From assembly GCA_973895155.1 (NCBI GenBank), contig OZ316897.1, forward strand, positions 23,225,455 through 23,289,454: a stretch of DNA of 64,000 nucleotides, read 5' to 3'. The position numbers and the translations under genes are program-made. Below are positions 1 through 64,000 of the stretch, piece by piece (position 1 is the first letter of the stretch; every line of letters begins with the position of its first letter). Source of the stretch: Marsupella aquatica. Taxonomy: Eukaryota; Plantae; Marchantiophyta. The notes under the pieces were generated by a model. That model was given only the letters and a program-made list of their open reading frames with translations, made no database searches and had not been told where the DNA came from.

Positions 1-1283
1 CGGGCCTGGGGAGTGCCACTACGGTTGGTAACGGGCCCGGGGCGGCCACGATCACTATGTTGTCTGCTGGGGCCGCTCTTGGGGTCAGAGCAGGGGGTGG
101 GGACGATATAGTGTCGGCCCCCCGAGCGCTTGTTCCTCTGGGCCGCCTGGTCAAGGGTGGGGTAGCCTCGTCGTCATCGCTAAGATCCACAGCGTTGATG
201 ACGGAGCGTACCTGTGCTGGCTAGGTGATAGGTGGTGGGGTTTGGCTAGGCTGCGGCTGAGGCTGAGGCTAAAGCTGAAGCTGAGGTTGAGGCTGGGGTT
301 GCATGGGCACGGGTACGGGTACGGGTACGGGCCCGACTGAGTTGGTCATGTTGGTTGATGGCCGAGTTCCCATGAAGCTCTGCAAGTGCTGGTAGAAGTT
401 CTCCGAAGCGAGTGCGGACGCCCTTGTCGAACGGTTGGTACTGGACTCGCCGTTAATGACAGCCCGAACCTGGGCAGGGATGTGGTCGAAGTGATGTCGC
501 TGCAGGTCGATTGTACCCGGGATATTGAAGACCTCGTCCGGAAGCCGAAGCAATGCTTCCCAGAACCCGATATATTTGTCTCCGTTGAAGAAGTACCCAG
601 ATACCTCAGCTGGTCGGTAAAGCTCGCTCTGAGACGGGTAGTCAAAGTTAAGGACGTAGTGGTGTCGTCCTGCTAGGCGGATGGCTCTCTCGTATTCGCG
701 TTCGATCTCGTATCGGCGCGGGTTGGCGTGTTTCAATGAATCGGCCAAGTGCCTTCCGGTAGATAGGAACTGCGTCCAGAATCGAATGGCCGAGCTGGAG
801 AGGATCGTGTGCGACATTCAGAGGAGATAGTAGTGGCGACCTAGAGAGAACGAGAGAGTTGGGGTCGAAGCTGGCGCGCGGACTGATGGACTGGTGCACT
901 ACAAAGGGTTGGCTCCCCTTTTATACTTTGAGGGCTTGTCAATCCCCGACGTCTCCTCGACGCCCATAGGTTGAACCGCTCACGCTTGTGGTGTACCGGC
1001 CACTCCGTCGGTCTGAGTCAGCGTGCGTCAGTGGCCGCTTCCTTGAGTTCGTTATACGGACCCGAGGGAGGGGCCCCTCCACGCTCGTAATCCGGGTGTG
1101 CGAATAGCGACCCGCCGCCAGCCTGAACCTGAAGTCCCCCTTATTGCCTAATGATGTCCTACCCCTAATGATTACCTAAATACTGTCGTTATGCTAATAA
1201 TAGCGGCCTAAGACCCACCTAACGCGCATGCCGAGCGCAGTTAGACTGAATCACTCATTAACCGCCGTACCGGCGGCGTCACA
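1..1283 (-). mobile_element. 5' part of a second copy of the ~4-kb ORF-bearing LTR-like element (continues off the window), inserted into the transposase gene of TIR element copy 1
   Basis: Reverse complement is near-identical to 44421-~45680 and begins TGTGACGCCGCCGGTA at 1283. The junction falls inside the transposase sequence that is uninterrupted in copy 2 (gatgtggtggaatcac, ~40335-40350). Confidence 0.9.
269..817 (-). pseudogene. Truncated copy of the LTR-borne ORF
   Basis: N-terminal ~165 aa nearly identical to the 44887 ORF. Premature TAG at 269-271 where the other copy has CAG, and another in-frame-looking TAG near 221. Confidence 0.8.
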
Positions 1284-4155
1284 TGGTGGAATCACAATAC
1301 TTTCCCAATTTCCATAGGGGAGTAATTACTTTGGTTCGGTGGTGGATTGATTCAACAAAACTACTTGCAAACGGGAAATTTTTGTCGGACATTTTGGTTG
1401 AAGGTTCAGAGAGGATGGAGACGGTGGATAGGGATGATCTCTATCCAAATGTAAATGATAGGGGAATGCCGCGCACAAGGCCATACAATTTCAACAAGAG
1501 GACTCATGTAGATCCGATTGAAAAGAAGAGAAGGTTGTTGGAAACCAAAGCAGTTTCAAAAACAACGGAAGCTTCGATTGATGAAATTAAAAGAGAGAAT
1601 TGTTGCAAGCAGAAATGTTGTCTGACTATGCCAAGAGAAGACATAGACGATATCCGGATAGAATTTCACGGGATGTCTAGCGAGTCAAAAACATCACACA
1701 TTTTCAACCTCTTCCACTACAGAGAAGATGATGTTCGTGATAAGGGGCAACATGTTCTCAAGGGTATGGTCGTATGTAGACATGCATTTGCAATCATCCA
1801 TGGCTTTAGCCACACGAAATATTATGATTACAAAAGGAGATATGTGGAGGGTTGCAAAATTGGGTTCCATGGAAACACGGGCTCCATGAAAACAAGGTCA
1901 AATACCTTGCATGCACGAGCTCTGTTGGAGGATTTTTTGACTCGAAATGCAGAGCCCATGCCTCATATACCTTATGCTGGGGCTCATGGGACAAACTCCA
2001 TTGAGTATCGTCTTCCAGCATGTTACAAGAAGTTGGAGATTTTGGAAGATGTGAGAACAAAGATGAAGGAAGAGGGGCTTCCTCCAGTTACAGAGAATAC
2101 TCTGTACAAGATTTGGAGCAGATCATTCGCAAACTTCAGTTTCCATAAAGATGGTGCATTTGCCAAGTGTACTCTTTGTTGTGAATACAAAGATAGTTTG
2201 ATGCGAGAAAGAAGGAAAAAGAGCGTGCTGAAATTGAAGAAAAACGAGCGCAACATCTTCGTGAGCAGATGTCACGTAGATATGTTTACTATGCTCATCG
2301 AGTGATGGCTAAGCAACATCCAGGGGAATATCTTTGCATCATTCACGACAAGATGGATCAAGCAAAGACATGGATTCCAAAAATGGTCAGTACTCCTAAA
2401 TCACTTTCGGGTCATGGGATGCCACTACCTATTGCTCTCACAGGGATGTTGACCCACGGAAGGGATCCAGGAGTCTATGCACACTTTAGTGTCACTGGCC
2501 TTTGGCCAGAAGATGCTGATTTCACGGTGACATCCTTGGCTAAGTGTCTTCGAGACCTTCAAGAGTACAATGGAGACAAGACAGGTGACATGTTGGATGG
2601 CCTTTATTTGGAACCTCATAGACCTTTCTTTCAAGCCCTTCTTGACTTTGATGCATTTTTTAAGGGATATTTGGAACCAAAGAGTATTCCAATGAATAGG
2701 TATATTGGTTCTGAAGATGCAGTCGAGAGTCAGACGGAGACGGTCTCCACCCAACATGGTGAGGATCAAGGAGGGGACATGCATGGGGAACAAGGCAGTC
2801 CATCTTTCAAGCCCTTGCCAAGGCACCTAACACTGCAAATGGATAACTCAGCAAAGGATAACAAAAACCAGACTGTCATGGCATTTTGTAGTGAGCTTGT
2901 GAGTAGAGGAGTATTTGAAACTATTCAAATGTCTTTTCTAATGGTTGGTCATACACACGAAGATGTTGATGCACTCTTTTCGAAGGTATCATATCAAGTT
3001 CAGCACAAGGAAGTTGCAACTCTCCTTGCTCCTATGGCAGAGGTTTGGGAATGTGAGAGCATTCATCCAGTTCCCAGATTGATACAAGAAGTTGCATCTT
3101 ACAAAGAATATCTTCAAACTTTCAAAGTTAAAGATATTCAAGGTCACTCAAAACCCGTATCATTTCTTTTCTCTATGAGAGATAATGTACCAATATTTCA
3201 GTATAAGTCCCATGTAAAGCAAGCTTGGGCTCTAGTTGGAGGAAGGTGCATTTGGGCAATAGATCTGACAACAAATTCTCTTCTTTTACCTAGTGGAGAG
3301 CCCTTAGCTAAATTCATTGGAGAGATACACAAAAAATCTGAAGAGATTATCCCATTTCTTAACAAGTACCTTGATTTTTTGAGAAGGAGTTGCACTGATG
3401 AGACATCTATAGCATATAAGGAAAGATTTCCTCTTGTGAAATATTGGGAGAGAATTGTGGAGTTGTTGACAAATGGGCTTGCACTAGAAGGGGAGGGAAG
3501 TACTCAATTTCCCTTGAAAAATGGATTTTGGCCTAAGACTAACCACGGCACTGGTTACAAGGTCAACCAACCGGAACAAAGTGGTCCTCCAAGTGAAGAT
3601 GAGGAGAATGCAGAGATGACGGCTCTTCAAACTGAGGTCTTGGAAGAGATGGAAGATCAAGCAGCACCATTTGTTGGATCTCGAGCTGAGAGAGAACAAG
3701 GACGGTGGATTCCCCTACAGGATATTCGTGAAGGGAACTTTGTATTTCTTCGACCTGAGGATGACTGGGAGAATAAAAATGGTGGAGGTCATTTTTGGTT
3801 GGTGAGAGCTTTGGGTTCGGTGGACCCTAAGCATGAAGTCCCAACTACATCTCCAACAAACCCTCCTATGCCTCAACAATATGCTCCAATGTTTCCAGTC
3901 AAATGGTGGAGGCCTAAACACTCTAAACTTGATGTGACTGAGAGTGCACGGTATCTAAACTGCTTCATGTCCACTAAGACATGGGAACGAGATCCAGGGT
4001 TTGGTGAGAACGCTCAACATTGGCAATATGCAAATTCTGCAATGTATGGTTTTAAATCTGGCATGAAAGAAGAAAACATGGCAGGCAGAGGTTTGAAGAT
4101 TCCTCAAAATGTTCTACAAACTGTCCAAAGTTATCTCCAAAGGATGGACAAGTAG
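1284..4155 (+). pseudogene. Sola1/DUF7869-like DDE transposase, frameshifted near 2220 and interrupted by the LTR-like insertion
   Basis: Motifs IIHDKMDQAK, LQMDNSAKDNKN and FLMVGHTHEDVDALFS, plus Cys-rich CCKQKC and CTLCCEY. ORFs 1283-2305 and 2269-4155 are joined in copy 2, which has one more A in the A-run. Confidence 0.75.
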
Positions 4156-4444
4156 ACTTAGTTGTTACTTGCGAAGCTATAATAATTAAATTAATTTAGA
4201 TAGTTACTTACCTAGTTTTTATGTAAATAGTCGACACTTATTCAAACATACTAACTTACGTACTAGTTATTTACTATTCTAATAGTTTTAATGTGAGACC
4301 ATGTCATTGAGTGTTAGTTATACTATCTCCTCATTTTCTAAACTTTTGATCATTATGAATATGAATGTTTGCTTTTTTGCATAATGAAAAATATTTTTCT
4401 ATTCATTCCTTTGTTTTAAATGATTATAATAAGATTTGGTAGGA

Positions 4445-4775
4445 AAATATACACTTTTTACGCCAAATGTACACTTTGTTGCACTCAAAGTTACACTTTC
4501 TAGACCAACTGCACTTAAATGTACACTTTTTAAGCCAAATGTATGTTTCTTTCACTCAAATGTACACTTTCTAGGCCAAATGTACTCAAATGTACACTTT
4601 TAGAGCCAAATGTACCTATTTTGATGTTCAAATATACACTTTTTATTGCCCAAATGTACACTCTTTAGGCCAATTGTACACTTTTCTATCCCCAAATGTA
4701 CACTTTTCATTGGCCAAATGTACACTTTTCCTCGCCCAAAAGTACACTTTTCATTGCCCAAATGTACATAAATCA
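4445..4775. repeat. Subterminal tandem repeats (core AAATGTACACTTTT, ~22-bp period)
   Basis: About 15 degenerate copies just inside the TIR, mirrored at 36885-37190 and 59120-59215. Confidence 0.85.
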
Positions 4776-5236
4776 AATAATAATACACTTTTAATGAATA
4801 GGCTGATCTATGGAGAATGACTTGGAGGATTGTGAAGACAAAGCCGAGGACTGCTTTTCCATAGAGTCCACTGCAAGGGTTTAGGGTTTAGGGTTTAGAC
4901 CCTAAATCTACATATGTACAGCGAGTCAAGAGCACAAGTGTTGCTCTTACCAGTGGATCCGCAATCCCACTAATCTAAATGTCAGGGCCGCCTCTGGGTC
5001 CTGATCCTAATTCTAAACTTGGAGATTTGCGCCCGCCCTGCCCACTCACCCCTCCTCCCTCCACGTCCGCCCTCCTTAAAAGGAGCGGCCCTCCACCACC
5101 GTCATGGTAGCCTTGGCTTATCCTCAATGGACGCCCCCAATGTTTCCTCCGCAGCCACTACCGTAGGTCCGTCTTTTGATAGATTACCTGCCCTAGACCA
5201 AGTCAACTCTCCCGTGGCTTGATCGGGTCCACCCTC

Positions 5237-5302
5237 AGCTACGGCCTCAGATTTGGCTACGACCTCAGATTTGGCTACGGCCTCAGATCCGGCTACGGCC
5301 TC
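5237..5302. repeat. 18-bp tandem repeat (GCTACGGCCTCAGATTTG), ~3.5 copies
   Basis: Directly visible. Confidence 0.7.
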
Positions 5303-5591
5303 CCCGACCTGCTCTAGTGATGGATCCGCTACCCTCGGGGGGTTAACTAAGTGTATATTTTGGGGTACCACGTGCAATCATAGCCTAATATAAATAGACC
5401 TATTTTATAAAGAAAATATCCCAAGAATATTCTCCATTTTTAATATTAATAACCTATTTTTCTTTATAAAAGGTATATATTAGAGAATATTCTATAAACA
5501 TGAGTTTATAATACCTTCTTTTGCCTCCTACGCTTTTTAAAAACTTAGTTAATTTCTGTCAAAAATACCTATTTTGGATCGCACGTGGTTT

Positions 5592-6467
5592 CTAAGATTT
5601 TTGATAGTCAACCCCCCGAGCCGCTACCCCGGCTTCATCAATGATTGTCCCGGCCTCGGCCTTGCCATCCCCGCCTTCTAGGACAATTGAATCCTCTGTT
5701 GTGACCTTGCCTGAGGCTGGTGCCGTGTTCTGCTCCTTGGTCATGGTGGCTTGAGAAGCCGCGTTGCTCCCTGACCCAGAAGGTTTCCGCTTCTTCTTCT
5801 TCCCTTGTTCGGCAGCTGGTCCCTTCCCCTTGCCACTTACCTCTGGCACTGGTACAAGTGTCGCGGCTTGTCCCTCGGCCAGTACTACCTCTGGCAACCT
5901 TGTTGCCACAATTGGAGCTTGAACTGATGAGGCCAAGCACTTAAACATTGCGGCTTGTTTCTTCAGCCGCTCCGATTGGTTGTTGGCTCGCCGTTGTAAG
6001 TTCTCTAGCTTCCGCGTGCTTTCCTCCAACTCCTCATGCGTTTTGTCCAGGTCCTTGCGCGCCTTCTTTAGCTCCTTCTGCACTTCCTCCAATTCCTTCT
6101 GTAAGGCAGCCCTCTCTTCCTGGGTTGCTCTCAGCTCCTTGTCGAGCTCTCGGACGACCTCGGATTCTATCTGGTTCATCTTGGCGTAAGTCTGATCGAG
6201 CATATCGTCCTTCTCATGCAGGTTGGCCTTGAAGCTGGCCGTCAGGGATGCAAGCTCCTGTTGTAGCACGATAATCCTTTGATAGGATTTCCCTAACTTG
6301 GCCTCCTTCTGTTCAAGGGCTCCGCGGAGATCCTCAAGCTCCCTCTTCAACGCCCTCTCCTTCCTTTGTGTCTCCGCCATGGCCCAATTGTTGGTTGCTA
6401 TGTGGGCCTCCACTGCGTCCTTCAACTCTCGCTTCCATTTCTCCTTTTCCTTGACCGCGTCGGCCAA
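5592..6467 (-). CDS. Coiled-coil, NLS-containing ORF, probably a retrotransposon accessory-ORF fragment
   Basis: 291-aa heptad-rich ORF with KKKKRKP and a non-ATG start. Composition resembles the coiled-coil tail of the LTR-borne ORF (46675-47388). Confidence 0.35.
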   Translation of the reverse strand: MADAVKEKEKWKRELKDAVEAHIATNNWAMAETQRKERALKRELEDLRGALEQKEAKLGKSYQRIIVLQQELASLTASFKANLHEKDDMLDQTYAKMNQIESEVVRELDKELRATQEERAALQKELEEVQKELKKARKDLDKTHEELEESTRKLENLQRRANNQSERLKKQAAMFKCLASSVQAPIVATRLPEVVLAEGQAATLVPVPEVSGKGKGPAAEQGKKKKRKPSGSGSNAASQATMTKEQNTAPASGKVTTEDSIVLEGGDGKAEAGTIIDEAGVAARGVDYQKS

Positions 6468-7454
6468 CTCCCCTTGGGTCCGAGCCCTGGGCCCTCAGTT
6501 TACAAAATAACAAAATACATGTGCAAACGTCCAATGGGTATTAAATATCAATTTTGCAAATAATATTATAGCACGGTTCTAACCAACAAGGTCCTTATAT
6601 ACCTCCAATGCTGATTAGAATAAATGAAGTCTCTTTTTTAATGTGTCCAAAAGTTGTTCAATTGAAGGGCCATGGAAATACCCAATGACACGCGTCACCC
6701 GTTGATTTGACCATGTGTCAACATACCAATGGATAATTAGGGTGTATGGGATTTGGGGAAGAGTGCCCAAAGAGTGTTGTGTTCCCCCTTGCCCCTCCTA
6801 CTTTGTAAGAGCCGTCCGATGTAAGATGCCATAGATCGGACGACGAGGATTATCAGTGGGTCCAAGGGGCTAGCGAGACCGGGAGCGAGATAGTGCGGGA
6901 GGAGGGGACTCAATGAGGCAGGAGAGGAGGGGTCTCCCGAGAGGTCCCAGCTAGAGCCCCACTTTCTCAGTTTTTTTCAGGCTTTCTTAGCGAGTTCTTC
7001 ATCGTCTACAGAGCTTGCGTGATCTTGGGCCAGGGTTTGGGCGAAAGTGTTTGACCCCGTGTTTGACCCAGTGTTTGATGTTGGGCGGACTGTGTGACGC
7101 CAATGACATGGTCCTTATTTTGTAATCTGATTAAGTAGGTTGCTGTATGCAAGGAGTAGCTATTGATATTATATAACAATTAGCAAGATGGCAAGAATAA
7201 GGGCAATCATGGCGTTAAGAGTAGGGAAATAAAAACTATGTCGCGGGTGGTCGACGACCATATCTCTTTCAATATGTCACCAAATCCGGATTTGTAAAGA
7301 GCATTGGAAAGATCTGGTCAAGGCGAGTAAAATCGATATAAAACACTCGGGAAATGGAGGTGTATTAAGAGAGATACGGCCTGATTAGTGTGACGGGTTA
7401 ACTTATGGCCGAAATTAGCGGATTCGGCTTCAGTTTCGGGTTAACCCAAGCTCG

Positions 7455-7805
7455 ACCACGGCTTAGCTTATGTGAGCACGGCTTCAGCTTAGCTCAGGTA
7501 AGCACGGCTTCAGCTTAGCTCAGGTGAGCACGGCTTCAGCTTAGCTCAGGTAAGCACGGCTTCAGCTTAGCTTAGGTCAGCATAGCTTCAGCTTAGGCTT
7601 AACCTAGGTTCGGATTAGATTGAACTCGGGTTAGCCTAAACTCGGGCTCAGGTTAGCATAGGTAAGTTCGGGTTCGGGCTCAGCTTAGGCTAGGTTAGCG
7701 GATAGCGGGTAGCGGCCTAACCCGAGACCACGGGTTAGCTCTACTCGGGTTAGATAGGATAGCTAGGTTAGCCGAACTCGGGTTAGCTATGTAACTCGGG
7801 TTAGC
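7455..7805. repeat. 26-bp tandem repeat (CACGGCTTCAGCTTAGCTCAGGTRAG) decaying into AACTCGGGTTAG repeats
   Basis: 4-5 near-perfect units at ~7477-7600, followed by shorter degenerate units. Confidence 0.8.
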
Positions 7806-9769
7806 GCAGCAGTGAGTACCCCCTCTCGGTTGCGGGGGCATAACTCTCTGTGTATTTGACCAAATCGGCTATAATTGACCTCGTTGGAAAGAGGAGCTCA
7901 AGCCGCTTCCAACGCTGCTATCCACGCAGCAAATGGTTGAATACAGAAATCAGGAGAGGAGGCATAAGCTCGTGAAAACCATGGAGGAGGGCCAAATCCG
8001 AAGTACATAGCCAATTCGAGATAGAAATAAAGCTGCGAGTTAGGGTTCAGTAGTTAGAGATAGTGGCGGCTCTGTTAGGGCTGGGATGGGGCTCCAACAG
8101 TGTAGTACCCAGCCATTGGGCTCAGTATGAGAGTATATAGAGCAGCCCCCCGATAGAGAGGGGGGGGGACTTCAGTTGTGTGATCTCACTTAGACTGAGC
8201 AGCGGGGAGGAGCTCTGTGCAAGCAAGGCTGGACTTGGACGCTGCATGTTGGGGAGAGCTTGGTTGTGCTATTACTCAGGGAGTAATCAACCAAGCTTCA
8301 CAGCAACGGGTTGCTAGGTTTGCGAGCTGGATTGTGGCTCTTTCTAGTGGGCAGCACAACTGGGTTCTTTTCCCCCGATATAGAGCCTTGGTGATAGGTG
8401 ATGTATTGGTGATTGTAAACTGTGGGGAGGATTTCAATTCGATTTGCGGTGGGCACATTAGGGAGGCTGAGGTACTGATTAAGGGGCAGCAGGAGGAGCA
8501 TTTACAGTTCAGTCTGGCAAGGCTACGTGATCCATGGGGAGTCCCGGCCTTTGTCTGGTGGAGAGCACTAAGGGATCTATGGCCAGAGCGGAGCTTGCAG
8601 GGCAAGCGTGAGGCCGGGCCTCATTGCAGTCTGGGGTAGATCGCCGTTAGGCCTGGTACCAGCTTTGAAGTCGAGTCAACTATGCATGCGTAACTTGACG
8701 TTCTGAATTGGAGGTGTGAGATCTGTATGTGCCCCCAAGAATGAAGTGCAGTGAAGGAGGTTGAGTTCAGGATTGAGTTTGCAAGGCAAGTACGGGATTG
8801 GTTTGAGTCCAATCTGCCGTCGCAATCTGGAGTGAGCCGGGCTCAGGTTCAGGATTGAGCTTGCATGGCAAGCACGGGGCTTGCAGGGCAAGCACGTCAC
8901 AATCTGGAGGAGACAGCCTTCGGCCCTAGTATTCGGATCAAGTGTTCTCAGTGAACTATTGTGCACATCTTTGAATCTAATTGAGTTTTCCTCTCAGGCC
9001 TCATTTCTCTCATGGATGTGTGTGTGTGTGAGGCAATCTGAGTGTATGATGGAACTAGCAGCGCCACTGAGAGGTGTACCGGGTGCATTGAAGCGGGCTG
9101 GGTGAGGACTGTCATAGCTCTGATTGTTGAGAGTGGAATGGCAGAGTGGTGGGGCAATGGCTTAGAAGTCCCTAAGCCAGGAATCAGTCAGGAGTCACTG
9201 GTTTATGGGTACATTCCGGCGGCGGAATAGAAACATACCTATGACAGTAAGCATATGTATAGACCTATTGCGCACCGTAGTGCTAGGCCCTGTGTGTACG
9301 GGCCCGATATGAAGACCCCTTCTCACCAGAACTATCATGAGCGCAGATCTGATCCCCAACCTTGGTTCCTTGGGATTGAGCTTGGGTGATGTGTGATAGA
9401 GTCTTGCTATGATAGTCTGGTGTTAAGGGCATAAACTGGTGTTTATCGACATTCACAACATCCCTTCGTGATCCTCAGGTACAAGGAGATGGTTTTGGCA
9501 CCCATAGTGACGTCTTTGGTGTTAAGACCCATGTCAATCGCGTGACAGACTGCAAGCTAGGCGGGGAGCTAGGGTGAGTGATTTTTTATAGCAAATGAAG
9601 GGTATTTTAAAGTCCAAAATATGTCTGATTATAATAACATAGGTAGGTTTTATATAGGACTGAAAATTCTTTTTAGAACAAACAAGGTAAATTTTAATGT
9701 TCCTCCAAAATATAACAAGGGGTACCTAGGGGGCCTTTGGTCACAGGTATATTTCATTACATTTTACTT

Positions 9770-11367
9770 AGTGAGGGCCTAGGGTGTTCGAGTCAGTTTA
9801 TCCTTGATAATCTGATTATTAGACTGAGCGGTATCCAGTTGCCCCTGCATGATGTTGAGCTCATGCCGCTTAATCCGCAACTCATCTTTGCCACCTTCAG
9901 GTCTTCTGCCTTAGCTTCCTTCTCCCTAAGCCGTCGGATGACCTCATCCTTCTTCATCCTCTCCAAAGCCATCGCTTCCTCCAATCAGCTTTTTTCTAAC
10001 ATCTCTCTCTGGAAAAAAGGTCCCTGCTCCAACTCCTCCCCAAAGATGCTGAGCGCAAGTTCCCCACACATCTCCCCGTACTCCATGGCTCTGTCTTGCG
10101 CATAGGTGCAGTGAGTAGTAGTCATCGGCATCACCCACCGTGGCCTTTGTTCCCAAGCCGCTGTTCGGATCTCTTCTAACGTGGATGGAGGGCTGCTTCA
10201 TTTTTCTGCAGGCCGCCAAATGTCCTCTGGCCATTCTCCCCCAGATAAATCCTTCTCCTTGGCCAGGGCTGCCTCCTTTTCTTCCCTGAGTCGCTCCTGC
10301 AACTCCTCTGCCGTCTGTTTTATCCCGTCGAATCTCAGGGGAGTGACATCTGGTGGGGGAGACTCGGGGCCGCTCTACTGGTTGGGGTCCCCTTGAACTA
10401 CTCTAGGAAGCGTGGGAATGAAACGGCCACATGTCCTCACTCCTGGGACATGATGGTCCGACCCATAGTCGGAGTCGTCATTGTCGTAGTCCTCCACCAC
10501 CTCCTCCCCGGCTTGGACTACCGGCTCCCCCCGTTGCTCTCCTGGTCTTGCTGCAAACACGGCCTCCTGTCAAACACAGCTCACGGGTCCTGGTTCCTCC
10601 TCCAGCTTTCAGACTGTCCTCTCCTTCTCTTCATCGTGACCAAGAGCTTTGGGCTGCTCTCCATTGGTTTCTGGACTCACGGCTCCCACATACATCCAAA
10701 CCCCCGGCTTGTGTTTCGGCCTCCTTCTTTCCTTGGCTCTGGTAAAGGGGTTTCCCCTTGTGAGTTGGCTTAGGCCTACCTCTTGAGCAGTGTCCTGTAC
10801 CGGCGCCATTGCCGTCGCAGCCTTCTTTTCCTTCTCCAACAATTTTAGAAGATTCTGCATGCCTGGTTGCTGCATCAACAGGTTTTCCGTCCTCGGCCTA
10901 AACACTTGCTCAATTGTAGGACTGCCGGACTGGTTGGGTTTCTCTGTTGTCGGCCTCTATTTCGGAACCTCCTCTGGTGCCCTTGCCTGCAAGGGAAGTA
11001 CTGGGGCAAATATCTGACTCCGGGCATACCGGCACAACAACAGCATGTGATAGCCAAGCCGGGATACACTTCCCTGGCCGATCACCTGTTGTTCCTCCTT
11101 CAAGATCTTCTTTAGTTGGGTGAGGAGGTACCCGTTCTAGTCCCAACTTGGGTCTGGCCTCTCCGCTAGGTAGACCTGTGCCTTGCCAATCTCTGGCCTC
11201 GGCAAGTTGTAGTGCATGGTTACCGACAAAAAATCGATCATCTCACCAATGTGCGGGTTAGTGCAGGTGTTCCGGAAGAAGCCATTCTTCATTGATGGCC
11301 CAAAGAATGATCTGAACTCCTTGTCTGGCAAGGTCTTTTGAGTATCTACTTTGGTCGAAGGCTCCAC
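9770..11367 (-). pseudogene. Degenerate retrotransposon accessory ORF homologous to 63130-64000
   Basis: TKVDTQKTLPDKEFRSFFGP...CTNPHIGEMIDF (11137-11367) matches TKVEQRKTLPDNQF*SFPGP...CTNPHMGQLIDF at 63139-63265. Many frameshifts. Confidence 0.55.
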
Positions 11368-12845
11368 ATAAGGCGCAAAATGGGAATAATGACCAAAATA
11401 TAGAAAATGTTGAAACTTAAAACAATTGCTGCGCTAGTACTATTCCAAACATGGTCATGTTTGGATTCATTTTGAAGCCCTCAATGAGCCCATGCAAAAT
11501 TGGGGTTCCCTAGTTGAGTTTAGGTCTATATCAAATAGTGACATCTCAAGAAACCTCAATGCCCGTAAAACTAGGCAATCTTGGAGTAGTGGTGGGAGGG
11601 CCCTTAGAAGGAAGCCAGGGGTTCCCACACTTGTGCTCCCCCTTTCCCCTTTTCACCCTTTGTGTGGTCCTCACATGGTTTTGCTCTCTTCCCCTTCCTC
11701 ATTCCGTAAAAGGGCACTCCGTAGAGGGGCACTCCATATAAGTGCACTCCGTAGAAGGGGCACTCTGTAGAGGGGCCTCCTACATTTCCCCTTCCCCACT
11801 CTATAGAAGGGGGCCCCACACTTTCTTCCTTCCCTTTTTCTCTTTTCTCACTTGTGGGGTTCCGACCCATTCATAAACCCTAAACCTTGTAATGTGTGTA
11901 CGGACCCTGGTTGTACGAACATCAGAATTTTGATCATCTCAAAATCATAAGTTTATGGGTTTTTGGAAAGAGCTTGCCGAGCTTAATCCAACGATGTGTC
12001 ACACAGCCAAAATGGAGTTAAGATGGTAAAGATACATTAGATTACGTTTTGACGATAATTTCTTGACATTTGAGTTGTACGGAATTCCATACATCCGGTA
12101 GCTAAGGACCCCAATTTTTTCCCATAAGTGGAGATGGCAGCAACAAAGCCGATGACCCTCTAATTTGTGGGAGAAGCCGGGGCCCCCTGGGTGTTGTACG
12201 GACGAAACGAAGGGGGGCAATGCCCCAATTACCGTAAAAATTTAAACAATCATATCTTGGTTGTTTGACCTTCGTTTTGTGCGCCGTTTACAAGGTCGTG
12301 ATCAGGAAAAGCAGGGCTCCTCAGATATTTTTTCAGATGTGAATTATGAGATTCATAGACTAGGAGACAATTTAGCCAGTGTCGGGCGTTAGTAATGTTT
12401 TTTTTTAATTCTTGTATTGGGAATGGGATTACGGATTGTTGTTAGCTTGAAACGGTGATATCCGACATAGACATCCTTTTGAACAAGGAGAAAGTCAGAT
12501 GCTGTAGGAAGCAGAGATACAAAGATAGATGCCACCCCAGAAGATTATGAAGCCAATATAGGAGCTCCATCTGACCCAATCACTCTGGTCGAGAAGGGAA
12601 GGCAATTTCTCCTGTGGATGCGATGAGTACGAGGAAGAAGTGGAAAAGGACCATTGAAGGGGGGCCTTCCTCTCGAGAAAGTGTTGCTGCTACAAGTGTT
12701 CAACGTGAAGTTGGGGACTTCAAGAATACACTTTCAAAGGCATTGCATGGTTGAGTCTAGCATCTCAAAATTCTACAACTCAACGTTCAACAAAGAGTAG
12801 AAGCCTGACTGAGTAAATGATGTAGAGAAGTGGGGAAAGGATCTC

Positions 12846-13849
12846 ATGAAGTTGGGATATCGAGACAAGGGCGTTGTCCATGGGGGGAAGGAAAGATCAT
12901 TTGGAGTCCATGCGGGTTTCATCTACCTTCCTACGGGTCTCAAACCATCGCTGATGGATAGGAAAGTCCCAAAGTGGAATATCCTTGATCACACAATGGG
13001 CAGATCATTCTTCCGAGGAATGGATCCTTTTTTATCAGATGACAGAATGCTGGCAATTTTGCATAATGGGGAGTACAATCCTATGTCTCAGGTTATATCT
13101 GCTATGTAGGAATCAAAGAAGTTTCATTTGCATCTCAACACACAATGTTGTCATGTCAGTTCCAATGTATGCGCCAAAGATTGACCAATAGGTAAATACC
13201 AAATCCTGACATCTTGTTTTGAAGAGTAAGAATGTATATGAATGCATCCAATGACATATCGTTGATAGTTTATATTGTAGATGTTCACGCTCAGACTAGA
13301 CATCTTTTGCCGAGTGTCTGAGAAAGGGAAGGTACCCAAAGATTTAAGGTTTAGACCACTGTCTGTCACAAAAGATCCCTCCATAACTAATTTGTCACAA
13401 AAGATCCCTCCATAACTAATTTAATTGGACTTCCCTCTCCCAAAATCGATCCAACACCTGAGATGGAATTTGCAAGGAATGCGCATTTGTCGGTTGGATT
13501 CATGCAATCTGTGATAGAGCTCATCACTCGACCAAGGGATAATTTCATGGATTGGACAGTTGGGTCGGGTAGCTCTTTCGTTGCCGGAGATTATTCTGGG
13601 AGGTTTGTAATTGGAGTGGAGAATATGAAGGATTTTGTTGAAACTGGTTCCAAGGTGTTCTTAGAGATACTCTCTCCAAAGGAAATCGAAGCCTTACCTC
13701 CTTCCATTCAACCAACCAACAAGGAAAGGCCAAACAAGCTCCGGTTTGTACTTAATTTTGACTCTGACGATGAGTCAAGTGGTGGGACGTCAGACAAAGT
13801 TGAGGGTGGGACAACTGAGGGGAAGGGTGTGGAAGAATCTGTTTGCTAG
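12846..13849 (+). pseudogene. Degenerate N4C/N6A DNA-methyltransferase-like gene fragment, probably TE cargo
   Basis: 13463 ORF reads FMQSVIELITRPRDNFMDWTVGSGSSFVAGDYSGRFVIGVE, matching the beta-class MTase C-terminal pattern LIE..T.PGD.VLDPF.GSGS...A...GR..IG.E. Upstream ORFs are fragmented. Confidence 0.45.
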
Positions 13850-16602
13850 AGTGATAGCGATGACTCTTCCGAGTAATGTTCTGAAACTCGTAAGCTTCTT
13901 TCTCCTTTCCAGCTCCTTCATGCACGTTGTGTTATATATTCATGCAATCGGTTGACAGACTTGTGTATTCGACTAGGTCCAAATGGAATACCAGAAAGCG
14001 CTTTCAACTCAAAAGAAAAGTAGCTCATTTTAAAATTGTTACGCCAAAGAAACCATAAATTGTTTTGCCCTTTTACGCTGGGAACGCTGCGAGAAAGGAG
14101 GATAGTATGAGGACTCTTTGCTGGGAAAACAAAGGTCTCCGGCTACAGAGAAGAGTTGACAGAAAGTTTGTTAGAAATCCGTATGTACACAACGTTTCTA
14201 GGAGCAAGTACGTAAATGATGAAGTAGTCTCGACCAACAGATCACAGAGCACCGAATCAGAATCCTCCAATAATTGATGGTCATCAACTGTGAAGTTTTT
14301 ACCAGCGTCGGGCGCTATTATCAAAATACATGTATTTATTTTCTATATCGTTATTGGTCTCACATACATTGATAATAAAATGTATGGAATTCACAATTTG
14401 TCGTCTACCGGAAACAGTCAGGTCTATCTCAAATATTTGGTTCAGGACAGAACGGTTTACTCAACGGTCCCTTGCCCGTTGAGACTTACTTGTTGCCGAT
14501 GCCGTCGTTCACAATGGACTTGTAGTCTAGATTGTGTCACTCTTTAGAGACATTCAGGGAGAAGTTTTATCCAACTCGGAAGATTGATCCAAGCCGGGTC
14601 AATTCAGCAACATTGTAAAGTCTAGTACCTCTCTTTTGTTTAGGAGCTCTCATCAGATGGCGAGGAAGAACCTCATGTCTTTGGACAAGATGCTTGCCTT
14701 CTTCGGTCCTTCAAGAGTTCGACCGGAGGAGATCATTTTAGCTCATTCGAATCAGTTCGTGATGACACTTCCACCGAGACTTTGACTTTTTGGAATTGTT
14801 ATACTCTTCCTTACGATGAGGCAATTAGTCCAAGGGAGAGAAATATATTATGGACCAATGATCGAGGGACTCCGCACGCATTTTCTGACCGGTTCTATGT
14901 GGGAAATGGACTAATTTGCAATCCAAATCCCATGCCAATTTTTGACAGAAATTTACAGAGATCTGTGTATAATTTCGTACGGAGACCCCTTCACATCTAA
15001 TTCTCACTTCTGAAGGAAAAAAATTGAATGTCAAGCCTACTTATGCTGAGAACGTGTTGAGTACTACATAGAGTACTATAAGAACCATATATACATAGAG
15101 GTAGTTACACCTACCTTAGGTTAGTGGTTACACCATGATTTGGAGTAGACTTAACCTTAGGTTACAACAGCTTTTAAATATGTGGAGGAATTCCACATTT
15201 GCAATGAGAATTATTCAGAGGGAGGTCAAAGATTAATCGGATATTGGTCATCGTGACTTATTTCCTGACCAATCAGGTCCACCCTCGCTAGCCATTTCCA
15301 GTGTCGCTAGCAAAATTCCCTGTTTTCTCGTTGAATTGACAGCCGAGGATTGACGAAAACAACTGCCAGATTGGCATTCCAATGTCAAGAACATTAAATT
15401 TAGTGGTTGACTGCTGCCTGACTGTTTTGGATTAATTCAAAGGAAGAATGGTGTCTTTCCACCAGACGTCTTCAACATCTCACCCAAGCAAATTCAAGCC
15501 AAAAAGAAGAGAGAACAGATTAAGCGCAGCTACTATGGTAACAGCAGGAGTTTTTATGATAGCAAGGTGTTCTCCTTCATTTGAATACTTACCTAACGCT
15601 CTGATTGTTATTACTTCTCTCTCAAGACCTTCTACACATGAATCTATTCCTTGAAGTAGGCATGGGCCCAGCAGAAGCAACAGACGCATGCTACTCCACT
15701 ATGCCTTGCAGAACTACGCTCCCTTCTACGTTCACGCGCACGGTCTATGAGCTTTCGGATTCAATCATGCCGTCAACGTAGCAAAGTTTCTACTGCAAAT
15801 ACAGTCCACTTTCCTGCCTTGTCCGATAATCCTTCACGATAGTACTGTACAGTGCATCATTCCATTCTCGCGTCATTTGAGAATTATTCCCTTACGCCTT
15901 CCCTAACTCCAGAGTAGCTAACAAGCTTTCGAGCACGTTTCACGACCGTATCTTGCGAATCTGAGAAGCTCAGACAGTTGAGATGCAGATGGAACTTCAT
16001 ATCGTTTTGGTCGAATCCAGACTGTCAACTCCCTTTGAAGCAGAAGAACATGGCCACTTTACTAGAATTGAATTATCTAATCTTCGACATGGATGTATTC
16101 GAAGATCTGAATACATCCATCAGTCTCGGCCAAAGGCTTCCTGCAAGTCGATGAACTCGAAGACTCATGGCTTGAAGTTCTCTGCTGGTGGAGGTCGCCA
16201 TCCGCGCATTTGATCTTTATGCCCTTGATTTTCGTCTCCTGTCACCAGTGTGAGTTCCCTTTCAGTACCATGTTCACAGCAAGGCAGCTACTGTATGCAA
16301 ACTCTTCTTTTGATCTAAGGACAATACTCAACTAAGATGTCAAAAGAGGGTTCTACATATCAAGCCAACAGCTTGATTTCAAGCACCTATAATTTCGACA
16401 CTCAAAACGAAACTTGAGTGACATTTCTCTTACATGAAATGGTCTTTCGGCCAGAAGAGGGCTAGGTACAACCCCCAATTGCAGAATCTCAAAATTAATG
16501 TTACAGAATTGCGACACCCAAAACCTGATTGTATCTGCGCTGCCAGTGACTACTGATTTGAAGTCACTTTCCAGCCAGCCCAACACAGCTTTCAATCTGG
16601 GT

Positions 16603-19600
16603 TCACCAGTAATCACCACAAGAACACATTCCATCTTTAAAATGGTGGAACCGATTTGAATCCCTTGCAATAATCTCGCGTCCGGTCACCTTAGAGATAT
16701 ACTTGGTTGCTGAGTGGCAATCTGAACACACCCGAAGGTTCTTACTCACACGAATAGGTTCTCCCCAAGGTAGGTGCATAAGTCCGTAAGCAATAGCCAA
16801 CTTCTCACTATGAGAGCAAAGGGCTAGCTCTTTATCCTCTTCACTGATATCATGCAATACAAGCTGGGTATCCGGAATGTAGCCTTCCGCCTTCAGTTTT
16901 TCACTCAATTTATTCAGCTCAGTATAGATCGCCTCCGCTTCTGGGTGAGATGTATCCCCCACCACAAATTCATGGATCTTGTTATGAACTTCGATCCAGC
17001 TACGTCCTGGCTCCTTCCGAACACCTCTCTCTTGCATCATAGTGCGCACAGATGACACCTTCTCCCACTTCCCAGCTGCAGCATAGATATTGGAGAGCAG
17101 CACATATGTAGAGGCCTTACCGGGTTCCAACTTGAAAAGCTCGTTAGCGGCCAGTTCACCCAGCTCCACGTTACCGTAAGTTCTACAAGCCCCAAGCAAG
17201 GCTGTCCAAGTTACATCATCTGGTTCGATCGGCATCTCACTGATCAACTGCTTTGCTTCTTCCACGTGTCCCGCCCGCCCAAGAATATCCACCATAAGGG
17301 TATAGTGAAAAACAGTACGCTCGATACCATAATCTTGCGTCATAGCAGAAAAGATTCTACGGCCATCATCAACAAGGCCTCCATGAGAACAGGCTGACAA
17401 CACAGCTGTGAATGACGTCTCGGTGGGCTTCACATGATCTGCATTCATTTGTCTGAAAAGTTCCAGGGCTTCCTGCCCATATCCGTGTTGTGCAAGTCCA
17501 CCGATCATTATGTTCCAAGTGACTACATCGCGTTTCTCCATTCTGTTAAAAACAAGTCTGGCGTCAGCTATACTGCCACTCTCTGCATACATGTGAACGA
17601 GTGCACTACCCACACGTAAATCCGACTCCAGTCCGGCTTTGCTAGCGTGGCCATGAACCTCCTTCACCCACTCCAAAGCCCCCGCACTTGCAGATGCATT
17701 CAGAATACTCACATAAGTGAATGCATCTGGTTCAAAGCCTTCGCGTCTCATTTGGAGAAACAACCGATATGCTTCATGCCCAGATCCATGTTGTGCAAGC
17801 CCTCCTATCATTACAGTCCATATGATTACATCGCGTTTCTCCATTCTGTCAAAGACCAGTCGGGCATCATCTATACTGCCAATCTTCGCATACATGTGAA
17901 CGAGTGCATTGCCCACCCGCAAATCCGACTCCAGTCCGGCTTTGCTAGCGTGGCCATGAACCTCCTTCACCCACTCCAAAGCCCCCGCACTTGCAGATGC
18001 ATTCAGAATACTCGCATAAGTGATTGCATCTGGTTCAAAGCCTTCCCGTCTCATTTGGAGAAACAACCGATATGCTTCATGCCCAGATCCATGTTGTGCA
18101 AGCCCTCCTATCATTACAGTCCATGTGATTACATCGCGTTTCTCCATTCTGTTAAAAACAAGTCGGGCGTCAGCTATACTGCCACTCTCTGCATACATGT
18201 GAACGAGTGCACTACCCACACGCAAATCCGACTCCAGTCCAGCTTTGCTAGCGTGGCCATGAACCTCTTTCATCCACTCCAGAGCCCCCGCACTTGCAGA
18301 TGCATTCAGGATAGTTACATAAGTGATTTCATTTGGTTCGAAGCCTTGGCGTCTCATTTCAAGAAACATTCGATATGCTTCATGCCCAGATCCATGTTGT
18401 GCAAGCCCTCCTATCATTACATTCCATGTGATTCCATCGCGTTTCTCCATTCTATCAAAGACCAGTCGGGCATCATCTATACTGCCAATCTTCGCATACA
18501 TGTGAACGAGTGCATTGCCCACCCGCAAATCCGACTCCAGTCCGGCTTTGCTAGCGTGGCCATGAACCTCCTTCACCCACTCCAAAGCCCCCGCACTTGC
18601 AGATGCATTCAGGATGGTCACATAAGTGATTTCATTTGGTTCGAAGCCTTGGCGTCTCATTTCAAGAAACATTCGATATGCTTCATGCCCACATCCATGT
18701 TGTGCAAGTCCCCCGACCATTACGTTCCATGTGACTACATTGTGTTTCTCCATTCTCTCAAAAACAAGTCGGGCGTCATCCATACTGCCACTCTTTGCAT
18801 ACATGTGGACCAGTGCAGTGCCCACACGCAAGTCTGACTCCAGTCCCACTTTGCTAGCATGCCCATGAACCTCCTTCACCCACTCCAAAGACCCCGCACT
18901 TGCAGACGCGTTCAGGATGCTCACATAAGTGACTGCGTTTGGTTCGAAGCCTTCCCGTCGCATCTGGAGAAACAATCGATAAGCTTCATGCCCACTTCCG
19001 TGTTTTGCAAGTCCACCGATCATTACAGTCCATGTGACTACATCGCGTTTGTCCAGTCTGTCAAAAACCAGTCGGGCGTCACCTATCCTGCCACTCTCTG
19101 CATACATGTGAACCAGCGCAGAGCCCACACGCAAATCTGACTCCAGTCCCGCTTTCCTAGCGTGGCCATGAACGTCCTTCACCCATGCCAAACCCCCATC
19201 ACATGCGGATGCATTCAGGATGCTCGTATAGGTGATTGCATTTGGTTCGAAGCCATCCCGTCTCATTTGGAGGAATAGTCGATATGCTTCCACACCATCA
19301 CCACGTTGTGCACATGCTCCAATCATAACATTCCATGTAATGACATTTCGATTAGTCAACTTTTCAAAAACTTTCCTTGCCTCGGTGATGCACCCACATT
19401 TAGCGTACATCAGTACGAGAGCAGACCCTACACGCACGTCCGATTCAAAGCCGGCATGTCGAATACCCTGATGAATTTCTTTTCCCCAATTGAGAGCTAA
19501 TGGGCTTGAACATGCATTCAGGATGCTCAGATACGTGATCTCATTCGGCTTCACGCCTTCTTGGCGCATTAGATTGAAAATTTCGAGTGCAGATTCAGCA

Positions 19601-20073
19601 TGATCACTCCTAGCGTATCCCGCAATCATGCTGGTCCAAGTGATAACACTCTTCTTCTGAATTTGATCAAAAACTCTACGTGCATCCGATATACCTCCGC
19701 ATTTGATATACACATTCAAAAGCGTGATTGCCACATATGGATTTTCGTGAATTCCACTCTCGATGATGCAATCATGAACTTGCTTGGCTCCTGAAAGGTC
19801 TTTCTGTTGCAAGCACATGTGCAGAACTTTAACATATGTGTACGAGTCTATAGCAATGCCTCGCTGTAGACGATCTTTCAACATAGCAATCGTTTGACCC
19901 GTGGTACCAGGATGCATATGCCTACTGCCAATCCGTTTTGCAGTGACTTGAGACCGATCTCTCGTGCAATAACTAACATTAAATGGAAATCTGCAGTGAG
20001 TAACCAAATTCGCCCTTGCCTTAACCCACGCTGGGGTTGACCATCCATCCACCCAAAGTGCTAGTCTTGTCAA
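16603..20073 (-). CDS. PLS-class pentatricopeptide-repeat protein with E1/E2/DYW cytidine deaminase domain (organellar C-to-U RNA editing factor)
   Basis: Uninterrupted 1156-codon frame (first ATG at 19917) with ~26 P/L/S repeats, PG box (KEPGRSWIE), HSEKLA, CSDCH and terminal DYW. The true start or upstream exons are uncertain. Confidence 0.97.
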   Translation of the reverse strand: MTRLALWVDGWSTPAWVKARANLVTHCRFPFNVSYCTRDRSQVTAKRIGSRHMHPGTTGQTIAMLKDRLQRGIAIDSYTYVKVLHMCLQQKDLSGAKQVHDCIIESGIHENPYVAITLLNVYIKCGGISDARRVFDQIQKKSVITWTSMIAGYARSDHAESALEIFNLMRQEGVKPNEITYLSILNACSSPLALNWGKEIHQGIRHAGFESDVRVGSALVLMYAKCGCITEARKVFEKLTNRNVITWNVMIGACAQRGDGVEAYRLFLQMRRDGFEPNAITYTSILNASACDGGLAWVKDVHGHARKAGLESDLRVGSALVHMYAESGRIGDARLVFDRLDKRDVVTWTVMIGGLAKHGSGHEAYRLFLQMRREGFEPNAVTYVSILNASASAGSLEWVKEVHGHASKVGLESDLRVGTALVHMYAKSGSMDDARLVFERMEKHNVVTWNVMVGGLAQHGCGHEAYRMFLEMRRQGFEPNEITYVTILNASASAGALEWVKEVHGHASKAGLESDLRVGNALVHMYAKIGSIDDARLVFDRMEKRDGITWNVMIGGLAQHGSGHEAYRMFLEMRRQGFEPNEITYVTILNASASAGALEWMKEVHGHASKAGLESDLRVGSALVHMYAESGSIADARLVFNRMEKRDVITWTVMIGGLAQHGSGHEAYRLFLQMRREGFEPDAITYASILNASASAGALEWVKEVHGHASKAGLESDLRVGNALVHMYAKIGSIDDARLVFDRMEKRDVIIWTVMIGGLAQHGSGHEAYRLFLQMRREGFEPDAFTYVSILNASASAGALEWVKEVHGHASKAGLESDLRVGSALVHMYAESGSIADARLVFNRMEKRDVVTWNIMIGGLAQHGYGQEALELFRQMNADHVKPTETSFTAVLSACSHGGLVDDGRRIFSAMTQDYGIERTVFHYTLMVDILGRAGHVEEAKQLISEMPIEPDDVTWTALLGACRTYGNVELGELAANELFKLEPGKASTYVLLSNIYAAAGKWEKVSSVRTMMQERGVRKEPGRSWIEVHNKIHEFVVGDTSHPEAEAIYTELNKLSEKLKAEGYIPDTQLVLHDISEEDKELALCSHSEKLAIAYGLMHLPWGEPIRVSKNLRVCSDCHSATKYISKVTGREIIARDSNRFHHFKDGMCSCGDYW
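17430..19250. repeat. 303-bp internal tandem repeat (one P-L-S triplet, 101 aa) within the PPR gene
   Basis: Shadow ORFs recur at 17717, 18020, 18323 and 18626, exactly 303 bp apart. Units are nearly identical at the DNA level. Confidence 0.95.
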
Positions 20074-20528
20074 CTTCTGATTGAACTCAGGTGCTCTGGG
20101 CTTCCTCTGTCAGCACCACAACCCACGATCAGATCTGCTACCAGGATAATATCCAGGAGATTCCACGAGGTGCAATGAATTTGTGGTTATTTCTGACGAC
20201 TATGTTTCCGGTGATCTTTCTACAATGAGTGTTCAGAAATGGATAGCAGACCGGTAAGCCTCTCGAGTTCTAGGGTGCATTCCTACCTCCGTCCAAAGGT
20301 GTATTTTCTTGTCTCCCTTGCTCTGCTGTGATCTTTGGTACAGATAACTTGCAAAAGTTAAATGACTCCTTTGCAACTTAGAGTAACGGCTATCTGTCAA
20401 GAATGCAATGATCTTAGAATAGAATATTGAAATAATTGTGAAAGGCTTATCCAGGTATCAACAAGCTCGTTCCTTCTCCCGTATTTCACTGTACCCACAG
20501 AAAGGACAGAGTCAAGAGCCTATCGAAT

Positions 20529-20790
20529 TGGTACTAAAATACTTCAGCCAGAAGTCACATGTTATCCTTGGGTTGTGTACAGGACAGACTCTTAGGGCAT
20601 CTTGACAGGCGTTCATTTGTGAGTTGCCTACACTGTCCTTTCTGCGCTATACACAAACCATGGTACTAAAATACTTCAGCCAGAAGTCACATGTTATCCT
20701 TGGGTTGTGTACAGGACAGACTCTTAGGGCATCTTGACAGGCGTTCATTTGTAAGTTGCCTACACTGTCCTTTGTGCGCTATACACAAAC
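20529..20790. repeat. 132-bp tandem duplication upstream of the PPR ORF
   Basis: tggtactaaaatacttcagcc...atacacaaac starts at 20529 and 20661, with about 2 mismatches. Confidence 0.9.
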
Positions 20791-22203
20791 AAGAATCTCA
20801 GGTTTCTGAAAAGAGACTACTTAGAAATAAAGCCTAGCCATCATTTGTAGAATCCATCGTGATTAGACACAGATGACATGAACGTGAAAGCGCTTCCCTC
20901 CCTCTCCTACAATTCAGAAATAAAGGCTATCCATCATTCTTGAACTTGGATTATACAATCCGTGAAGTGACACATACGACATGAATGTAACAGCCTCCCT
21001 CCCCTCCCCTCCCGCGCCACTACACCCCTCCCCCCGGCCCCACCCTGTGCTTCTTAACACGAAAAAGGAATGAAACTTGAAGTTCAACTCAAGTCTTGAT
21101 CACATAAGCCTCATAGCAGGAAATTCCTGCAACTATAAATGTCACACCGTGGTGCTGGAACAAGAGTTTCTGGTTAAAAGTAGGTACGCATAACGTTGAA
21201 ATCGCTCTTCAGTCTCATACCTGAAGGCCGTGTACAAGAACAATGGCGGATGCCAATACCAATCAAACCGGAAGATGAAGGATAAACTCTGCAAATCAAA
21301 CGTCTTTGTTGAGAATGTATTGAAGGTCGTTTGGTCACATCAAATCCAACAGAATGACATTCATACAAAACTAATCATACCTGGCTGAGGACTGTTGCCT
21401 AAAGCGGTCCATATCCAAAAGTTCCATCGAGTCAGCTCCGTTCCCGTGCCGGGAATACGGAGCTCAATGGTACAGTTTTGAGAAATACGATCTTACCTGT
21501 TTGACAAATGTTCAAATCAGTCTAAGTAGTGCAATCTTGCAGAGCCCTCAAATTTCAAGTCTCATCTTTCCTTCCCATGGACTAAGGAAAGAATATTCAT
21601 TACGCGAAGGCTCTGTCGGGGAAACCTTGCCCGGGCAGAGGAATCTCAGCTCAGCGTAACAGTTGGAGGAAGCCCTAGAAGCATAGCAGTAGCGGTATCT
21701 TCTCCAGGATCAATTCCTCCTGCTGGACTCTTTTACGAATCATCCCAGCTTTGCCATCAAAACTTGAGAATCAAAACTACAAGTTTTGAGAAGAAAAAGT
21801 ATGAGAAGATCTTCCATCCAAACCCCAAAGCAACCCACCGTCATACCTGCACATTGCCCTCTGAAAAACTATGGCGCGAGTGCTCTTGTTTATCGCCCTC
21901 CAGGAAAGAACCCTTTCCAACTGAAGTGTCCTGCATACCAAACGAAGAATTGACGACATTTCTTCAAAGAAGAACTTGTGAACAAGTGTTATGCAGACCG
22001 TGTAAGTAGCAAATTGGGCAGGCTCGACAATTCGTTCAGAACAACAATTTGAAGCAAGTGGCAACAAAATTGATCCAGATTGTGACGGGAAATGAGGAGA
22101 CGGGCAGCAGGAAACGTCATGCAAGAAATGAGCAAGACTTGAACCAGGATGGACAGTATCCCGGGCTGAAAAAGAGATTCTGTCCCGCTTCGTTGGGCGC
22201 TCA

Positions 22204-24340
22204 GGGCATCCCCACTGGTCGCGCCATTTGCGGGCTTGTCGCGCCATTTGCGGGCCTGTATTCGGGTTGTTTTCAGGGCCTGGGAAGGGCCGGGCCGTCG
22301 GTCCACCATTCACTCCGGAGGTGTCCCCCACCCAACCACTATAAACTGGGCCGGTATGTTGCCCGGTTTGAACTATCGGGTCAGTTTGGTCCAAACTGGC
22401 CCGATAGTTTGACCCGTGAGCGACAGAGTCTGTCTATCCCCACGGTTTACAGCTTTCCTCGCTCGTAGTGCTTTCCTCGCTCGTAGTGCTTTCTAATGCA
22501 ACGGTTTATGCAGTCTCAATGTAAGGATTCATGGATGTCCATCGCTGTTTCCCTCTTTTCGTTCATTCCTTTCCATTCCAATTCGGTGGCTGGCCGACGA
22601 CGGTCTGTTCCAATTCAATGGACGAGACACTGACATGTTCGCGTATACGCAATCAAAAATAGGAATTGATTTATTGACGTCCATCATTGGATCCCTCTTT
22701 TCGTGCTGTCCATTCCGAAGATCTTCCGGTCCAATTTGATGGACGAAGTATAGACATTTGCGTGCATCTCTATTGTCACGGTTCACACATCCTCCTTTTG
22801 TAGGGACTTGATTTACGGATGACTGTGTTTCTCTTCTTTCTCTTTCAATTCCTATTTCCCACGAGAGTTTGAGTAGTGTGCACATCCTCAGCTCTTGCAT
22901 GAACTAGGTCGTCCGTTGTTTTCTTAACTTCAGAGTTACTTGCTTTGTAGACATCGACCAGCTTTACTGGGTACAACTTTGGAATCAATTCACTAGCAGA
23001 ATGGCGTCGAAAACTGCAAATGCAAATGCGAGTGGAGCTAACACAAATGGAACAGGAACAACTATGGTGGGAGACTGTGACACTTTGTGGGCCAATGTCT
23101 CTGATGGATTATTATAGTAGCCATAGAATTCGTAAACGAGGTGGCTCTAGGCAAGGTAAGGCTGCCAATGTTGATCGGGAGAGACAAGAGGGGCATGAGA
23201 GAATTTGGAAAGATTACTTCCGTGAGCAGCCAGTGTACAATGACGTAAAATTCAGAAGGAGGTTCAGTATGAGGAAACATATTTTCTGGAAAATTCACGA
23301 TGCTGTTTGTGAGTATGACGCTTATTTTTTGCAAAAACGTGATGCTACCAACGTTCTTGGTTTGTCTCCGATTCAGAAGATGACAGCTGCTCTTCGAATG
23401 CTCTCTCTTGGAATTTCGGCCGATGCAGTTGATGAATATTATCGGATTGGGGAAACCACGGCTATGGAGTGTCTAAAAAGATTTGTTAGGGCCATTCGAG
23501 CAGTTTTTGACGGAGAATACCTTAGGCAGCCAACTAGAGAGGACATGGAGAACCAGCTCAAAATTAACGAGGACAGGGGTTTTCTTGGAATGTTTGCCTC
23601 CCTGGATTGTATGCATTATCTGTGGAAAAATTGTCCCGTTGCGTGTCAGGGATTGTTTATCAATAAGGACGGAGAAATATCAATTGTCTTGGAGGAAATT
23701 GCTGACCAGTCATTATGGATCTGGCATGCCTACTTTGGTCTGCCAGGAGCCAACAATGATATCAATGTATTGGATAGATCTCCACTCGTGAACAACTTTC
23801 TTAGAAGCGAAGCTCATGAGATGGGCTTCACAATGAACGGTAAAAACTATGATAGGTACTACCTTTTAACAGACTCCATATATCCTGATTGGTCAATTTT
23901 TGTTCCAACTATTCTGCTTCCACAAGGTGAGGCAAGGAAGTGGTTACTTTTCAAAATGCCAAGAGGGTGCACGGAAAGATGTGGAGCGTGCCTTTGGTGT
24001 TTTGCAGGCCAGGTTTGCAATTATCAGAAACCCTGCAAGGATTCATGACGTTCAAACAATCAAAGACATATGTTTAGCATGTGTCATCTTACATAATATG
24101 ATTGTCCAAGATGAGAGATTAGAGCAGTTACCAGAAGAATGGGATCAGGGATCAAGATTGCTGAGGCGGTTCAGTGAAGGTAGGAGGCTACCTGCAACAG
24201 ACTGGAAGCAATACTTAGCCGTCACATGCATTATTGAAGACACTTCAGTTCATTTTATGCTTCAAAATGACCTAGTAGACCATTTGTGGGCTTTGAAAGG
24301 TCGAGGGCATAGCTTTGATTATGTGAGCAATTCTGAGTAG
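22204..24340 (+). mobile_element. PIF/Harbinger element (left TIR candidate plus transposase); right end not identified
   Basis: GGGCATCCCCACTGG at 22204 resembles Harbinger/Tourist termini and is followed by subterminal repeats (gtcgcgccatttgcgggc x2) and the transposase. Confidence 0.55.
23020..24340 (+). pseudogene. PIF/Harbinger (Plant_tran/HARBI1-like) DDE transposase with a frameshift near 23940
   Basis: FRRRFSM, RDATNVLGLSPIQKMTAALRML, SLDCMHYLWKNCP, NNDINVLDRSP, YLLTDSIYP; then QEGARKDVERAFGVLQARF and ACVILHNMIV in the second frame. Confidence 0.9.
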
Positions 24341-26162
24341 TCTCACGCCTTGACTTCCTTTGTTGTCTTCCACAGAGGACCGCAAAAATACTTCGCTAGT
24401 GAAGTGCCCACGATGTGATAGTTCTCTAACTTTGCTAGTGAGGTTCATTCTTGCGATTGGTACTTGCAGTAACTGTGCATGTTCTGTTGCCGATTTGATT
24501 TTTGTAGCGAAAAGCCTAGTGATTGGAGGCCTCCTGCACTATTTTGACATGGATGGTGATTCACGCAGTTCAATTTTTAATTCATTTGTAGAACTGTGTT
24601 GTCAGTTGAACTTCCCTACTTTTCCCCTTACTACCTACCTTTGATAGACAACGATAGACAGATTTGTGTACATATTTTCGTTAAAGTCCAGACAATGATT
24701 TCCCTCAATCATGCACCCAGTCTTTTATGAAATTCCAATGTAGTTCTATCGAACAAAAAAGCTCTTTCTCATGTTGTGTAAAGAGTTTCATCAGTAAAAT
24801 CTGTGTGACCCAAATATCGTCTCTCCTTTCATTATTGATGTTCACTCTCCACGTGTGAAACTGTCTTGCAGCCCTGTTTGGTGTCCAACCTCGAGACTTC
24901 AATATTTATTCCCTGCGCTGTCGGATGAAGTTTGCCTCCAGAGTATTGCATAACAAGTAAAGCAATCTTGATTTTTTAGGGATGACAATTTAGAACCTTT
25001 TAAGTGTCCTTTACTTTAGGTCAATCGTCATTGCAAGATCCTTCTCTCTTTTCAATGAGATCCGGTTTGTCATTTACCTTAGTTTTATACGAGGTTCTGA
25101 TGTTCTGAAATTTACCTCTCTCACTGTGCGGCGAAGAAAATGATTAGCCACCTGTCAGATGTAAGTAGCTTGTGTCCACAATGATTTAGATATACAATCT
25201 CAAACCACAGCCCCACCAAGCTCACCAAATCTATTCCAACACTACTACATATTGGCCCCTTTTGCGAAGTTTTTTTTTTACGCCGGGATGGTCTTGCGAT
25301 GTCATCGACTTCAGATATTTTGTGATCAAACACGCATCACAATAAACCATGCTCACAGGTTCGCAACATGGTGTTGCGAAGCTAAATACCTGGCAATTTG
25401 TTTGAGATCAGATTGAATTCGCAACTCTTTCAGATACTATTCATCTCGCAAAGTATTTGTGGATCCGTGACCATCGCGACTGCATTTGGATCTCTTTTGT
25501 TTCATAATTTAGCGATAATAATGTACTCAAATATATATTGTGAACCTATTAGCTTCGCACAATATTGTGAAGCATAAATAGTCGCAAGTTACCGAATCCA
25601 GTTGATTCGCAAAGTTGAGAACACATTGGCATCACAATTACCGATGGTGTGTTATTCACAAAGTGTTCAGAAGTTGCTTCTTGACAAGCTTGAAAATGTT
25701 TTGCAAAGAGAGTTGTTTGAAAATTTTGTAGAATGGAAATGTTTGAGAGAGTTTCTTTACAAGATGGAGAATGCATGTGTTTAGGTTACAGCTAGGGTTT
25801 TCAAAAAGGTGGCATGCATGAGGATAGCTTTGGAAATGGCTAAGGTTGCATATATAACAGTGAGATGAAATTTCAAAGTCCAATTAAGTGTTTGTAAAAC
25901 AAAAGAAGAAAAGTAATATGTTAATATAAATAAAACCATGATAGTTAGTTTAGGGTCAAATTCTGGGCCCACAACAAGTTTTACTACTAGTGCATCAAAC
26001 CTGGTCCTCATCCTCGCCTCCATTTGACACAATAATAACGTCAGGTTTTTCCGAGATAATGGAACGGGACCGTGGCACATACGGTATAACAACTGACCAC
26101 TCTAGGTCTGGTGGGTACGGAATATAGAAACACTGCTCAAGGTGACTTGGGAATGTAAATGG

Positions 26163-29100
26163 TTAAGATGTTTGCCAATGAGATGGTTGAAAGCTAGTTG
26201 CTGATGTCTTCAGTCGAGTAAACCCACACTCATCAAGAAGTACCGTGCGATTATCACCAACCAGGTGAATTTTGAACCACTTACACTTGAAGACATACTC
26301 TTCAAATTTGGAATCAGCATCATAGGATATGATCAAGATCTCCTCAATCTTCCCATAGTGAGGCACCACATCTCTGATCACATTAGTGTCATGACGGCTA
26401 CTTTGTGAATCTTGCATGAACTGCCCTTGAACTCCACAATCAAAAGTTCTTCCCCTCTTCTCATCAAGGTCAGAAATCCTGAAATGCCTCCCTTGTGTCC
26501 ACATTGCTGTTCTGGTTTGAACAAGTCTTAAAGGACCATGAACAATTGTTCGAACCTCAGGAGTCATATCTGGAAAATATGATACATTCTCACCTTGGGC
26601 CACCATAGCATCCAACTGAAGTACTTTCTCCTTCATATACTCAAGGAACTTTGGAAAGATCTTTGGGCGACGACTCTCCCTCTTTGCATCCTCATAAAAC
26701 TCTCTCCAATCTTCCATCACATTGTTGTTACTCAACATGAAAGTACTAACCTGTGTCAACTCCACTGCGGTTAGTAAGCATGTTTTTTTTGCACCTGTTA
26801 AACGGTCCTCCTCCACTTCCCTCTCTTCCATCCAAGTGCATGGAAAACTAGGATCAATGGTAGCTAAGATGTTACTACAATAAAACATACTCTCAGCTGC
26901 CAAGTATCCAGTTGCCATGCTCCCCTCCACTCGTGCACGGTTCCGTACATAAGCCTTTAACACGGCCATATACCTTTCCACCTACAATGCACCGGACCGG
27001 CAATGGCAACCTCCCTCACAAGATGAACGAGAAGATGCACCTGACAATCAAAGAAGGAAGGAGGGAGGGCCTTCTCCAACTTGCATACCACCTCTGCTGC
27101 CAATACCTCCATCCGTGGTATCTCTTCTTCATATATTTCCTTTGAGCATATCCATCTCAACAAAGTGCCCAGTGACCAAAGGGCATCTTGCACTTCTTCA
27201 CTCCCCAAACCTATGATTGCCACAGGAAGTATATGTTGTAGTAAACGATGATAGTCATGTGTCTTGAGATACATTGGCCATTTATGACTGTCCTCCATCC
27301 CAAAAGCCTTACGTAGATTGGCACCATAGCCTGTAGGAAACCGCATCTGCCCTATGCGTTGTCGAAACTCTCTTCTTTCACCAACACTCAAAACCCATGG
27401 AGCTGAAGGACGATGTTCCATCCCTATGGATTCATCAACTGTTATCCATACATCTGGATGTCGTTCTAGATCCTGGCATGCCTCCCTAAAATTAATGTTC
27501 TTTTCCCCATAAAAGTGCTTGATCAAAGCCTTCCCAACATTTCCCTCTATATGCATGGGGTCTAACAAGTGATGAATCTTCAACTCAGGCCAATAGGGCA
27601 AAGTGGCCAGTATACCCCACCTTGTCAATCCACTACCATCAAATCCCATGGCATCTTCAGGGTCTGCCACCCTATCAGCTATGGATTTCCAATACGAAAA
27701 TGTTGTGCGGTCAGGTATCTCACGCTCATCACCATTGATCATGTCAAAGTCTGAAAACAAAAGGGGGTCAGACCTCATGTGATGCCCAAGTGGAAGAAAC
27801 TTGGTATGACCAAGGTAGATTATCTTGTGCAGCCATTTTGAGTACTTGGCCATATCGTGAAGGCTTGGACCACAAGTGGAGCATGCCTTGTACCCTTGAG
27901 TTTGGAACCCAGAAACAAACCCAAACCCTGCTCACAAAATAACATTCTCAATTAGAGTCAAAGGAATTGAAAAGTTCATGTACATAGAATTAAAGAGGGA
28001 CTTTCTTCCAAACAAACTTGATCTCCAATACATGAAAAAAATACAAATCCATACCACTCACCTGGATAGTCATGCATGGTCCACATAATGATTCCCTTCA
28101 ATTGGAAGACACGTGGTAACCCTCCTGTAGTTGTCCGACCATCATATGCCCACACACCCCCCCATAATTTATGGAGTTCCCCAACCAAGAGCGCCAAGTA
28201 GGTGTCCATGTTTTTTACCTTAGATGGACCTGGGATAATCAATGATAGCAATAAGAATCCCTTTTTCATGGACAACCATGGGGGAAGGTTGTAATTCATA
28301 ACAACCACCGGCCAAACTGAAGTAGGGCGCCCTTTCCCTCCAAGGGAGTGTGGGCTTACCCCATCTGATGCCAACCCCAACCTCACATGACGAGGGTCAC
28401 GTGCAAATTCTGGCCATTGTGACTCCACATGCTTGTGAGCAGGGGAATCAACTGGCAACCGCATGACACCGGTCTCTGATCGATGTGTCTTATGCCATAC
28501 CATCAATTATGCCAAGTCAGAACATCGGTACATGTGCAACAATCGAGGAATAATAGGAAACCAACGAACAACTTTTCTAGGCACCTTTGAGGTCAACATG
28601 TTGGTTTCATATCGAGGCTCTTGACAAATTGGACACTCAGTTGCGCTGGCATTGGTCTCATGATAGAGAATGCAGTCATTCACACAAGCATGAATGATAT
28701 GGTATTCCATGCCAATGGATGATAGAACCCTCTTTGCCTCCTTCCAAGTTCCTGGCAACACATTTTCACTAGGTAACAAGAGATCATGGCAAATTGCAAA
28801 CAAATCCGATAGTAGCGCATTGCTTGCCTTGTGTTTTGCCTGAAGATTCATCAATGCCAAGATGGCAGATAGTCTATTCAAACGAGCACCCCCATAAATA
28901 GGTGTTCTAGCATGTGCCTCAGCTTCTTCCCATTGTTTTTGTCCTTCAGGTGTACGTTGAGGCCTTGGATCATGTGCAACATTTGGTGGAGGGTCTCCTT
29001 CATTGGGTGGGACACCTCCTTCACCACCAATATCTACACCAAACCAATCTGTCATGAAGTCATCCATGGCTGACTCTTGGTCTTGCATGACCTCATAATC

Positions 29101-30561
29101 TGTCCGAGGTGCCCCTTCATCTGGACTATCATTATCATTGTCACTTGATGAGGAATCTGCTAATGATGTTTCCCCGTCTTGTGGCAAGCCCATTTCTTGA
29201 TATGTAGCTCTCAACCTCCTTGGCAACATATCTTGACTAGGCCGCACATTCTATAGACAATACAATAAAGTATTCACAATGAAATTAACGCCAAATATAG
29301 TAGTGCTCGAAACATATTATTAACAATATAAAAAGAACATGTCATTACAAAACATACGTTCACATACGATGAACGTATAATACATGTCCCTAAAGTAATC
29401 CTAATCCCATTCATAATGTGTAAACAACTCCTCTCCAGCCAGAATGGTCCTATTAGCTACAACTAGACAATGGTCATGATGATATCTCTGCCCATAAGGG
29501 GTTGGAGGGGGACCATCAACAAAAACCCATTCACAGTTTTTCCTATGCTTAGACCGGGTCCCCACAGTACTGTTGATGAAACCGGCAATATTCCCACTAC
29601 GGATGGGATCACCATCAATTATACGCTGGTCACAATACTTTCTGGTGCAACCATCAAAAGTATCCATGTCCAATGCATAAGTCTTCCACTCAGGGTGTTG
29701 AACAAGGATCATGTTCCAATGTCTCCTCTTGTAAATGGGTCCACCATACGGGAACAACGTTGGTCCATCTGAAGAGCGCCCTTTTCCACCCATATCATCC
29801 ACAATAATGTCCTGACAAGAGAAAATCCCATACCCATGCCTCTCCCCTAGGGTCGAACTCTTGACAACCCAACGTCTTCCCCAAACTTCTATCTCCTCAC
29901 CATAGGTTATATCACATGGCAAACCAAGGCACTCCGGATTCCAATCCTTTATGATAGGAACACACTTCCCTGTGAAGGTACAAGGGCCCCATCTACCATC
30001 AACCCTACAAGTGTACTGATCCACTTCCCCTCTAGGCTGTCTTTTTGACTTTTTTTCCCTCTTGTAACAATACCGTCACCCTTAATTGTCCCAACACTAC
30101 CTTGCCCTGCTGCCACTAAATGAAAAGCTTGTGAAAGTGCCGAGCCTATAGCATCTAGAACTCCTTGTGAGGGAACATAGGGTGTTGGTGTAGTGGGTGT
30201 AGGCCTACTGGATACCTATAGGAAGAAATGGAACCAAGTGAGTGTGATGAACCTCCCAAATTTTATTTTATGCTACCTAGCAAGATTTACAAAATAAAAT
30301 GGAAATCACAGTAAGTTTACAACTCACCATACGGGATGAAGAAGCTCCCGGTGTAAGACCTCGATGTTGGCCATATCGAGCAATGTGCTCCGCACATACA
30401 TATGACTTTTGGACAACCATCCCCACACATTTTTTACAACCACAAAGTTGGCGTGGTGGACCACTAGGTCGACGTACGGTTGGTTCAGGTTGAGGAGGAG
30501 GATGACTTTCTTCATCGGAAGAGGAATCTGATGTGGTGGAAGTTGTAGAGGATGAAGACAT
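26163..30561 (-). pseudogene. CACTA TnpD transposase (transposase-associated, Transposase_21, DUF4218 and DUF4216-like regions), intron-containing and disrupted
   Basis: LCGCKKC...HIARYG; IHACVNDCILY...CPICQEPRY; RHVRLGLASDGVSP...NYNLPPW; WTMHDYPG; LDPMHIEGNV; LKTHDYH; FFDCQVHLLVHL; MERYMAVLKAYVRNRARVEGSM; YGKIEEIL...FKCKWF. In-frame stop at 28507 and a frameshift near 26975. Confidence 0.92.
29401..30215 (-). CDS. SET-domain (lysine methyltransferase-like) exon embedded in the CACTA transposase gene
   Basis: VKSSTLGERHGYGIFSCQDI; FPYGG; YAL; IDGDPIRSGNIAGFINST; NCEW; VANRTILAGEELFTHY are the SET motifs in canonical order. Open frame 29401-30024; putative acceptor before 30215. Confidence 0.75.
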
Positions 30562-30989
30562 CTGACAAGTATAGCAATTGGAAGGCGATTAGTAAAAACT
30601 TCACCAAAACCATCATTGATAATCCCTACCTAAACATATTAAAAAGAATTGACAGAAAAATACCTTTATGAGACCCGGGCTTAGCAATGCCTTGACGGAT
30701 CTTGTGGCTCAAATTTCATGAACCAAATCTGGAAGGAGGGGAAAATCTGCCAATATACAATGAATTAAGCCATGCCTTATGGTGAACCAGAAAAAAAGGA
30801 TGATAGATTGTAACCCTCCATATTTACAGCAATGACTAGAAATGCATGAGAAAATGTTATACCTTTCAGATGCCCGGGCTCTCGCAAGGCATTATCATGC
30901 ATTAGCCAAAACTTTAAAAAACATGGGGAAGTGCCCTACAACGCCAAAGAGTTTTCCTCTCCATGTTAATGAGATAGACAAAGAAATAT

Positions 30990-31860
30990 AAGTAACCCAA
31001 ACCCTACCCTAAACCCAAACCATGAAATGAAACCCTTCATTAAAACCTAACCCAAATCCCTCAATCACCCTAAACCCTTACCCTTATCCTAACCAATACC
31101 CAAATCCCTCATTAAAAATTCAAACCTTTACCCTAAACCCAAACCCCTACCCTAAACCCAAACCATGAAATGAAACCCTTCATTAAAACCTAACCCAAAT
31201 CCCTCAAGCACCCTAAACCCTTACCCTTATCCTAACCAATACCCAAATCCCTCATTAAAATTTCAAACCTTTACCCTAAACCCAACCCAAATCCCCCAAT
31301 TACATATAAAACTCTTACCCTATCTACACCTTACTTTACCTATATAGGCCAACCCCCACCCCTATAGTTATTCTAAACTTCACCCTAACCCCTAAATTGA
31401 GGCCCTTTTTTAAAACTTAAGCAAAAATTGTACCCCCTCAATTAGAACCAAATCCAACCCTATATCATGTTACACCCCAACCCAAACACTTACATTAGAA
31501 ACCCAACCCCTTTAAAAAAACCACAATTAAACCCCCCAACTAAAAACCAAACCCAATCCCTTTAAAAAACAACCACAATTCAACCCCTCAACTAAAACCA
31601 AACCCAACCCCTGTAATTACTCACAACCTAATGCAAACCTCTACCTTGAACCCTAAGCCAAACCCATTAATTTAAACCCAACCCTTTTATTCCAACCTAA
31701 CCCAAGTTTTAACCCCCTTAATTAAACCAAATACTCCTAGATTAAAACCAAATATAAACCTAACCTTTAATTAAACCCAAACCTTTGTTAACTTATATTC
31801 TAGTTATCCTTACAACCCAAACATCCATTGACACCCCTTCCATGTTAACTTATGGGCACT
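30990..31860. repeat. Degenerate telomere-like (CCCTAAA/AAACCC) low-complexity tract with a ~145-bp internal duplication
   Basis: Strong C/A strand skew. The block catgaaatgaaacccttcattaaaacctaacccaaatccctc occurs at ~31021 and ~31164. Confidence 0.8.
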
Positions 31861-32282
31861 TAACATACCTTAAATGTCGTTTGACAAACCTTAATAGCCG
31901 TTTGACACCCCAAAGTGTTTTCCAACCCTAAACCGATAAGACCTGCCTCGCAAATTATTTCACAAGTTAGAGAATCTTTTTGCGAACCTACGACCTTCGC
32001 ACTTGCTTCGCAAAAATAGAGGCCGAGAATGATTTTTTGGGTCTTCTACGGGTTGCGATGGCTTTGCGAAGGGAATAGATTCGGAAGTGCCTCGCAAGTT
32101 GCGAGACTATTTGCGAGGGCGCGGGCTTCGCAGTTTCCCATGCGTATGTCATCGCAAACCCGTTTTTGAACGGCGTAAACATCGGCGGGAGCTCGCATTC
32201 GGGCTCATTTCAGTTTTTGAGCAAGACGAGAAGGGCCGGGGTGCGCGCAACAGTACGAGGGAGACTGTGAGAGAGGGGAGCT

Positions 32283-34323
32283 ATGGCTACCGGTGAGGGG
32301 AGTGGAGGGCAAGGTGGTAGTGGTAGTGGTAGTGGCAATGGGGGAAATCCAGAGAAAGAGAAGAATGCCTGGGCAGACTTAGTGGCCCAACATCTCAGTG
32401 CTGCACAATTGGGAGAAGTGAATCTCAATTCTCCAGCAGGGCTTGCCTCTTTGAGTGCCATTCTTGGACAGGTTTTGCAAACTGGGATTGTAGCAGGACA
32501 AGCTACTAGAGAGGGGGAGGAGAGGGCCGCAGCTGAAGAGAAGGCTAGAGAGAAAAAAAGGAAGAGAGAGGAAAGAACTAAGTCGGGAGTTGCCTCTCCT
32601 CAAGCCCTAGAGAAGCAGAAGAGAAGAGAGGAGAGAGATTCAATTCGAAAACAGAGGGAGGAGCAACGTCAGAAAGAGGAAGCAAGAAAAAAACTTCCAT
32701 TCATTGCCTTGGAGACGAGTGGGACTCCAACTGAGGTAGCGTATGCAGGGGCTAAGAGCACAATCAAGCAGATTATCACAAGCAATTTCTCACGAGGCAT
32801 GCAGTGGGGGAAGATTGAGAAGGCAGAGCGAAAGAGGGTCATCAACCAAATCAAGGATGCATTTCGCAATGGGCCTGACATAGATGAGCAATGGTTGGCA
32901 GATAAGATTTCAAATTCTATGTCTCAAATGCGATACCATGACAAGATGAAGATTAGAGCCCACCTGAAAGACTTGAGATCATACAGGAACTTGCGCAGAC
33001 CCCTCCACTTCACCGAGGACATCTGGAATTTGTTTTACAAGATTGAGGTGCAAATTAAGGTAGCTCACGAGTTGGAAGAGTGGAAGGGCAATCTAGATCG
33101 AGCCTTGAAAGCAAAGGAGGCAGGGAAGCTCCCCCCTGACCACGACCTGAAGCCACTTGAGCAGAAGGTAGCTGAGATGCAGAAGGTGACCGACCAGGAG
33201 GGAAAGCCACCCAAGCGTTTCACAGATGCAGCCAAACGAGTGAAATCCACCCCCAATCCAGTCCACAAGTTGGGTCAAGGCGGGCTCCCCGGCCTCAAGT
33301 CACACTTTGTGAGTGCCTCTTGCTCCTCCCTAACCTCTCTATTCCTTTCAGAGTTGTGCAATGCAAGTGAATGACATCCCCGAAGGTTCTTGCTGTTGTG
33401 CATGCTTGCTTGGTTACTAGTTTAGGGCAACTCTGACACTTAGAATTTCTGGCAAATTTTTAAAAACTCTCGGGAACACAGTTTGCGAAGGTGTTGCGAT
33501 GCGTATTTGTTCGCAAACCCCTCGCAAAGTCTATCATAGACTTTTTCCATTTCAATTTTCTGATGCCTTTGCGAACAAATGCGCATCGCAAACTCCATCG
33601 CAACGCCTTCGCAAAAAAAGGTGGTTCGCAAGTTGCTATGCTTATAGGTTCGCAAATTTGAATTTTAAATTTTTTTTGGGTCACGTTTAGTAGTTGAGGA
33701 TTTAGGCGTCACTTGTGGCTATAGGGTATGCTTAAGGGCAAATTTAACCAATTTTAATTGGTTTTATGCATGGCAGTATCGGAGGTACAAAAGGAAGATA
33801 TCAAAAAAGCATATTGAGGTGGCGATAGAGCATGGACGAAAGTACCTCTTTGCGATGGTAGATGCCGAGTTGGCTACTATAAGTGTCTAAGTGTGAACCA
33901 TATGATTAGCATGAAAACATTGTGAGTGACCCTTTATGTCTTGCGGAAACTAATGATATGTAATGGATGCAGGATTCGGATGAGCCTGAGGGGTCGGGTG
34001 CTGATGTGACCAGTAGTGATGACGATGAGGGGGCTACTCCTGGTACTAGTGGTGCTCGGGGGGGGAGTAGTCGTGAGGTAGGTTCTTCCCACCGTGGTAG
34101 TGGTGGTAGTCGTGTGTCATCAGCACACGTTGATGACCAGGGGGAGGAGGAGGACCCTGAGGATGAGGAGGAGGAGCAGGAGGGGCAGGAGGAGCCAGAG
34201 GAGCAGCAGGAGCAGGAGCGCCGACGGCCATCACGCACCCGTCACCAACAGGATCCCCGGAAGGATAAGGGCAAGAAGCCAGCCAAGAAGCCAACCAAGA
34301 GGAGCCGCAAGAGCCCATTCTAG
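32283..34323 (+). CDS. CACTA second gene (TnpA-like accessory protein), probably spliced
   Basis: 363-aa ORF from ATG 32283 with a GTGAGT donor at 33309. Later exon-like segments at ~33776-33880 and 33973-34323 (acidic, then a basic NLS-like tail). Lies inside the CACTA TIRs, divergent from TnpD. Confidence 0.55.
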
Positions 34324-37300
34324 TTATTTTGTAGAGATACATGCATGAGAGTGACTTGTCATGCCGGAGCTTAGGGTAGGAAGAGGCAGCATAGGTTTAG
34401 AAGGGCGGACCTAGCATCAGATATTTCCCCCCTCTTGTCCATGTATAGGGTTCTTTGAAGCCCTATCATTTTGTTCATGCTTTTCCATTTTATAAAACAA
34501 CAATTTTGCCTTCCACATTGGGTTCCAAGGAAAACCCCTCGCAAATAATGTATTGAATCCTGTGTGATCATAATTTTGCGAACCCTTTAAGAACTCATTC
34601 CCATCGCACAATATTAACCCCAAGGCGTCGCACTTTTTGAGTCAATTAACTTCAGAACTTCAGATCCAAATATGTCGGGTTTTTGTGATACTTCTAGGAT
34701 CGCACTTTCCTAATCGCAACTGTTCACAAACTTCTGAAATCACCGGTATCGCTCTTTGTCATACAATCCCCATCAAAACAATTGAACCAGTATCAATCGC
34801 AAATATGATGCGATGGTAAATCCATCTCAAATATTGACGCCCGCGCGGGACGTGTGCGTGTATGTTTGCGAACCTTATGCGACGTATAATGGATCGCAGA
34901 AGTATTGAATATTGCGAACCTCTCAGCTTCTCAGTTTGCCATGATGTTGCGATGCCGTTGCGATGGTCCGCGTGCGAAGTTATTAGGTTCGCAAAGTGCG
35001 AAGGGGGTGCGATGCGCGTATGTTCGCAATAGCCAGAATTATGAAAATCAGGGGCTTGTTAGTTGCGATGAGATTGTCTTCGCAAAACCGGCTGATAGTG
35101 TTGTAGTCCAAGAGCTCTCAAATCCCAACTTTCTAAGCTGAAGTCCTTGGTGTAGGATAGTCGCTCTAGATGTGTCAATCGGGTAATTGTAACGTGCGAG
35201 CAAATAGTAGAATTTTTTCTTGCACAAGCAAGTTTTCCCCTTTTATTGGGGCCCAAAATGAGGTCCGAAAACTTCCTCCCTAGCATAAAGACACCTTGTG
35301 ATCACAAAAAAGGAGAAGGAAATGGCATTGAAAATGAGGAAACCTGAGCATATTCGTGTGACCTGAATGTACACGGACCAAAAATTAGGACTGATTTTTA
35401 CTCGACAACTCTTGCCACCTGTTTTAACCTCCATGTCGAATCACTATAAATGACTTTCGCTTCAGGCCAGCAAAATCGCTAGTCCAATCACGCTCACACT
35501 TTGGGTCACTCACACGAGGTACGGGCTCCCACATGGGAAAAATCCTACCCGAGGCAATGAAAAAATGGAAAAGTACAGCGCAATCCCTACGTGACAAGAA
35601 TCCGCACTTCATTAGTGACGAGTCAAGGATGATTAAGGCCGTTTGGAACCTAATCATGTCACATGCGAGTGAACGAGAGAATTACCGTTCCAAACCCAAG
35701 GGGAACCCACTTAAGCAAAGCTTGTCAACCCAAAACCTCCAGTGTTTGGAAGCGTTCTCCCGATCATTTCCTCCTTCTCGAGCTGGACCACACTCGCGGA
35801 TTCGGAACTGCTCTCAGTATTACAAGTCCTCAGCGCTCACCCAAATCAAGTTTGGGTACGCGTCTCTTTGCTATGGCTTTGAATGTTATTCCAGTGAAGA
35901 ACTCTTTGTGAAGGCATTCGATGTTTTTCAGCGTGGAAACGCTTTGCATTTCACTAGTGGATTTCATTTGTGATCATTGTTCTGTTATTTTAAGTGCAAA
36001 GAAATGTTTGGAGTTCCAGCAAATCCTTCTAATGGGAAATGGCAACTCGAGGTCCAGCAGTACAACCCAGCGACGGATGGCCCTCTGGAAGCTGACTCTC
36101 CGCCGAAGCGTCAAACCAATGCAGACATTGGCAAGGTCTCCGCGGGTAGCAGTGTCCCAATTGCACTTGTTCAAAAAGATCCATGTGGTGGGTCATCATC
36201 ATCATTGGCGCAAACACCCACGCCACCAAAGTCAGGTCAACCAGTGAAGTCTCCACTGAAACCAAAGATGAGACACGGGGCGAGGCTGCAACGAAGAGGA
36301 AGAGGCTTGCAAAAGAGGAGCAATATTGGATTGAACAGGAGATCCATGACTACTGGACCGAGAAACGCCTTGCCTCTTCCGATTATGATTCGGAGTCGGA
36401 CACAGACTCTGATGCTTACAAGGCCGCCATCCCCTGAGAAGAGACTCAGTTTCTGGGGTTTACGGACCTCTTCCATGTTGAAAGAAGCATGACATGTACT
36501 CTCAAGATGTATATGAAGTAAAGTTCATGTGTTTATGTCTTGTCTGTTTTGTCCACGGATGACTTGAACAACATTCAAGTCTTTGACTCTTTCTATCCAA
36601 CTTCTGCACCTCTTTGTCGTTGAACATGTCTCTTCTTAGAGAGACAAACATGGACCCTTAGTAGACTAGCAAGATTGCTAGTATAATACTGAAATCATTT
36701 ACATCTTTCCAACTTCAACCATATAGATCCTAGTCTTCAGGTTGAATCTGTTACGGGTTTAAGTTGAGAACATGTTGTCAACAGAGGAAGACTGTAACCA
36801 CTACACTGAACCCATTTAGCAGCCAAGAACTTGAATGTTGTTTAGTACTATCAGCCTATTCATTAAAAGTGTATTATTATTTGATTTATGTACATTTGGG
36901 CAATGAAAAGTGTACATTTGGCCAATGAAAAGTGTACATTTGGGGATAGAAATATGTACAATTGGCCTAAAGAGTGTACATTTTGGCAATGAAAAGTGTA
37001 TATTTGAGCATCAAAATAGGTACATTTGGCTTAAAAATTGTTCATTTGAATACATGTGGCCTAAAAAATGTACAATTGAGTGAAAATGCATACATTTGGC
37101 TTTAGAAGTGTACATTTAAGTGTATTTGGTCTAGAAAGTGTAGCTTTGAGTGCAACAAAGTGTACATTTGGCCTAAAAAGTGTACATTTCCTAGCAACTC
37201 TTATTATAATCATTTAAAAGAAAGGAATGAATAGAAAAATATTTTTATTTATGCAAAACAAACAAACATTCATATTCATAATGATCAAACCTTTAGAAAA

Positions 37301-37463
37301 TGAGGAGATAATATAACTAACACTCAATGGCATGGTCTCACATTAAAACTATTAGAATAGTAAATAACTAGTACGTAACTTACTATGTTAGAATGAGTGA
37401 CTATCTTACATAAAAACTAGTAACTATCTAATTATACCTTGAGTTCACTAGTAACAACTAAGT

Positions 37464-40400
37464 CTACTTGTCCATCCTTTGGAGATAACTTTGGACAGTT
37501 TGTAGAACATTTCGAGGAATCTTCAAACCTCTGCCCGCCATGTTTTCTTCTTTCATTCCAGATTTAAAACCATACATTGCAGAATTTGCATACTGCCAAT
37601 GTTGAGTGTTCTCACCAAACCCTGGATCGCGTTCCCACGTCTTAGTGGACATGAAACAGTTTAGATACCGTGCACTCTCAGTCACATCAAGTTTAGAGTG
37701 TTTAGGCCTCCACCATTCGACTAGAAACATTGGAGCATATTGTTGAGGCAGATGAGGGTTTGTTGAAGCAGTAGTTGGGACTTCATGCTTAGGGTCCACT
37801 GAACCCAAAGCTCTCACCAACCAGAAATGCCCTCCACCATTTTTCTTCTCCCAATCATCCTCGGGTCGAAGAAATACAAAGTTCCCTTCACGAATATCCT
37901 GTAGGGGAATCCACCGTCCTTGTTCTCTCTCAGCTTGAGATCCAACAAATGGTGTTGCTTGATCTTCCATCTCTTCCAAGACCTCATTTTGAAGAGCTGC
38001 CATCTCTGCATTCTCCTCATCATTCTTCACTTGGAGGACCACTTTGTTCTGGTTGGTTGACCTTGTAACCAGTGCCGTGGTTAGTCTTAGGCCAAAACTC
38101 ATTTTTCAAGGGAAATTGATTATTTCCCTCCCCTTCTAGTGCGAGCCCATTTGTCAACAACTCCACAATTCTCTCCCAATATTTCACAAGAGGAAATCTT
38201 TCCTTATATGCTATAGATGTCTCATCAGTGCAACTCTTTCTCAAAAAATCAAGGTACTTGTTAAGAAATGGGATAATCTCTTCAGATTTTTTGTGTATCT
38301 CTCCAATGGATTTAGCTAAGGGCTCTCCACTAGGTAAAAGAAGAGAATTTGTTGTCAGATCTGTTGCCCAAATGCACCTTCCACCAACTGGAGCCCAAGC
38401 CTGCTTTACATGAGACTTATACTGAAAAATATTGGTACATTATCTCTCATAGAGAAAAGAAATGATACGGGTTTTGAGTGACCTTGAATATCTTTAACCT
38501 TGAAAGTTTGAAGATATTCTTTGTAAGATGCAACTTCTTGTATCAATCTGGGAACTGGATGAATGCTCTCACATTCCCAAACCTCTGCCATAAGAGCAAG
38601 GAGAGTTGCAACTTCCTTGTGCTGAACTTGATATGATACCTTCAAAAAGAGTGCATCGACATCTTCATGCGTATGACCAACCATTAGAAAAGACATTTGA
38701 ACAGTTTCAAATACTCCTCTACTCACAAGCTCACTACAAAATGCCATGACAGTCTGGTTTTTGTTATCCTTTGCTGAATTATCCATTTGCAATGTTAGGT
38801 GCCTTGGCAAGGGCTTGAAAGTTGGACTGCCTTGTTCCCCATGCATGTCCCCTCCTTGATCCTCACCATGTTGGGTGGAGACCGTCTCCGTCTGACTCTC
38901 GACTGCATCTTCAGAACCAATATATATACCGATTCATTGGAATACCCTTTGGTTCCAAATATCCCTTAAAAAATGCATCAAAGTCAAGAAGGGCTTGAAA
39001 GAAAGGTCTATGAGGTTCCAAATAAAGGCCATCCAACATGTCACCTGTCTTGTCTCCATTGTACTCCTCAAGGTCTCGAAGACACTTAGCCAAGGATGTC
39101 ACCGTGAAATCGGCATCTCCTGGCCAAAGACCAGTGACACTAAAGTGTGCATAAACTCCTGGATCCCTTCCGTGGGTCAACATCCCTGTGAGAGCAATAG
39201 GTAGTGGCATTCCATGACCTGAAAGCGATTTAGGAGTACTGACCATTTTTGGAATCCACGTCTTTGCTTGATCCATCTTGTCATGAATGATGCAAAGATA
39301 TTCTCCTGGATGTTGCTTGGCCATCACTCGATGAGCATAATAAACATATCTACGTGACATTTGCTCATGAAGATGTTGCGCTCGTTTTTCTTCAATTTCA
39401 GCACGTTCTTTTTTCCTTCTTTCTCACATCAAAATATCTTTGTATTCACAACAAAGAGTACACTTGGCAAATGCGCCATCTTTATGGAAACTAAAGTTTG
39501 CGAATGATTTGCTCCAAATCTTGTACAGAGTATTCTCTGTAACTGGAGGAAGCCCCTCTTCCTTCATCTTTGTTCTCACATCTTCTAGAATCTCCAACTT
39601 CTTGTAACACGCTGGAAGACGATACTCAATGGAGTCTGTTCCATGAGCCCCAGCATAAGGTATATGAGGCATGGGCTCCGCATTTCGAGTCAAAAAATCC
39701 TCCAATAGAGCTCGCGCATGCAAGGTATTTGACCTTGTTTTCATGGAGCCTGTGTTTCCATGGAACCCAATTTTGCAACCTTCCACAGATCTCCTTTTGT
39801 AATCATAATATTTTGTGTGGCTAAAGCCATGGATGATTGCAAATGCATGTCTACATACGACCATACCCTTGAGAACATGGTGCCCCTTATCACGAACATC
39901 ATCTTCTCTATAGTGGAAGAGGTTGAAAATGTGTGATGTTTTTGACTCGCTAGACATACCGTGAAATTCTATCCGAATATCTTCTATGTCTTCTCTTGGC
40001 ATAGTCAGACAACATTTCTGCTTGCAACAATTCTCTCTTTTAATTTCATCAATCGAAGCTTCCGTTGTTTTTGAAATTGCCTTGGTTTCCAACAACCTTC
40101 TCTTCTTTTCAATCGGATCTACATGACTCCTCTTGTTGAAATTGTATGGCCTTGTGCGCGGCATTCCTTTGTCATTTATATTTGGACAGAGATCATCCCT
40201 ATCCACTGACTCCATCCTCTCTGAACCTTCAACCAAAATGTCCGACAAAAATTTCCCATTTGCAAGTAGTTTTGTTGAATCAATTCGCCATCAAACCAAA
40301 GTAATTACTCCCCTATGGATGTTGGGAAAGTATTGTGATTCCACCACATCTTTCACAGCAATCCCGACATGGTCCTCGCCAAGGATTTCATCATCAACCA

Positions 40401-41217
40401 CCACTGTTTGTTGAGGCACTGTGATAGTCCCTGTGGCAACCTTATTGGTTTGATCTGAACCAATGTATAGTTCGACCAACTCTGACATCCAATTTGACCG
40501 TTGGAAATAGTCACAATTAGTTTTAGAAATTTCAGCTGACGGAGACTCCACAACAAAACTCCGCTCTATGTCAATATTGTCACCCGCATCCGTCTTTGAG
40601 CAACTCTTTCTACTTTGGACATCCGCCACATCCCAGAGAACCCATGAGTCTTTTGCCTCGTCAATTGTTTCAGCCCCACTATGTTTGTAAGGTAAAACCC
40701 TTCTCCCATGAATGATATTAGTGACCCTCACACTGATCCGTGATTCACCAAGTAAAATGTTGTGACATCTGTCCATTGGATTTGTATTAAAAACAACTCC
40801 AAGGGCTACACAACACCCAAAGATGAACATTTCCACCTCGTCCCCTTGCCTCAGAGTAGTTGATGAGTCCTCCTCTACAATTGGGATTTTCTCCAAATTA
40901 CTCTCCAGTCAATTTGAACAACTACCTACACTGATGCGTTTTTGAGAATTTGTTGTTGTTGATAGATATGCGCATGACAAATCCCAAATAACGCAAGAAT
41001 CAATGGCATCAAAAAGGTTTTCTGCCCGAGGCATCGGAAATGGTAGTTTTGCGGTTCGGTCAAAAACTTTGTCAATGAGAACACCAATTTGATTCTCTCT
41101 CAACAATATATTTTGAACACTATCCTCCGGGTTGATTTTTTGAACTATCCCGCTTGCAACGTTGTAACCGTCAATAGTCAATATCACATTGTCGCCTCTC
41201 ACAAATATTCCCATCAT
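37464..41217 (-). pseudogene. Transposase of copy 2: ancestral ~1250-aa exon broken by TGA stops and frameshifts
   Basis: ORFs starting at 41217, 40896, 40248 and 39360 share one frame, separated by TGA codons (CGA or CGG in copy 1 where it can be compared). Same DDE motifs as copy 1. Splice acceptor tgcag near 41225. Confidence 0.85.
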
Positions 41218-41354
41218 TCTTTCACCTGCACAATTTGAAATGTAAATTATTAGTTAAAGATGATCCCAACTAGGAAGCGAAAAGTTGTCAATCCTATCCA
41301 AGGACAACGCATATGAAGCAAAAAAAAACCTGAACCTAATACTCACACTACGTC

Positions 41355-42815
41355 GATGATCCCTATCTAGCCCTAAAATCCCTTGTTACTAAATATCCAG
41401 ACATTGGACAGGGATGATCCCTGTCCAAACAACGGATAGGGATGATCCTTGTCCAAACAACGGATAAGAATGATCCCTGTCCAAATGGAGGATAGGGTGA
41501 TCCTTGTCCAAACACTGGATAGGGTGATCCTTGTCCTGAAAATGCATAGGGATGATCCCTGTCCAAAAGGCGGATACGGATGATCGTTGTCCAAAACGGT
41601 TAATAGGGATGATCCGTGAGTGTCTAAATATTAGATAGGGATGAACCCTATCCAAATGGCGGATGAAGATGATCCCTATCCAAAAGGCGGATAGAGATGA
41701 AAGAGTCCAAAAGATAGATAGGGTTGATCCTGTCCAAATTGCGGACAGGGTCAATCCCTGTCTACATGATGGATAGGGTTATATGATCCCTATCCAAAAA
41801 TATGGATAGAGATGATCCCTGTCCAAATGGCTAATAGAGATGATCCCAGTCCAAACGACAGATAGGGATGATCCCTGACCAAATGGCGGATAGAGATGAT
41901 CCTTGTCCAAATGGTTGATAGGGATGATCCCTGTCCAAATAGCTGATATGGATGATTGTTGCCCAAACGGTGGATAGGGATGATCCCTGTCCAAACAGCG
42001 GATGAAGATGATCCCTGTCCAAAAGGCGAATAGAGATGATAGAGTCCAAAAGACACATAGGGATGATCCTGTCCAAATTGCGGACAAGGATGATCCCTGT
42101 CTACATGATGGATAGGGTCATATGATCCCTGTCCAAAAAGGTGGATAGAGATGATCCCTGTCTAAATGGCTGAAAGAGATGATCCTTGTCCAAACGGCGG
42201 ATAGGGCTGATCCCTGCCCAAATGGCGGATAGAGATGATCCCTGTCCAAATGGTTGATAGGGATGATCCCTGTCCAAATGGTTGATATTGATGATCCATG
42301 TCCAAACGGCGGATAGGGCTGATCCTTGTCCAAATGGCGGATAGAGATGATCCCTGTCCAAATGGTTGATATGAATGATCCCTGTCCAAATGGTTGATAG
42401 GAATGATCCTTGTCCAAATAGCGGATATGGATGATCCCTGCCCAAATGGCGGATAGAGATGATCTTTGTCCAAATGGCGGATAGAGATGATCCCTGTCCA
42501 AACACTTGACATGGATAGGGATCATCTCTATCCAAATAGCAGACATGGACAATCCAAGTATGTGAACTTGATCTAAAGATAGTAAGATCCCTGTCCAAAT
42601 GGTGGATAGGGATGATCCCTATCCAAACACTTGACAAGGACAATCCAAGTATTTAAGTAGACTTGATCTCTAGACAATAAAATCCCTGTCCAAATGGTGG
42701 ATAGGGATGATCCCTATCCAAACAGCTGACAAGGACAATGCAAGTATTTAACACTAGAATTGATCTCTAGACAATAAAATCCCTATCCAAATGGTGGATA
42801 GGGATGATCCCTATC
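41355..42815. repeat. Tandem array of a ~28-bp unit built on the palindrome TGGATAGRGAT-G-ATCYCTRTCCA
   Basis: Dozens of units such as ggatagggatgatccctgtccaaatggc, with higher-order duplication (block near 41760-41830 repeats near 42100-42170). Confidence 0.95.
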
Positions 42816-43919
42816 GTGAGTTTCACTAGGATCTTCTCAATTCAATAAAATCAAACAACACTAGGTAACTTAGTTATATGATTTCAAAATTTGCAAATAT
42901 CAATGGAATATTTTTCAATGGAGCAATTAATTGAGAGTTACCTGTATTGGAAATGATTCTTGAACCCCAAACTCACTTGACTTTATGCTATCATTTTACT
43001 AGTCAACCAAATGACTAAAATATAGTGTTGAAGGGTAGCTATATGTAAGCTGGTTAACTAGATGCTTCAATAGTGTAGAAGGAACAAATTTTCTTGCATA
43101 TATCTAAAATAAAAGAGGAGAGGTTAAAACTGGATGTTTGGCGGTTCTTTTAAATTCCAAAGTTTCTCAATGGAGCTCCATAATAAACGGAGCTCGTTGA
43201 GAGACTGAATGAAAATCTAAGAAGGAAAATAACAATGAGGTCGCTCGCGGGGTTCTTATACCATTGTTCAAGAGGGATGGAGCGTAATTCTCGCTGTCAA
43301 AGATGAGGCAAAGCGATAAGGCGCAATCGACCTTCACCAGCGGCGGAGGGTTAGGGCTTGTTTGAGGGTTGCGCCTCACTAGTGGCCGTACTTTGCATTT
43401 GGTCTCACATAGTCGGTCGTACATCCTCGGCCTCACATCATTGGCCGTACATCATCGGCCTCCCCCCTGGGAGGGGGTAAAGGAGGCAAGAGGTCCTCTC
43501 TTGACCTCATTCTTCATTTCCTCCTCTTGTGATTCTCCTCCTTCTCCTCCGCTCCTCCTCCTCCTCTGCTCTTGCTCCTGTTGCGCTCCTCTTACTCTTG
43601 CTCCTCTTGTGCTCGATCCTCTCGCTCATCTTGATCCTCCTATGTGCTTCCGCTTCTCTTCTGCTTCCTCCTCCATTGCTACTCAGTCTCCACCGCCGCC
43701 ACATTAGTTGCCCTAGATCTAACGCCTCTTGATCCGCCATGTGTCCAGATTGCCACGTGTTCAAATATGGAGTCAAGTAGGCCTATTCAAGTGGACTTGA
43801 CTACAGAGCCAACAGAGGAGACGGATCTCTCCTCCATTGCGGACGTGGTAGACACGGCCTTGGAGGATTCTAGAGCCTTTCAGTTGCTCAACCCAAGTGA
43901 GTACCTCAAGTTTTAGGCA

Positions 43920-44420
43920 CCGGACAGAGATCATCCTTGTCCAGTTGGATAGAGATGATCTCCATCCAAGTAGACGATAGTGATGATTTCTATTAGTAAT
44001 TCGATACGGATCATTCCCATCCTGTCCAGTTGGATAGAGATGATCTTCATCCAAGTAGAGGATAGTGATGATTTCTATTAGTAATTCGATACGGATCATT
44101 CCCATCCTGTCTATGGATAGAGATCATCCCTGTCCAGTTGGATAGAGATGATCTCCATCCAAGTAGAGGATAGTGATGATTTCTATTAGTAATTCGATAC
44201 GGATCATTCCCATCCTGTCTATGGATAGAGATCATCCCTGTCCAATTGGATAGAGATGATCTCCATCCAGTGATGATTTCTATTAGTAATTCGATACGGA
44301 TCATTCCCATCTTGTCTATGGATAGAGATCATCCCTGTCCAGTTGGATAGAGATGATCTCTATCCAAGCATAGGATAGTAAAGTTGGATAGAGATGTTAG
44401 TAATTCAATACAAATCGTTA
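43920..44420. repeat. ~105-bp tandem repeats containing the same palindrome; the array resumes at 48421-48745 after the LTR-like insertion
   Basis: Units ggatagagatcatccctgtccagttggatagagatgatctccatcc...tagtaattcgatacggatcattccc. Perfect palindrome ttggatagagat-g-atctctatccaa at 44343-44367. Confidence 0.9.
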
Positions 44421-44778
44421 TGTGACGCCGCCGGTATGACGGTTAATGAGTGATTCAGTCTAACTGCGCTCGGCACGCGCGTTAGGTGGGTCTTAGGCCG
44501 CTATTATTAGCATAACGACAGTATTTAGGTAATCATTAGGGGTAGGACATCATTAGGCAATAAGGGGGACTTCAGGTTCGGGCTGGCGGCGGGTCGCTAT
44601 TCGCACACCCGGGTTACGAGCGTGGAGGGGCCCCTCCCTCGGGTCCGTATAACGAACTTAAGGAAGCGGCCACTGACGCACGCTGACTCAGACCGGCGGA
44701 GTGGCCGGTACACCACAAGCGTGAGTGGTTCAACCTATGGGCGTCGAGGAGACGTCGGGGATCGACAAGCCCTCAAAG

Positions 44779-44785
44779 TATAAAA
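44779..44785 (+). promoter_or_regulatory. TATA box of the LTR-like element
   Basis: TATAAAAGGGG ~105 bp upstream of ATG 44887, conserved in the other copy (~916-926, minus strand). Confidence 0.55.
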
Positions 44786-44886
44786 GGGGAGCCAACCCTT
44801 TGTAGTGCACCAGTCCATCAGTCCGCGCGCCAGCTTCGACCCCAGCTCTCTCGTTCTCTCTAGGTCGCCACTACTATCTCCTCTAA

Positions 44887-47388
44887 ATGTCGCACACGAT
44901 CCTCTCCAGCTCGGCCATTCGATTCTGGACGCAGTTCCTATCTACCGGAAGGCACTTGGCCGATTCATTGAAACACGCCAACCCGCGCCGATACGAGATC
45001 GAACGCGAATACGAGAGAGCCATCCGCCTAGCAGGACGACACCACTACGTCCTTAACTTTGACTACCCGTCTCAGAGCGAGCTTTACCGACCAGCTGAGG
45101 TATCTGGGTACTTCTTCAACGGAGACAAATATATCGGGTTCTGGGAAGCATTGCTTCGGCTTCCGGACGAGGTCTTCAATATCCCGGGTACAATCGACCT
45201 GCAGCGACATCACTTCGACCACATCCCTGCCCAGGTTCGGGCTGTCATTAACGGCGAGTCCAGTACCAACCGTTCGACAAGGGCATCCGCACTCGCTTCG
45301 GAGAACTTCTACCAGCACCTGCAGAGCTTCATGGGAACTCGGCCATCAACCAACATGACCAACTCAGCCGGGCCCGTACCCATACCCGTACCCGTGCCCA
45401 TGCAACCTCAGCTTCAGCTTCAGCCTCAGCCGCAGCCTAGCCAAACCCCACCACCTATCACCCAGCCAGCACAGGTACGCTCCATCATCAACGCTGTGGA
45501 TCTTAGCGATGACGACGAGGCTACCCCACCCTTGACCAGGCGGCCCAGAGGAACAAGCGCTCGGGGGGCCGACACTATATCGTCCCCACCCCCTGCTCTG
45601 ACCCCAGGAGCGGCCCCAGCAGACAACATAGTGACCGTGGCCGCCCCGGGCCCGTTACCAACCGCAGTGGCACTCCCCAGGCCCGATCGGGAGGATGGGG
45701 AAGTATCACCTTCCCCGAGTCAGTCACGGGGAAAGAAGAGGAAGGAATCCGCCACTGCATCCGGGTTACCGTTGGCCACGGTAGCCGTAGCCAAGGTGAC
45801 GATGCATCGCATGGGGGAAAACGTTCATAGCAACATCCTCCATCCCAAGCATGCGGTGTACCTGAAGACTCAGGGATTTGAGCACCTCGCCTCTCTCCCC
45901 TGGAACACTTGCAGGTACTACGGGGAGGACATGACGGAATTCGTCAAGAATTATGACGACGTACGTCAACAGACTCGGCTGCGGGGAAGGAATATGTCCC
46001 TCACAGAAGAACGGCTCAAGATGATCTTCGGGTTACCCGAAGGTGACCATCGAGTCGAATCACGGGCTCCCGGGGGCAAGGGGGCCAAGTACCAATCTTC
46101 AAGTTTTCCCTCAGAGGGATCAGTAGACAACGGGTTCGTGATGAGGACCTGCCTCATGCTCGAGATAGCTGAGCGGCTGGAGTTCCAGAGGTACGCTCTC
46201 CACATGATGGAACCCCAGGGGGAGATCTCCGCCGCCCAGGTTATCCAGGTCGAGAACTATCGACCTCGGAAATGGGCGTCGTACTTCGCTAAGAAATTCC
46301 ATGAAGAGATGGAGCGGCGAAGGAAGACGCTGTACATTGGCAGGAAGGCGTATTTTGCTAGCCACATCGAAATCATTCTTGAGTGGTACGCCCGGTTTGA
46401 TCGACGAACCCTTCCCCGCATCAACGTTACAAAGCTGGTCCCAGCTAGGTGGGTTTTTCCGGCATTGGAGAGACGGCCCCAACCCGAGGCCCGAAGTCCA
46501 GTGGACACGCCAGCTTCACCCACCCCACCTCCACAAATAGCTGTAATCGTAACCGAGGAGGCGCCGGAGGGGTCGGTCATCGCAACCGTTGATGCGACCC
46601 AACTAGCCGGGCTAAGTACAGAAGTTGGTACGACATAGGTCTTACCCGAACTCGGGTCTCCCAAGGACCCGCCGGTGGCAATTCCGGAGAACCGGACATC
46701 GCTGCAGGAGGACACTCCAGCCCCTTCCAACGTTATGTCCCCAGGGCTGGACGTCACTGCCCCGGCCCCTGCGCGTGTTGATGTCTGCCCGTGCCCAAAT
46801 CCGGACAGGCACAACTTGGACCACCCGGAACTCTTCGTACAGGGTACGTTTCTGAACGGGCTTCTGGGAGATTTCTCTCATCAAATTGCCCGGGATACCG
46901 GGGAGTTCATGGCCCGGAAGGTAGCCTGTTTCTTCAATCAGGAGTTGGTTGCCGCCGTAAAGGCAGGTCGGGCCCAGTCGGAGGCCCTTCAGAGGATAGA
47001 GCGGTACCGGGTGGAGTCCGTGTACCTAAAGAACGAAGTGGCGGCTCAAGAGGCTGAGCTTCTGCAACTACGACCCAAGGTTGCAGCCGCCGATGAGTTG
47101 TTAGCAAAGGCGTACGCTCTTACCGCCCTAGCCGAACAGGCCAAAGCTGGGAACGAGGCCGAGATTACACGACTCCGGAACCAGATTGACAGTTTGAAGA
47201 AACAAGCTGTCACCTGGCAAAAAGACCTGGAGGAGGCCGAGGAGCGAGCCCAGCGGGACGCGACGGAGATAGCCACACTGCAGGCCGAGATGGCGCGGCT
47301 CCAAACCGAGGCCGAGAAGCAGGACCAGCTGGCGAGTAAACTGACGAGCGACGCCCAGCAGCTGGAGGAGGCATGTCAGGAGGCATGA
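44887..47388 (+). pseudogene. LTR-borne ORF: N-terminal domain, Pro/Gln linker, NLS, plant-transposon-protein (Transposase_32-like) region and coiled coil; one in-frame TAG at 46636-46638
   Basis: The 583-aa and 237-aa ORFs are in the same frame. GFEHLASLPW...EFVKNY...RLRGRNMSLTEERLKMIFGLP resembles extra-ORF domains of plant LTR elements. Confidence 0.6.
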
Positions 47389-48799
47389 CGCGGCGAGGCA
47401 AGAGAACGAATCTCTGCTGGACCAGGTCCAGCTCCTCAAAGCGGACAATGACAGGCTTCGAAGGCAGCGGGATGGCCGTTCCCATTCGGGCGGCTTTGGC
47501 AAGCGTGCCAGGCATTAGCGGCAAAGTAGGAATAGATTAGGATTAGGATTGGCTTAGTCAGGCTCTTGGGACAGGCACCTGCCTTAGGTACAGCAGCGCT
47601 GCCCTGCTGTCCAGCCTGCGTAAATTAGGATCTTCTAATAAGACATAGCCGTTTTCCGGCCTGACTGTCAGCTTAGTTAGGACCTTAGTCAGCGAATCTT
47701 CAGCGTGAGGACACCCCGTTCCTCGGCTCTTAGTATTTAGTGCACCCCTCTGTAGAGGCAGGGGGGTTTTTAGTTTCAGAGTCGGACATCCGCGGGACAT
47801 GCGGGGAGTCTCGACCTCTGGGAATGACAGAGTACCAAGGGGAGGGGGTAGGACTAAGCTCGCCGGGTGAGTGCGGAGCCGGGCTCCGTTGTAGTGTGCA
47901 CCCTCGGCCTTGAACCTGTGCATTCCAGGGCTGTCGTGTCAACTAAGTGTACGCATATGTTCCCTTTGTAGTAAAATCCTTTCCCATCATTTTTCCTTCG
48001 TGTAAATCGAGATTGTATACATGTGTGCGCATATGTGTGTGGGTTTCTCGTATACGGGTGGCAGCGCCGGGCCGAACGCACTACCCGAGATGTGCACAGG
48101 GTGCAGCCTGCGGGTAAGTGGTTGCGAGCACGGGTTGAGGACCTGTATCATCGAATCCGGATCGAAGGCGGACAGCACGAAGGCTTAGAAGCCCTTAAGC
48201 CGGGGTTGATCCTGCTATCGACTAAGGTACGTTCTGGCGGTGGAACACAAACCATACCTAGGAGGTGTCCGTATGTAGCAGTATGCGCACTTAGCGCTAG
48301 TTTACGAGAATAAGGTGCATTACGTGCTTCCCTTCCTGCCCGAACCCTCAGATTTACGAGGGATGTGCCCGTCTAAGCTGAAGTCTGAGTTAAGGCCGAA
48401 GCCTACGACGTGACACGTTAACATTCTCTACTTGGATAGAGATCATCCCTGTCCAGTTGGATAGAGATGATCTCTATCCACATAGTGGGTAGAGATGATT
48501 TAAAGTTTTTAAAAGGTTTTGGATCTTTCTCGTCCTTTGCCCCATCATCCGCCTAGATAGAGATCATCCCTTTGTAGTTCTCTATCCAAGCAAAGGGTAG
48601 TGATGATTTGAATTAGTAATTGCATATAGATCATTCCTATCCTATGACTGAAATCATCTCTGTCCAGTTGGACAGGGATGATCTCTATCCAAGGAAGGGA
48701 GAGTGACCTCTAGTTGGAATCGGATAGAGATCATCTCTGTCCAAACTTATAGAGAACCCCAAATTTCCAGTGACAAAACTAATAACCAGGTCAGAGGTG

Positions 48800-51700
48800 G
48801 CTCTTCCAATAATGGAGGTGAATGACACTTGGATGGAGGATGCGACGGGGGACACACCCCGGCGTAGGAAGGGCGAACAGGCTTTTCGGGAGGGACACAA
48901 TTTCTCTCCGGGTGGACGGGCACGTATCTAGGAAAATAGGATCATTGGCTCCTTGGTTGCGGTTCACACAACATGATGAGAACTGTACGCATTGTAACAT
49001 GGAATGTTTGTGGCTTATGCAAGCCAAACCGAAAAAACATCGTTAAAAATTGGATTGAAGGCCGCAGAGAGAAGATTGATATCATGGCGCTACAAGAAAT
49101 CAAGGCCGACCAATTCCGGCTTGATATCGCTCTAAGAGCAATACTACCACTATACCAGCACTTAACATCTGCCCCGGATGAGGGCAGAGGAGGCTCTGCC
49201 CTGCAACTGCATCCGGACCTTAAGATTGTAGCACGGGGAGTTGTTGATTTGGGTAGAGTTGTGTGGGCACGGATTGAGGTTGACGACATCACTTTTGGCA
49301 TTGTAAGCATTTACACACCTAATTCCCCTTGCCAGAGGGCGGGCCTATGGCATGAGCTGAAGCAACTCCTCCCCTAGGGAGACTGGATTCTAGGGGGTGA
49401 TTTCAACATGACGGAACTTCGAGAAGATTCTACGGGAATTTCTCCTCTGATTAAGGGACGAGAAGCAGAGTTCTGGCGCTTCTTGAGAGTCAGATTGGAC
49501 TTGGTCGATGCTATAAGGATTAAAGGAGAAGCCATGGGCGCACATTTCACCGCAGGTTCAGGAATACGGGAACAGTGCAGTCAAGACTGGATAGATTTTA
49601 TTTCAGCGGAAAAGGAGAATGGATAGAAGAACTCACGGAATTGATTCATGATGGGGGATCTACGCTTTCGGATCACGACCCAGTGGTGATAATAATTGGA
49701 CTGGGAGAGCGGACGAACAACACTCCCCTCCTTAGGGGGGCAGTTTTGTTCAAGGCCGATCCTACAGTGGTCAGATACCAGGAAAATTTGATTGCTCTAG
49801 AGGGCGCATGGAACGCTGGAAAGGGAGGATGCATGGAGCCGTTGCTGGCGTTCGATCGAGCTAGTAGTAGGATGCGCCAGATGTATAGGATGAAACAGAG
49901 CTCCCCAAAAGAACGGGCGGAAGAGATGAGGGTGCTGCAAAATAAGCTACGGGAATGCAAGGAGGCTTTACTGGATGCCCATTCGGAGGATGATCTGAGA
50001 ACGTATGTCGAAGCAGAAGATCTTTTGCATGTTGCTGAATTAGAAGAAGCACATATAAGTAGACATCATGCCAGGATCAAATGGCTGGGTGAAGGGGATG
50101 AGCCCACCCGTTTTTATTTTGCTATAGTGAAAGCTAAGAGAAGCAGGGAGGCCATGAGGACTCTGTCAACGGAGGGAGGAGGTACTATTAATGAGCCGAT
50201 GGCTATTCTTCAGGAAGTGATATGACACTGTAAAGAACTATATGCCCCCCCTCCTCTTACAACCGGGGAGCACCGAGAGCGGCTGAGAGCAAGGAGCACC
50301 CTCCTAGCTCACACTAGACATACAGTAACCATATCAGATTTGAATAGGATGGAAGCATTGCCCACTAGCGAGGAAATCAAGCAAACTCTCTGGCTACTGC
50401 CGTCGGATAAAGCCCCAGGCCCGGATGGTATGACTGCTGAGGTTTATCGGGCCTATTGGGAGTTTATGGGAGTGGACATAGTGGCAATGATACATGTTTT
50501 CTGGCTGACAGGTAAACTGGCTGCAGGAGTGAAAGATGGGATTATTAAATTTATTCCGAAGAAGCCGGATAAACGTTTCTTGAAGGACTGGAGACCCCTG
50601 ACTATGTTGAACACGATTTACAAGCTTATTGCTAAGATCTTGGCCAATAGATTGAAGCTGGTTCTAGTTAAGCTCATCAACGTACAGCAGACAGGGTTCA
50701 TCCCGGGCAGGAATATTTTGGAGAACATTTCGCTTGCCTGGCTAACATGTGATTGGGTTAAGAACAGGAAAGTGGAATCCCTGTTTCTTAAGTTGGACTT
50801 TGAGAAGGCCTTTGATAGAGTAGATCATGAGTACATTTGGGAATCAATGCATCTGCTAGGGATTGGCAGCAACTTTATCAGGTTGGTACAGGAATTACTA
50901 AGGGACTCATCTTCGCGAATACAGGTTAACGGTTTGCTGTCAGAACCGATGGGCGTGGAGCGGGGCGTTAGACAGGGCTGCCCGCTTTCACCCTTACTGT
51001 TCGTTATCTCCACTCAACCACTCATGGATCTCATGGATGCTGAGCTTGAGGCGGGAAGATTACTGGGGATCAAAATCACGGATGAGCTAACAATATGCTA
51101 TAGGTTATTTGCGGATGACATGGGGATGTTTATCCCTGCCACTTTGAGGAGCTTTACAATGGCCACAACTGTTTTGCATTGCTATGAAACAGCAACTGGT
51201 GCAAAACTCAACCTGCGGAAATCCATTGTCATCCCACTATCACTGGATACTATACCAAGGTGGCTGTCAAATACAGGTTGCGTGATTAGTCACAAAGGAG
51301 AGCTACAGAAGTACCTGGGTGCTCCCCTGGGGGTAGACTTGAAGACGGAGCAACTGCATAGATTTGTTCTAGATAAAATCGGCATGCGCTTATCCTCCTG
51401 GGCAAATAAACTTTTGTCCTTTTCAGGGCGGGCACTTCTGGTGAGACATTTTACAGGCTATTCCTATTTACCACTCCATGTTCCTAAGAGCGTCTGAGGG
51501 ACTTGCGAAGAAAATGATTGCGCTGTGCCGGGACTTTTTATGGGGATACAACTCGGAGGGGGGCAAGAGGATCCCTCTTGTTTCTTGGGCCAGAATGGCC
51601 AGACCTAGGATGGAGGGGGGACTCGGGCTGAAAGACTTCCGCAGCCACTCTGACGCTCTGTTAGCCAAATGGTTCACTGGAGCTCTAGATTGCCCGGAGA

Positions 51701-53100
51701 CGGAATGGGCCTCTCTCTTTGCAGAAAATCTCAAAATAGTGCGCTGGATGAATTATAAGTGGATACGCTGGAACAAGTACTCCTTTCAGGATAAGATGTT
51801 GTTATGCAGCCCTCGGTCCTTCAATGGACTGGCATATACTGGAGGACTGTGGAAGGCGTGGGTACAACTTTGTTCCCACCTGATATTTGCACCCACTGTT
51901 ATGATACCTGGTAGGTGGAATATCATGGACACTATACGCTGTCTCATTGGTTTCCAATCCTGGCCCAACACAAATTTTGCTGTGGTCACTGTGCTGTGTG
52001 GCCGAATGGGCATCAGAGGCATTCAGGATTTATGGTCTGCTGAACAGAATGAGTGGCGTAATCTGAATGAGCAACTAGAACACCTTCAAGGCTTTACTCC
52101 GCTTGAGAAAACTTGCTGCAGGGAGTTCTTACAGAAGGTCAGTGCTATAGATGGTTGCAGGATGAACTATGTTACTGGTTCCCGATGCTGGAGATGGGCT
52201 GACAGACCTGATACTATCAATACTTTTAGGATATCCAATCTAAGGGCATACATGTTGATTCGCCCCCCCCATCAGAGACTACGACAGCCTGAATCACACT
52301 TGGGGTAGCTTGAAAACGGAAGGTGAATGGAATGCTGGGTGGAGTGGACTGTGGCGCTCTGACCTTTCCTCCCGTGCTAAGACTTTTCTTTGGAGAATAT
52401 TGGCTTCAGGTCTCTTTACCGGTGTTCGAGCAAGACGCATTGATAAAGGAGAAGGGCACTGTAAACTGTGTAGTGGAGAAATAGAAACTATCCCCCATCT
52501 TTTTGCACAGTGCGTTCATGCCAAGAGATGTTGGTCACTTGCTGCCACTTGTTTTTCAGGAACCTTTACAGATTACTCGGGTAGACTACTAGATCTACTG
52601 ATTCTCACAACATCGAAGGACCCTAACACAGTAGCCAAACTATTTATTCTCTATCAGATCCTTTGGTCTTTATGGCAGAGCAGGAATGTACACATGTTTC
52701 AGGCCAATGGCTTTAGGACATTTGATCTTTGCTTTACCCTCTCAGAGGCTGTTGACCATGCATCGGCGGTGGGCCTGTGTTTACCCCCGAGCAGATGACA
52801 CACACGATTGTTACGAGTGAAGGAGATCCTTATTCAGGAAAGATTAGTGTGGCTTAACAGCCGGCAGACTTGGATCACATCTAGATAGGAACTATGCTGG
52901 CCAATGGGGAATGCAGTACTTGAGCTCTACTTTCACCTGGTGTGGATCACTGTTTTCGTGGTGGACAGCCTAGTCTCTAGGCTTTCATCACATGTTGTTG
53001 TTTCCGCTCTTCAGGCGGGGTGGTTGATTGTGTGTTGCGGGTCACTTTCCTGTTTTCCTTGCCACGGGGTTTTCGTGGTCACTAATAAATTAAGAAAAAA
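48800..53100 (+). mobile_element. Degenerate L1-type LINE (ORF2: AP endonuclease, reverse transcriptase, zf-RVT); 5' boundary approximate
   Basis: IVTWNVCGL, LQEIK, GGDFNM, SRLDRFY, SDHDP, KAPGPDG, WRPLTMLN, KLDFEKAFDRV, GVRQGCPLSP, LFADD, KYLG, CKLC...ETIPHLFAQC. Stops and frameshifts throughout. Ends aataaattaagaaaaaa at ~53084-53100. Confidence 0.93.
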
Positions 53101-54769
53101 CATTTCCAAGGAATAATTATGCATGGTTGTGGCAATTCAGGGAGTACTCTCAATGCATTGAAACCACCAATTTCAGAGGCAGATTGTTCTGAGGGAGTCT
53201 TGCTTGAGCAGAGCAACCCAGACTTCCATTGGGGCCTTGAGTTCTCCAGAGTTGATTTTGATTATCTTAGCACAACAAAGAGACGGGAACCCGTGTTGTG
53301 CATAAAGGTCAGAACGTCAGAAGGGGAGACTCTTGTAATTGGACCTGTAGTCTTCGTTGGAATTGAAGGAAGGGGATTTGTTTCCGTCATTCTTGAGCTC
53401 CATGAAAGAATAAGGTGGGTTAAACTTCATCTTCCGTCAAAGGCATATTCCTCCGAGTTCAATATTGAGTGGTCTGCTGTTGGAGAACTTGGCGTGTTGT
53501 CAATGGGATTTTTCCCAAAATCATATTCAGCTCAGAAAGTTATTGCAGGGGTGAAGGGGATTCTTCCACTCGACATCATGTATGGCTTCCAATATGTGAA
53601 GCTAAATATCCATAAAAACCAAGGGAATTACACAATCCCGGTTACATGGGTTTTAAATAATCTGCTTGACAAGGCAGGTTTACTATCTTCAGAGTTAAGT
53701 GTTTGGCTTGACAGGAACATTGCATTTGATGAGGAGTTTGTGATGGATAATGCAAAAAAGTGGATAAATTCATTACCCAAGCCGACAAATGTTCCACCAG
53801 TAGCGGTGAAAGAGCTTCCACTAGTAGTTGTGAACACGGAAGTTCCCAAGCCACCAAAGTATCCCAGGAGACAACAGGGACTGCAAGAACAACAGCTGGG
53901 ACCGCAGGAACAACAACTGGAACAAGCACCAAAAGAGTGGTAGGGAAGCGGAGAAAAAGAGAGAGCAAGGAGCACGAGAAAATTGAGACACTGCCAAAGG
54001 AACCCGAGAAGAAGCCAGTAGGGAAGAAGAAACAGAAGACTGACAAGTCTATCATGCAGTCAACCCCTGCAGAAGTACAGATGCTCCCAGAAGATGAGGG
54101 AGACAAACTTGATGCCCCTGAGGAGAAGAAGGTCTTAGAAGGAAATGATGTTCTCCAAAGAATAGAGCAGTACTATACTTTTGGGATAAATGAACTGTTT
54201 TCTATTCCAGTGGAGAAAATTATGCCTGCACCAGCAAGATTATGTTACAGAATGCTCAATAGTACCCATGTGAAGCACATAGCCGAATCCATGGTCAAAA
54301 ACCCTGGACATGAACCTCATGTTGCAGACCTGCTTCCTTACAATCCAAAGCTTAGAAAGTTGCTCCATTTTGATAGCACGGAGAACGACCGCAAAGACTT
54401 TCTTGCAGGTGTGAAGAAAGGCGAGATTGGTTTCTTTGCCATCAGCGGGCAACATTCGGCTAGGGCGGCCAAGTGGGTTATCGAATGGGCCAAAACTGAT
54501 GCCAAGCTCACAGTGTTGGCAAAAAAGTTAAAATACAAGAAGTCTAGATTATTGTCAGACCTTACACCATCGGCTATATTAGTTGAGCACTCAATGAGAT
54601 CAAATGCCATCAATTCGACGATGGTGTTTCAATCGTGCTTCAAAGATACAATTGTTCATGCAAGGAAACAATTCATTGAATGCAGAGCACCAAGAAAGCC
54701 AAAGCACGGGGACAACAAGTCAAACGCCCAAGACAATCAGAAATTTCAGGTGAGAAACGTATTTTCTTG

Positions 54770-55120
54770 TTTGGATAGAGATGGTCTCTGTCCAAGAGTG
54801 TGACCGCCCGTTACACTGATTTTAGTTCAATATATTTTTTGGTTATGACTTGGATGGAGATGATCTTTGTCCAAGAGAGAGACCGTCCGTTACATTGATT
54901 TTAGTTCAACACATGTTTTGGTTATGACTTGGATGGAGATGGTCTCTGTCCAAGAGTGAGACCGTCCGTTTCAAAGATTTTACTTCATTCTACTTTTGGT
55001 TTTGACTTGGATGGAGATGGTCTCTGTCCAAGAGTGTGACCGTCCGTTCTAGAGATTTTACTTCATTCTACTTTTGGTTTTGACTTGGATGGAGATGGTC
55101 TCTGTCCAAGAGTGTGACTT
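54770..55120. repeat. ~63-80-bp tandem repeats inside the predicted intron, each with a palindrome variant TTGGATGGAGATGGTCTCTGTCCAA
   Basis: Five units visible between donor 54750 and acceptor 55169. Confidence 0.9.
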
Positions 55121-57818
55121 TTGGTTTATTTAGATAACTCATAACATTCCCCCCAATTTTTGATTGCAGGATTATTTAGCACTGGCAAGGATGACCATGG
55201 GGAGAAAAGCCTTGAAAAATGTATACTGGTTGCTTTTTGCCCAGAATGATCTTTTTGAGTTATGGCAGTTAGTGTGCCAGATGTGGATTGATGGAAATCT
55301 TCCTGATGGAGCTGGTACACAAGGAAACAAAAGGTCTGAAAAGGCAATAACAGTCGCAATGTTTCATTGTTTTGATGGTAAAATCTCAAATAGAGATTTG
55401 ACCAAAATTTTGAGCAAGGTGAAGTCAGGTCAGGTTTTATTGAAGAAGGATCCGACAAATAAGTCAGATGTTCCAACGATGGAGGAGTTTGCAAAGGAGG
55501 TGAAGATATTGATCAAATTGAAGTCTCTTATTGGAGATTACTACTTCAAGAAGGATCCAAAAAACTTCCCAGCAGATACTCAATGGGTTAAAGTAATTGA
55601 GGTCCTCCCATTGTTAAGTGCCGAGTCAGAGTTGAACAGGTGCCGAAGAGCGGCTGGTGAAGTATGGTTGACAAATTTATTGAAGTCTAATCATACAAAG
55701 GAGAGTGAGATATTGCCAATGACATTGGTGATGCGTCTAGATGATATTTACTGTCAGAAGTTTGGCGGTGGGACAAGTTCTCGGACCCAACCGTGGGTCA
55801 CATTTTTTAGTAACAACCTAATGAAGACAGTGGATCTGGAGTCGTTGGAAGAACAATCTCCAACATGCCCTCTTGCGATTGTTGATTTCAGCCAACTTCA
55901 ACAGAAGGAGTGGACTGAAGCAGAGATTTTGGTCCTCTTCCAATATATAGTAGAGCTACCACGGAATCCCACCATTGTTGTGATGATAACTGTCCATCCG
56001 GGTTATCTTGTACTGAATGTCCTAAGCGCTCTTCGTAAATTAGGACATTCAAAAACTTTAAGCATTCACATTGAGTATGGGAGTTATTCTCGAGATGATC
56101 AACCTCACCCTCATGACTCATGTTGGAAGGGAGGAATAGAAGAAGTTATCTTTGCCAGAATTTCTCGCAAAGAAAATGTCAGCTGGGATGAAGTGTTCAA
56201 GCCCAACCAAATGAAGCCAAAATGGGTGTATGGTGAAAAGGATACTGATTTTGTCGTTGAGAAGATCAAAGGGAATGGAACGGCGAAGGGAAAGAACACG
56301 GACGAGGAGTCAATGGATGAAGATCTACGAATTGTGATGACCCTAGAAGAGGCGACAATACTTCTGCACATGGCACCTCGATTTGAGACTGTTGGGGCTC
56401 GCGGTGGATGGGTGAATCCTCATGCCAAACCCACCCGGATGATCCAAAAGATCATCCAAACATTATCCGAACCAGGGGATTTGATTCTTGACTTTTTCTC
56501 TGGCGGTCAAGTGATAAAGACATCCCTTTTTTCTCAACGTGAATGTTTTGTTTATTGTGACTCTCAACATGAGAGACATTTTTTGGAAGCATACGCTTCG
56601 TTCCTTTGCGAGAGGGTTCCCACCATCAAAGATCGTTATGATTGCTATGTTGGTGGATGTTCTAGACATTGGGAACCCTCTTCTGCCGCTGTTGCTATTC
56701 ATGATGAATCAGATGGTGATCAAGAAGATGGAGCTGACCAATCAGTCAAAGGTGATGGGCCATCGGAGGGTGCATATGTGAAGAATTTGGATGACCGAGT
56801 TGGCGAGGGTGAAGATATTGACCTTGTGGAAGACGACATGATTGTTGGATCTGCACCTTGTAGTTCACCAATTACAGATGTTGCCCCCATGGGCCCCAAC
56901 GAGGGCCAGTTTGATGATAACTTGGATAGAGATGGTCTCCATCCACAAGTGCCTGGACAAGAGATGGAGAAAATGAGAGAATCAGAAGTTGATACATTTG
57001 AGAAACTTTCTTCAAACAACCTTCTCAATCAAGGTGCGGAGAGGCATGGTGAGTCCAATGAACTTGACACATTGGGATTGAGAGCAGAGACCATCCAAGT
57101 ACCTGACATTCCCGTCAATGAAGCAAGTGCATCCACGACTGCTGACAACCAGGCAGGTGCTTCAATTTGTCCCAATACACTCTTTTCCGCTTCTGATGAC
57201 AAATTAGTGTTTGTTCGGTCACAATCAAGAAGTCCTGTTATCCTTCCGATCTCAAAAAAGAAAGGAAAGAGAGTAGCATCAATGGGATATAAGTCACTTG
57301 AATATGATTGCCGATGTTACGTGTGGAAAAGTGGACCAGATGTAGGAACCGAAGTACCGTTGGATGCTGCTCAATCAATTTTGAACAATGACTTACAAAA
57401 AGCATAAGAAAGATCCAGCTTATAGAAGCGGAGAATTGGGATTGATGACTCCAGTTTGGTCTGCACCTTATTGGGTAGAGGAGAGTACCTCCGATGTCAA
57501 TTATGAGATCCAACAGGAGCTCGATGATGATATCTTGATTGATGAATATGGATCTCATTGTTAGCCAAGGGCTAAGATTTAGCCATGTGACCTTATCAAT
57601 TTGATATAATATAGTCTGTATAATTATACTTCAAGCGCGCCTAACAATTAGAGCATAAGTATCAATATCCATTTCCTTGTTACGGTTGCTCAATGAATAC
57701 GGTCAGTATGCAGATTTTCTTTGTGGTTGGCCACTTGTGTTTTTTGGATGGAGACAATCTCTATCCAAACTTCAAATGTGGTTTTCTCTCTAAGATTGGT
57801 ATTTGTTGCACTTGCAGA

Positions 57819-58850
57819 ACCAAGACCTTCCATCAAGCGCAAATTGCTGATTTTGGATCTTAACAAAATACTTTGGGATTCGGTTGAATTCCAAAGCAAG
57901 GGCAAATCCAGAAATGTTGTGACCCCAAGTGGAGTGCATTGGGATAGAAAAAATGGAATTAGTCGCATGTATACAGAAAGGCCAGGGCTCCATGAGTTTC
58001 TAAAGTTGGTTTTTGACCAATTTGATGTTGCGATTTGGACATGTGCTGGGGTACAGCGAACAGTGAAAATGTTGAACATGATGTTCATCGTTGAAGAGCG
58101 GTTGAAACTTAAGTTTGTATTCACACACGTGGAAGCCTTTGACACAGGCATTCAAAGGCGTGACATTACAAACGGAAAGGCAAATGTGCTACTGAAGGAT
58201 TTTCGGGTGGTATGGAGTGGATTTGGAAATCTATATGATGAAACCAACACCCTCCTTGTGGATGACTCCCCCCTTAAGGCATTTGCCAACCCAAGATTCA
58301 CCGGACTATTTCCAGTGCCCTACACGCATGCCAATCGTGGAGATAATTTTCTTCTAAAAATTCTTTGGCCTTGTCTTGAGAAACTATCACATGCAAGTGA
58401 CATTAGATGTTATCTTCTTCTGAACTCTCCACTGTGGTCTCTATTGAACATAAAGAGAGACAAGGTAAAAAATGAAATTACTTATGATCAACTTAGTAAG
58501 AGATGTGCAACAAAAATTTGGAAGTCACAGTTTACGCATAGTGTGTTGGACCTCAATAGCAATGAGATTCCTTGGAATGTGAAGCATCGTATATGTAGTT
58601 TACGTACTGAGGCAGAACTTGACGATGCACTTGTCACCTCACTTGCTAAAGCATTTGTAGGATGAGACTATTCAGGTCCGTATAGAGAAAATCCCAGACA
58701 CTTTTTGCGGGAGATTATAGCCATTAGGAACAACACCACCAAGTTTCAGCTCCCTGAAGATAAAGGGACTTGCAACTGTGACAATAGGGTAGATAGTAAA
58801 GGAGACAGGGGCACGTGCTCAAATACACATTGTAAGGAGCACTTTGTTTA
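57819..58850 (+). pseudogene. FCP1/SCP-like (NIF, HAD-superfamily) phosphatase-domain cargo ORF
   Basis: KRKLLILDLNKIL; ERPGLHEFL...FDVAIWT; KDF; NTLLVDDSPLKAFANP. Acceptor ttgcag at ~57813-57818. TGA at 58663-58665 is followed by an open Cys-rich frame to 58850, so it is probably a premature stop. Confidence 0.75.
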
Positions 58851-61045
58851 GAGATCTGACTCATGTTAAGCCCCTTAGATAGAAGAAATACATTGTAAAT
58901 TTGGAGATAATTGTATATTATTTTATAATCTATTTGGAGTTATGTCATGATTTTGTTCACACATATTAAAGGGCTTCTTTGTGCTGAAATGTTTTCATAA
59001 GTATGATCTCTATCCTACTATTCTTTGTGAATTAATAACTAATGATCTCTATCCTATTATTCTTTGTGAATTAATAAATAATATAATATATATTATTTAT
59101 TAATATAATACTAATATGATTTGGCCTATAAAGTGTACATTTAGGGATCAAAAAGTGTACATTTGGGTTTCTTAAAGTGTACATTTGGGGACATGAAAGT
59201 GTACATTTCAAGACTGATTTGTGAACAAAAGAAAATACACTTTTAATGAATAGACTGAACTCTGTATTGTACCCTAACCCTAAATTGTATCTCACTAATT
59301 TGGAGAGTTTCTCAGACTAGCGAGATCACTAGCATAATACTGACATCATTTTGATCATTACAACTTCAACCACACAAAAACTAGTCTCCAAGTTTAATTT
59401 GTTACGGGTTAAGTCTAGAACATGTAGTCAACAGAGGAGGATTGTAACCCCTCTACTAAACCCATTTACCATCCTAGATCTTGAAGGTCTTGTGTCAAGT
59501 TTGAAAATTGAATCCCGTTTGGAGAATTCCGAAGACTAGCGAGATATTAGGGAGAATCACCTCGCTAACATTAGGGAGATTCACTCAGGTTCTTAAAGAT
59601 TACAGAAGAAGGAACCAGTTGAACTAGAACTAGTCCTATAAGGTATGGTCTAAATTGCCCCGGCTAGATCCCCTCCTGGCGCATAGAGATGAGAACACCA
59701 GCTCGATTGAAGTTACTCTATGAGGAGAAGACAATTGCAAAAGACTCCTGCTCTGAGGAGACGATGAGTGTGAAAGAACGATCAAACTGTTAGGAATGGA
59801 GATGAGCCCAAAGGTCCAAATGAGATATAGTGGATTTTGGGAGCCTCAGATCCTACAAAACGGTTTTGGGTTCCAATCCTTTCACGCTTGAATGATGCAG
59901 AAGGGTGCATTGGATTCTATCGTGACATGAGCTCTCATATTGCTGGCGCTGAAACCATTTGTTTTTGTGCTTTCTCATGAGTGCATTTTCATGTGGGTCA
60001 AGTCCGCACAAAGTATTTTGTGCAAGAATCACATATACAATTATGGCTAGCAATTTTGCTAGCCTGATGTATGTTGGAATTCTATAATGTTCAATTATGA
60101 GGCCGTGCACTCACCTTCATGATTGGGGAATACGTATTATGTACCAATAGCCCCATGCCCGTGTGTTGCACAAAAGATGTTGAGTGAGGTCAAGATGTTG
60201 AGGTGAGGGCAAGATTTTGAGTGTCTGAGGGCAAGATGTCAAGGTGAGGGCAAGATTCCGAGTGAGGACTTAATGTCGAGGTGAATTGTGGTGGGTACCC
60301 CGTCACGGGAAGTCACACATAACTGGTCACGGAGGCCTATGCATTGTTAATAACCATTGTAAATAAGCTGTTTTTTTAATTTTCGAGTTAATTCCATCCT
60401 TTCAAGTTGGTGCTGCCGGGAGGACTTTACTTTATTTTGTTTTCTTCTCAGAATTGTTCTAAACGGTCACGGCAACCTAGGGAGGGAACTCAGTCTAGTG
60501 TTTGCTTAGGGAAGTTAGCTCATAGCCAGAAGAGGGAATCAAGCCAGAGTAGTGAGGTAGAGGTGTAACACTTGCCCCAGTGAGGCAGTAGTTGGGCAGA
60601 CGGCAAGAGGCTGGGTTGTCCTTGTTACGACGTTTTGCCAAAAGATATGGATTTGGTTTGATTCCTCAAGTTTTGGTGTGGCGTTATTTTTTCGAGTTCA
60701 CGATTGTGTTCTTTCCCCAAGAAGTGTCTAAAGAATACTTGCACGGATTGGTCGACCATGTGAGTAGGGGGGGTGGTGACAGCACTCCACCAGCGACCAG
60801 TAGGAGTGTGTGTGTGGCATAGTCCATGGGACTTGATCAAAAGCAGCGGGACTAGTCGGTAGACTTGATCAAAAACTACATTTTTGGGAGCGAAAATAAA
60901 CATACTCATCCTACATGCAATAGAATCCTAATAACGTCCCTCCAAGTTCTCGTCATACGATAACAAATGATTTTAGTAGGAGTAAATACATATTTGTTGT
61001 GTAAATCGTTTGATAAGCAGGTGACATAAGTATGATCCTTGTTTT

Positions 61046-61063
61046 TGGCGCCGTTGCCGGGGA
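61046..61063 (+). promoter_or_regulatory. Primer-binding site (tRNA-Asp type, as in Athila elements)
   Basis: TGGCGCCGTTGCCGGGGA ~200 bp upstream of gag. Confidence 0.85.
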
Positions 61064-61263
61064 ACCTTCTCCTTGTTTGGTTGCAGGAGGAGGGGAGCTA
61101 CGTCTATTTGGAGCTCAAGCGTGTCAACTTGCAACGGTTGATACGTGAGAAAAAGTTACTCTGTTATTTTACGTCAACCACAACGCAACTTGCGACGGTT
61201 GATGTTTGAGGAAGATTTTTTGGTGATTTTTTTTCGTGAGCTTGGCATGCAGGTCTCAATGGG

Positions 61264-63183
61264 ATGCCGAGAGGAAGAAGGGGAGGGAGAGCAAGCCCCC
61301 AACACTCACGTACGCCTGAGCTAGACCGAGTGCCCTCTTGGGTTGCTGCCGAAGAACAATTACGGCTTGCAGAAGAGAGGAGGTTGCCACGGGAGCTAGA
61401 AGAACAAGTTGGTGTGCCGCAAGAAGGGTTTCAACACAACGAGGCCATACGTCCAGACGAAGAGCCAGACGTAGATCACGTGCTAGAAGAAGGGGAGCCC
61501 TTTGTATTGGTGCAGTCTGAGTTACGGCCAAATCTGATCCCAGAGCTCACTGCATTGCCACAAATCATCTCACACCTATCAGCATTGCCGTTACCGGTGG
61601 CCCAACGTATGCCATTACCGCTTGTGTTGATACGGGGACCAGTTGCACCAATGGCAGTTGCTCAACGTACCCGTGTTCAGTACGTACCCTTCAAGGGAAG
61701 ACCAAAAGATGATCCAGACGAATGGATTGAAGAGTTCAAAGGGATCACAGAAGCCAATGGAGAATCTGCCCACAAGCTCACTATCATTCCCGGAATGATG
61801 AGGGGGGAGGCAGGCCCATGGTTCATCTCGTTGCTACCCAACGTGAAAGCTGATTGGGCCTTGTTCAAGCAAGCATTCTTGAAGGAGTTCCGATCTATTG
61901 GAGTGGAAGCCACATCCCTGTTGAAGGTGGGTCAACTTAGGATGAAGAAGAAAGAGTCGCTACGGAGGTTCTTGCAAAGATTCTAGAAGTTGGTACGGCG
62001 GATACAAGCCCGTACCGATGATGCTATGCGACAAGCGTGGTTTGTAGCTGCCCTACCAAGCAAGATGGGGTTCTTTGTACGACAGGCCAAGCCAACCACA
62101 TTGGCTGAGGCTATTGCAGCAGCGGAGTCATACACTGCCGCCGATGCCACGAGCAAGCGCTGCCGAAGAAAGAAGTTGAAACCTGTTGACAGTTCCTCTA
62201 GTGAGGAATCAAGTGAATCTGAGTCGGATGGTAGTGATGAATCTGAGGACTCTGAGAGCACTACAGAGTCAGACACTATGGAGTCAAAAGCTGAGAAGCA
62301 AAAGAAGAGGAAGAAGTTGTCCAAGAAGGCCAAGAAGTCGTCTCATCGAGAAGTGGTGCTACCCACGGTGGCAGTAACACCATTGTCTATGGCAAGACGA
62401 CTCAAGGAGCAAGAGGCCAGGTACAATGAGTTGACAGAGCAAATAAAAGCATTGAAGGTGCACTTTGCAGGTCTCAAGCCAGAGAGGAGAAAGGTTCCAG
62501 TGGAGAGAGCCAACGTGTGGTGCACCAAGTGCATGAAGTTTGGTCATGCCCCGAAGGAGTGTCCAACGGGAGAACCAACCAAGGTTTTTCAAGTACGGGA
62601 GGATGACGTTGAGGGAGCAAGCTACTCAAACCCTTCTTATGCAGCGGAAGGACCAGTAGAGTACTTCATGGAGGAGCCACCAGAGGCCAACGTATATAGT
62701 GTACAACCTCTCAACCCGGGACCAAGGAGCATTCATGGGATCTCAACTAACGCTGGAGCACCCCCATATGCTAACTATTCCAACGCTACTCCCGGGAATA
62801 AGCCATCATATCCGGGGGTAAGAAAGATCCCTATTTGTTACAATTGTAGAGTGGCTGGCCACTACGCTAACGTGTGCCCGGAGCCCACACGTCAAGGGAA
62901 CGGAGATTTTTCCCGGTTGTGTCAATTGTGCAAGGGGGAGGGACATCTTGCACCACACTGTCCAACCTTGGGATTCATTTGGTTGCCGTGGAGGTTAGTT
63001 GATATACCAGATAAAGATCTGTTAGACTTTGTCGGATGCTGGGAGGCTTCTTCCAACACGACGCTGATGTATGGGAGGGTTGTAGAGCTAACACCAGCGC
63101 TAATCAAAGCTTTCTTTGCTTTACCACAAAGAAACAAGACCAAGGTGGAGCAGAGGAAGACGTTACCGGATAATCAGTTTTGA
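61264..63183 (+). pseudogene. gag: Ty3/Gypsy (Athila-like) gag with three CCHC zinc knuckles; in-frame TAG at 61984-61986
   Basis: PFKGRPKDDPDEWIEEF...MRGEAGPWF...WALFKQAFLKEF; CTKCMKFGHAPKEC, CYNCRVAGHYANVC, CQLCKGEGHLAPHC. Lies downstream of the PBS. Confidence 0.85.
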
Positions 63184-64000
63184 TCATTTCCAGGGCCCTC
63201 CACTAAGAGCAAGTTTTTTATAAATCAATGTACTAATCCACATATGGGGCAGTTGATTGATTTTTTGAGAGGACGCTACACTACACATTGCCGAGAGCAT
63301 AAATTGGCAAGGCCCAAGTGTTTTTAGTCGAGAATGTTGACTCAAGCCTTTATTACAATGGCTATCTGTTAATGCAGTTGAAAAAGGCATTAAATGAGGA
63401 GAAGCAGAGCATTGGGAGGGAGCGGTATCTAGACTAGGGTACCATTTGCAATTACTTTGTCGTTATGCCAAGAGCTAGTCTTTTGCACTAGTCTTGCCTC
63501 TATAGGAGCGGCTGCCAATTGTAGTGCCAATAATTGAGGAAGAGGACAAAGAACCCGTGCACAGACGGAGGCAAGAGAAAAAGCCGGCAACACTGGGAAG
63601 GGAGAATTCCCCTATAACGGAGCCAGAGGTGGTAACACTAGATGTGGTGAGGAATCCGTTGTGACGGCCTACTCAAAATAACCCATAAGCAGGCATTTAC
63701 CTGGTTGAGAGGAAGATGACTGCCCAAGAAAGAAAGAAGCGTGACGAGCAGATGGATTCAGAGTCAGAAGATGGAAGCCGAGGCCAAAGCCAGGAGAGGC
63801 CGGTACTTAGAGCTTCTGGTTGGGTTCAAGTAGAAGAACCTATGGAGGACAGTCAGCCACCGACAACCAAGCAATACTCGAAGGAGGAGATTGGGGGCTT
63901 TGCAGAGGCAGCATGCATACACATTAGTTAGGTTAATGTGGAGGACTACGATGAAGAATATGTTGATCATGGGGAGAGGCCGGTGCCAGGCGTTAGGACG

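Follow-up and report, generated by a model that had tools for sequence, protein, structure and literature searches.

A conserved SET exon in a decayed CACTA transposon of the liverwort Marsupella aquatica, predicted to be spliced to the first exon of the transposase gene

The element and its transposase gene

The window analysed here is a stretch of 64,000 nucleotides of Marsupella aquatica (contig OZ316897.1, positions 23,225,455 to 23,289,454), and it contains a decayed DNA transposon of the CACTA (En/Spm) type, about 9.9 kb long, whose transposase gene lies on the minus strand. All positions given below are those of the window. The element as a whole has the following parts.

25240 to 35108, coding strand minus: whole CACTA element (candidate, 9,869 bp), bounded by an imperfect terminal inverted repeat and flanked by CAA on either side
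25240 to 25269, plus strand: terminal inverted repeat on the 3' side of the transposase gene, beginning CACTACTACA
35079 to 35108, minus strand: terminal inverted repeat on the 5' side; read as reverse complement it begins GACTACAACA
33483 to 35086, no strand: subterminal cluster of TTGCGA / TCGCAA, with further clusters at 25262-25612 and 31948-32157
32271 to 33374, plus strand: 367-aa open frame inside the element, divergent from the transposase gene and of equally high copy depth

Simple scans found no exact CACTA...TAGTG terminal pair in the window, and the candidate terminal inverted repeat was obtained by BLAST with a word size of 7, which paired CACTACTACATATTGG... at 25240 with GACTACAACACTATC... 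on the reverse complement at 35108. The two ends agree at 24 of about 31 aligned positions and at 8 of the first 10 bases, and they are flanked by a putative 3-bp target-site duplication, CAA, at 25237-25239 and 35109-35111; a match of at least 8 in 10 together with an identical 3-bp flank occurred in only 2 of the 250,000 position pairs tested. Subterminal repeats are concentrated here as well, positions 24,000-36,500 holding 19 of the 30 TTGCGA and 24 of the 29 TCGCAA words of the window, with clusters near both ends. Word depth, which is not equal to copy number, is about 10-50 times higher in two of the sequencing runs used (X1 and X4) between about 25.1 and 35.3 kb than in the flanks at 22.7-24.7 and 35.3-36.7 kb. 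The high depth extends 100-230 bp past both candidate ends, which could mean that the element lies within another repeat; because of this overshoot and the misfit of the outermost base at the right end to CACTA, we treat the ends as candidates only. Long inverted repeats that had been considered as element ends belong to another repeat array at 40-44 kb, and the window holds no second copy of the element. Searches against Pfam assigned no family to the 367-aa frame or to the other frames of the element and recognised no TnpA-like family in it; the 367-aa frame had no match in the Atlas search either. A telobox reading of the C-rich repeats upstream of exon 1 was also set aside, since of the 5 occurrences of AAACCCTA in the window (2.1 would be expected) a single one lies at that place.

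The transposase gene, in the order in which it is read, is laid out as follows.

30328 to 30561, minus strand: exon 1, 234 nt or 78 codons, with its ATG at 30561-30559
30216 to 30327, minus strand: 112-nt GT..AG intron that separates exon 1 from the SET exon
29401 to 30215, minus strand: SET exon, with a TAG stop codon at 29401-29403 and a 1-nt frame break in the run 30050-30056
29251 to 29400, minus strand: spacer from the SET stop codon to the distal ctatag acceptor, intronic if exon 1 is joined to TnpD
28062 to 29250, minus strand: first TnpD exon, an acidic linker followed by the start of Transposase_21, with a nonsense codon at 28507-28509
27928 to 28061, minus strand: TnpD intron, 134 nt, read from the sequence as G/GTGAGT...CAG/ and joining ...MHDYPG to FGFVSG...
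25995 to 27927, minus strand: rest of the TnpD coding region, with the end of Transposase_21, DUF4218 and the C-terminus

Exon 1 encodes a Ser-rich and acidic stretch followed by a Cys/His motif of the form C-x-C-x2-C...C-x2-H-x6-H (LCGCKKCVG...YVCAEHIARYGQH), and its last codon, an ATG at 30330-30328, is followed by GTGAGT at 30327-30322, a phase-0 donor when read on the minus strand. Downstream lie two acceptors, a proximal one (cctatag, ending at 30216) that opens the SET exon at 30215 (VSSRPTP...) and a distal one (tctatag, ending at 29251) that opens the first TnpD exon at 29250 (NVRPSQ...). An earlier note on this DNA had placed exon 1, its donor, the acceptors and the SET stop, and all of its coordinates are correct. 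It had also pointed out that the distal acceptor leads in frame into TnpD, for which the coordinates are likewise right; the phase match itself is automatic and carries little weight, because the open reading frame from 29250 is bounded by the acceptor's own TAG. The motif in exon 1 had been described there as a Cys/His transposase-associated one, of which the first part holds and the second is not supported: the Pfam family Transpos_assoc (PF13963) scores 16.7 bits, below its cut-off of 27.7, and is absent at E<=1 from all 12 related sequences scanned, and we have dropped the assignment. Homologues of the N-terminus of exon 1 were found in the sequences P0001, P0004 and P0039 and in L001, a 2-kb metagenome contig.

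At its N-terminus the TnpD part, which begins at 29250, carries no Cys/His module. It matches Transposase_21 with 137.8 bits on 27976-28506 and with a further 28.0 bits on the next exon, and DUF4218 follows downstream.

The window copy is dead, being broken in four places, each of which was judged against the contigs of four sequencing runs (X1 to X4). The first lesion lies in the SET exon. Its SET frame is the open reading frame 29401-30075, 224 aa in length and ending ...EELFTHYEWD before the TAG, while the frame that enters from 30215 (VSSRPTPTTPTPYVPSQGVLDAIG...) is offset from it by one base and runs into a stop; the two meet at an A7 run (T7 on the plus strand) at 30050-30056, which is one base short. 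The 1-nt frameshift that the earlier note had suspected in the T-runs at 30042-30056 can thus be located at 30050-30056, and versions with the longer run are present in all four runs, the extra T behind 30049 accounting for 604 of 604 of the depth in X1 and for 31-45% in X2-X4. In X2-X4 the frame-breaking length seen in the window is the commoner state, with 55-69% of word depth, which implies that many copies lack an intact SET frame. The second lesion is the nonsense codon at 28507-28509, where C at 28509 is found elsewhere in 1467 of 1467 in X1, 128244 of 128949 in X2, 210436 of 212524 in X3 and 5599 of 5673 in X4. The third is a nonsense codon at 26163-26165, with C at 26165 in all four runs, and the fourth a 13-nt deletion at 26976/26977, for which 13 extra bases are found in X1 (635.5 of 635.5 of the depth, on one contig) and none in X2-X4. 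Versions free of each lesion therefore exist among the runs, and the SET frameshift is a lesion of the window copy or of its subfamily.

The SET exon product and its relatives

The SET frame of the window matches the Pfam SET family (PF00856) with 27.5 bits (cut-off 22.4, E 4.5e-06), and of 25 representatives of the family 16 match it at E<=0.01, 9 of them above the cut-off. A phmmer search of PDB sequences with the single window frame returned no match. A profile built from 51 sequences found as its best PDB hits two LegAS4-type SET sequences (E 4.6e-05 and 5.3e-05). A first structure model based on 17 close relatives was useless (pLDDT 45.9) and was superseded by an AlphaFold model of the exon product based on the alignment of 51 relatives (pLDDT 88.2, pTM 0.83). 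With this model Foldseek returned 271 PDB matches at E<=0.001, headed by SET8, LegAS4 and MLL1, and VIA structural comparison also matched it to SET enzymes; an Atlas search of the SET protein yielded only SET-like entries, and a PHROGs search no match. As modelled, the product of the window exon has a SET fold. The SET identity that the earlier note had read from the letters, proposing HMM and structure searches as checks, is borne out by both the Pfam score and the Foldseek matches.

Conservation of the catalytic motifs was counted over the 51 aligned relatives. The cofactor motif GxG is kept at G81 in 49 and at G83 in 50 of the 51 relatives, the Y/F-x-G motif has Tyr in 41, Phe in the remaining 10 and Gly in all, and a second, downstream Asn is invariant (51/51); in the E-L-x3-Y motif, E216 is found in 47 of 48 and Y221 in 45 of 47. 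The canonical N-H-S motif does not occur in this form, the family reading I-N-S-T instead, with Asn retained (46/51) and His replaced family-wide, its position being occupied by Ser in 49 of 51. The nearest solved sequences, the LegAS4 / RomA-type SETs of Legionella (PDB 5czy, 8sr6, 8swi; 23-26% identity in structural alignments), share this feature with the window protein, IN-x-S replacing NHS in both, and GFINST of the window aligns to their YINFS, in which Phe stands at the position of the His. The earlier note had regarded activity as uncertain on the ground that GFINST departs from the canonical RFINHS; since the change is family-wide and aligns to the YINFS of a LegAS4-type SET, we see in it no sign of decay.

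The protein ends three residues past the catalytic Tyr and has no post-SET region. Together with the replaced His and a Pfam score barely over the cut-off, this would fit a catalytically inert SET-like module that acts as a reader, decoy or scaffold for histone tails or for the transposase and writes no methyl groups. We consider such a module unlikely, because 88-100% of the 51 relatives retain GxG, the Asn residues of the motifs and the catalytic Tyr, and because the LegAS4-type SETs, which likewise lack the His, are reported to be active methyltransferases. We favour instead the reading that the predicted Cys/His-SET product of about 350 residues is likely an active lysine methyltransferase, as its sequence motifs suggest.

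The order of Cys/His exon, SET exon and start of TnpD recurs in annotated proteins of Sphagnum, Calypogeia and Riccia. P0001 of Calypogeia fissa (351 aa) is 75% identical to the window sequence, against 65% for Sphagnum, so that the lineage of the window is the nearer to the liverwort Calypogeia. P0004 of Sphagnum jensenii (343 aa) stands for a cluster of 360 member sequences, and in both proteins the homologue of exon 1 is joined to SET exactly at the position of the window donor and proximal acceptor. More distant relatives, P0058 of Riccia sorocarpa and P0061 from Logan (below 50% identity), again combine a Cys/His N-terminus with SET. The metagenome contig L001 has the same ATG exon, an intact SET frame of 262 codons and, after the same codon (...SSSQM) and in the same phase, an intron of 111 nt against 112 nt in the window. 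A second sequence from the metagenome scan, L002, was discarded as an irrelevant 24-residue match on a marine contig. The earlier note had proposed collecting related CACTA copies, and in these sister elements of moss and liverwort the SET exon is indeed conserved and in frame.

Comparison of the window with L001 over 209 codons gives a dN of 0.23, a dS of 0.91-1.27 and a dN/dS of 0.18-0.25, values that are approximate because dS is near saturation, and identity is 54% at third codon positions compared with 78% at first and 82% at second positions. This pattern of substitution shows purifying selection on the SET exon. When 1.84 billion representatives were searched with a profile, 123 relatives reached E<=0.001, and no canonical host SET protein was among them. 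Twenty of the relatives were looked up, and all 8 that carry a name are liverworts; a separate search adds several Sphagnum species and Calypogeia. By these sequence comparisons the exon falls into a SET clade of its own, small in size, whose members accompany CACTA transposases.

The possibility that a fragment of a host SET gene was captured once and has since decayed neutrally could be read from the frameshift in SET and the three TnpD lesions of the window copy, and we give it almost no credence: the same layout is found in mosses and liverworts, frame-intact versions are present in all four runs, and the exon shows both a dN/dS of about 0.2 and conserved catalytic motifs. Failure to match SET, or a one-off neutral insertion, had been named in the earlier note as the outcomes that would overturn its reading, and the SET match, the shared layout, the selection estimate and the motifs contradict both.

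Splicing of the first exon

In the window, the SET frame has no in-frame ATG before its residue 95, that is, until after GxG, and a TAG directly precedes 30215, so that the conserved N-terminal part of the SET exon (PYVPSQGVLDAIG...) needs a splice from an upstream coding exon. With the missing ATG, the preceding TAG and the conserved intron taken together, splicing of exon 1 to the SET exon is strongly implied for the lineage of the window. As for splicing of exon 1 to TnpD, the clean acceptor at 29251, a TnpD part that lacks an N-terminal Cys/His module and the precedent of En/Spm lead us to infer it. Among the annotated proteins, none of the 14 relatives of exon 1 is joined directly to TnpD, all models with exon 1 either carrying SET or reading on into the intron, and neither the 30328/30215 nor the 30328/29250 joint was found among the contigs of runs X1-X4, the kind of which is unspecified. 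Conservation of the distal acceptor was dropped as evidence, because its block is only weakly similar to the end of L001 (the score is attained in 53 of 2000 shuffles, and a different segment of the window aligns better). MAFFT alignments of the introns were uninformative.

These annotated models also bear on an arrangement with no shared exon, in which exon 1 and SET would make up a small gene by themselves, followed downstream by a TnpD gene that has a start of its own, or SET would stand alone as a gene nested in the first intron. The behaviour of the 14 exon 1 models points in this direction, as does the in-frame ATG that Sphagnum-type SET exons have of their own (MTPPPY...), and a nested stand-alone SET gene is possible in those copies. 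For the locus as a whole we hold a nested or neighbouring gene to be conceivable and somewhat improbable, since the SET exon of the window lineage lacks an ATG ahead of the catalytic core, the position, phase and length of the intron between exon 1 and SET are conserved, the SET stop is just 150 nt from a TnpD exon that opens at a ctatag acceptor, and TnpD from 29250 has no Cys/His module of its own.

Other annotated models combine SET-family sequence with the transposase. P0044 of Sphagnum starts in exon 1, continues across most of SET and passes into a homologue of the exon at 29250, to which BLASTP aligns it with 59% identity over 95 aa, and P0128 of Riccia aligns to the same exon with 43% over 157 aa; P0098, P0120 and P0128 of Riccia contain SET-family sequence and Transposase_21, which makes 3 of the 25 representatives scanned and 3 of the 8 with at least 400 aa. 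Primate SETMAR is a transposase with a built-in methyltransferase, and a comparable protein (ZnF-SET-TnpD in a single chain) could arise here if a donor within or at the end of the SET exon removed the stop. P0098 (773 aa), which reads the complete SET C-terminus into Transposase_21, speaks for such a fusion, as do P0044 and P0128, which join part of SET to TnpD. We nevertheless think it very unlikely, for the window, L001 and 16 of the 17 sequences of alignment A1 all have the stop right after ...HYEW(D/N/S), and the fused models, products of automatic annotation, drop or truncate catalytic parts of SET. P0044, P0098, P0120 and P0128 look like chimeric gene predictions, but they show the same gene order in three bryophyte lineages.

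The arrangement that we consider probable is not a fusion. It is a decayed CACTA element of about 9.9 kb whose transposase gene contains a conserved SET exon; the predicted splicing of this exon to the Cys/His exon would yield a protein of about 350 residues, likely an active lysine methyltransferase. Exon 1 would alternatively be spliced past the SET exon, with its conserved stop, onto the TnpD exons at 29250, and one transcription unit would then yield a ZnF-SET protein and a ZnF-transposase, as En/Spm yields TnpA and TnpD.

Known systems and the proposed role of the SET protein

In maize En/Spm, and in EN/SPM3 and EN/SPM7 of Arabidopsis, one gene is alternatively spliced to give TnpD and TnpA (PMC13547354). 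The window element resembles these in its TnpD-type transposase (Transposase_21), its CACTA-type candidate ends, their putative 3-bp duplication and the subterminal repeats, and it would also resemble En/Spm in having one transcription unit that is predicted to yield two proteins with a common first exon. It differs in that the second product is predicted to be a Cys/His-SET protein and not TnpA, in that the SET exon has its own stop and lies upstream of the TnpD exons, in that the common exon is coding and in that no TnpA-like family was recognised in it; the splicing of the window gene, moreover, is a prediction from the genomic letters.

Transposon-borne SET accessories are already known. 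HarbingerS and MuDR families of Phytophthora, an oomycete, carry a SET histone methyltransferase gene (Kojima & Jurka 2014, as cited in PMC12730594). By that description they share with the window element the form of a DNA transposon with a conserved accessory SET gene of its own, and differ from it in superfamily and hosts and in that the SET sequence here is an exon inside the transposase unit of a land-plant CACTA element. Nearer in classification are the Plavaka elements of red algae (EnSpm/CACTA superfamily), whose PAG2 is described as joining an N6-adenine DNA methylase to a SET domain (bioRxiv 10.1101/2025.02.11.637652); the same preprint records captures of SET genes by Helitrons. PAG2, as presented there, belongs broadly to the same superfamily and is an anciently kept SET accessory proposed to act on the chromatin of the element. 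Unlike the window product, however, it is a separate gene of a three-gene cassette and includes a DNA methylase domain, whereas the window product is small, combines ZnF and SET without a methylase domain and, by prediction, has an exon in common with the transposase. The VANC anti-silencing proteins of the VANDAL (MuDR) elements of Arabidopsis, for which sequence-specific binding and an effect of hypomethylation have been shown experimentally (PMC10398659), offer a parallel of another kind, a transposon-encoded accessory for which an action on the epigenetic state of the transposon's own family is proposed. VANC is not a SET-family enzyme, and its effects are experimental, while what is said here of the window protein comes from its sequence.

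The literature searched, from which Repbase Reports and subscription journals lay outside the scope, contains no SET gene in a bryophyte CACTA/EnSpm element and no SET exon in a land-plant CACTA element. The remark in the earlier note that a SET exon is not a standard feature of CACTA transposase loci is accordingly right for that literature and does not extend to the bryophyte family, in which the exon is standard.

As to what the protein might do, the common N-terminal module could recruit the methyltransferase either to the element itself or to the complex of the transposase, where it would modify a histone or another protein to the benefit of the element. That the element acts on chromatin through its SET protein is what we infer from this arrangement, and a histone-modifying or anti-silencing role is speculation. 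A more specific picture, which we offer tentatively and would ourselves wager against, is that the Cys/His module is a homing device of two enzymes: on the transposase it would locate the ends of the element, and on the SET protein the same DNA, so that SET might write a protective or licensing mark on the element's own chromatin, or methylate its own transposase, and would represent an epigenetic writer that targets its own element and has been retained from a time before the split of mosses and liverworts.

To our knowledge, few transposons have chromatin enzymes of their own, and experimental work on them is scarce. In the present case a land-plant CACTA family has kept a small SET protein, its catalytic motifs intact, across mosses and liverworts, and this protein appears to use the transposase's own first exon. 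For genome annotation, the family accounts for the gene models named "SET domain-containing protein" of which the genomes of Sphagnum and liverworts contain hundreds: they are transposon genes and not host chromatin regulators. If active, the protein would be a compact natural case in which a mobile element draws a histone or protein methyltransferase to itself, and it would bear on how transposons escape from silencing or tune it, a question for which the bryophyte models are suitable subjects.

Divergent frames, repeats and base changes in the CACTA element

The decayed CACTA copy, whose transposase gene lies on the minus strand, carries two further open reading frames that run divergently from that gene and which may represent a second gene of the element:

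32271-33374, + strand: Lys/Glu-rich frame of 367 codons
33964-34323, + strand: acidic frame of 119 codons

For neither frame was a match to a known family found. TTGCGA/TCGCAA motifs form an internal cluster at 31948-32157, and between this cluster and exon 1, the Cys/His-motif exon of the transposase gene, tandem repeats that are C-rich on the plus strand lie upstream of exon 1:

30994-31285 and 31499-31616: C-rich tandem repeats

These comprise a 143-nt unit present twice at 98% identity and a 51-nt unit present 2.3 times; GC skew is strong (-0.36) across 30-32 kb of the window, and no enrichment of telobox motifs was found in the repeats.

The differences between this copy and the contigs of the sequencing runs were tallied for the best-supported 40 of 253, taken from 25500-31500. 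Half of these (20 of 40) are transitions with A/T in the window and G/C in the run contigs, and seven of the 40 are transitions in the reverse direction, a bias that agrees with deamination-type decay of what would be a silenced copy.

Other mobile and probably mobile DNA in the window

Most of the 64,000-nt window is mobile DNA. Frames and repeats that are mobile or probably so, apart from the CACTA element, are the following:

2197-4155, + strand: DUF7869 frame (146 bits)
22951-24340, + strand: PIF/Harbinger-type frame, "Plant transposon protein" (PF04827, 168 bits)
38406-39423, - strand: DUF7869 frame (130 bits)
40179-44381: dense repeat array of palindromic units of ~26 nt, GGATAGGGATGATCCCTGTCCAA-like
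50226-52798, + strand: non-LTR retrotransposon remnant (RVT_1 plus zf-RVT)
61240-63183, + strand: retrotransposon gag with zinc knuckle

The PIF/Harbinger-type frame adjoins the CACTA element, and because word depth over this frame is low (about 20-60 in X1, one of the four runs, as depth in the run and not copy number), the frame would belong to a low-copy element. The DUF7869 frame at 38406-39423 has very high word depth and adjoins the palindromic array; this is probably a further family of DNA transposons, one that has palindromes in its subterminal regions.

Methylase-like, phosphatase and PPR frames

Three further frames were identified:

55164-57407, + strand: 747-codon frame, N6_N4_Mtase at 25.3 bits, just below the cut-off of 26.7
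57697-58665, + strand: NIF-type phosphatase frame, downstream of the preceding frame
16603-20109, - strand: intronless PPR protein gene, frame intact (1,168 codons), its product carrying E and E+ domains and a DYW deaminase domain

PAG2, an accessory gene of red-algal Plavaka elements, carries a DNA methylase of the family matched below the cut-off by the 747-codon frame (bioRxiv 10.1101/2025.02.11.637652), but no match to SET, the other PAG2 domain, was seen at the 747-codon or phosphatase frames. The PPR-E-E+-DYW protein is, by its predicted domains, of the organelle RNA-editing factor type, and it is consistent with an early land plant, such as a bryophyte.

Follow-up and report, generated by a model that had tools for sequence, protein, structure and literature searches.

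A decayed 14-kb liverwort transposon with ParB-, methyltransferase- and NIF-like genes and a dispersed 25-bp palindrome

Organization of the locus

The window, by which we mean the whole 64,000-nucleotide stretch of Marsupella aquatica DNA that was analysed, contains a pair of terminal inverted repeats (TIRs) enclosing a DUF7869 transposase gene on the minus strand and cargo genes on the plus strand, an arrangement that the first-pass annotation had described as leftward transposase and rightward cargo. Arrays of a palindrome, two nested inserts and a second family member are also present. The features, in window coordinates, are as follows.

36851..36876, plus strand: left TIR, 25 bp, or 26 bp with the terminal T; flank ACTA
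About 36889..37190, plus strand: left subterminal array, 12 TGTACA-containing units of 22 bp at 36906-37190 (≤3 mismatches)
37464..41229, minus strand: DUF7869 (Sola-like) transposase of putative DDD type, about 1200 codons, with stops and frameshifts
41404..42820, no strand: palindrome array near the transposase, 28-bp period in 38.9 copies, then 95-bp period
42943..43766, no strand: central region between the divergent genes
43767..43896, plus strand: putative first cargo exon, ATG to GT donor, without homologue support
43920..44370, no strand: palindrome array, left part of putative cargo intron 1, 85-108-bp units
44421..48415, plus strand: insert 1, nested, TG..CA, solo-LTR-like, with the 5-bp duplication CGTTA; outside the core
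48421..48784, no strand: palindrome array, right part of putative cargo intron 1, continuous with 43920..44370 before the insertion
About 48785..53100, plus strand: insert 2, nested 5′-truncated LINE; outside the core
53119..54749, plus strand: cargo exon with a conserved N-terminal domain, a basic linker and a predicted ParB/Srx-fold domain containing AISGQHS; one frameshift
54750..55169, plus strand: cargo intron, five palindromes in 78-79-bp units
55170..57561, plus strand: last cargo exon with a helical region, a predicted methyltransferase fold, an acidic linker holding one in-frame palindrome, and a conserved C-terminal domain; frameshift near 57400
57818..58851, plus strand: NIF/FCP1-like gene, DLNK motif, Cys-rich tail
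59129..59210, plus strand: right subterminal array, four 22-bp TGTACA units
59233..59258, minus strand: right TIR, 23/25 against the left TIR; flank ACTC
About 1284..4807, plus strand: copy 2, with TIR, subterminal array and most of the transposase

The span between the TIRs is 22,408 bp, or 14,073 bp once both inserts are taken out, and these coordinates and the unit counts agree with the earlier claim that matching 25-bp TIRs and TGTACA arrays bracket 22.4 kb, about 14 kb of it without inserts. The TIR 25-mer starting at 36852 has inverted matches ending at 59257 (23/25) and at 4805 (25/25), and no further copies at ≤7 mismatches were found in the window. The 22-bp units have the same orientation at both ends, copy 2 also possesses 12 of them, and those of the left array likely serve as binding sites for the transposase. 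If the terminal T/A is counted as TIR, the flanks ACTA and ACTC match at three of four positions; if it lies outside, the flanks are CTAT and AACT and there is no target-site duplication. The flanks also share a 176-bp repeat of 81% identity. The central region is probably the shared promoter of the divergent genes. All of the ORFs of the 22.4-kb copy are broken.

The LINE, which encodes Exo_endo_phos, RVT_1 and zf-RVT domains, is missing from other copies, and a joint that skips it is present in two of the four public runs. The second family member that had been reported at 1284-4806 is indeed there: copy 2 is 94.2% identical to copy 1 over 3537 columns. A further copy of the TG..CA insert breaks into it, and because this insert runs past the window edge the cargo side of copy 2 is out of view.

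Transposase

The copy 2 transposase matches DUF7869 with an E-value of 1e-42 (Pfam), and two of the stops in copy 1 are CG>TG changes relative to it. The protein consists of small repeated N-terminal domains, where matches to Transposase_23 (TnpA-type) are weak (best E 6.6e-4), the transposase domain, and a conserved C-terminal domain of approximately 110 residues. Aspartates D51/D54, D216 and D256/D258 are invariant in the 35-43 covering rows of a 45-row alignment and, by their pattern, may be assigned as the DDD catalytic triad. By eye we took the C-terminal domain to resemble BAH/Tudor; Pfam, a PDB profile search and the Atlas gave this no support.

According to the first-pass annotation DUF7869 would correspond to the Sola1 group; the literature searched contains no paper naming DUF7869. 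The 25-26 bp TIRs fall within the Sola range, given in passages of PMC10741241 as 11-1124 bp. The hallmark of Sola1, according to passages of PMC3845634, is a preference for AWWT targets, and none of three flanks is AWWT under either terminus. Membership of the transposase in Sola1 is unproven.

Cargo genes

The N-terminal domain of exon 53119..54749 is weakly PH-like in the model of a homologue. The ParB/Srx fold of the following domain is predicted from the model of homologue P0038 (pLDDT 83; 57% identical to the window domain), for which ParB/Srx proteins were the top six of 48,161 chains, with modest scores (Z 5.7-7.7; best Foldseek E 3.7e-3). The CTPase box of ParB is GxxR, ending in arginine. 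Here it is G-Q-H-S, and the alteration is conserved among homologues, His being found in 59/59, Ser in 55/59 and Arg in none. Behind this domain lies a helical region with no HTH match, and none of the matches listed spans it. DUF3723, the nearest family of this exon in the Atlas, is no more than a lead, its score being ≤0.80, and Pfam found no DUF3723 in the 59 homologues. The junction of the intron 54750..55169 is backed by two Calypogeia proteins, P0002 and P0049, which span it.

The methyltransferase domain in the last exon is predicted to be a permuted, complete beta-class amino-methyltransferase fold. Its model, built from seven sequences with a mean pLDDT of 53, superimposes on CcrM with Z 14.8 and rmsd 3.8 over 197 aligned residues; a Foldseek search for the fold gave E 4.8e-6. 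At motif I it reads DFFSGG, and LDFFSGG aligns to LDFFAGSG of M.RsrI (E 1e-7), although it is one residue shorter. The window protein and nine of ten homologues retain this SAM-binding motif (D-F-F/L-S-G), and eight of the ten have the first Asp of motif IV. The catalytic motif IV itself, (D/N/S)PP(Y/F/W), is missing from the window protein, which has DFSQ, and from all ten homologues; the aligned position reads DFSQ, DFSR, DFGR, DFTR, DFAR or DLTH. The ParB-like and methyltransferase-like identities proposed earlier are consequently both backed by predicted folds; of the DNA-modifying effector, the fold stands and the catalytic motif does not.

A phage ParB-methylase is one possible origin of the cargo, but the full-length Riccia cargo had no phage match and the ParB-like domain matched nothing in PHROG. 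A metagenome scan with the cargo alignment returned 52 loci, all short and covering the motif-I region of apparently prokaryotic methyltransferases, with the ParB-like profile in none of them. Among 84 matches there was no single-copy host parent of the ParB/methyltransferase gene.

The product of the last gene scores 58.9 bits against Pfam NIF (cut-off 21.8), and its nearest solved relative is UBLCP1 (E 6e-13). It also resembles a host DLNG-type subfamily (P0019, 32% over 47% of the query). In all four runs most of the depth shows TGG in place of the stop at 58663-58665. FCP1/SCP (HAD-IIID) phosphatases have the signature DxDx(T/V). The window protein has DLNK instead, and the homologues, 12 of 13 of which cover the motif, have DLNK, DLNG, DCNG, DLEK or EVEK, so that of the FCP1-like phosphatase originally suggested the likeness survives and the enzyme activity lacks support. 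Because a canonical catalytic residue is missing in all three domains (GQHS, DFxx, DLNK), DNA-modifying and phosphatase activity of the cargo are both doubtful, yet in their altered form the motifs are conserved.

Palindromic repeats

The 25-bp palindrome has 48 matches at ≤3 mismatches in the window, 47 of these in the element and one in copy 2, compared with none in 100 shuffles. At an 8-bit matrix cut-off there are 62 in the element core, two in copy 2, and none in either of the two inserts or in the approximately 38 kb outside; since the matrix was trained on inside sites, the zero counts are the independent evidence. One motif does therefore run through all parts and tie them into a single element, as had been claimed. 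The transposase ORF and the introns of both cargo genes contain the palindrome, which also occurs at a distance of 240 bp from the right TIR. It is around the shared promoter region, and not at the element ends, that the arrays are densest. The array at 41404..42820, upstream of the transposase ORF, is probably in its 5′ intron, as judged by splice consensus only.

The centre of the palindrome is GATGATC/GATCATC, which contains GATC. Tandem units have periods of 28, 78-79, 85-108 and 95 bp, and palindromes lie in frame within coding exons at 40182, 38871 and 56922. These differing periods and in-frame sites suggest that selection acts on the DNA site itself. The peptides that the palindrome would encode are absent among the 270 proteins compared, bar ETVS, which occurs in four Calypogeia transposases and at two unrelated places besides.

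Copy number and homologues

The cargo was found on 684-4431 contigs per run in four public runs, across all 30 bins and in four identity classes, with up to 22 variant contigs per cargo site among the sites listed. The run contigs compared exclude the right end of the element, and contig depth was left out as a measure of copy number. Where the first-pass annotation had allowed for single-copy host genes, the cargo is multi-copy in all four runs and includes forms free of the LINE and of stops.

Cargo homologues occur in two liverworts, Calypogeia and Riccia sorocarpa, the latter with at least 12 dispersed gene models. Riccia R1sor_025532 fuses the ParB-like, methyltransferase and NIF parts in the order seen in the window, and cargo R1sor_021779 directly adjoins transposase R1sor_021778. 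Five of the 12 Riccia cargo tags have one of the 99 transposase tags no more than 12 tags away (expected 1.0-1.3, p 0.002-0.006), a distance threshold chosen post hoc, after the data had been seen; direct adjacency occurs for one in 12 (p 0.12). A quick co-phylogeny tree revealed no pairing by subfamily among the five near pairs, and neither of two Calypogeia cargo accessions is near any of the seven transposase accessions seen. In the trees of transposase and cargo alike, the window sequence groups with proteins of Calypogeia, and cargo domain order and intron position are kept across very divergent homologues. The predicted co-occurrence of transposase and cargo between a TIR pair with 4-bp duplications is seen in this copy only, the duplication matching at 3/4 at best, and a second full-length element did not come to light. 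One TIR element with integral cargo is supported, as are the multi-copy state of the cargo and its recurrence in liverworts in unchanged order. In liverwort proteomes this family goes under the labels "hypothetical", "DNA methylase" or "FCP1", as if its members were host genes.

Methylation-type decay

Copies 1 and 2 differ at 32% of CG, 16% of CHG and 3% of CHH sites. For CpG, the observed/expected ratio of the transposase and cargo is 0.4-0.5, similar to neighbouring transposons. This CG bias, with the low CpG, shows that both copies were methylated during much of their history.

Proposed function

Our preferred reading, which we hold tentatively, is that of a dead 14-kb Sola-like cut-and-paste transposon whose cargo protein docks, in all likelihood as a non-catalytic binder, on the 25-bp palindrome of the element itself and so keeps chromatin open for transposase expression. 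The two extra genes and about 60 palindromes would likely let the element recognise itself and counter host silencing. The transposase would bind the TIRs and the 22-bp subterminal units and perform the cutting, while the cargo protein would recognise the arrays on either side of the shared promoter and within its own introns; the palindromic form of the site makes it probable that it does so as a dimer. Its methyltransferase fold may act as sequence reader and its ParB-like domain may mediate dimerisation or spreading, and the NIF-like protein may act as a partner or a decoy and not as a canonical phosphatase. The outcome would be local relief of silencing, like that by VANC on VANDAL elements. 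Against this reading stand the methylation-type decay of both copies, the imperfect target-site duplication, the single full-length element, the Riccia near pairs that do not match by subfamily, the distance between cargo and transposase accessions in Calypogeia, and the modest ParB match and low-confidence methyltransferase model; the transposase N-terminal repeats could equally bind the palindrome.

The second proteins of Harbinger, CACTA and MuDR partner the transposase. Passages of PMC12973397 likewise describe transposase-accessory interactions for MULE, Harbinger and CACTA, and the cargo might be such a transposition cofactor, which binds palindromes to condense or bridge the 14-kb element or partners the transposase; alternatively, the N-terminal repeats, with their weak TnpA-type matches, might do the binding. 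We consider this rather unlikely. A ParB-type fold and palindromes along the whole element, including both ORFs, would suit it, and the decay speaks against lasting protection; however, the densest arrays surround the promoter, the ends already have a 22-bp array of their own, and a methyltransferase fold with a CTD-phosphatase-like protein suits control of chromatin or transcription better.

It is less probable that the methyltransferase domain is an active, non-canonical enzyme which marks the GATC-containing palindromes with 6mA or 4mC as self. The complete fold, the kept motif I and motif IV Asp, the GATGATC/GATCATC centre and the eukaryotic recruitment of MpDN4MT1 in Marchantia and N4CMT in bdelloids are all consistent with activity, but the canonical motif IV is lacking in the window protein and all ten homologues, motif I is shortened, and passages of PMC8885841 report that changing SPPY to APPA abolishes the activity of N4CMT. 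Equally improbable, in our estimate, is a fuller scheme in which a prokaryote-derived ParB-methyltransferase loads at parS-like palindromes, spreads and writes 6mA or 4mC, a bacterial-type mark, through a non-canonical active site while an FCP1-like partner resets RNA polymerase II locally, so that the transposon would encode its own self-marking independently of VANC.

We give still less credence to the 22.4 kb being two insertions joined by recombination or mis-assembly, with the cargo a separate repeat of transposon-rich regions. The imperfect duplication, the subfamily mismatch of the Riccia pairs, the lack of adjacency seen in Calypogeia and the flanking 176-bp repeat, which could promote recombination, would fit; that repeat equally fits insertion into one tandemly duplicated sequence, and the palindrome's presence in the transposase ORF, cargo introns and near the right TIR and nowhere outside, the common 22-bp unit and the Riccia neighbour pair argue for one unit. 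Passive, Pack-type carriage of captured host genes, with the palindrome a neutral by-product of tandem duplication, is very unlikely: despite the P0019 resemblance and the broken ORFs, full-length cargo is conserved in domain order and intron position, the NIF stop is missing from other copies and the 84 matches include no single-copy host parent.

Sequence-specific anti-silencing by plant transposons is context-specific and rare according to passages of PMC12973397. The known cases are very few, chiefly eudicot VANC, and the preferred anti-silencing reading would make this element a second, independently built candidate, from the oldest land-plant lineages and composed of prokaryote-type parts. 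The idea is directly testable because the protein and its probable 25-bp target are both in hand. An active methyltransferase would make a transposon a source of 6mA/4mC in plants, an inactive one a programmable-looking DNA reader. The finding also flags an unannotated gene family within liverwort proteomes.

Comparison with known systems

Like the Sola superfamily of DNA transposons, reportedly described by Bao et al. in 2009, the element has a putative DDD-type transposase with invariant Asp, short TIRs and a bryophyte host; a 4-bp duplication may be a further resemblance. Four moss and fern clusters in Table S2 of PMC12973397 are similarly large (9.9-11.2 kb, 26-32-bp TIRs, 4-bp duplications), but end in GGG or AAC where this element ends in (T)CAG. 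Neither accessory genes nor internal palindrome arrays, both present here, are mentioned for Sola in the text and supplement passages covered. This gene set is likewise undescribed in the open literature and the PMC12973397 and PMC4738411 supplements as far as they were searched; Repbase reports and subscription journals, which may bear on its novelty, lay outside the search.

The cargo shares the permuted fold and motif I with beta-class DNA methyltransferases (M.CcrM, M.MboIIA, M.RsrI, M.PvuII, N4CMT and MpDN4MT1). It differs in having DFxx at motif IV, in its fusion behind a ParB/Srx-fold domain and in its many transposon-borne copies; bdelloid N4CMT and Marchantia MpDN4MT1 are host genes with SPPY. 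The DIRS1-type inactive adenine methyltransferases and ParB-HTH-fused chlorophyte Dam (passages of PMC4738411) share with the cargo a likely inactive methyltransferase domain on a mobile element and a ParB-related fusion. They belong to group 2 and occur on retroelements or, in algae and chytrids, together with a ParB-type HTH, whereas here a group-1 beta-class fold follows a ParB/Srx N-terminal fold in a bryophyte TIR element. The ParB and Noc CTP-dependent clamps (parS/NBS) resemble the cargo in that a ParB/Srx fold is encoded beside clustered palindromic sites; here the GxxR arginine is replaced by Ser, no HTH match was found, and the context is a eukaryotic transposon.

DUF1985/PMD, the homology of VANC, was not found by Pfam in the window proteins or scanned homologues. 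VANDAL elements are Mutator-like with a 9-bp directional motif, whereas here we find a DUF7869 transposase and a 25-bp palindrome, and demethylation has been shown for VANC while this element is known from its sequence. VANDAL21 carries tandem repeats of the motifs targeted by VANC upstream of its transposase gene, with such motifs also in the introns of its accessory genes, and the two systems have in common an accessory gene on the transposon and an element-specific motif in non-coding tandem arrays (passages of PMC5735166). By this analogy, and with the same reserve as for our preferred reading, the cargo may operate in a VANDAL/VANC-like mode using unrelated proteins.

Element structure

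The element and its neighbouring family member comprise the following features.
36851-59258, TIR transposon (copy 1)
44421-48415, TG..CA insert nested in copy 1
about 48785-53100, LINE nested in copy 1
1284-4807, second family member (copy 2), with a TIR, a subterminal array and most of the transposase
1-1284, TG..CA insert interrupting copy 2

The 25-mer at 36852 has inverted matches ending at 59257 (23/25) and 4805 (25/25); no further TIR copies were found elsewhere within the window at up to seven mismatches. Twenty-two-bp TGTACA units occur in identical orientation at both ends (12 left, four right), confirming the TIRs and arrays of the first-pass annotation. The 4-bp target site duplication that it proposed to look for is imperfect in this copy: the flanks read ACTA/ACTC (3/4) when the TIR is taken to include the terminal T/A, and otherwise there is no duplication. 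Two younger inserts, a TG..CA piece of 3995 bp bordered by the duplication CGTTA and a 5′-truncated LINE, can be subtracted to leave a core of 14,073 bp, close to the 14 kb first estimated. Copy 2, already proposed as a relative (1284-4806), is 94.2% identical to copy 1 over 3537 columns and is interrupted by another TG..CA insert at a different site. No second full-length copy of the element was seen.

The TG..CA element (4 kb, 5-bp duplication, no internal repeat) has a single ORF of about 830 codons with one stop, a coiled-coil end and no confident Pfam match. Its two copies in the window are 97-98% alike, and their insertion into two members of one transposon family may reflect a target preference. 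The window also has a weak relative of it at 11020-11295. A 176-bp direct repeat (81%) is common to both element flanks (36663-36838 and 59314-59488), as if the element had inserted into an older, tandemly duplicated repeat.

Transposase

The minus-strand ORF encodes a DUF7869 protein whose full-length homologues measure about 1100 aa; the Asp residues in HDKMD, QMDN and GHTHEDVD are invariant. The copy 1 gene is broken, and at two of its stops it differs from copy 2 by a CG-to-TG change. There are 184 relatives at E ≤ 1e-10; the best 120 of these are headed by the liverwort Calypogeia fissa (66%) and include many gene models of another liverwort, Riccia sorocarpa. Together with a DYW-type PPR gene in the window, the liverwort best hits suggest that the host is a moss or liverwort. 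The short TIRs, DDD pattern and probable 4-bp duplication resemble those of Sola elements as summarized in PMC10741241, whereas the flanks do not show the AWWT target preference of Sola1 (PMC3845634). We therefore term the transposase only Sola-like; of the Sola1/DUF7869-like grouping first suggested, DUF7869 stands and Sola1 membership is tentative.

Across the transposase regions at 3652-4152 (plus strand) and 40294-41253 (minus strand), the C-terminal domain is conserved and appears BAH/Tudor-like by eye (unconfirmed), and the N-terminal domains are repeated, with weak matches to Transposase_23 (CACTA TnpA-type).

Palindromic motif

A 25-bp palindrome gives 48 matches at up to three mismatches and none in 100 shuffles. 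A matrix trained on sites inside the element finds 62 sites in the core and two in copy 2, with none in either insert or in the 38 kb outside; the motif runs through all parts of the core, as the first reading had it. Its tandem units differ in period and are located upstream of the transposase ORF, within the two cargo introns, one of them putative, ahead of the NIF exon and close to the right end; further copies stand in frame within coding exons. A variant (38871-38895 and 2730-2754) falls within a hypervariable loop of the transposase; Calypogeia transposases retain the exact peptide ETVST there, unlike the rest of the aligned homologues, which hints at conservation of the DNA site within the nearest family.

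Cargo genes

Cargo gene 1, on the plus strand, had been called ParB-like and methyltransferase-like, and predicted models recover both folds. A search of 1.84 billion representatives gave 84 relatives (E ≤ 0.001) of the exon that ends at 54749, many with the same N-terminal domain and intron position. For P0038, the top-ranking relative, the predicted model (pLDDT 83) resembles ParB, Noc and sulfiredoxin (Foldseek E 3.7e-3 at best); against 48,161 chains its top six matches are of the ParB/Srx family (Z 5.7-7.7), and its N-terminal domain has weak PH-like matches (Z ≤ 5). The ParB-like box reads GQHS, with His in 59/59 rows and Ser in 55/59; its equivalent in ParB carries arginine. The Atlas family nearest to this exon (54111-54749) is fungal DUF3723 (score 0.80, a lead only), a Starship accessory gene.

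The next exon (residues 223-498) is predicted to adopt a beta-class amino-methyltransferase fold (CcrM Z 14.8, rmsd 3.8, 197 aligned), the whole model having a pLDDT of 53. Motif I is retained, and (D/N/S)PP(Y/F/W) is absent from the window protein and from 10/10 homologues. Since Calypogeia proteins span the intron, the two exons form one gene. Another broken N6_N4_Mtase-like gene at about 12500-13846 (plus strand; Pfam E 6e-4, PHROG DNA methyltransferase E 4.6e-6) is assigned to a different family from the cargo because it has no BLAST match among the proteins gathered here.

Cargo gene 2 carries a NIF domain above the Pfam cut-off and has 15 relatives, most sharing a Cys-rich tail; its first motif is DLNK instead of DxDx(T/V). 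Given GQHS, DLNK and the missing (D/N/S)PP(Y/F/W), the active-site motifs of all three enzyme-like domains are, judged from sequence, conserved yet non-canonical. The modifying and phosphatase cargo originally described has the predicted folds and the NIF domain, but each enzyme-like domain departs from a canonical catalytic motif.

Association of cargo and transposon

The TIRs, transposase and cargo very probably constitute a single element. Public runs (four of six listed, from two studies; one possibly the source sample) covered all 30 cargo bins, with 684 to 4431 contigs per run spread over all identity classes. Up to 22 variant contigs were found at one listed site, which is not what a single-copy gene gives and speaks against single-copy host genes. 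A LINE-skipping joint occurred in two of the four runs (one contig each, same study), and the NIF stop read TGG in most of the depth in 4/4 runs.

Dispersed cargo models number at least 12 among the Riccia genes looked up; one of them fuses ParB-like, methyltransferase and NIF domains in the order of the window, and one adjoins a DUF7869 gene. Five of the 12 lie no more than 12 tags from a transposase tag (99 seen), with thresholds set after the fact, against 1.0 expected from random placement (p 0.002) and 1.3 from local shifting (p 0.006). Direct adjacency is limited to 1/12 (p 0.12). The window transposase and cargo each cluster with Calypogeia proteins; no cargo-transposase pair was found among two cargo and seven transposase accessions of that genus. 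The original proposal of one cargo-bearing element gains from the multi-copy cargo, the Riccia order and adjacency and the grouping of both window proteins with Calypogeia. It is weakened by the imperfect duplication, the lack of a second full-length copy, the rarity of direct adjacency, the missing Calypogeia pair and mismatched cargo and transposase subfamilies in the Riccia near pairs.

Possible function of the cargo

Our most likely reading, held tentatively, makes the cargo protein a sequence-specific palindrome reader that lacks catalysis and, much like VANC, guards or activates the putative shared promoter. Past the anatomy we infer every step: the protein would recognise the palindrome without catalysis and, once bound, would shield or switch on that promoter. 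The two copies differ at 32% of CG sites, 16% of CHG sites and 3% of CHH sites, and like neighbouring transposons they are depleted of CpG. Such methylation-type decay shows past methylation of both copies and argues against lasting protection by the cargo; since both copies are dead, it does not show that an intact element lacked protective activity.

That the cargo is instead a transposition cofactor seems doubtful, and an active writer of 6mA or 4mC, with its non-canonical motifs, is unlikely. We consider it quite improbable that the 22.4 kb is a chance nest or chimera, as the imperfect duplication, the Riccia subfamily mismatch and the lack of a Calypogeia pair might suggest, but which the Riccia model directly adjoining a DUF7869 gene and the confinement of the palindrome to the family oppose. 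Passive capture of the cargo is the least credible explanation.

Other elements in the window

26166-30075, minus strand, and 32271-33371, plus strand, CACTA/EnSpm locus with a transposase (Transposase_21, DUF4218) and further ORFs
16606-20109, minus strand, intact RNA-editing gene of the PPR-E-DYW type (1168 aa) that contains 303-bp internal repeats, surrounded by transposons
22951-24337, plus strand, broken PIF/Harbinger transposase (Plant_tran)
61240-63180, plus strand, retrotransposon gag with zinc knuckle

Immediately upstream of the CACTA/EnSpm transposase is a SET-domain ORF (Pfam E 4.5e-6, above cut-off), and the locus also has a divergent ORF without a Pfam match. This is a second transposon in the window with chromatin-type cargo.

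Comparison with known systems

No description of this gene set was found in the literature searched, which stopped short of the 2009 Sola paper and of Repbase. PMC12973397, which surveyed active TIR elements of plants up to 12 kb long, has four large moss/fern Sola clusters bearing no accessory annotation in its accessible part, and the accessible part of its supplement names neither N6_N4_Mtase nor NIF. Host-domesticated N4C enzymes possess SPPY, unlike this cargo, which is without (D/N/S)PP(Y/F/W). Known parallels to the cargo are the inactive methyltransferase domains of DIRS1 elements and the ParB-HTH fusion of algal Dam enzymes (PMC4738411). The layout of the palindromes matches that of the VANC targets of VANDAL21, for which the same kind of motif arrangement is reported (PMC5735166); the logic of VANDAL/VANC is the same as here, and the proteins are unrelated.

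Follow-up and report, generated by a model that had tools for sequence, protein, structure and literature searches.

The 21-bp palindrome is a genuine repeated site of a DUF7869-type DNA transposon, and every array of it in the 64-kb window (the whole stretch of DNA that we analysed) is built on one ~25-28-bp monomer, of which the 95- and 108-bp units are higher-order repeats. We lean, tentatively, to reading the palindromes as a high-density cluster of putative binding sites for a dimeric, sequence-specific regulator of the VANC or TnpA type. The motif, GGATAGAGATNATCTCTATCC, is a dyad with arms GGAYAGRGAT around a single central G/C, often extended to T...AA, and it gave 34 matches at ≤3 mismatches in the window against 0 in 100 shuffles, which places it far above chance and bears out the initial annotation in treating it as real. 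All matches to the pattern fall inside two copies of one DNA transposon, and a looser degenerate scan of the window returned 64 palindrome-like sites, 63 in copy 2 and one in copy 1. The nested insertions (8.3 kb) and the host DNA (36.8 kb) of the window contained no site, no host-gene promoter within the window carries the motif, and it was absent from the viral contigs scanned for it. The proposed confinement to this transposon family is true of the window, where the two copies account for all 68 exact half-sites, at low power, as the other ~45 kb would be expected to hold only ~0.3 by chance. The description of the palindrome as GATC-containing fits 41 of the 48 good sites, but GATC is missing from the other seven and is not the conserved part. 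The central base flips between G and C among the sites and the motif is dyad-symmetric, so the arrays have no single orientation. The two arms are in matching states at only 14 of the 48 sites, the remaining 34 being asymmetric at two variable positions, and C>T or G>A accounts for 71 of the 111 changes in the sites, as the decay of a methylated repeat would produce.

Copy 2 of the transposon is 22.4 kb long (36851-59258), is bounded by 24-bp terminal inverted repeats (36851-36874 and 59235-59258) and shares 94.7-97% identity with copy 1 in a self-BLAST. Copy 1 (1-4806) lies in reverse orientation and runs off the window; its terminus at 4783-4806 matches the left end of copy 2, and its transposase has lost the 5' part and at 1284 abuts the left end of the nested 4-kb unit (described below), a junction that alignment to full-length homologs places within the transposase coding sequence. 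We considered copy 1 as proof that the arrays are absent and rejected this, since a copy that is cut by the nested unit and continues beyond the window is uninformative about them. A 2-4-bp CT/ACT is a possible target-site duplication of the transposon. Both ends carry subterminal repeats of AAAGTGTACATTTGG on the forward strand, at 36889-37191 on the left with ~22-bp spacing and at 59130-59210 on the right (TRF and motif scan), and a scan with this 15-mer gave 22 matches at ≤2 mismatches against 0.31 expected. These short repeats lie at most a few hundred bp from either terminus, whereas the palindromes occupy the centre or an intron; near the right end of copy 2 there are only two half-sites, one ATGATCTCTATCC in each unit of a 39-bp repeat (59003-59082, 2.1 units). 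The 15-mer is a likelier candidate transposase site than the palindrome, and since this different array is available at both ends for transposition, the palindrome would have another job.

The three arrays of differing unit length in the initial annotation are present, but they all reduce to the one monomer. The largest has a TRF period of 28 bp and 38.9 copies (41406-42502) and consists of ~39 units of GGATAGRGATGATCCCTGTCC plus AAATGGC, with degenerate units from near 41355. It is followed by a 95-bp higher-order repeat (42512-42815; 3.2 units by TRF) with one intact palindrome and decayed monomers per unit, and then by a ~108-bp higher-order array, whose left part occupies 43922-44419 (TRF periods 85/108/205 over 43922-44379) and whose unit comprises four ~27-bp monomers, half of them intact and half decayed; many monomers of the higher-order units are decayed. 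What had been taken for two separate ~105-bp arrays is a single ~108-bp array, the right part of which lies at 48420-48745 (last palindrome 48722-48742), split by a nested 4.0-kb unit (44420-48419) with the register kept. The flanks of this unit continue the 108-bp unit in register and each side has a 48-nt double palindrome, the two being 100% identical; TRF placed a double palindrome site at 48432-48480. The 79-bp array in the cargo intron (54771-55118; 4.4 units by TRF) has one palindrome per unit, with GATGGTC centres in four of five, and its unit is probably a higher-order repeat of the same ~25-28-bp monomer. Array length varies between copies, as joints in the sequencing-run contigs skip or repeat parts of 41.4-44.3 kb.

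The two nested insertions are free of palindrome sites. The nested 4.0-kb unit lies on the forward strand with an open reading frame at 44887-47388, for which all Atlas leads were <0.9; it is a very-high-copy sequence, with a depth of 65k-340k in the sequencing-run contigs vs 190-2200 in the arrays, and is outside the motif system. The second insertion is a forward-strand LINE (48770-53101) encoding an endonuclease, a reverse transcriptase and a zf-RVT domain (Pfam RVT_1, zf-RVT), flanked by a 7-bp duplication, ATTTCCA, and standing between the ~108-bp array and the cargo ATG. The transposase and cargo genes are divergent. Once both insertions are removed, the interval from the transposase start (~40908) to the cargo ATG (53119) measures ~3.9 kb and palindrome array makes up ~2.2 kb of it, a placement that would suit a regulatory function; with the LINE removed, the last palindrome ends 37 nt before that ATG. 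The suggested resemblance to VANC sites in placement is upheld, in that the sites fill the transposon's own non-coding regulatory DNA and the cargo intron (compare the available portion of PMC5735166).

The palindrome is the only element common to nine sequence contexts, whose spacers are unrelated. When one representative was taken from each of the nine contexts in the window, agreement was 8.14/9 in the 21-bp core vs 4.61/9 in the 14-bp flanks, and within the flanks it fell from 5.62 over the nearest four bases to 4.20 beyond them. Inside single arrays the palindrome was also somewhat more conserved than the spacer, at 0.90 vs 0.84 in the 28-bp array and 0.93 vs 0.84 in an array from a metagenome (described below). 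These values agree with the earlier statement that the palindrome is conserved while the spacers differ.

Single palindromes were found by the pattern scan where they had first been reported, at 1426-1446 in copy 1, at its equivalent 40184-40204 in copy 2, and at 56924-56944 and 57746-57766. The first three are within coding sequence, as claimed, but in linkers that are not conserved between homologous proteins: a variable linker of the transposase for 1426-1446 and 40184-40204 (alignment to homologs), and an acidic linker after the MTase-like domain for 56924-56944. The fourth lies between the MTase-like and NIF/FCP1-like reading frames. Single sites and neighbouring arrays share variant states (GATGGTC, GGATGG and the flank AAACTT), a pattern expected from local copying. 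A placement of site 1426 at 9 nt after the transposase start was discarded, as full-length homologs show ~290 more N-terminal residues.

The DUF7869-type transposase gene (37464-40908, reverse strand; PF25273, E 1e-37 to 1e-42) is degenerate, with several frame breaks and one in-frame stop. Its N-terminal part matches ~1100-aa homologs, the best of which are liverwort proteins. The transposase had no sequence match in the PDB, and a fold search with a model of its zinc-finger region (pLDDT 71) returned no match. Domain and fold searches found no recognisable DNA-binding domain in either the transposase or the cargo, and no relatives of either protein were found in the viral contigs. Pfam over 31 reading frames yielded only DUF7869, a weak N6_N4_Mtase, NIF and the domains of the nested elements, with no VANC-like protein among them, and the Pfam scans revealed no ParA partner.

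The cargo gene (53119-57407, forward strand) encodes an N-terminal region, a predicted ParB/Srx-fold domain and an MTase-like domain without DPPY, and is interrupted by the intron 54750-55169. Its start ATG at 53119 is backed by a homolog, and the intron has GT..AG ends and an exon junction bridged by a homologous protein. The ParB/Srx-fold model has a pLDDT of 90.6, and its top Foldseek matches were Noc, ParB, KorB and sulfiredoxin (E 5e-3 to 0.1). VIA-align gave Z 7.5 for PadC, 7.4 for KorB and 7.2 for pNOB8 ParB-N, with Z 7.5-4.5 as the range for N-terminal folds and just 15 of 48,161 chains reaching Z 2. These matches span the N-terminal ParB/Srx fold only (model residues 35-210); no helix-turn-helix (HTH) was detected in the cargo by fold matching or Pfam, and ParBc matched none of the 35 family members. 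The arginine patch and CTP-binding motif of ParB, GxRRxRA, is replaced by a nearly invariant S-G-Q-H-S-x-x-A. In the MTase-like domain, motif I is kept, as NPxxKP...DFFSGG is invariant in eight of eight members and fits FxGxG with a preceding (H/N)PxxKP, and the profile matches residues 223-268 of M.RsrI (E 1.3e-7). Motif IV reads D-F-[SGT]-[RQ] or D-L-T-H in all eight, not (D/N/S)PP(Y/F/W), and the match to PF01555 (N6_N4_Mtase; E 1.8e-5) scores 25.3, below the cut-off of 26.7. The domain is probably of phage or prokaryotic ParB-MTase origin. Downstream lies an NIF/FCP1-like phosphatase reading frame (57697-58665, forward strand; PF03031, E 6e-16), which in a Riccia homolog (P0128) is fused to the MTase-like part.

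To place the arrays in a wider context, we compared contig depth, a rough measure, in two sequencing runs: DNA at least 85% like 41.3-44.3 kb reached a summed depth of 190-2200 vs 15k-250k for the transposase part, and in runs of two further organisms there was almost no depth for array-like DNA of this region. The low depth relative to the transposase part implies that the wider family does not conserve the arrays; non-coding DNA also diverges faster. A metagenome scan for the motif gave 11 loci, nine of them single matches, mostly perfect hairpins in unrelated contigs and at about the number expected by chance. The other two (L003 and L008) are the same sequence, an unrelated eukaryotic contig in which 11.7 units of 63 bp carry the same core with unrelated spacers between divergent reading frames, and in which the centre is the least conserved part of the palindrome. 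Apart from the motif, this contig resembles the window at neither the nucleotide nor the protein level; searching its 10 kb with profiles of the three element proteins gave no match, and the open reading frame neighbouring the array has no Atlas match. Its match to the core could be a coincidence.

If the palindromes are bound sites, as we tentatively propose, a dimeric sequence-specific protein would recognise the 21-bp motif. The binder would be encoded by the element, the candidates being the ParB/Srx-MTase-like cargo, which would then serve to recognise DNA and not as an enzyme, and the transposase; the outcome might be activation or anti-silencing of the two divergently transcribed element genes, comparable to VANC and TnpA. 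On this view, slippage or unequal exchange would have expanded one ~27-bp monomer into the arrays, and single monomers may have been copied locally into the intron, the linker-coding DNA and near the right end. A more specific version, in which a phage-derived, catalytically dead ParB/Srx-methyltransferase, with the FCP1-like phosphatase, reads its own 21-bp arrays and switches on or de-silences the transposon independently of VANC and TnpA, strikes us as rather unlikely. Since all arrays reduce to one monomer, a single origin is possible, which counts against a regulatory cluster. The main rival, a realistic possibility though not the one we lean to, is a neutral minisatellite in which the ~27-bp palindromic monomer spread by slippage or unequal exchange and a few monomers were repair-copied nearby, with no sequence-specific function. 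The single monomer and its frequent decayed forms, the small excess of palindrome conservation within the 28-bp array, the low symmetry of the arms, the dominance of transitions, the differing array lengths in the run contigs and the low contig depth of the array region relative to the genes are all consistent with such neutral spread. However, conservation drops sharply at the boundary of the palindrome in nine contexts whose spacers are unrelated, copies are present in at least five separate places of the transposon's non-coding or linker DNA, and the core recurs in the unrelated 63-bp array, all of which speaks against this rival.

The initial proposal, that the palindromes are parS-like loading sites or GATC methylation targets of the ParB/MTase-like cargo, is unlikely. 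parS sites often adjoin parB, and here an array ends just upstream of a gene whose product has a predicted ParB/Srx fold (Foldseek, VIA-align) and an MTase-like domain related to beta-class amino-methyltransferases. The disrupted motif IV and sub-threshold Pfam score, the replaced arginine patch, a fold match confined to the N-terminal domain, the seven sites lacking GATC and the poorly conserved centre of the metagenome array all speak against loading or methylation. Capture by the transposon of an enhancer bound by a conserved host transcription factor would explain why the core recurs in a eukaryotic contig without detectable relatives of the element proteins, and the arms hold GATA/GATC-like and TATCC-like words, which we take to be known from plant factor sites; yet no host-gene promoter in the window shares the motif and a 21-bp dyad is long for such a site, making this origin improbable. 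A role through DNA or RNA structure, as a cruciform, a hairpin RNA or a source of small RNAs, is very unlikely: perfect copies do form stable single-stranded folds (-9.3 to -12 kcal/mol, z -4.3 to -6.3), but the commonest unit of the largest array is unfolded (-1.1 kcal/mol, z 0.28), compensatory changes are lacking among sites that are mostly asymmetric at the two variable positions, and no Rfam family matched the window or the metagenome contig.

A literature search found no description of this transposon or motif and no paper mentioning DUF7869, and the closest parallels to the regulatory cluster that we tentatively favour come from flowering plants. In the available portion of Hosaka et al. 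2017 (PMC5735166), VANC21 of Arabidopsis VANDAL21 binds to a short motif, and within its own family this motif builds up into dynamic tandem repeats, both upstream and in introns, much like the dense, fast-changing repeats seen here; the VANC motif described there is 9 bp, asymmetric and arrayed in one orientation, whereas ours is a 21-bp dyad. VANDAL is a Mutator-like element, whereas the present transposon is of the DUF7869 type and from a liverwort-like plant. TnpA of Spm, according to the accessible part of a preprint (10.64898/2026.08.24.746577), needs high-density motif clusters: this element-encoded regulator of En/Spm (CACTA) recognises the clustered motifs of its own family and activates it, density giving the specificity, and a counterpart here is putative. 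The TnpA motifs in that text are subterminal, whereas here a different 15-mer takes that position and the palindromes lie in the centre and in an intron; the transposon yielded no TnpA relative. The bacterial and plasmid ParB-parS and KorB-operator systems likewise place a ~16-20 bp dyad site beside the gene of a ParB-fold protein, but they use few sites where dozens in tandem are found here, and the cargo is without the arginine patch, a ParA partner or a detected HTH. As for the MTase-like domain, the part of Iyer, Zhang & Aravind 2016 (PMC4738411) available to us describes inactive MTase domains in eukaryotic transposons such as DIRS1 and the uptake of phage ParB-linked MTases by eukaryotes. 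DIRS1 resembles the present element in bearing an MTase-like domain with disrupted catalytic residues and differs in MTase class and element type, and that part of the text describes no link to a repeated DNA motif.

Should the palindromes be the cognate sites of an element regulator, self-recognition through dense arrays would extend beyond the flowering plants of VANC and TnpA to bryophytes and an unclassified transposase family, and the ParB/Srx-MTase-like-phosphatase cargo would gain a testable role. Under the more specific and rather unlikely version, an anti-silencing system would have been built from a prokaryotic DNA-modification module. As a satellite only, the locus would still illustrate cleanly how higher-order repeats grow and how a palindromic array takes up nested insertions.

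Shuffled controls, a pattern scan and Tandem Repeats Finder bear out the repeated palindrome of the initial annotation, both its arrays and its single sites. The sequence GGATAGAGATNATCTCTATCC has 34 matches in the window at ≤3 mismatches and none in 100 shuffles, and a scan with the dyad GGAYAGRGAT-N-ATCYCTRTCC (≤4 mismatches) yielded 64 sites. All of them fall within one DNA transposon that is present twice: copy 2 (36851-59258), which has 24-bp terminal inverted repeats, and copy 1 (1-4806), which lies in reverse orientation and continues past the window edge. Tandem Repeats Finder delimited a 28-bp array at 41406-42502 (38.9 copies), a 95-bp array at 42512-42815, an array with periods of 85/108/205 at 43922-44379, a double site at 48432-48480, an intron array at 54771-55118 (period 79, 4.4 copies) and a 39-bp repeat with half-sites at 59003-59082; the pattern scan placed the single sites of the annotation at 1426, 40184, 56924 and 57746. 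The arrays had been described as differing in unit length, but all reduce to one ~25-28-bp monomer, the 108-bp unit being four monomers (two intact, two decayed) and the 95-bp unit one intact monomer plus decayed ones.

What had been taken for two separate ~105-bp arrays (43922-44419 and 48420-48745) is a single array split by an insertion. The 23 nt leading up to 44420 match one stretch of the 108-bp unit, and the 39 nt that start at 48420 match the stretch that follows it; a double palindrome of 48 nt at 44319-44366 recurs with 100% identity at 48433-48480. Therefore, 44420-48419 is a nested insertion. This 4.0-kb unit sits in register within the array, perhaps flanked by a 4-bp duplication (CGTT), and begins with ATGTGACGCC both here and in copy 1 (window 1-1284). 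It contains one long ORF (~830 residues, coiled-coil C-terminus) for which no Pfam family was found, has by far the highest summed contig depth (65k-340k, contigs of two runs) and resembles a highly abundant, unclassified mobile unit. A LINE (AP-endonuclease, RT, zf-RVT) at 48770-53101, with the 7-bp target duplication ATTTCCA, is inserted 10 nt upstream of the ATG of the cargo gene. The degenerate scan (≤4 mismatches) found no palindrome site in either insertion. With both removed, ~3.9 kb separates the transposase start from the cargo ATG, ~2.2 kb of it palindrome array, and the last palindrome (48722-48742) ends 37 nt before that ATG. In copy 1, the left end of the nested unit is joined straight to mid-transposase coding sequence; this copy is a truncated derivative and uninformative on the arrays.

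To define what is conserved, we compared nine contexts through a single representative of each (28-, 95- and 79-bp units, two 108-bp monomers, four single sites). Mean agreement was 8.14/9 in the 21-bp core, against 5.62 in the four flank bases per side and 4.20 beyond, so the earlier statement that the palindrome is kept while the spacers differ holds. The excess is small within the 28-bp array (0.90 for palindrome vs 0.84 for spacer, 27 in-register units), and C>T or G>A account for 71/111 changes measured against a perfect ancestor. At the two variable arm positions (Y and R), just 14/48 good sites show symmetry, and the commonest unit of the 28-bp array forms no hairpin (-1.1 kcal/mol, z 0.28); perfect copies do fold as hairpins. 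GATC, named as part of the motif, is present in only 41/48 good sites, GATGGTC standing in 4/5 intron units and in the site at 56924; the palindrome of that description stands, but GATC is not its conserved part. The arm asymmetry, the non-folding common unit and the GATC losses mean that the conserved part is an inverted pair of 10-bp half-sites tolerating two transitions, neither a stem nor GATC.

The transposase gene (minus strand, ~40908 down to 37464; extent from full-length relatives, ~1100 residues) carries Pfam DUF7869 and is degenerate in copy 2, with frame breaks. Its closest relatives, from Calypogeia fissa (66% identity) and Riccia sorocarpa, are liverwort proteins, which suggests a liverwort-like bryophyte as the host. 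A separate 15-mer, AAAGTGTACATTTGG, forms subterminal arrays at both ends of this copy (22 matches vs 0.31 expected). The cargo gene starts at 53119 (plus strand), where the alignment to a 510-residue homolog begins with the first residues; the intron of the gene (54750-55169) has GT..AG ends, and a homolog bridges the junction. An MTase-like part and then a NIF/FCP1-like phosphatase frame lie 3' of the intron, and one R. sorocarpa homolog has the two fused. The cargo region (53119-58665) combines a ParB/Srx fold, a beta-class MTase-like domain that lacks DPPY and the NIF/FCP1-like phosphatase, and its family is small (7 detectable homologs).

As for candidate binders, the exon before the intron has 90 relatives and a model pLDDT of 90.6, and ParB/Noc/KorB/sulfiredoxin/SbnI chains top both fold searches (Foldseek E 5e-3 to 0.1; VIA-align Z 7.5-4.5, Z 2 being reached by only 15/48,161 chains), with matches limited to the N-terminal ParB/Srx domain. 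Relatives of this domain have a conserved SGQHS in place of the arginine patch, and Pfam ParBc matched no family member. The MTase-like domain keeps NPxxKP...DFFSGG and its family profile matches M.RsrI (E 1.3e-7); it is predicted not to be an active methyltransferase, because motif IV is replaced by D-F-[SGT]-[RQ] or D-L-T-H in 8/8 sequences and the Pfam score is below the curated cut-off. Model-based searches gave no fold match for the transposase zinc-finger region, and fold and family searches no nameable DNA-binding domain in cargo or transposase.

Six public runs with four organism labels, and no RNA on record, match part of 39000-48900. When contigs of four runs were compared at ≥85% likeness, the two best runs gave summed depths of 15k-250k for the transposase part (39.0-40.0 kb), 3k-48k for 40.3-41.3 kb and 190-2200 for the array-bearing part (41.3-44.3 kb, with its non-repetitive stretch), of which the runs of the two other organisms contained almost nothing. 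Several contigs omit or duplicate portions of the arrays. Contig depth is rough, and non-coding DNA drops below the cut-off before genes do; read in this way, it says that the central region exists in few, close copies and changes fast.

A degenerate 21-mer scan of metagenome contigs gave 11 loci, nine of them single matches, mostly perfect hairpins in unrelated contigs, about the number estimated from the pattern's information content. The other two, 99.5% identical to each other, share an array of 63-bp units (11.7 copies) that contain CCGC-GGATAGGGAT-S-ATCCCTATCC-GCGG, with nearly invariant arms and a variable centre (palindrome 0.93 vs spacer 0.84). We judge it unlikely that a palindromic array would share this core by chance. 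The contig, L008, is eukaryotic judging by its Ty1/copia fragments; reading frames flanking the array point away from it, and similarity and profile searches of the contig found nothing related to the element's transposase, cargo or ParB-like domain. Throughout the array (L008 3506-4243), the 29-bp palindrome of each 63-bp unit is preceded, 8 nt upstream, by a G-box-like CACGTG palindrome.

Where the sites lie, how densely they are packed, how abruptly conservation ends and the occurrence of an independent 63-bp array lead us to favor, tentatively, a putative protein-binding site read by a dimer, by analogy with the VANC and TnpA target clusters. The main rival, a neutral minisatellite, is a serious possibility, given the single monomer origin, the weak within-array constraint, the decay by transitions and the low representation in the family. 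The palindromes are improbable as parS or methylation targets, since the features needed for catalysis and for reading parS are either absent or went undetected, and the sites do not conserve GATC. Binding by a host factor also seems unlikely, and a structural or small-RNA role highly so.

For the dimer-read site, the closest working models are VANDAL21, with its VANC target arrays (PMC5735166), and Spm, with its TnpA motif clusters (10.64898/2026.08.24.746577). Motif arrays through which the protein of a plant transposon locates copies of its own element have a precedent in Arabidopsis; the present system differs in its long dyad motif, its bryophyte host, its unclassified transposase and its prokaryote-like ParB/Srx-MTase-like-phosphatase cargo. 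Our literature searches found nothing on DUF7869 elements or the 21-bp palindrome motif. At most, the palindrome system is a variation, with a putative function, on already known self-recognition arrays.

The window is land-plant nuclear in content, with Harbinger and CACTA transposases, a LINE and LTR gag pieces. An intronless PPR-E-DYW gene (1168 residues, 16603-20109, minus strand) contains six internal tandem copies of a 303-bp unit (17468-19290, 89% matches), the product of a recent multiplication of PPR triplets. Plant telomere-type TTTAGGG/CCCTAAA repeats lie at ~4880-4900 and ~59285-59300, ≤~100 bp from the outer ends of both copies, and at 30994-31322 they form a larger interstitial block. 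Just outside copy 2, 36663-36835 and 59314-59485 are 81.5% identical in direct orientation, and therefore this copy lies within a dispersed or tandem ~200-bp repeat.

What the first reader, a model, noticed from the sequence alone, without database searches (positions are those of the whole stretch)
53141..57407. Spliced ParB/Srx-like and beta-class DNA amino-methyltransferase-like fusion in a plant transposon
Seen: a phase-0 GT-AG intron (54750-55169) joins the exon carrying FSIPVEKI...RMLNSTHVKHIAESM...FFAISGQHSARAA in frame to the 746-codon exon carrying NPHAKPTRMIQKIIQTLSEPGDLILDFFSGG (~56409-56510). Known: ParB/Srx folds carry a (D)G(Q/N)H(R) motif; beta-class N4C/N6A MTases end in HP..KP..L...LI...S.PGD.VLDPF.GSG; ParB-MTase fusions are typical of phages and prokaryotic mobile elements; 4mC writers of bacterial origin are known in Marchantia and bdelloid rotifers. 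Caveat: no (D/S/N)PPY catalytic motif is visible (the candidate position reads LAIVDFSQ) and the SAM loop is FFSGG. It may be a catalytically dead DNA-binding derivative.
Basis: partly seen in the sequence, partly recalled or inferred. Interest (0 to 1): 0.85.

Follow-up and report, generated by a model that had tools for sequence, protein, structure and literature searches.

The report
ParB–methylase-like gene in giant liverwort-type transposon
A 22-kb plant DNA transposon carries a spliced gene for a protein that joins a ParB/sulfiredoxin-type fold to a bacterial-type DNA methyltransferase fold lacking the usual catalytic motif. The protein is predicted to bind the 23-bp palindrome arrays scattered through its own element, which would extend to liverwort-type land plants a transposon accessory protein so far described in algae.

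Summary
A 420-nt phase-0 GT-AG intron (54750-55169) joins an exon with a GQHS-motif domain to a 745-codon exon carrying NPHAKP...DFFSGG.

- **Folds.** An AlphaFold model of the first domain (pLDDT 92) matches only ParB/Srx-type structures at the top (Z 8.5 to 5.2, next 3.4). The second domain matches beta-class N6A/N4C DNA methyltransferases (CcrM Z 15.5; M.RsrI by profile, E 9e-6).
- **Catalytic motif.** None of 10 family members has (D/N/S)PP(Y/F/W); the strand-4 position reads D-F/V/L-S/T/G/A-x. The SAM-loop DFFSGG is invariant.
- **Gene extent.** It runs 53119-57564 and encodes about 1342 aa. This copy has two frameshifts, and other genomic copies lack both.
- **Element.** The gene lies inside a 22.4-kb element (36851-59258) with 25-bp terminal inverted repeats. 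The element also has a DUF7869 candidate transposase on the opposite strand, a nested LINE, and 38 copies of a 23-bp palindrome, five of them in the gene's own intron.
- **Relatives.** Named relatives are all liverworts (Calypogeia, Riccia).
- **Precedent.** ParB+methyltransferase and ParB+oxygenase accessory genes, the latter with inverted-repeat arrays, are reported from brown and red algal giant transposons.

I rate it a new variant of a known kind. No RNA evidence was available.

The parts
36851..36875 (+). Left terminal inverted repeat (25 bp) of the 22.4-kb element
   Evidence: Matches the reverse complement of 59234-59258 at 24 of 25 positions. Homology with the second copy (window 1-4807) ends exactly here.
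36889..37189 (.). Left subterminal 22-bp repeats (GTGTACATTTGG core)
   Evidence: Tandem repeats. The same core recurs at 59130-59208.
37464..40908 (-). DUF7869 (PF25273) ORFs broken by stops: candidate transposase, on the strand opposite to the ParB-methylase-like gene
   Evidence: Pfam E 1.2e-37. An intact 652-aa version lies at 2197-4155 in copy 2 (E 1.2e-42). Atlas look-alike clusters come from plants, molluscs and cnidarians. The transposase role is inferred.
40183..44366 (.). Arrays of the 23-bp palindrome TGGATAGAGAT(G/C)ATC(C/T)CT(G/A)TCCA, including 39 copies of a 28-bp unit at 41406-42502
   Evidence: 25 of the 38 motif hits in the window lie here, against 0 hits in each of 5 shuffles. 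The stretch 40346-44420 is absent from copy 2.
44887..47388 (+). ORFs of 583 and 249 aa with a coiled-coil tail, no family match; present in both copies
   Evidence: Window 1-1284 matches 45685-44420 at 97%.
48433..48743 (.). Second cluster of the 23-bp palindrome (5 hits)
   Evidence: Very high contig depth in the 48300-48490 bin.
48781..53111 (+). Nested LINE (endonuclease and reverse transcriptase ORFs, A-rich 3' end), 7 bp upstream of the gene's ATG
   Evidence: RVT_1 E 1.5e-29. 3' end seen. One contig of run X3 joins 48780 to 53112, skipping 4331 nt, i.e. the empty site.
53119..53855 (+). Exon 1, part a: N-terminal domain with no known family (frame 1)
   Evidence: Aligns with the N-termini of relatives P0007 and P0009. 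No Pfam or Atlas match. An extra A behind 53855, seen in 26-48% of contig depth in all 4 runs, carries the frame into part b.
53856..54749 (+). Exon 1, part b: Lys-rich linker and ParB/Srx-like domain (about 54180-54620; GQHS at 54447-54458)
   Evidence: AlphaFold pLDDT 92.1. The top Foldseek rows and the top 8 VIA rows are ParB/Noc/KorB/PadC/Srx-type. H119 is invariant and G117, Q118, S120 are near-invariant in 44 sequences.
54750..55169 (+). Phase-0 GT-AG intron holding 5 copies of the 23-bp palindrome in a 79-bp tandem repeat
   Evidence: The homolog gene model P0001 joins across it.
55170..55781 (+). Exon 2: helical region between the two folds
   Evidence: Helices in the model. Its fold was not tested separately.
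55782..56636 (+). Exon 2: beta-class methyltransferase-like domain. Strand-4 LAIVDFSQ at 55872-55895; NPHAKP...DFFSGG at 56415-56507
   Evidence: Foldseek gave 40 matches at E <= 1e-3, the top rows CcrM, MboIIA, RsrI, PvuII. VIA Z 15.5-12.2 over model residues 205-489. Family profile hits M.RsrI at E 9.1e-6. hhalign probability 96.4%.
56637..57393 (+). Exon 2: acidic, poorly conserved region followed by a conserved C-terminal block; one palindrome at 56923
   Evidence: Alignment A1.
57394..57564 (+). C-terminal tail (..IDEYGSHC, stop 57562-57564), read in the +1 frame because this copy lacks 2 nt near 57393
   Evidence: Matches the ..IDEYGSF ends of the homologs. CA or CG is inserted behind 57393 in all depth of X3 and X4 and in none of X1 and X2. 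Frame check.
57697..58665 (+). NIF/FCP1-like phosphatase ORF inside the element, with DLNK where the family has DxDx
   Evidence: PF03031 E 6.1e-16; sequence. The DxDx motif is recalled, not tested.
59003..59208 (.). Right subterminal repeats
59234..59258 (-). Right terminal inverted repeat

Best explanation
This is an accessory gene of a 22.4-kb terminal-inverted-repeat DNA transposon, and it encodes a protein of about 1342 aa. Its order is: an N-terminal domain of no known family, a basic linker, a ParB/Srx-fold domain (GQHS motif), a helical region, a beta-class N6A/N4C DNA-methyltransferase fold, an acidic stretch and a conserved C-terminal tail. Those points are shown. The rest is inferred. 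The ParB-like domain is predicted to recognise the 23-bp palindromes that occur 37 times inside this element, five of them in the gene's own intron, in the way bacterial ParB/KorB proteins recognise palindromic parS/operator sites. That would concentrate the protein on its own transposon. The methyltransferase-like domain keeps the SAM-loop residues (DFFSGG, VNPxAKP, and an acidic residue after strand 2) but has D-F/V/L-S/T/G/A-x where DPPY should be. It therefore likely binds SAM and/or DNA without methylating adenine N6 or cytosine N4. The complex would act on the element's chromatin state or maintenance rather than write a base mark. The window's copy is itself defective: two frameshifts, a LINE 7 bp upstream of the ATG, and a broken candidate transposase.
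For: - **Gene structure.**
- **ParB/Srx fold.** The model has pLDDT 92.1. The 12 best listed Foldseek rows are ParB, Noc, sulfiredoxin or pNOB8 ParB, with probability up to 1.00 and best E 2.9e-3. An independent all-against-48,161-chain VIA search puts eight ParB/Srx-type chains on top: PadC Z 8.5 (rmsd 3.2, 98 aligned), KorB 8.4, serine kinase 7.6, pNOB8 ParB 7.4, SbnI 6.4, Arabidopsis Srx 6.4, Atu1540 6.0, human Srx 5.2. The next chain scores 3.4. H119 is invariant, at the strand-to-helix turn.
- **Methyltransferase fold.**
- **Fusion in single proteins.** Riccia models P0063, P0102 and P0103.
- **Motif IV absent.** 0 of 10 members carry it, while DFFSGG is invariant in the 6-sequence alignment.
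- **Transposon.** TIRs, a second copy with a different flank, and 324 to 3248 contig pieces at >=90% identity in four public runs.
- **Nested LINE.**
- **Palindromes.** 38 hits against 0 in shuffles, all of them inside the two element copies.
- **Precedent (papers).** Ectocarpus Sola1-1_Ec32, 21.5 kb, carries a 1104-aa ParB + N4C/N6A methyltransferase gene on the strand opposite the transposase (PMC12477816, passages read). Bostrychia Plavaka PAG3 is ParB + 2OG oxygenase with adjacent tandem arrays of inverted repeats (10.1101/2025.02.11.637652, section 8 read).
Against: - No RNA data, so the splice rests on homolog gene models and on frame logic.
- No binding test of any kind. The palindromes could be transposase sites, or a satellite that invaded the element: the 48300-48490 bin has 9,000 to 45,000 contig depth against hundreds next to it, so the unit is far more abundant than the element.
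- Pfam ParBc does not hit at E <= 10, and a 44-sequence profile finds no ParB in PDB sequences. Best Foldseek E is only 2.9e-3, and VIA Z near 8 is in the range the tool calls common.
- The GERR arginines of CTP-binding ParB are not present; the family reads GQHS.
- The exon-2 model is mediocre (pLDDT 66, pTM 0.46; 9 sequences).
- hhalign aligns the DPPY region at low confidence to TVDLES rather than LAIVDFSQ, so the exact strand-4 position is not settled. One member (P0005) reads DPPI at that alternative spot.
- Invariance of the SAM loop could mean the enzyme is still active.
Confidence: 0.55

Rival explanations
1. The methyltransferase-like domain is an active DNA N6A or N4C methyltransferase with a non-canonical strand-4 motif (D-F-S/T/G-R). 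Targeted by the ParB-like domain, it would mark the element's own DNA, as proposed for the Ectocarpus Sola1 protein.
For: The SAM-loop residues are the most conserved part of the family: D441 to G446, N416 and K420 are invariant, and they align with M.RsrI. The Asp of motif IV and a following aromatic residue are kept in 6 of 10 members. Every palindrome unit contains GATC, which the sequence shows directly. Active beta-class 4mC writers exist in Marchantia (TSPPY; 10.1101/2021.02.12.428880, passages read) and in rotifers (fold match, Z 13.6).
Against: 0 of 10 members have the Pro-Pro pair or the aromatic fourth residue. From recall, I know of no active amino-methyltransferase without PP. The SAM loop is one residue shorter than in M.RsrI.
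Confidence: 0.22
2. The palindrome arrays are unrelated to the protein: they are a satellite or foldback repeat, or transposase-binding sites. The ParB/Srx-like domain would then act as an NTPase, a nuclease or a protein-interaction module instead.
For: The unit is far more abundant than the rest of the element. The 4-kb array at 40346-44420 is missing from copy 2. ParB/Srx folds include kinases, nucleases and sulfiredoxin.
Against: All 38 hits lie inside the two element copies and none in the other ~37 kb of the window. They occur at four or more separate places, including the gene's intron, one inside exon 2 and one at the matching site of copy 2. The red-alga precedent of inverted-repeat arrays beside a ParB-domain gene points the other way (10.1101/2025.02.11.637652, section 8).
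Confidence: 0.15
3. The gene is a decaying captured gene with no function for the element, or a host gene that merely lies between repeats.
For: The window copy has two frameshifts. No expression data exist.
Against: Long open frames and shared invariant residues persist in relatives of 23-41% identity from two liverwort classes; the class assignment is from recall. There are 85 cluster representatives at 50% identity. Other genomic copies lack both frameshifts. The gene lies between the TIRs.
Confidence: 0.05

Closest known systems
ParB-like + DNA methyltransferase accessory protein of the Ectocarpus giant transposon Sola1-1_Ec32 (PMC12477816, passages read)
   Same: One protein of about 1100-1340 aa with a ParB-like domain followed by an N4C/N6A-type methyltransferase domain. 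It is encoded in a giant DNA transposon of about 21-22 kb, on the strand opposite the transposase.
   Different: Brown alga versus a liverwort-type land plant. I could not obtain its sequence, so homology, the state of its catalytic motif and any palindrome arrays are untested. The transposase here is a DUF7869 protein whose superfamily I could not assign.
Plavaka accessory genes PAG3 (ParB + 2OG oxygenase) and PAG2 (N6A methylase + SET) of the red alga Bostrychia (10.1101/2025.02.11.637652, section 8 read)
   Same: A ParB-domain accessory protein in a giant DNA transposon with tandem arrays of inverted repeats next to the gene. The same idea applies: the protein binds and modifies its own element.
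   Different: The effector domain there is an oxygenase, and the methylase sits in a separate protein. Here the ParB fold is fused to a methyltransferase fold that lacks DPPY, and one array lies inside the gene's intron.
Phage and plasmid ParB-methyltransferase fusions and beta-class R-M methyltransferases (CcrM, M.RsrI, M.MboIIA, M.PvuII)
   Same: Same fold and motif order. The motif X-I block matches by sequence. A phage protein named ParB/Sulfiredoxin aligns over 461 columns of the exon-2 model.
   Different: The prokaryotic ORFs examined carry DPPY or DPPF (35 of 37 extracted ORFs); this family does not. This gene has a spliceosomal intron, an extra N-terminal domain and long low-complexity regions.
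Eukaryotic 4mC writers MpDN4MT1a/b (Marchantia) and N4CMT (bdelloid rotifers)
   Same: Beta-class fold of bacterial origin in a eukaryote; the rotifer enzyme matches at Z 13.6. The Marchantia enzymes occur in the same plant lineage as this family's named relatives.
   Different: Those enzymes keep (T)SPPY and are host genes with shown activity (passages of 10.1101/2021.02.12.428880). No ParB domain is mentioned there (0 occurrences of 'ParB'). Any relationship to this family is untested.
Chlorophyte and chytrid 'chlorophyte-type Dam' methylases fused to a ParB-type HTH (Iyer, Zhang, Aravind 2016, PMC4738411, passages read)
   Same: A ParB-related module fused N-terminally to a DNA adenine methylase in eukaryotes, derived from phage ParB-terminase loci.
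   Different: That methylase is of the M.EcoKI/TaqI/Dam group. This one matches the beta class.

Membership tests
ParB/Srx fold superfamily | Three-dimensional fold of the ParB N-terminal domain / sulfiredoxin | tested here: met
   Model pLDDT 92.1. The top 8 of 48,161 chains are ParB/Srx-type, Z 8.5 to 5.2, then 3.4. Foldseek's 12 best listed rows are of the same kind, best E 2.9e-3. That the serine kinase, SbnI and Atu1540 belong to this fold is recalled.
ParB/Srx fold superfamily | Conserved Gly-x-His/Arg motif at the turn from the central strand into the following helix | tested here: met
   ISGQHS: H119 invariant and G117, Q118, S120 at >=90% in 44 sequences. It lies at strand 111-116 and helix 118-130 of the model. 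The motif definition is recalled.
Canonical CTP-binding ParB (ParBc, PF02195) | Match to the Pfam ParBc profile | tested here: not met
   No Pfam family at E <= 10 for P0006. None hit among 31 relatives at E <= 0.01. A 44-sequence profile finds no ParB among PDB sequences.
Canonical CTP-binding ParB (ParBc, PF02195) | Arg-rich GERRxR box that binds CTP | tested here: not met
   The equivalent position reads GQHSARA. The GERRxR definition is recalled. CTP binding itself is not testable here.
Beta-class N6A/N4C DNA methyltransferases (PF01555) | Methyltransferase fold with beta-class order (motif IV N-terminal; X and I C-terminal) | tested here: met
   VIA Z 15.5 (CcrM, 215 aligned, rmsd 4.3), 15.1, 14.5 and 14.4 over model residues 205-489; MT-A70 enzymes reach at most 9.8. 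40 Foldseek matches at E <= 1e-3. The model is only pLDDT 66.
Beta-class N6A/N4C DNA methyltransferases (PF01555) | Pfam gathering score | tested here: not met
   25.3 bits against 26.7, over profile positions 163-192 of 221 only. 4 of 5 homologs also fall below it, at 23.4-24.7 bits.
Beta-class N6A/N4C DNA methyltransferases (PF01555) | SAM-binding motifs X and I (..KP..., D-x-F-x-G-x-G) | tested here: met
   VNPHAKP...LDFFSGG aligns to HPTQKP...LDFFAGSG of M.RsrI, E 9.1e-6. DFFSGG is invariant. The loop is one residue shorter.
Beta-class N6A/N4C DNA methyltransferases (PF01555) | Catalytic motif IV, (D/N/S)PP(Y/F/W) | tested here: not met
   0 of 10 family members carry it. The readings are DFSQ, DFSR, DFTR, DFGR (twice), EFSA, DFAR, DVTH, DLTA and DLI. 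The position is inferred from strand 235-239 of the model and the VIA ranges. hhalign places it elsewhere at low confidence, and there too only P0005 reads DPPI.
ParB-methyltransferase accessory proteins of eukaryotic giant DNA transposons (Ectocarpus Sola1-1_Ec32 type) | ParB-like and DNA methyltransferase domains in one protein, encoded inside a giant TIR transposon | tested here: met
   for the fusion; for the element.
ParB-methyltransferase accessory proteins of eukaryotic giant DNA transposons (Ectocarpus Sola1-1_Ec32 type) | Sequence homology to the algal proteins, and a Sola1-type transposase | not testable with these tools
   No algal sequence or Sola1 reference was available. All named relatives found are liverworts. 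DUF7869 appears in no paper searched.
Cut-and-paste TIR DNA transposon | Terminal inverted repeats and several copies with different flanks | tested here: met
   25-bp TIRs matching at 24 of 25 positions. Copy 2 ends at the same base with a different flank. The family is high-copy in four runs.
Cut-and-paste TIR DNA transposon | Target-site duplication | tested here: inconclusive
   The flanks read ..ACTA and ACTC.., 3 of 4 alike. Only one complete copy is available.

The most novel reading that the evidence does not exclude
Liverwort giant transposons carry a phage-derived ParB fused to a pseudo-methyltransferase. It loads on parS-like 23-bp palindrome arrays in the element's own DNA, one of them inside its own intron, giving a self-recognition module that shields or reprograms the element's chromatin. 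In the bolder form, the ancestral active version of this cargo is the source of the 4mC writers that Marchantia uses in sperm.
Probability: 0.2. Interest if true: 0.85.

Novelty: new variant of a known kind. Interest (0 to 1): 0.62.

Why it matters
Transposons that carry proteins able to recognise and modify their own DNA are rare. The VANDAL elements of eudicots are cited as the only shown case (10.1101/2025.02.11.637652, section 8). ParB-domain accessory genes have so far been described in brown and red algal giant transposons, and Iyer et al. (PMC4738411, passages read) describe ParB-HTH-fused methylases in chlorophytes and chytrids.

This locus extends the class to a land-plant lineage. 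My five literature searches found no report of it in bryophytes.

It also gives a concrete, testable pair: a defined 23-bp palindrome and a small ParB-like domain that models with high confidence. And it shows a whole family in which the methyltransferase fold keeps its SAM loop but has lost the DPPY loop. That raises the question of what a SAM-binding non-methylase does on a transposon.

Liverworts also hold the only plant 4mC system known, so a possible link between transposon cargo and host methyltransferases becomes testable.

Tried and rejected
- **RNA evidence.** The look-up of sequencing runs listed no RNA holder. The four runs are DNA-like contigs, and no contig joins 54749 to 55170, so expression and splicing remain untested.
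- **Own genome.** None is held.
- **Earlier findings.** Nothing by place or by sequence.
- **More exon-2 relatives.** A profile search returned the same 5 proteins.
- **Metagenome loci.** 67 loci were returned. All match only the motif X-I block, residues ~316-527. The 37 ORFs I extracted look prokaryotic, and 35 of them carry DPPY or DPPF. None is a family member, so I could not test whether relatives also carry palindrome arrays.
- **Sequence-level ParB detection.** Pfam and a PDB profile found nothing but low-complexity matches.
- **DUF7869.** No PDB sequence match, no paper; the Atlas only confirms a eukaryote-wide DUF7869 cluster.
- **hhalign.** It did not settle the motif IV position.
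- **2026 preprint on Dam-type methylases in retrotransposons** (10.64898/2026.05.21.726589, passages read). It has no ParB and concerns other elements.
- **Rejected: part of the LINE.** The LINE is a nested insertion with an empty-site contig.
- **Rejected: the NIF ORF is a further exon.** The homologs end at ..EYGSF.., which is matched at 57547-57561 before the stop.

Full report
**Observation.** A GT lies at 54750 and an AG at 55168-55169. The piece between them is 420 nt, so it is phase 0, and it has 7 in-frame stops. It holds 4.4 copies of a 79-bp tandem repeat. All quoted peptides are present. Pfam gives a near-threshold hit of exon 2 to N6_N4_Mtase: E 1.8e-5, 25.3 bits against a cutoff of 26.7, over profile positions 163-192 of 221 only. 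It gives nothing for exon 1.

**Relatives and the splice.** A word-indexed search with exon 2 found 5 proteins. The best is an unnamed product of the liverwort Calypogeia fissa (P0001, 37% identity). Its first 49 residues match the end of exon 1 and continue without a gap into exon 2..ENSRFQ|DWQVLAK.. against ..DNQKFQ|DYLALAR... ORF-called relatives from unspliced contigs stop just after the same point: P0007 ends ..YQVC and P0009 reads ..FEVREW... This fits an intron that begins GTG at the same codon boundary.

An exhaustive phmmer search with the exon-1 domain (P0006) found 85 cluster representatives at E <= 1e-3 and 18 at E <= 1e-30. Of the 20 I looked up, 9 carry an organism name, and all 9 are Riccia sorocarpa. 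A last search added Calypogeia and Riccia again. Three Riccia models (P0063, P0102, P0103) carry both the GQHS/RQHS motif and D(F/L)FSGG in one protein. No RNA run was available, so the splice is supported by homolog models and frame logic only.

**True extent of the gene.** The homologs end in ..IDEYGSF... In the window this tail lies at 57412-57561 in the +1 frame. Contigs of two of the four public runs carry two extra bases behind 57393, which restore the frame: all depth in X3 and X4, none in X1 and X2.

Upstream, ORF 53119-53943 in another frame matches the N-terminal domain of P0007 and P0009. An extra A behind 53855, present in 26-48% of the depth in all four runs, carries that frame into exon 1. 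Read with X at both breaks, the product has 1342 residues. The window's copy is therefore a damaged member of a family whose other copies are open at both places. These runs may include the sample the window came from.

**Fold of the first domain.** With a 44-sequence alignment (H119 invariant; G117, Q118, S120, A123 at >=90%), AlphaFold gave pLDDT 92.1 and pTM 0.85. Foldseek against the PDB gave no match at E <= 1e-3. Even so, its 12 best listed rows are Noc, ParB, sulfiredoxin and pNOB8 ParB, with best E 2.9e-3 and probability 0.99-1.00.

The Foldseek-independent VIA search of 48,161 chains put eight ParB/Srx-type chains on top: PadC 8.5, KorB 8.4, free serine kinase 7.6, pNOB8 ParB 7.4, SbnI 6.4, Arabidopsis Srx 6.4, Atu1540 6.0 and human Srx 5.2. 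It then fell to 3.4. The tool warns that Z 7-8 is common. The argument rests on the uniformity of the top rows, the gap below them, and the invariant Gly-x-His at the canonical turn.

The domain is not a canonical ParBc. There is no Pfam hit, no PDB profile hit, and it reads GQHS where CTP-binding ParB has its arginine box (recalled).

**Fold of the second domain.** With only 9 sequences the model of exon-2 residues 1-500 is mediocre (pLDDT 66.3). The strands and helices of residues 205-335 and 420-490 reach 70-88.
- Foldseek found 40 PDB matches at E <= 1e-3. The top rows are CcrM, M.MboIIA, TTHA0409, M1.HpyAVI, M.RsrI, M.PvuII, M.BceJIV and the rotifer N4CMT.
- A VIA second look gave Z 15.5 for CcrM (215 aligned, rmsd 4.3, model 205-489 on chain 3-258) and 12.2-15.1 for the other beta-class enzymes. 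MT-A70 enzymes reached at most 9.8.
- By sequence, a 6-sequence profile hits M.RsrI at E 9.1e-6 over motifs X, I and II.
- hhalign against 34 prokaryotic methylase ORFs taken from metagenome loci gives 96.4% probability and E 1.2e-9.
- Viral models match too, including a phage protein named ParB/Sulfiredoxin aligned over 461 columns.

**Catalytic motif.** Strand 235-239 (LAIVD) sits where CcrM has the strand before DPPY, judged from the aligned ranges. The tetrapeptide there reads DFSQ. In the relatives it reads DFSR, DFTR, DFGR (twice), EFSA, DFAR, DVTH, DLTA and DLI. So 0 of 10 members have (D/N/S)PP(Y/F/W/H).

hhalign placed DPPY, at low confidence, on TVDLES about 18 residues upstream. There one relative reads DPPI and the others do not keep the motif either.

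By contrast D441-G446 (DFFSGG), N416 and K420 are invariant. I infer that the domain can still bind SAM but likely cannot methylate an exocyclic amino group. This is inference from motif knowledge, not a test.

**The element.**
- **Second copy.** A self-comparison shows that window 1-1284 and 1284-4807 match 45685-44420 and 40346-36850 in reverse, at 97% and 94%. This is a second, partial copy.
- **Termini.** Homology ends at 36851 and 4807. The 25 bases there recur as a reverse complement at 59234-59258, 24 of 25 alike. The element is thus 36851-59258, 22.4 kb.
- **Candidate transposase.** DUF7869 ORFs lie on the minus strand at 37464-40908, broken by stops here and intact in copy 2. They are the only candidate transposase. 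Their superfamily is unassigned.
- **Nested LINE.** A LINE (48781-53111) is nested 7 bp before the ATG. One X3 contig joins 48780 to 53112.
- **Other ORF.** A NIF-like phosphatase ORF follows the gene.
- **Target-site duplication.** It is ambiguous.
- **Copy number.** The family is high-copy: 324-3248 contig pieces per run at >=90% identity.

**Palindromes.** The intron repeat contains a 23-bp near-palindrome. Scanning the window with an idealised version at <=5 mismatches gives 38 hits against 0 in each of 5 shuffles. The distribution is:
- 25 hits at 40.2-44.4 kb, including a 28-bp unit repeated 39 times;
- 5 at 48.4-48.7 kb;
- 5 in the intron;
- 1 in exon 2;
- 1 at the start of the NIF ORF;
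- 1 in copy 2, at the site matching 40183.

None lies outside the two copies. Each unit has 7-11 of 11 arm pairs complementary and contains GATC.

Two facts speak for caution. The unit is far more abundant in the runs than the element. And the 4-kb array is absent from copy 2.

**Comparison with what is known.**
- The Ectocarpus mobilome paper describes a 1104-aa ParB-like + N4C/N6A methyltransferase protein in the 21.5-kb Sola1-1_Ec32 element, on the strand opposite the transposase. It calls such proteins a possible new class of accessory proteins that bind and modify their own transposon (PMC12477816, passages read).
- The Bostrychia genome paper describes Plavaka elements with PAG3 (ParB + 2OG oxygenase) beside tandem arrays of inverted repeats, and PAG2 (N6A methylase + SET) (10.1101/2025.02.11.637652, section 8 read).
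- Iyer et al. describe ParB-HTH-fused Dam-type methylases in chlorophytes and chytrids (PMC4738411, passages read).
- Marchantia's MpDN4MT1a/b keep TSPPY (10.1101/2021.02.12.428880, passages read).
- Five searches found no report of a ParB-methyltransferase transposon gene in bryophytes.

**Verdict.** It is a new variant of a recently recognised kind of transposon cargo. Three things are new: it occurs in a land-plant lineage, the DPPY loop is lost across the whole family, and a defined palindrome is spread through the element and the gene's intron. The mechanism (self-binding, no base methylation) is inferred.

Noticed in passing
window 29401-30075 (-), beside 26163-29250 (-): A SET-domain ORF (PF00856, E 4.5e-6) lies directly next to CACTA-type transposase ORFs (Transposase_21 E 3.9e-40, DUF4218). 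It may be a second transposon in the window with a chromatin-modifier cargo.
   Followed up: no
window 57697-58665 (+): A NIF/FCP1-like phosphatase ORF (PF03031, E 6.1e-16) lies inside the element, 130 bp after the gene's stop. It reads LDLNK where the family's DxDx motif is expected (motif recalled), and one palindrome overlaps its start at 57745.
   Followed up: partly
window 36663-36838 and 59314-59488: 176-bp stretches just outside the left and right TIRs are 81% alike in direct orientation. This is unexplained; the element may have landed in a repeat.
   Followed up: no
window 48300-48490: The palindrome unit has contig depth of 9,000-45,000 in the four runs, against hundreds in the next bins. 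It is therefore a very abundant repeat in those genomes.
   Followed up: partly
window 44887-47388 (+): ORFs of 583 and 249 aa (Pro-rich, then coiled coil) with no family match lie head-to-head with the DUF7869 gene and are present in both element copies. This may be a further accessory gene.
   Followed up: partly
window 16603-20109 (-): An intronless 1168-aa PPR protein with E, E+ and DYW deaminase domains. It is an ordinary plant organelle RNA-editing factor, and it marks the window as land-plant DNA.
   Followed up: no
window 1262-4155 (+): The DUF7869 gene of copy 2 is open over 652 aa, with a 347-aa ORF overlapping upstream in another frame. It would be the better copy for classifying the transposase.
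   Followed up: partly
window 22951-24048 (+) and 61240-63183 (+): A PIF/Harbinger-type Plant_tran ORF (E 2.4e-49) and a retrotransposon gag with a zinc knuckle. The window is a transposon-rich region.
   Followed up: no
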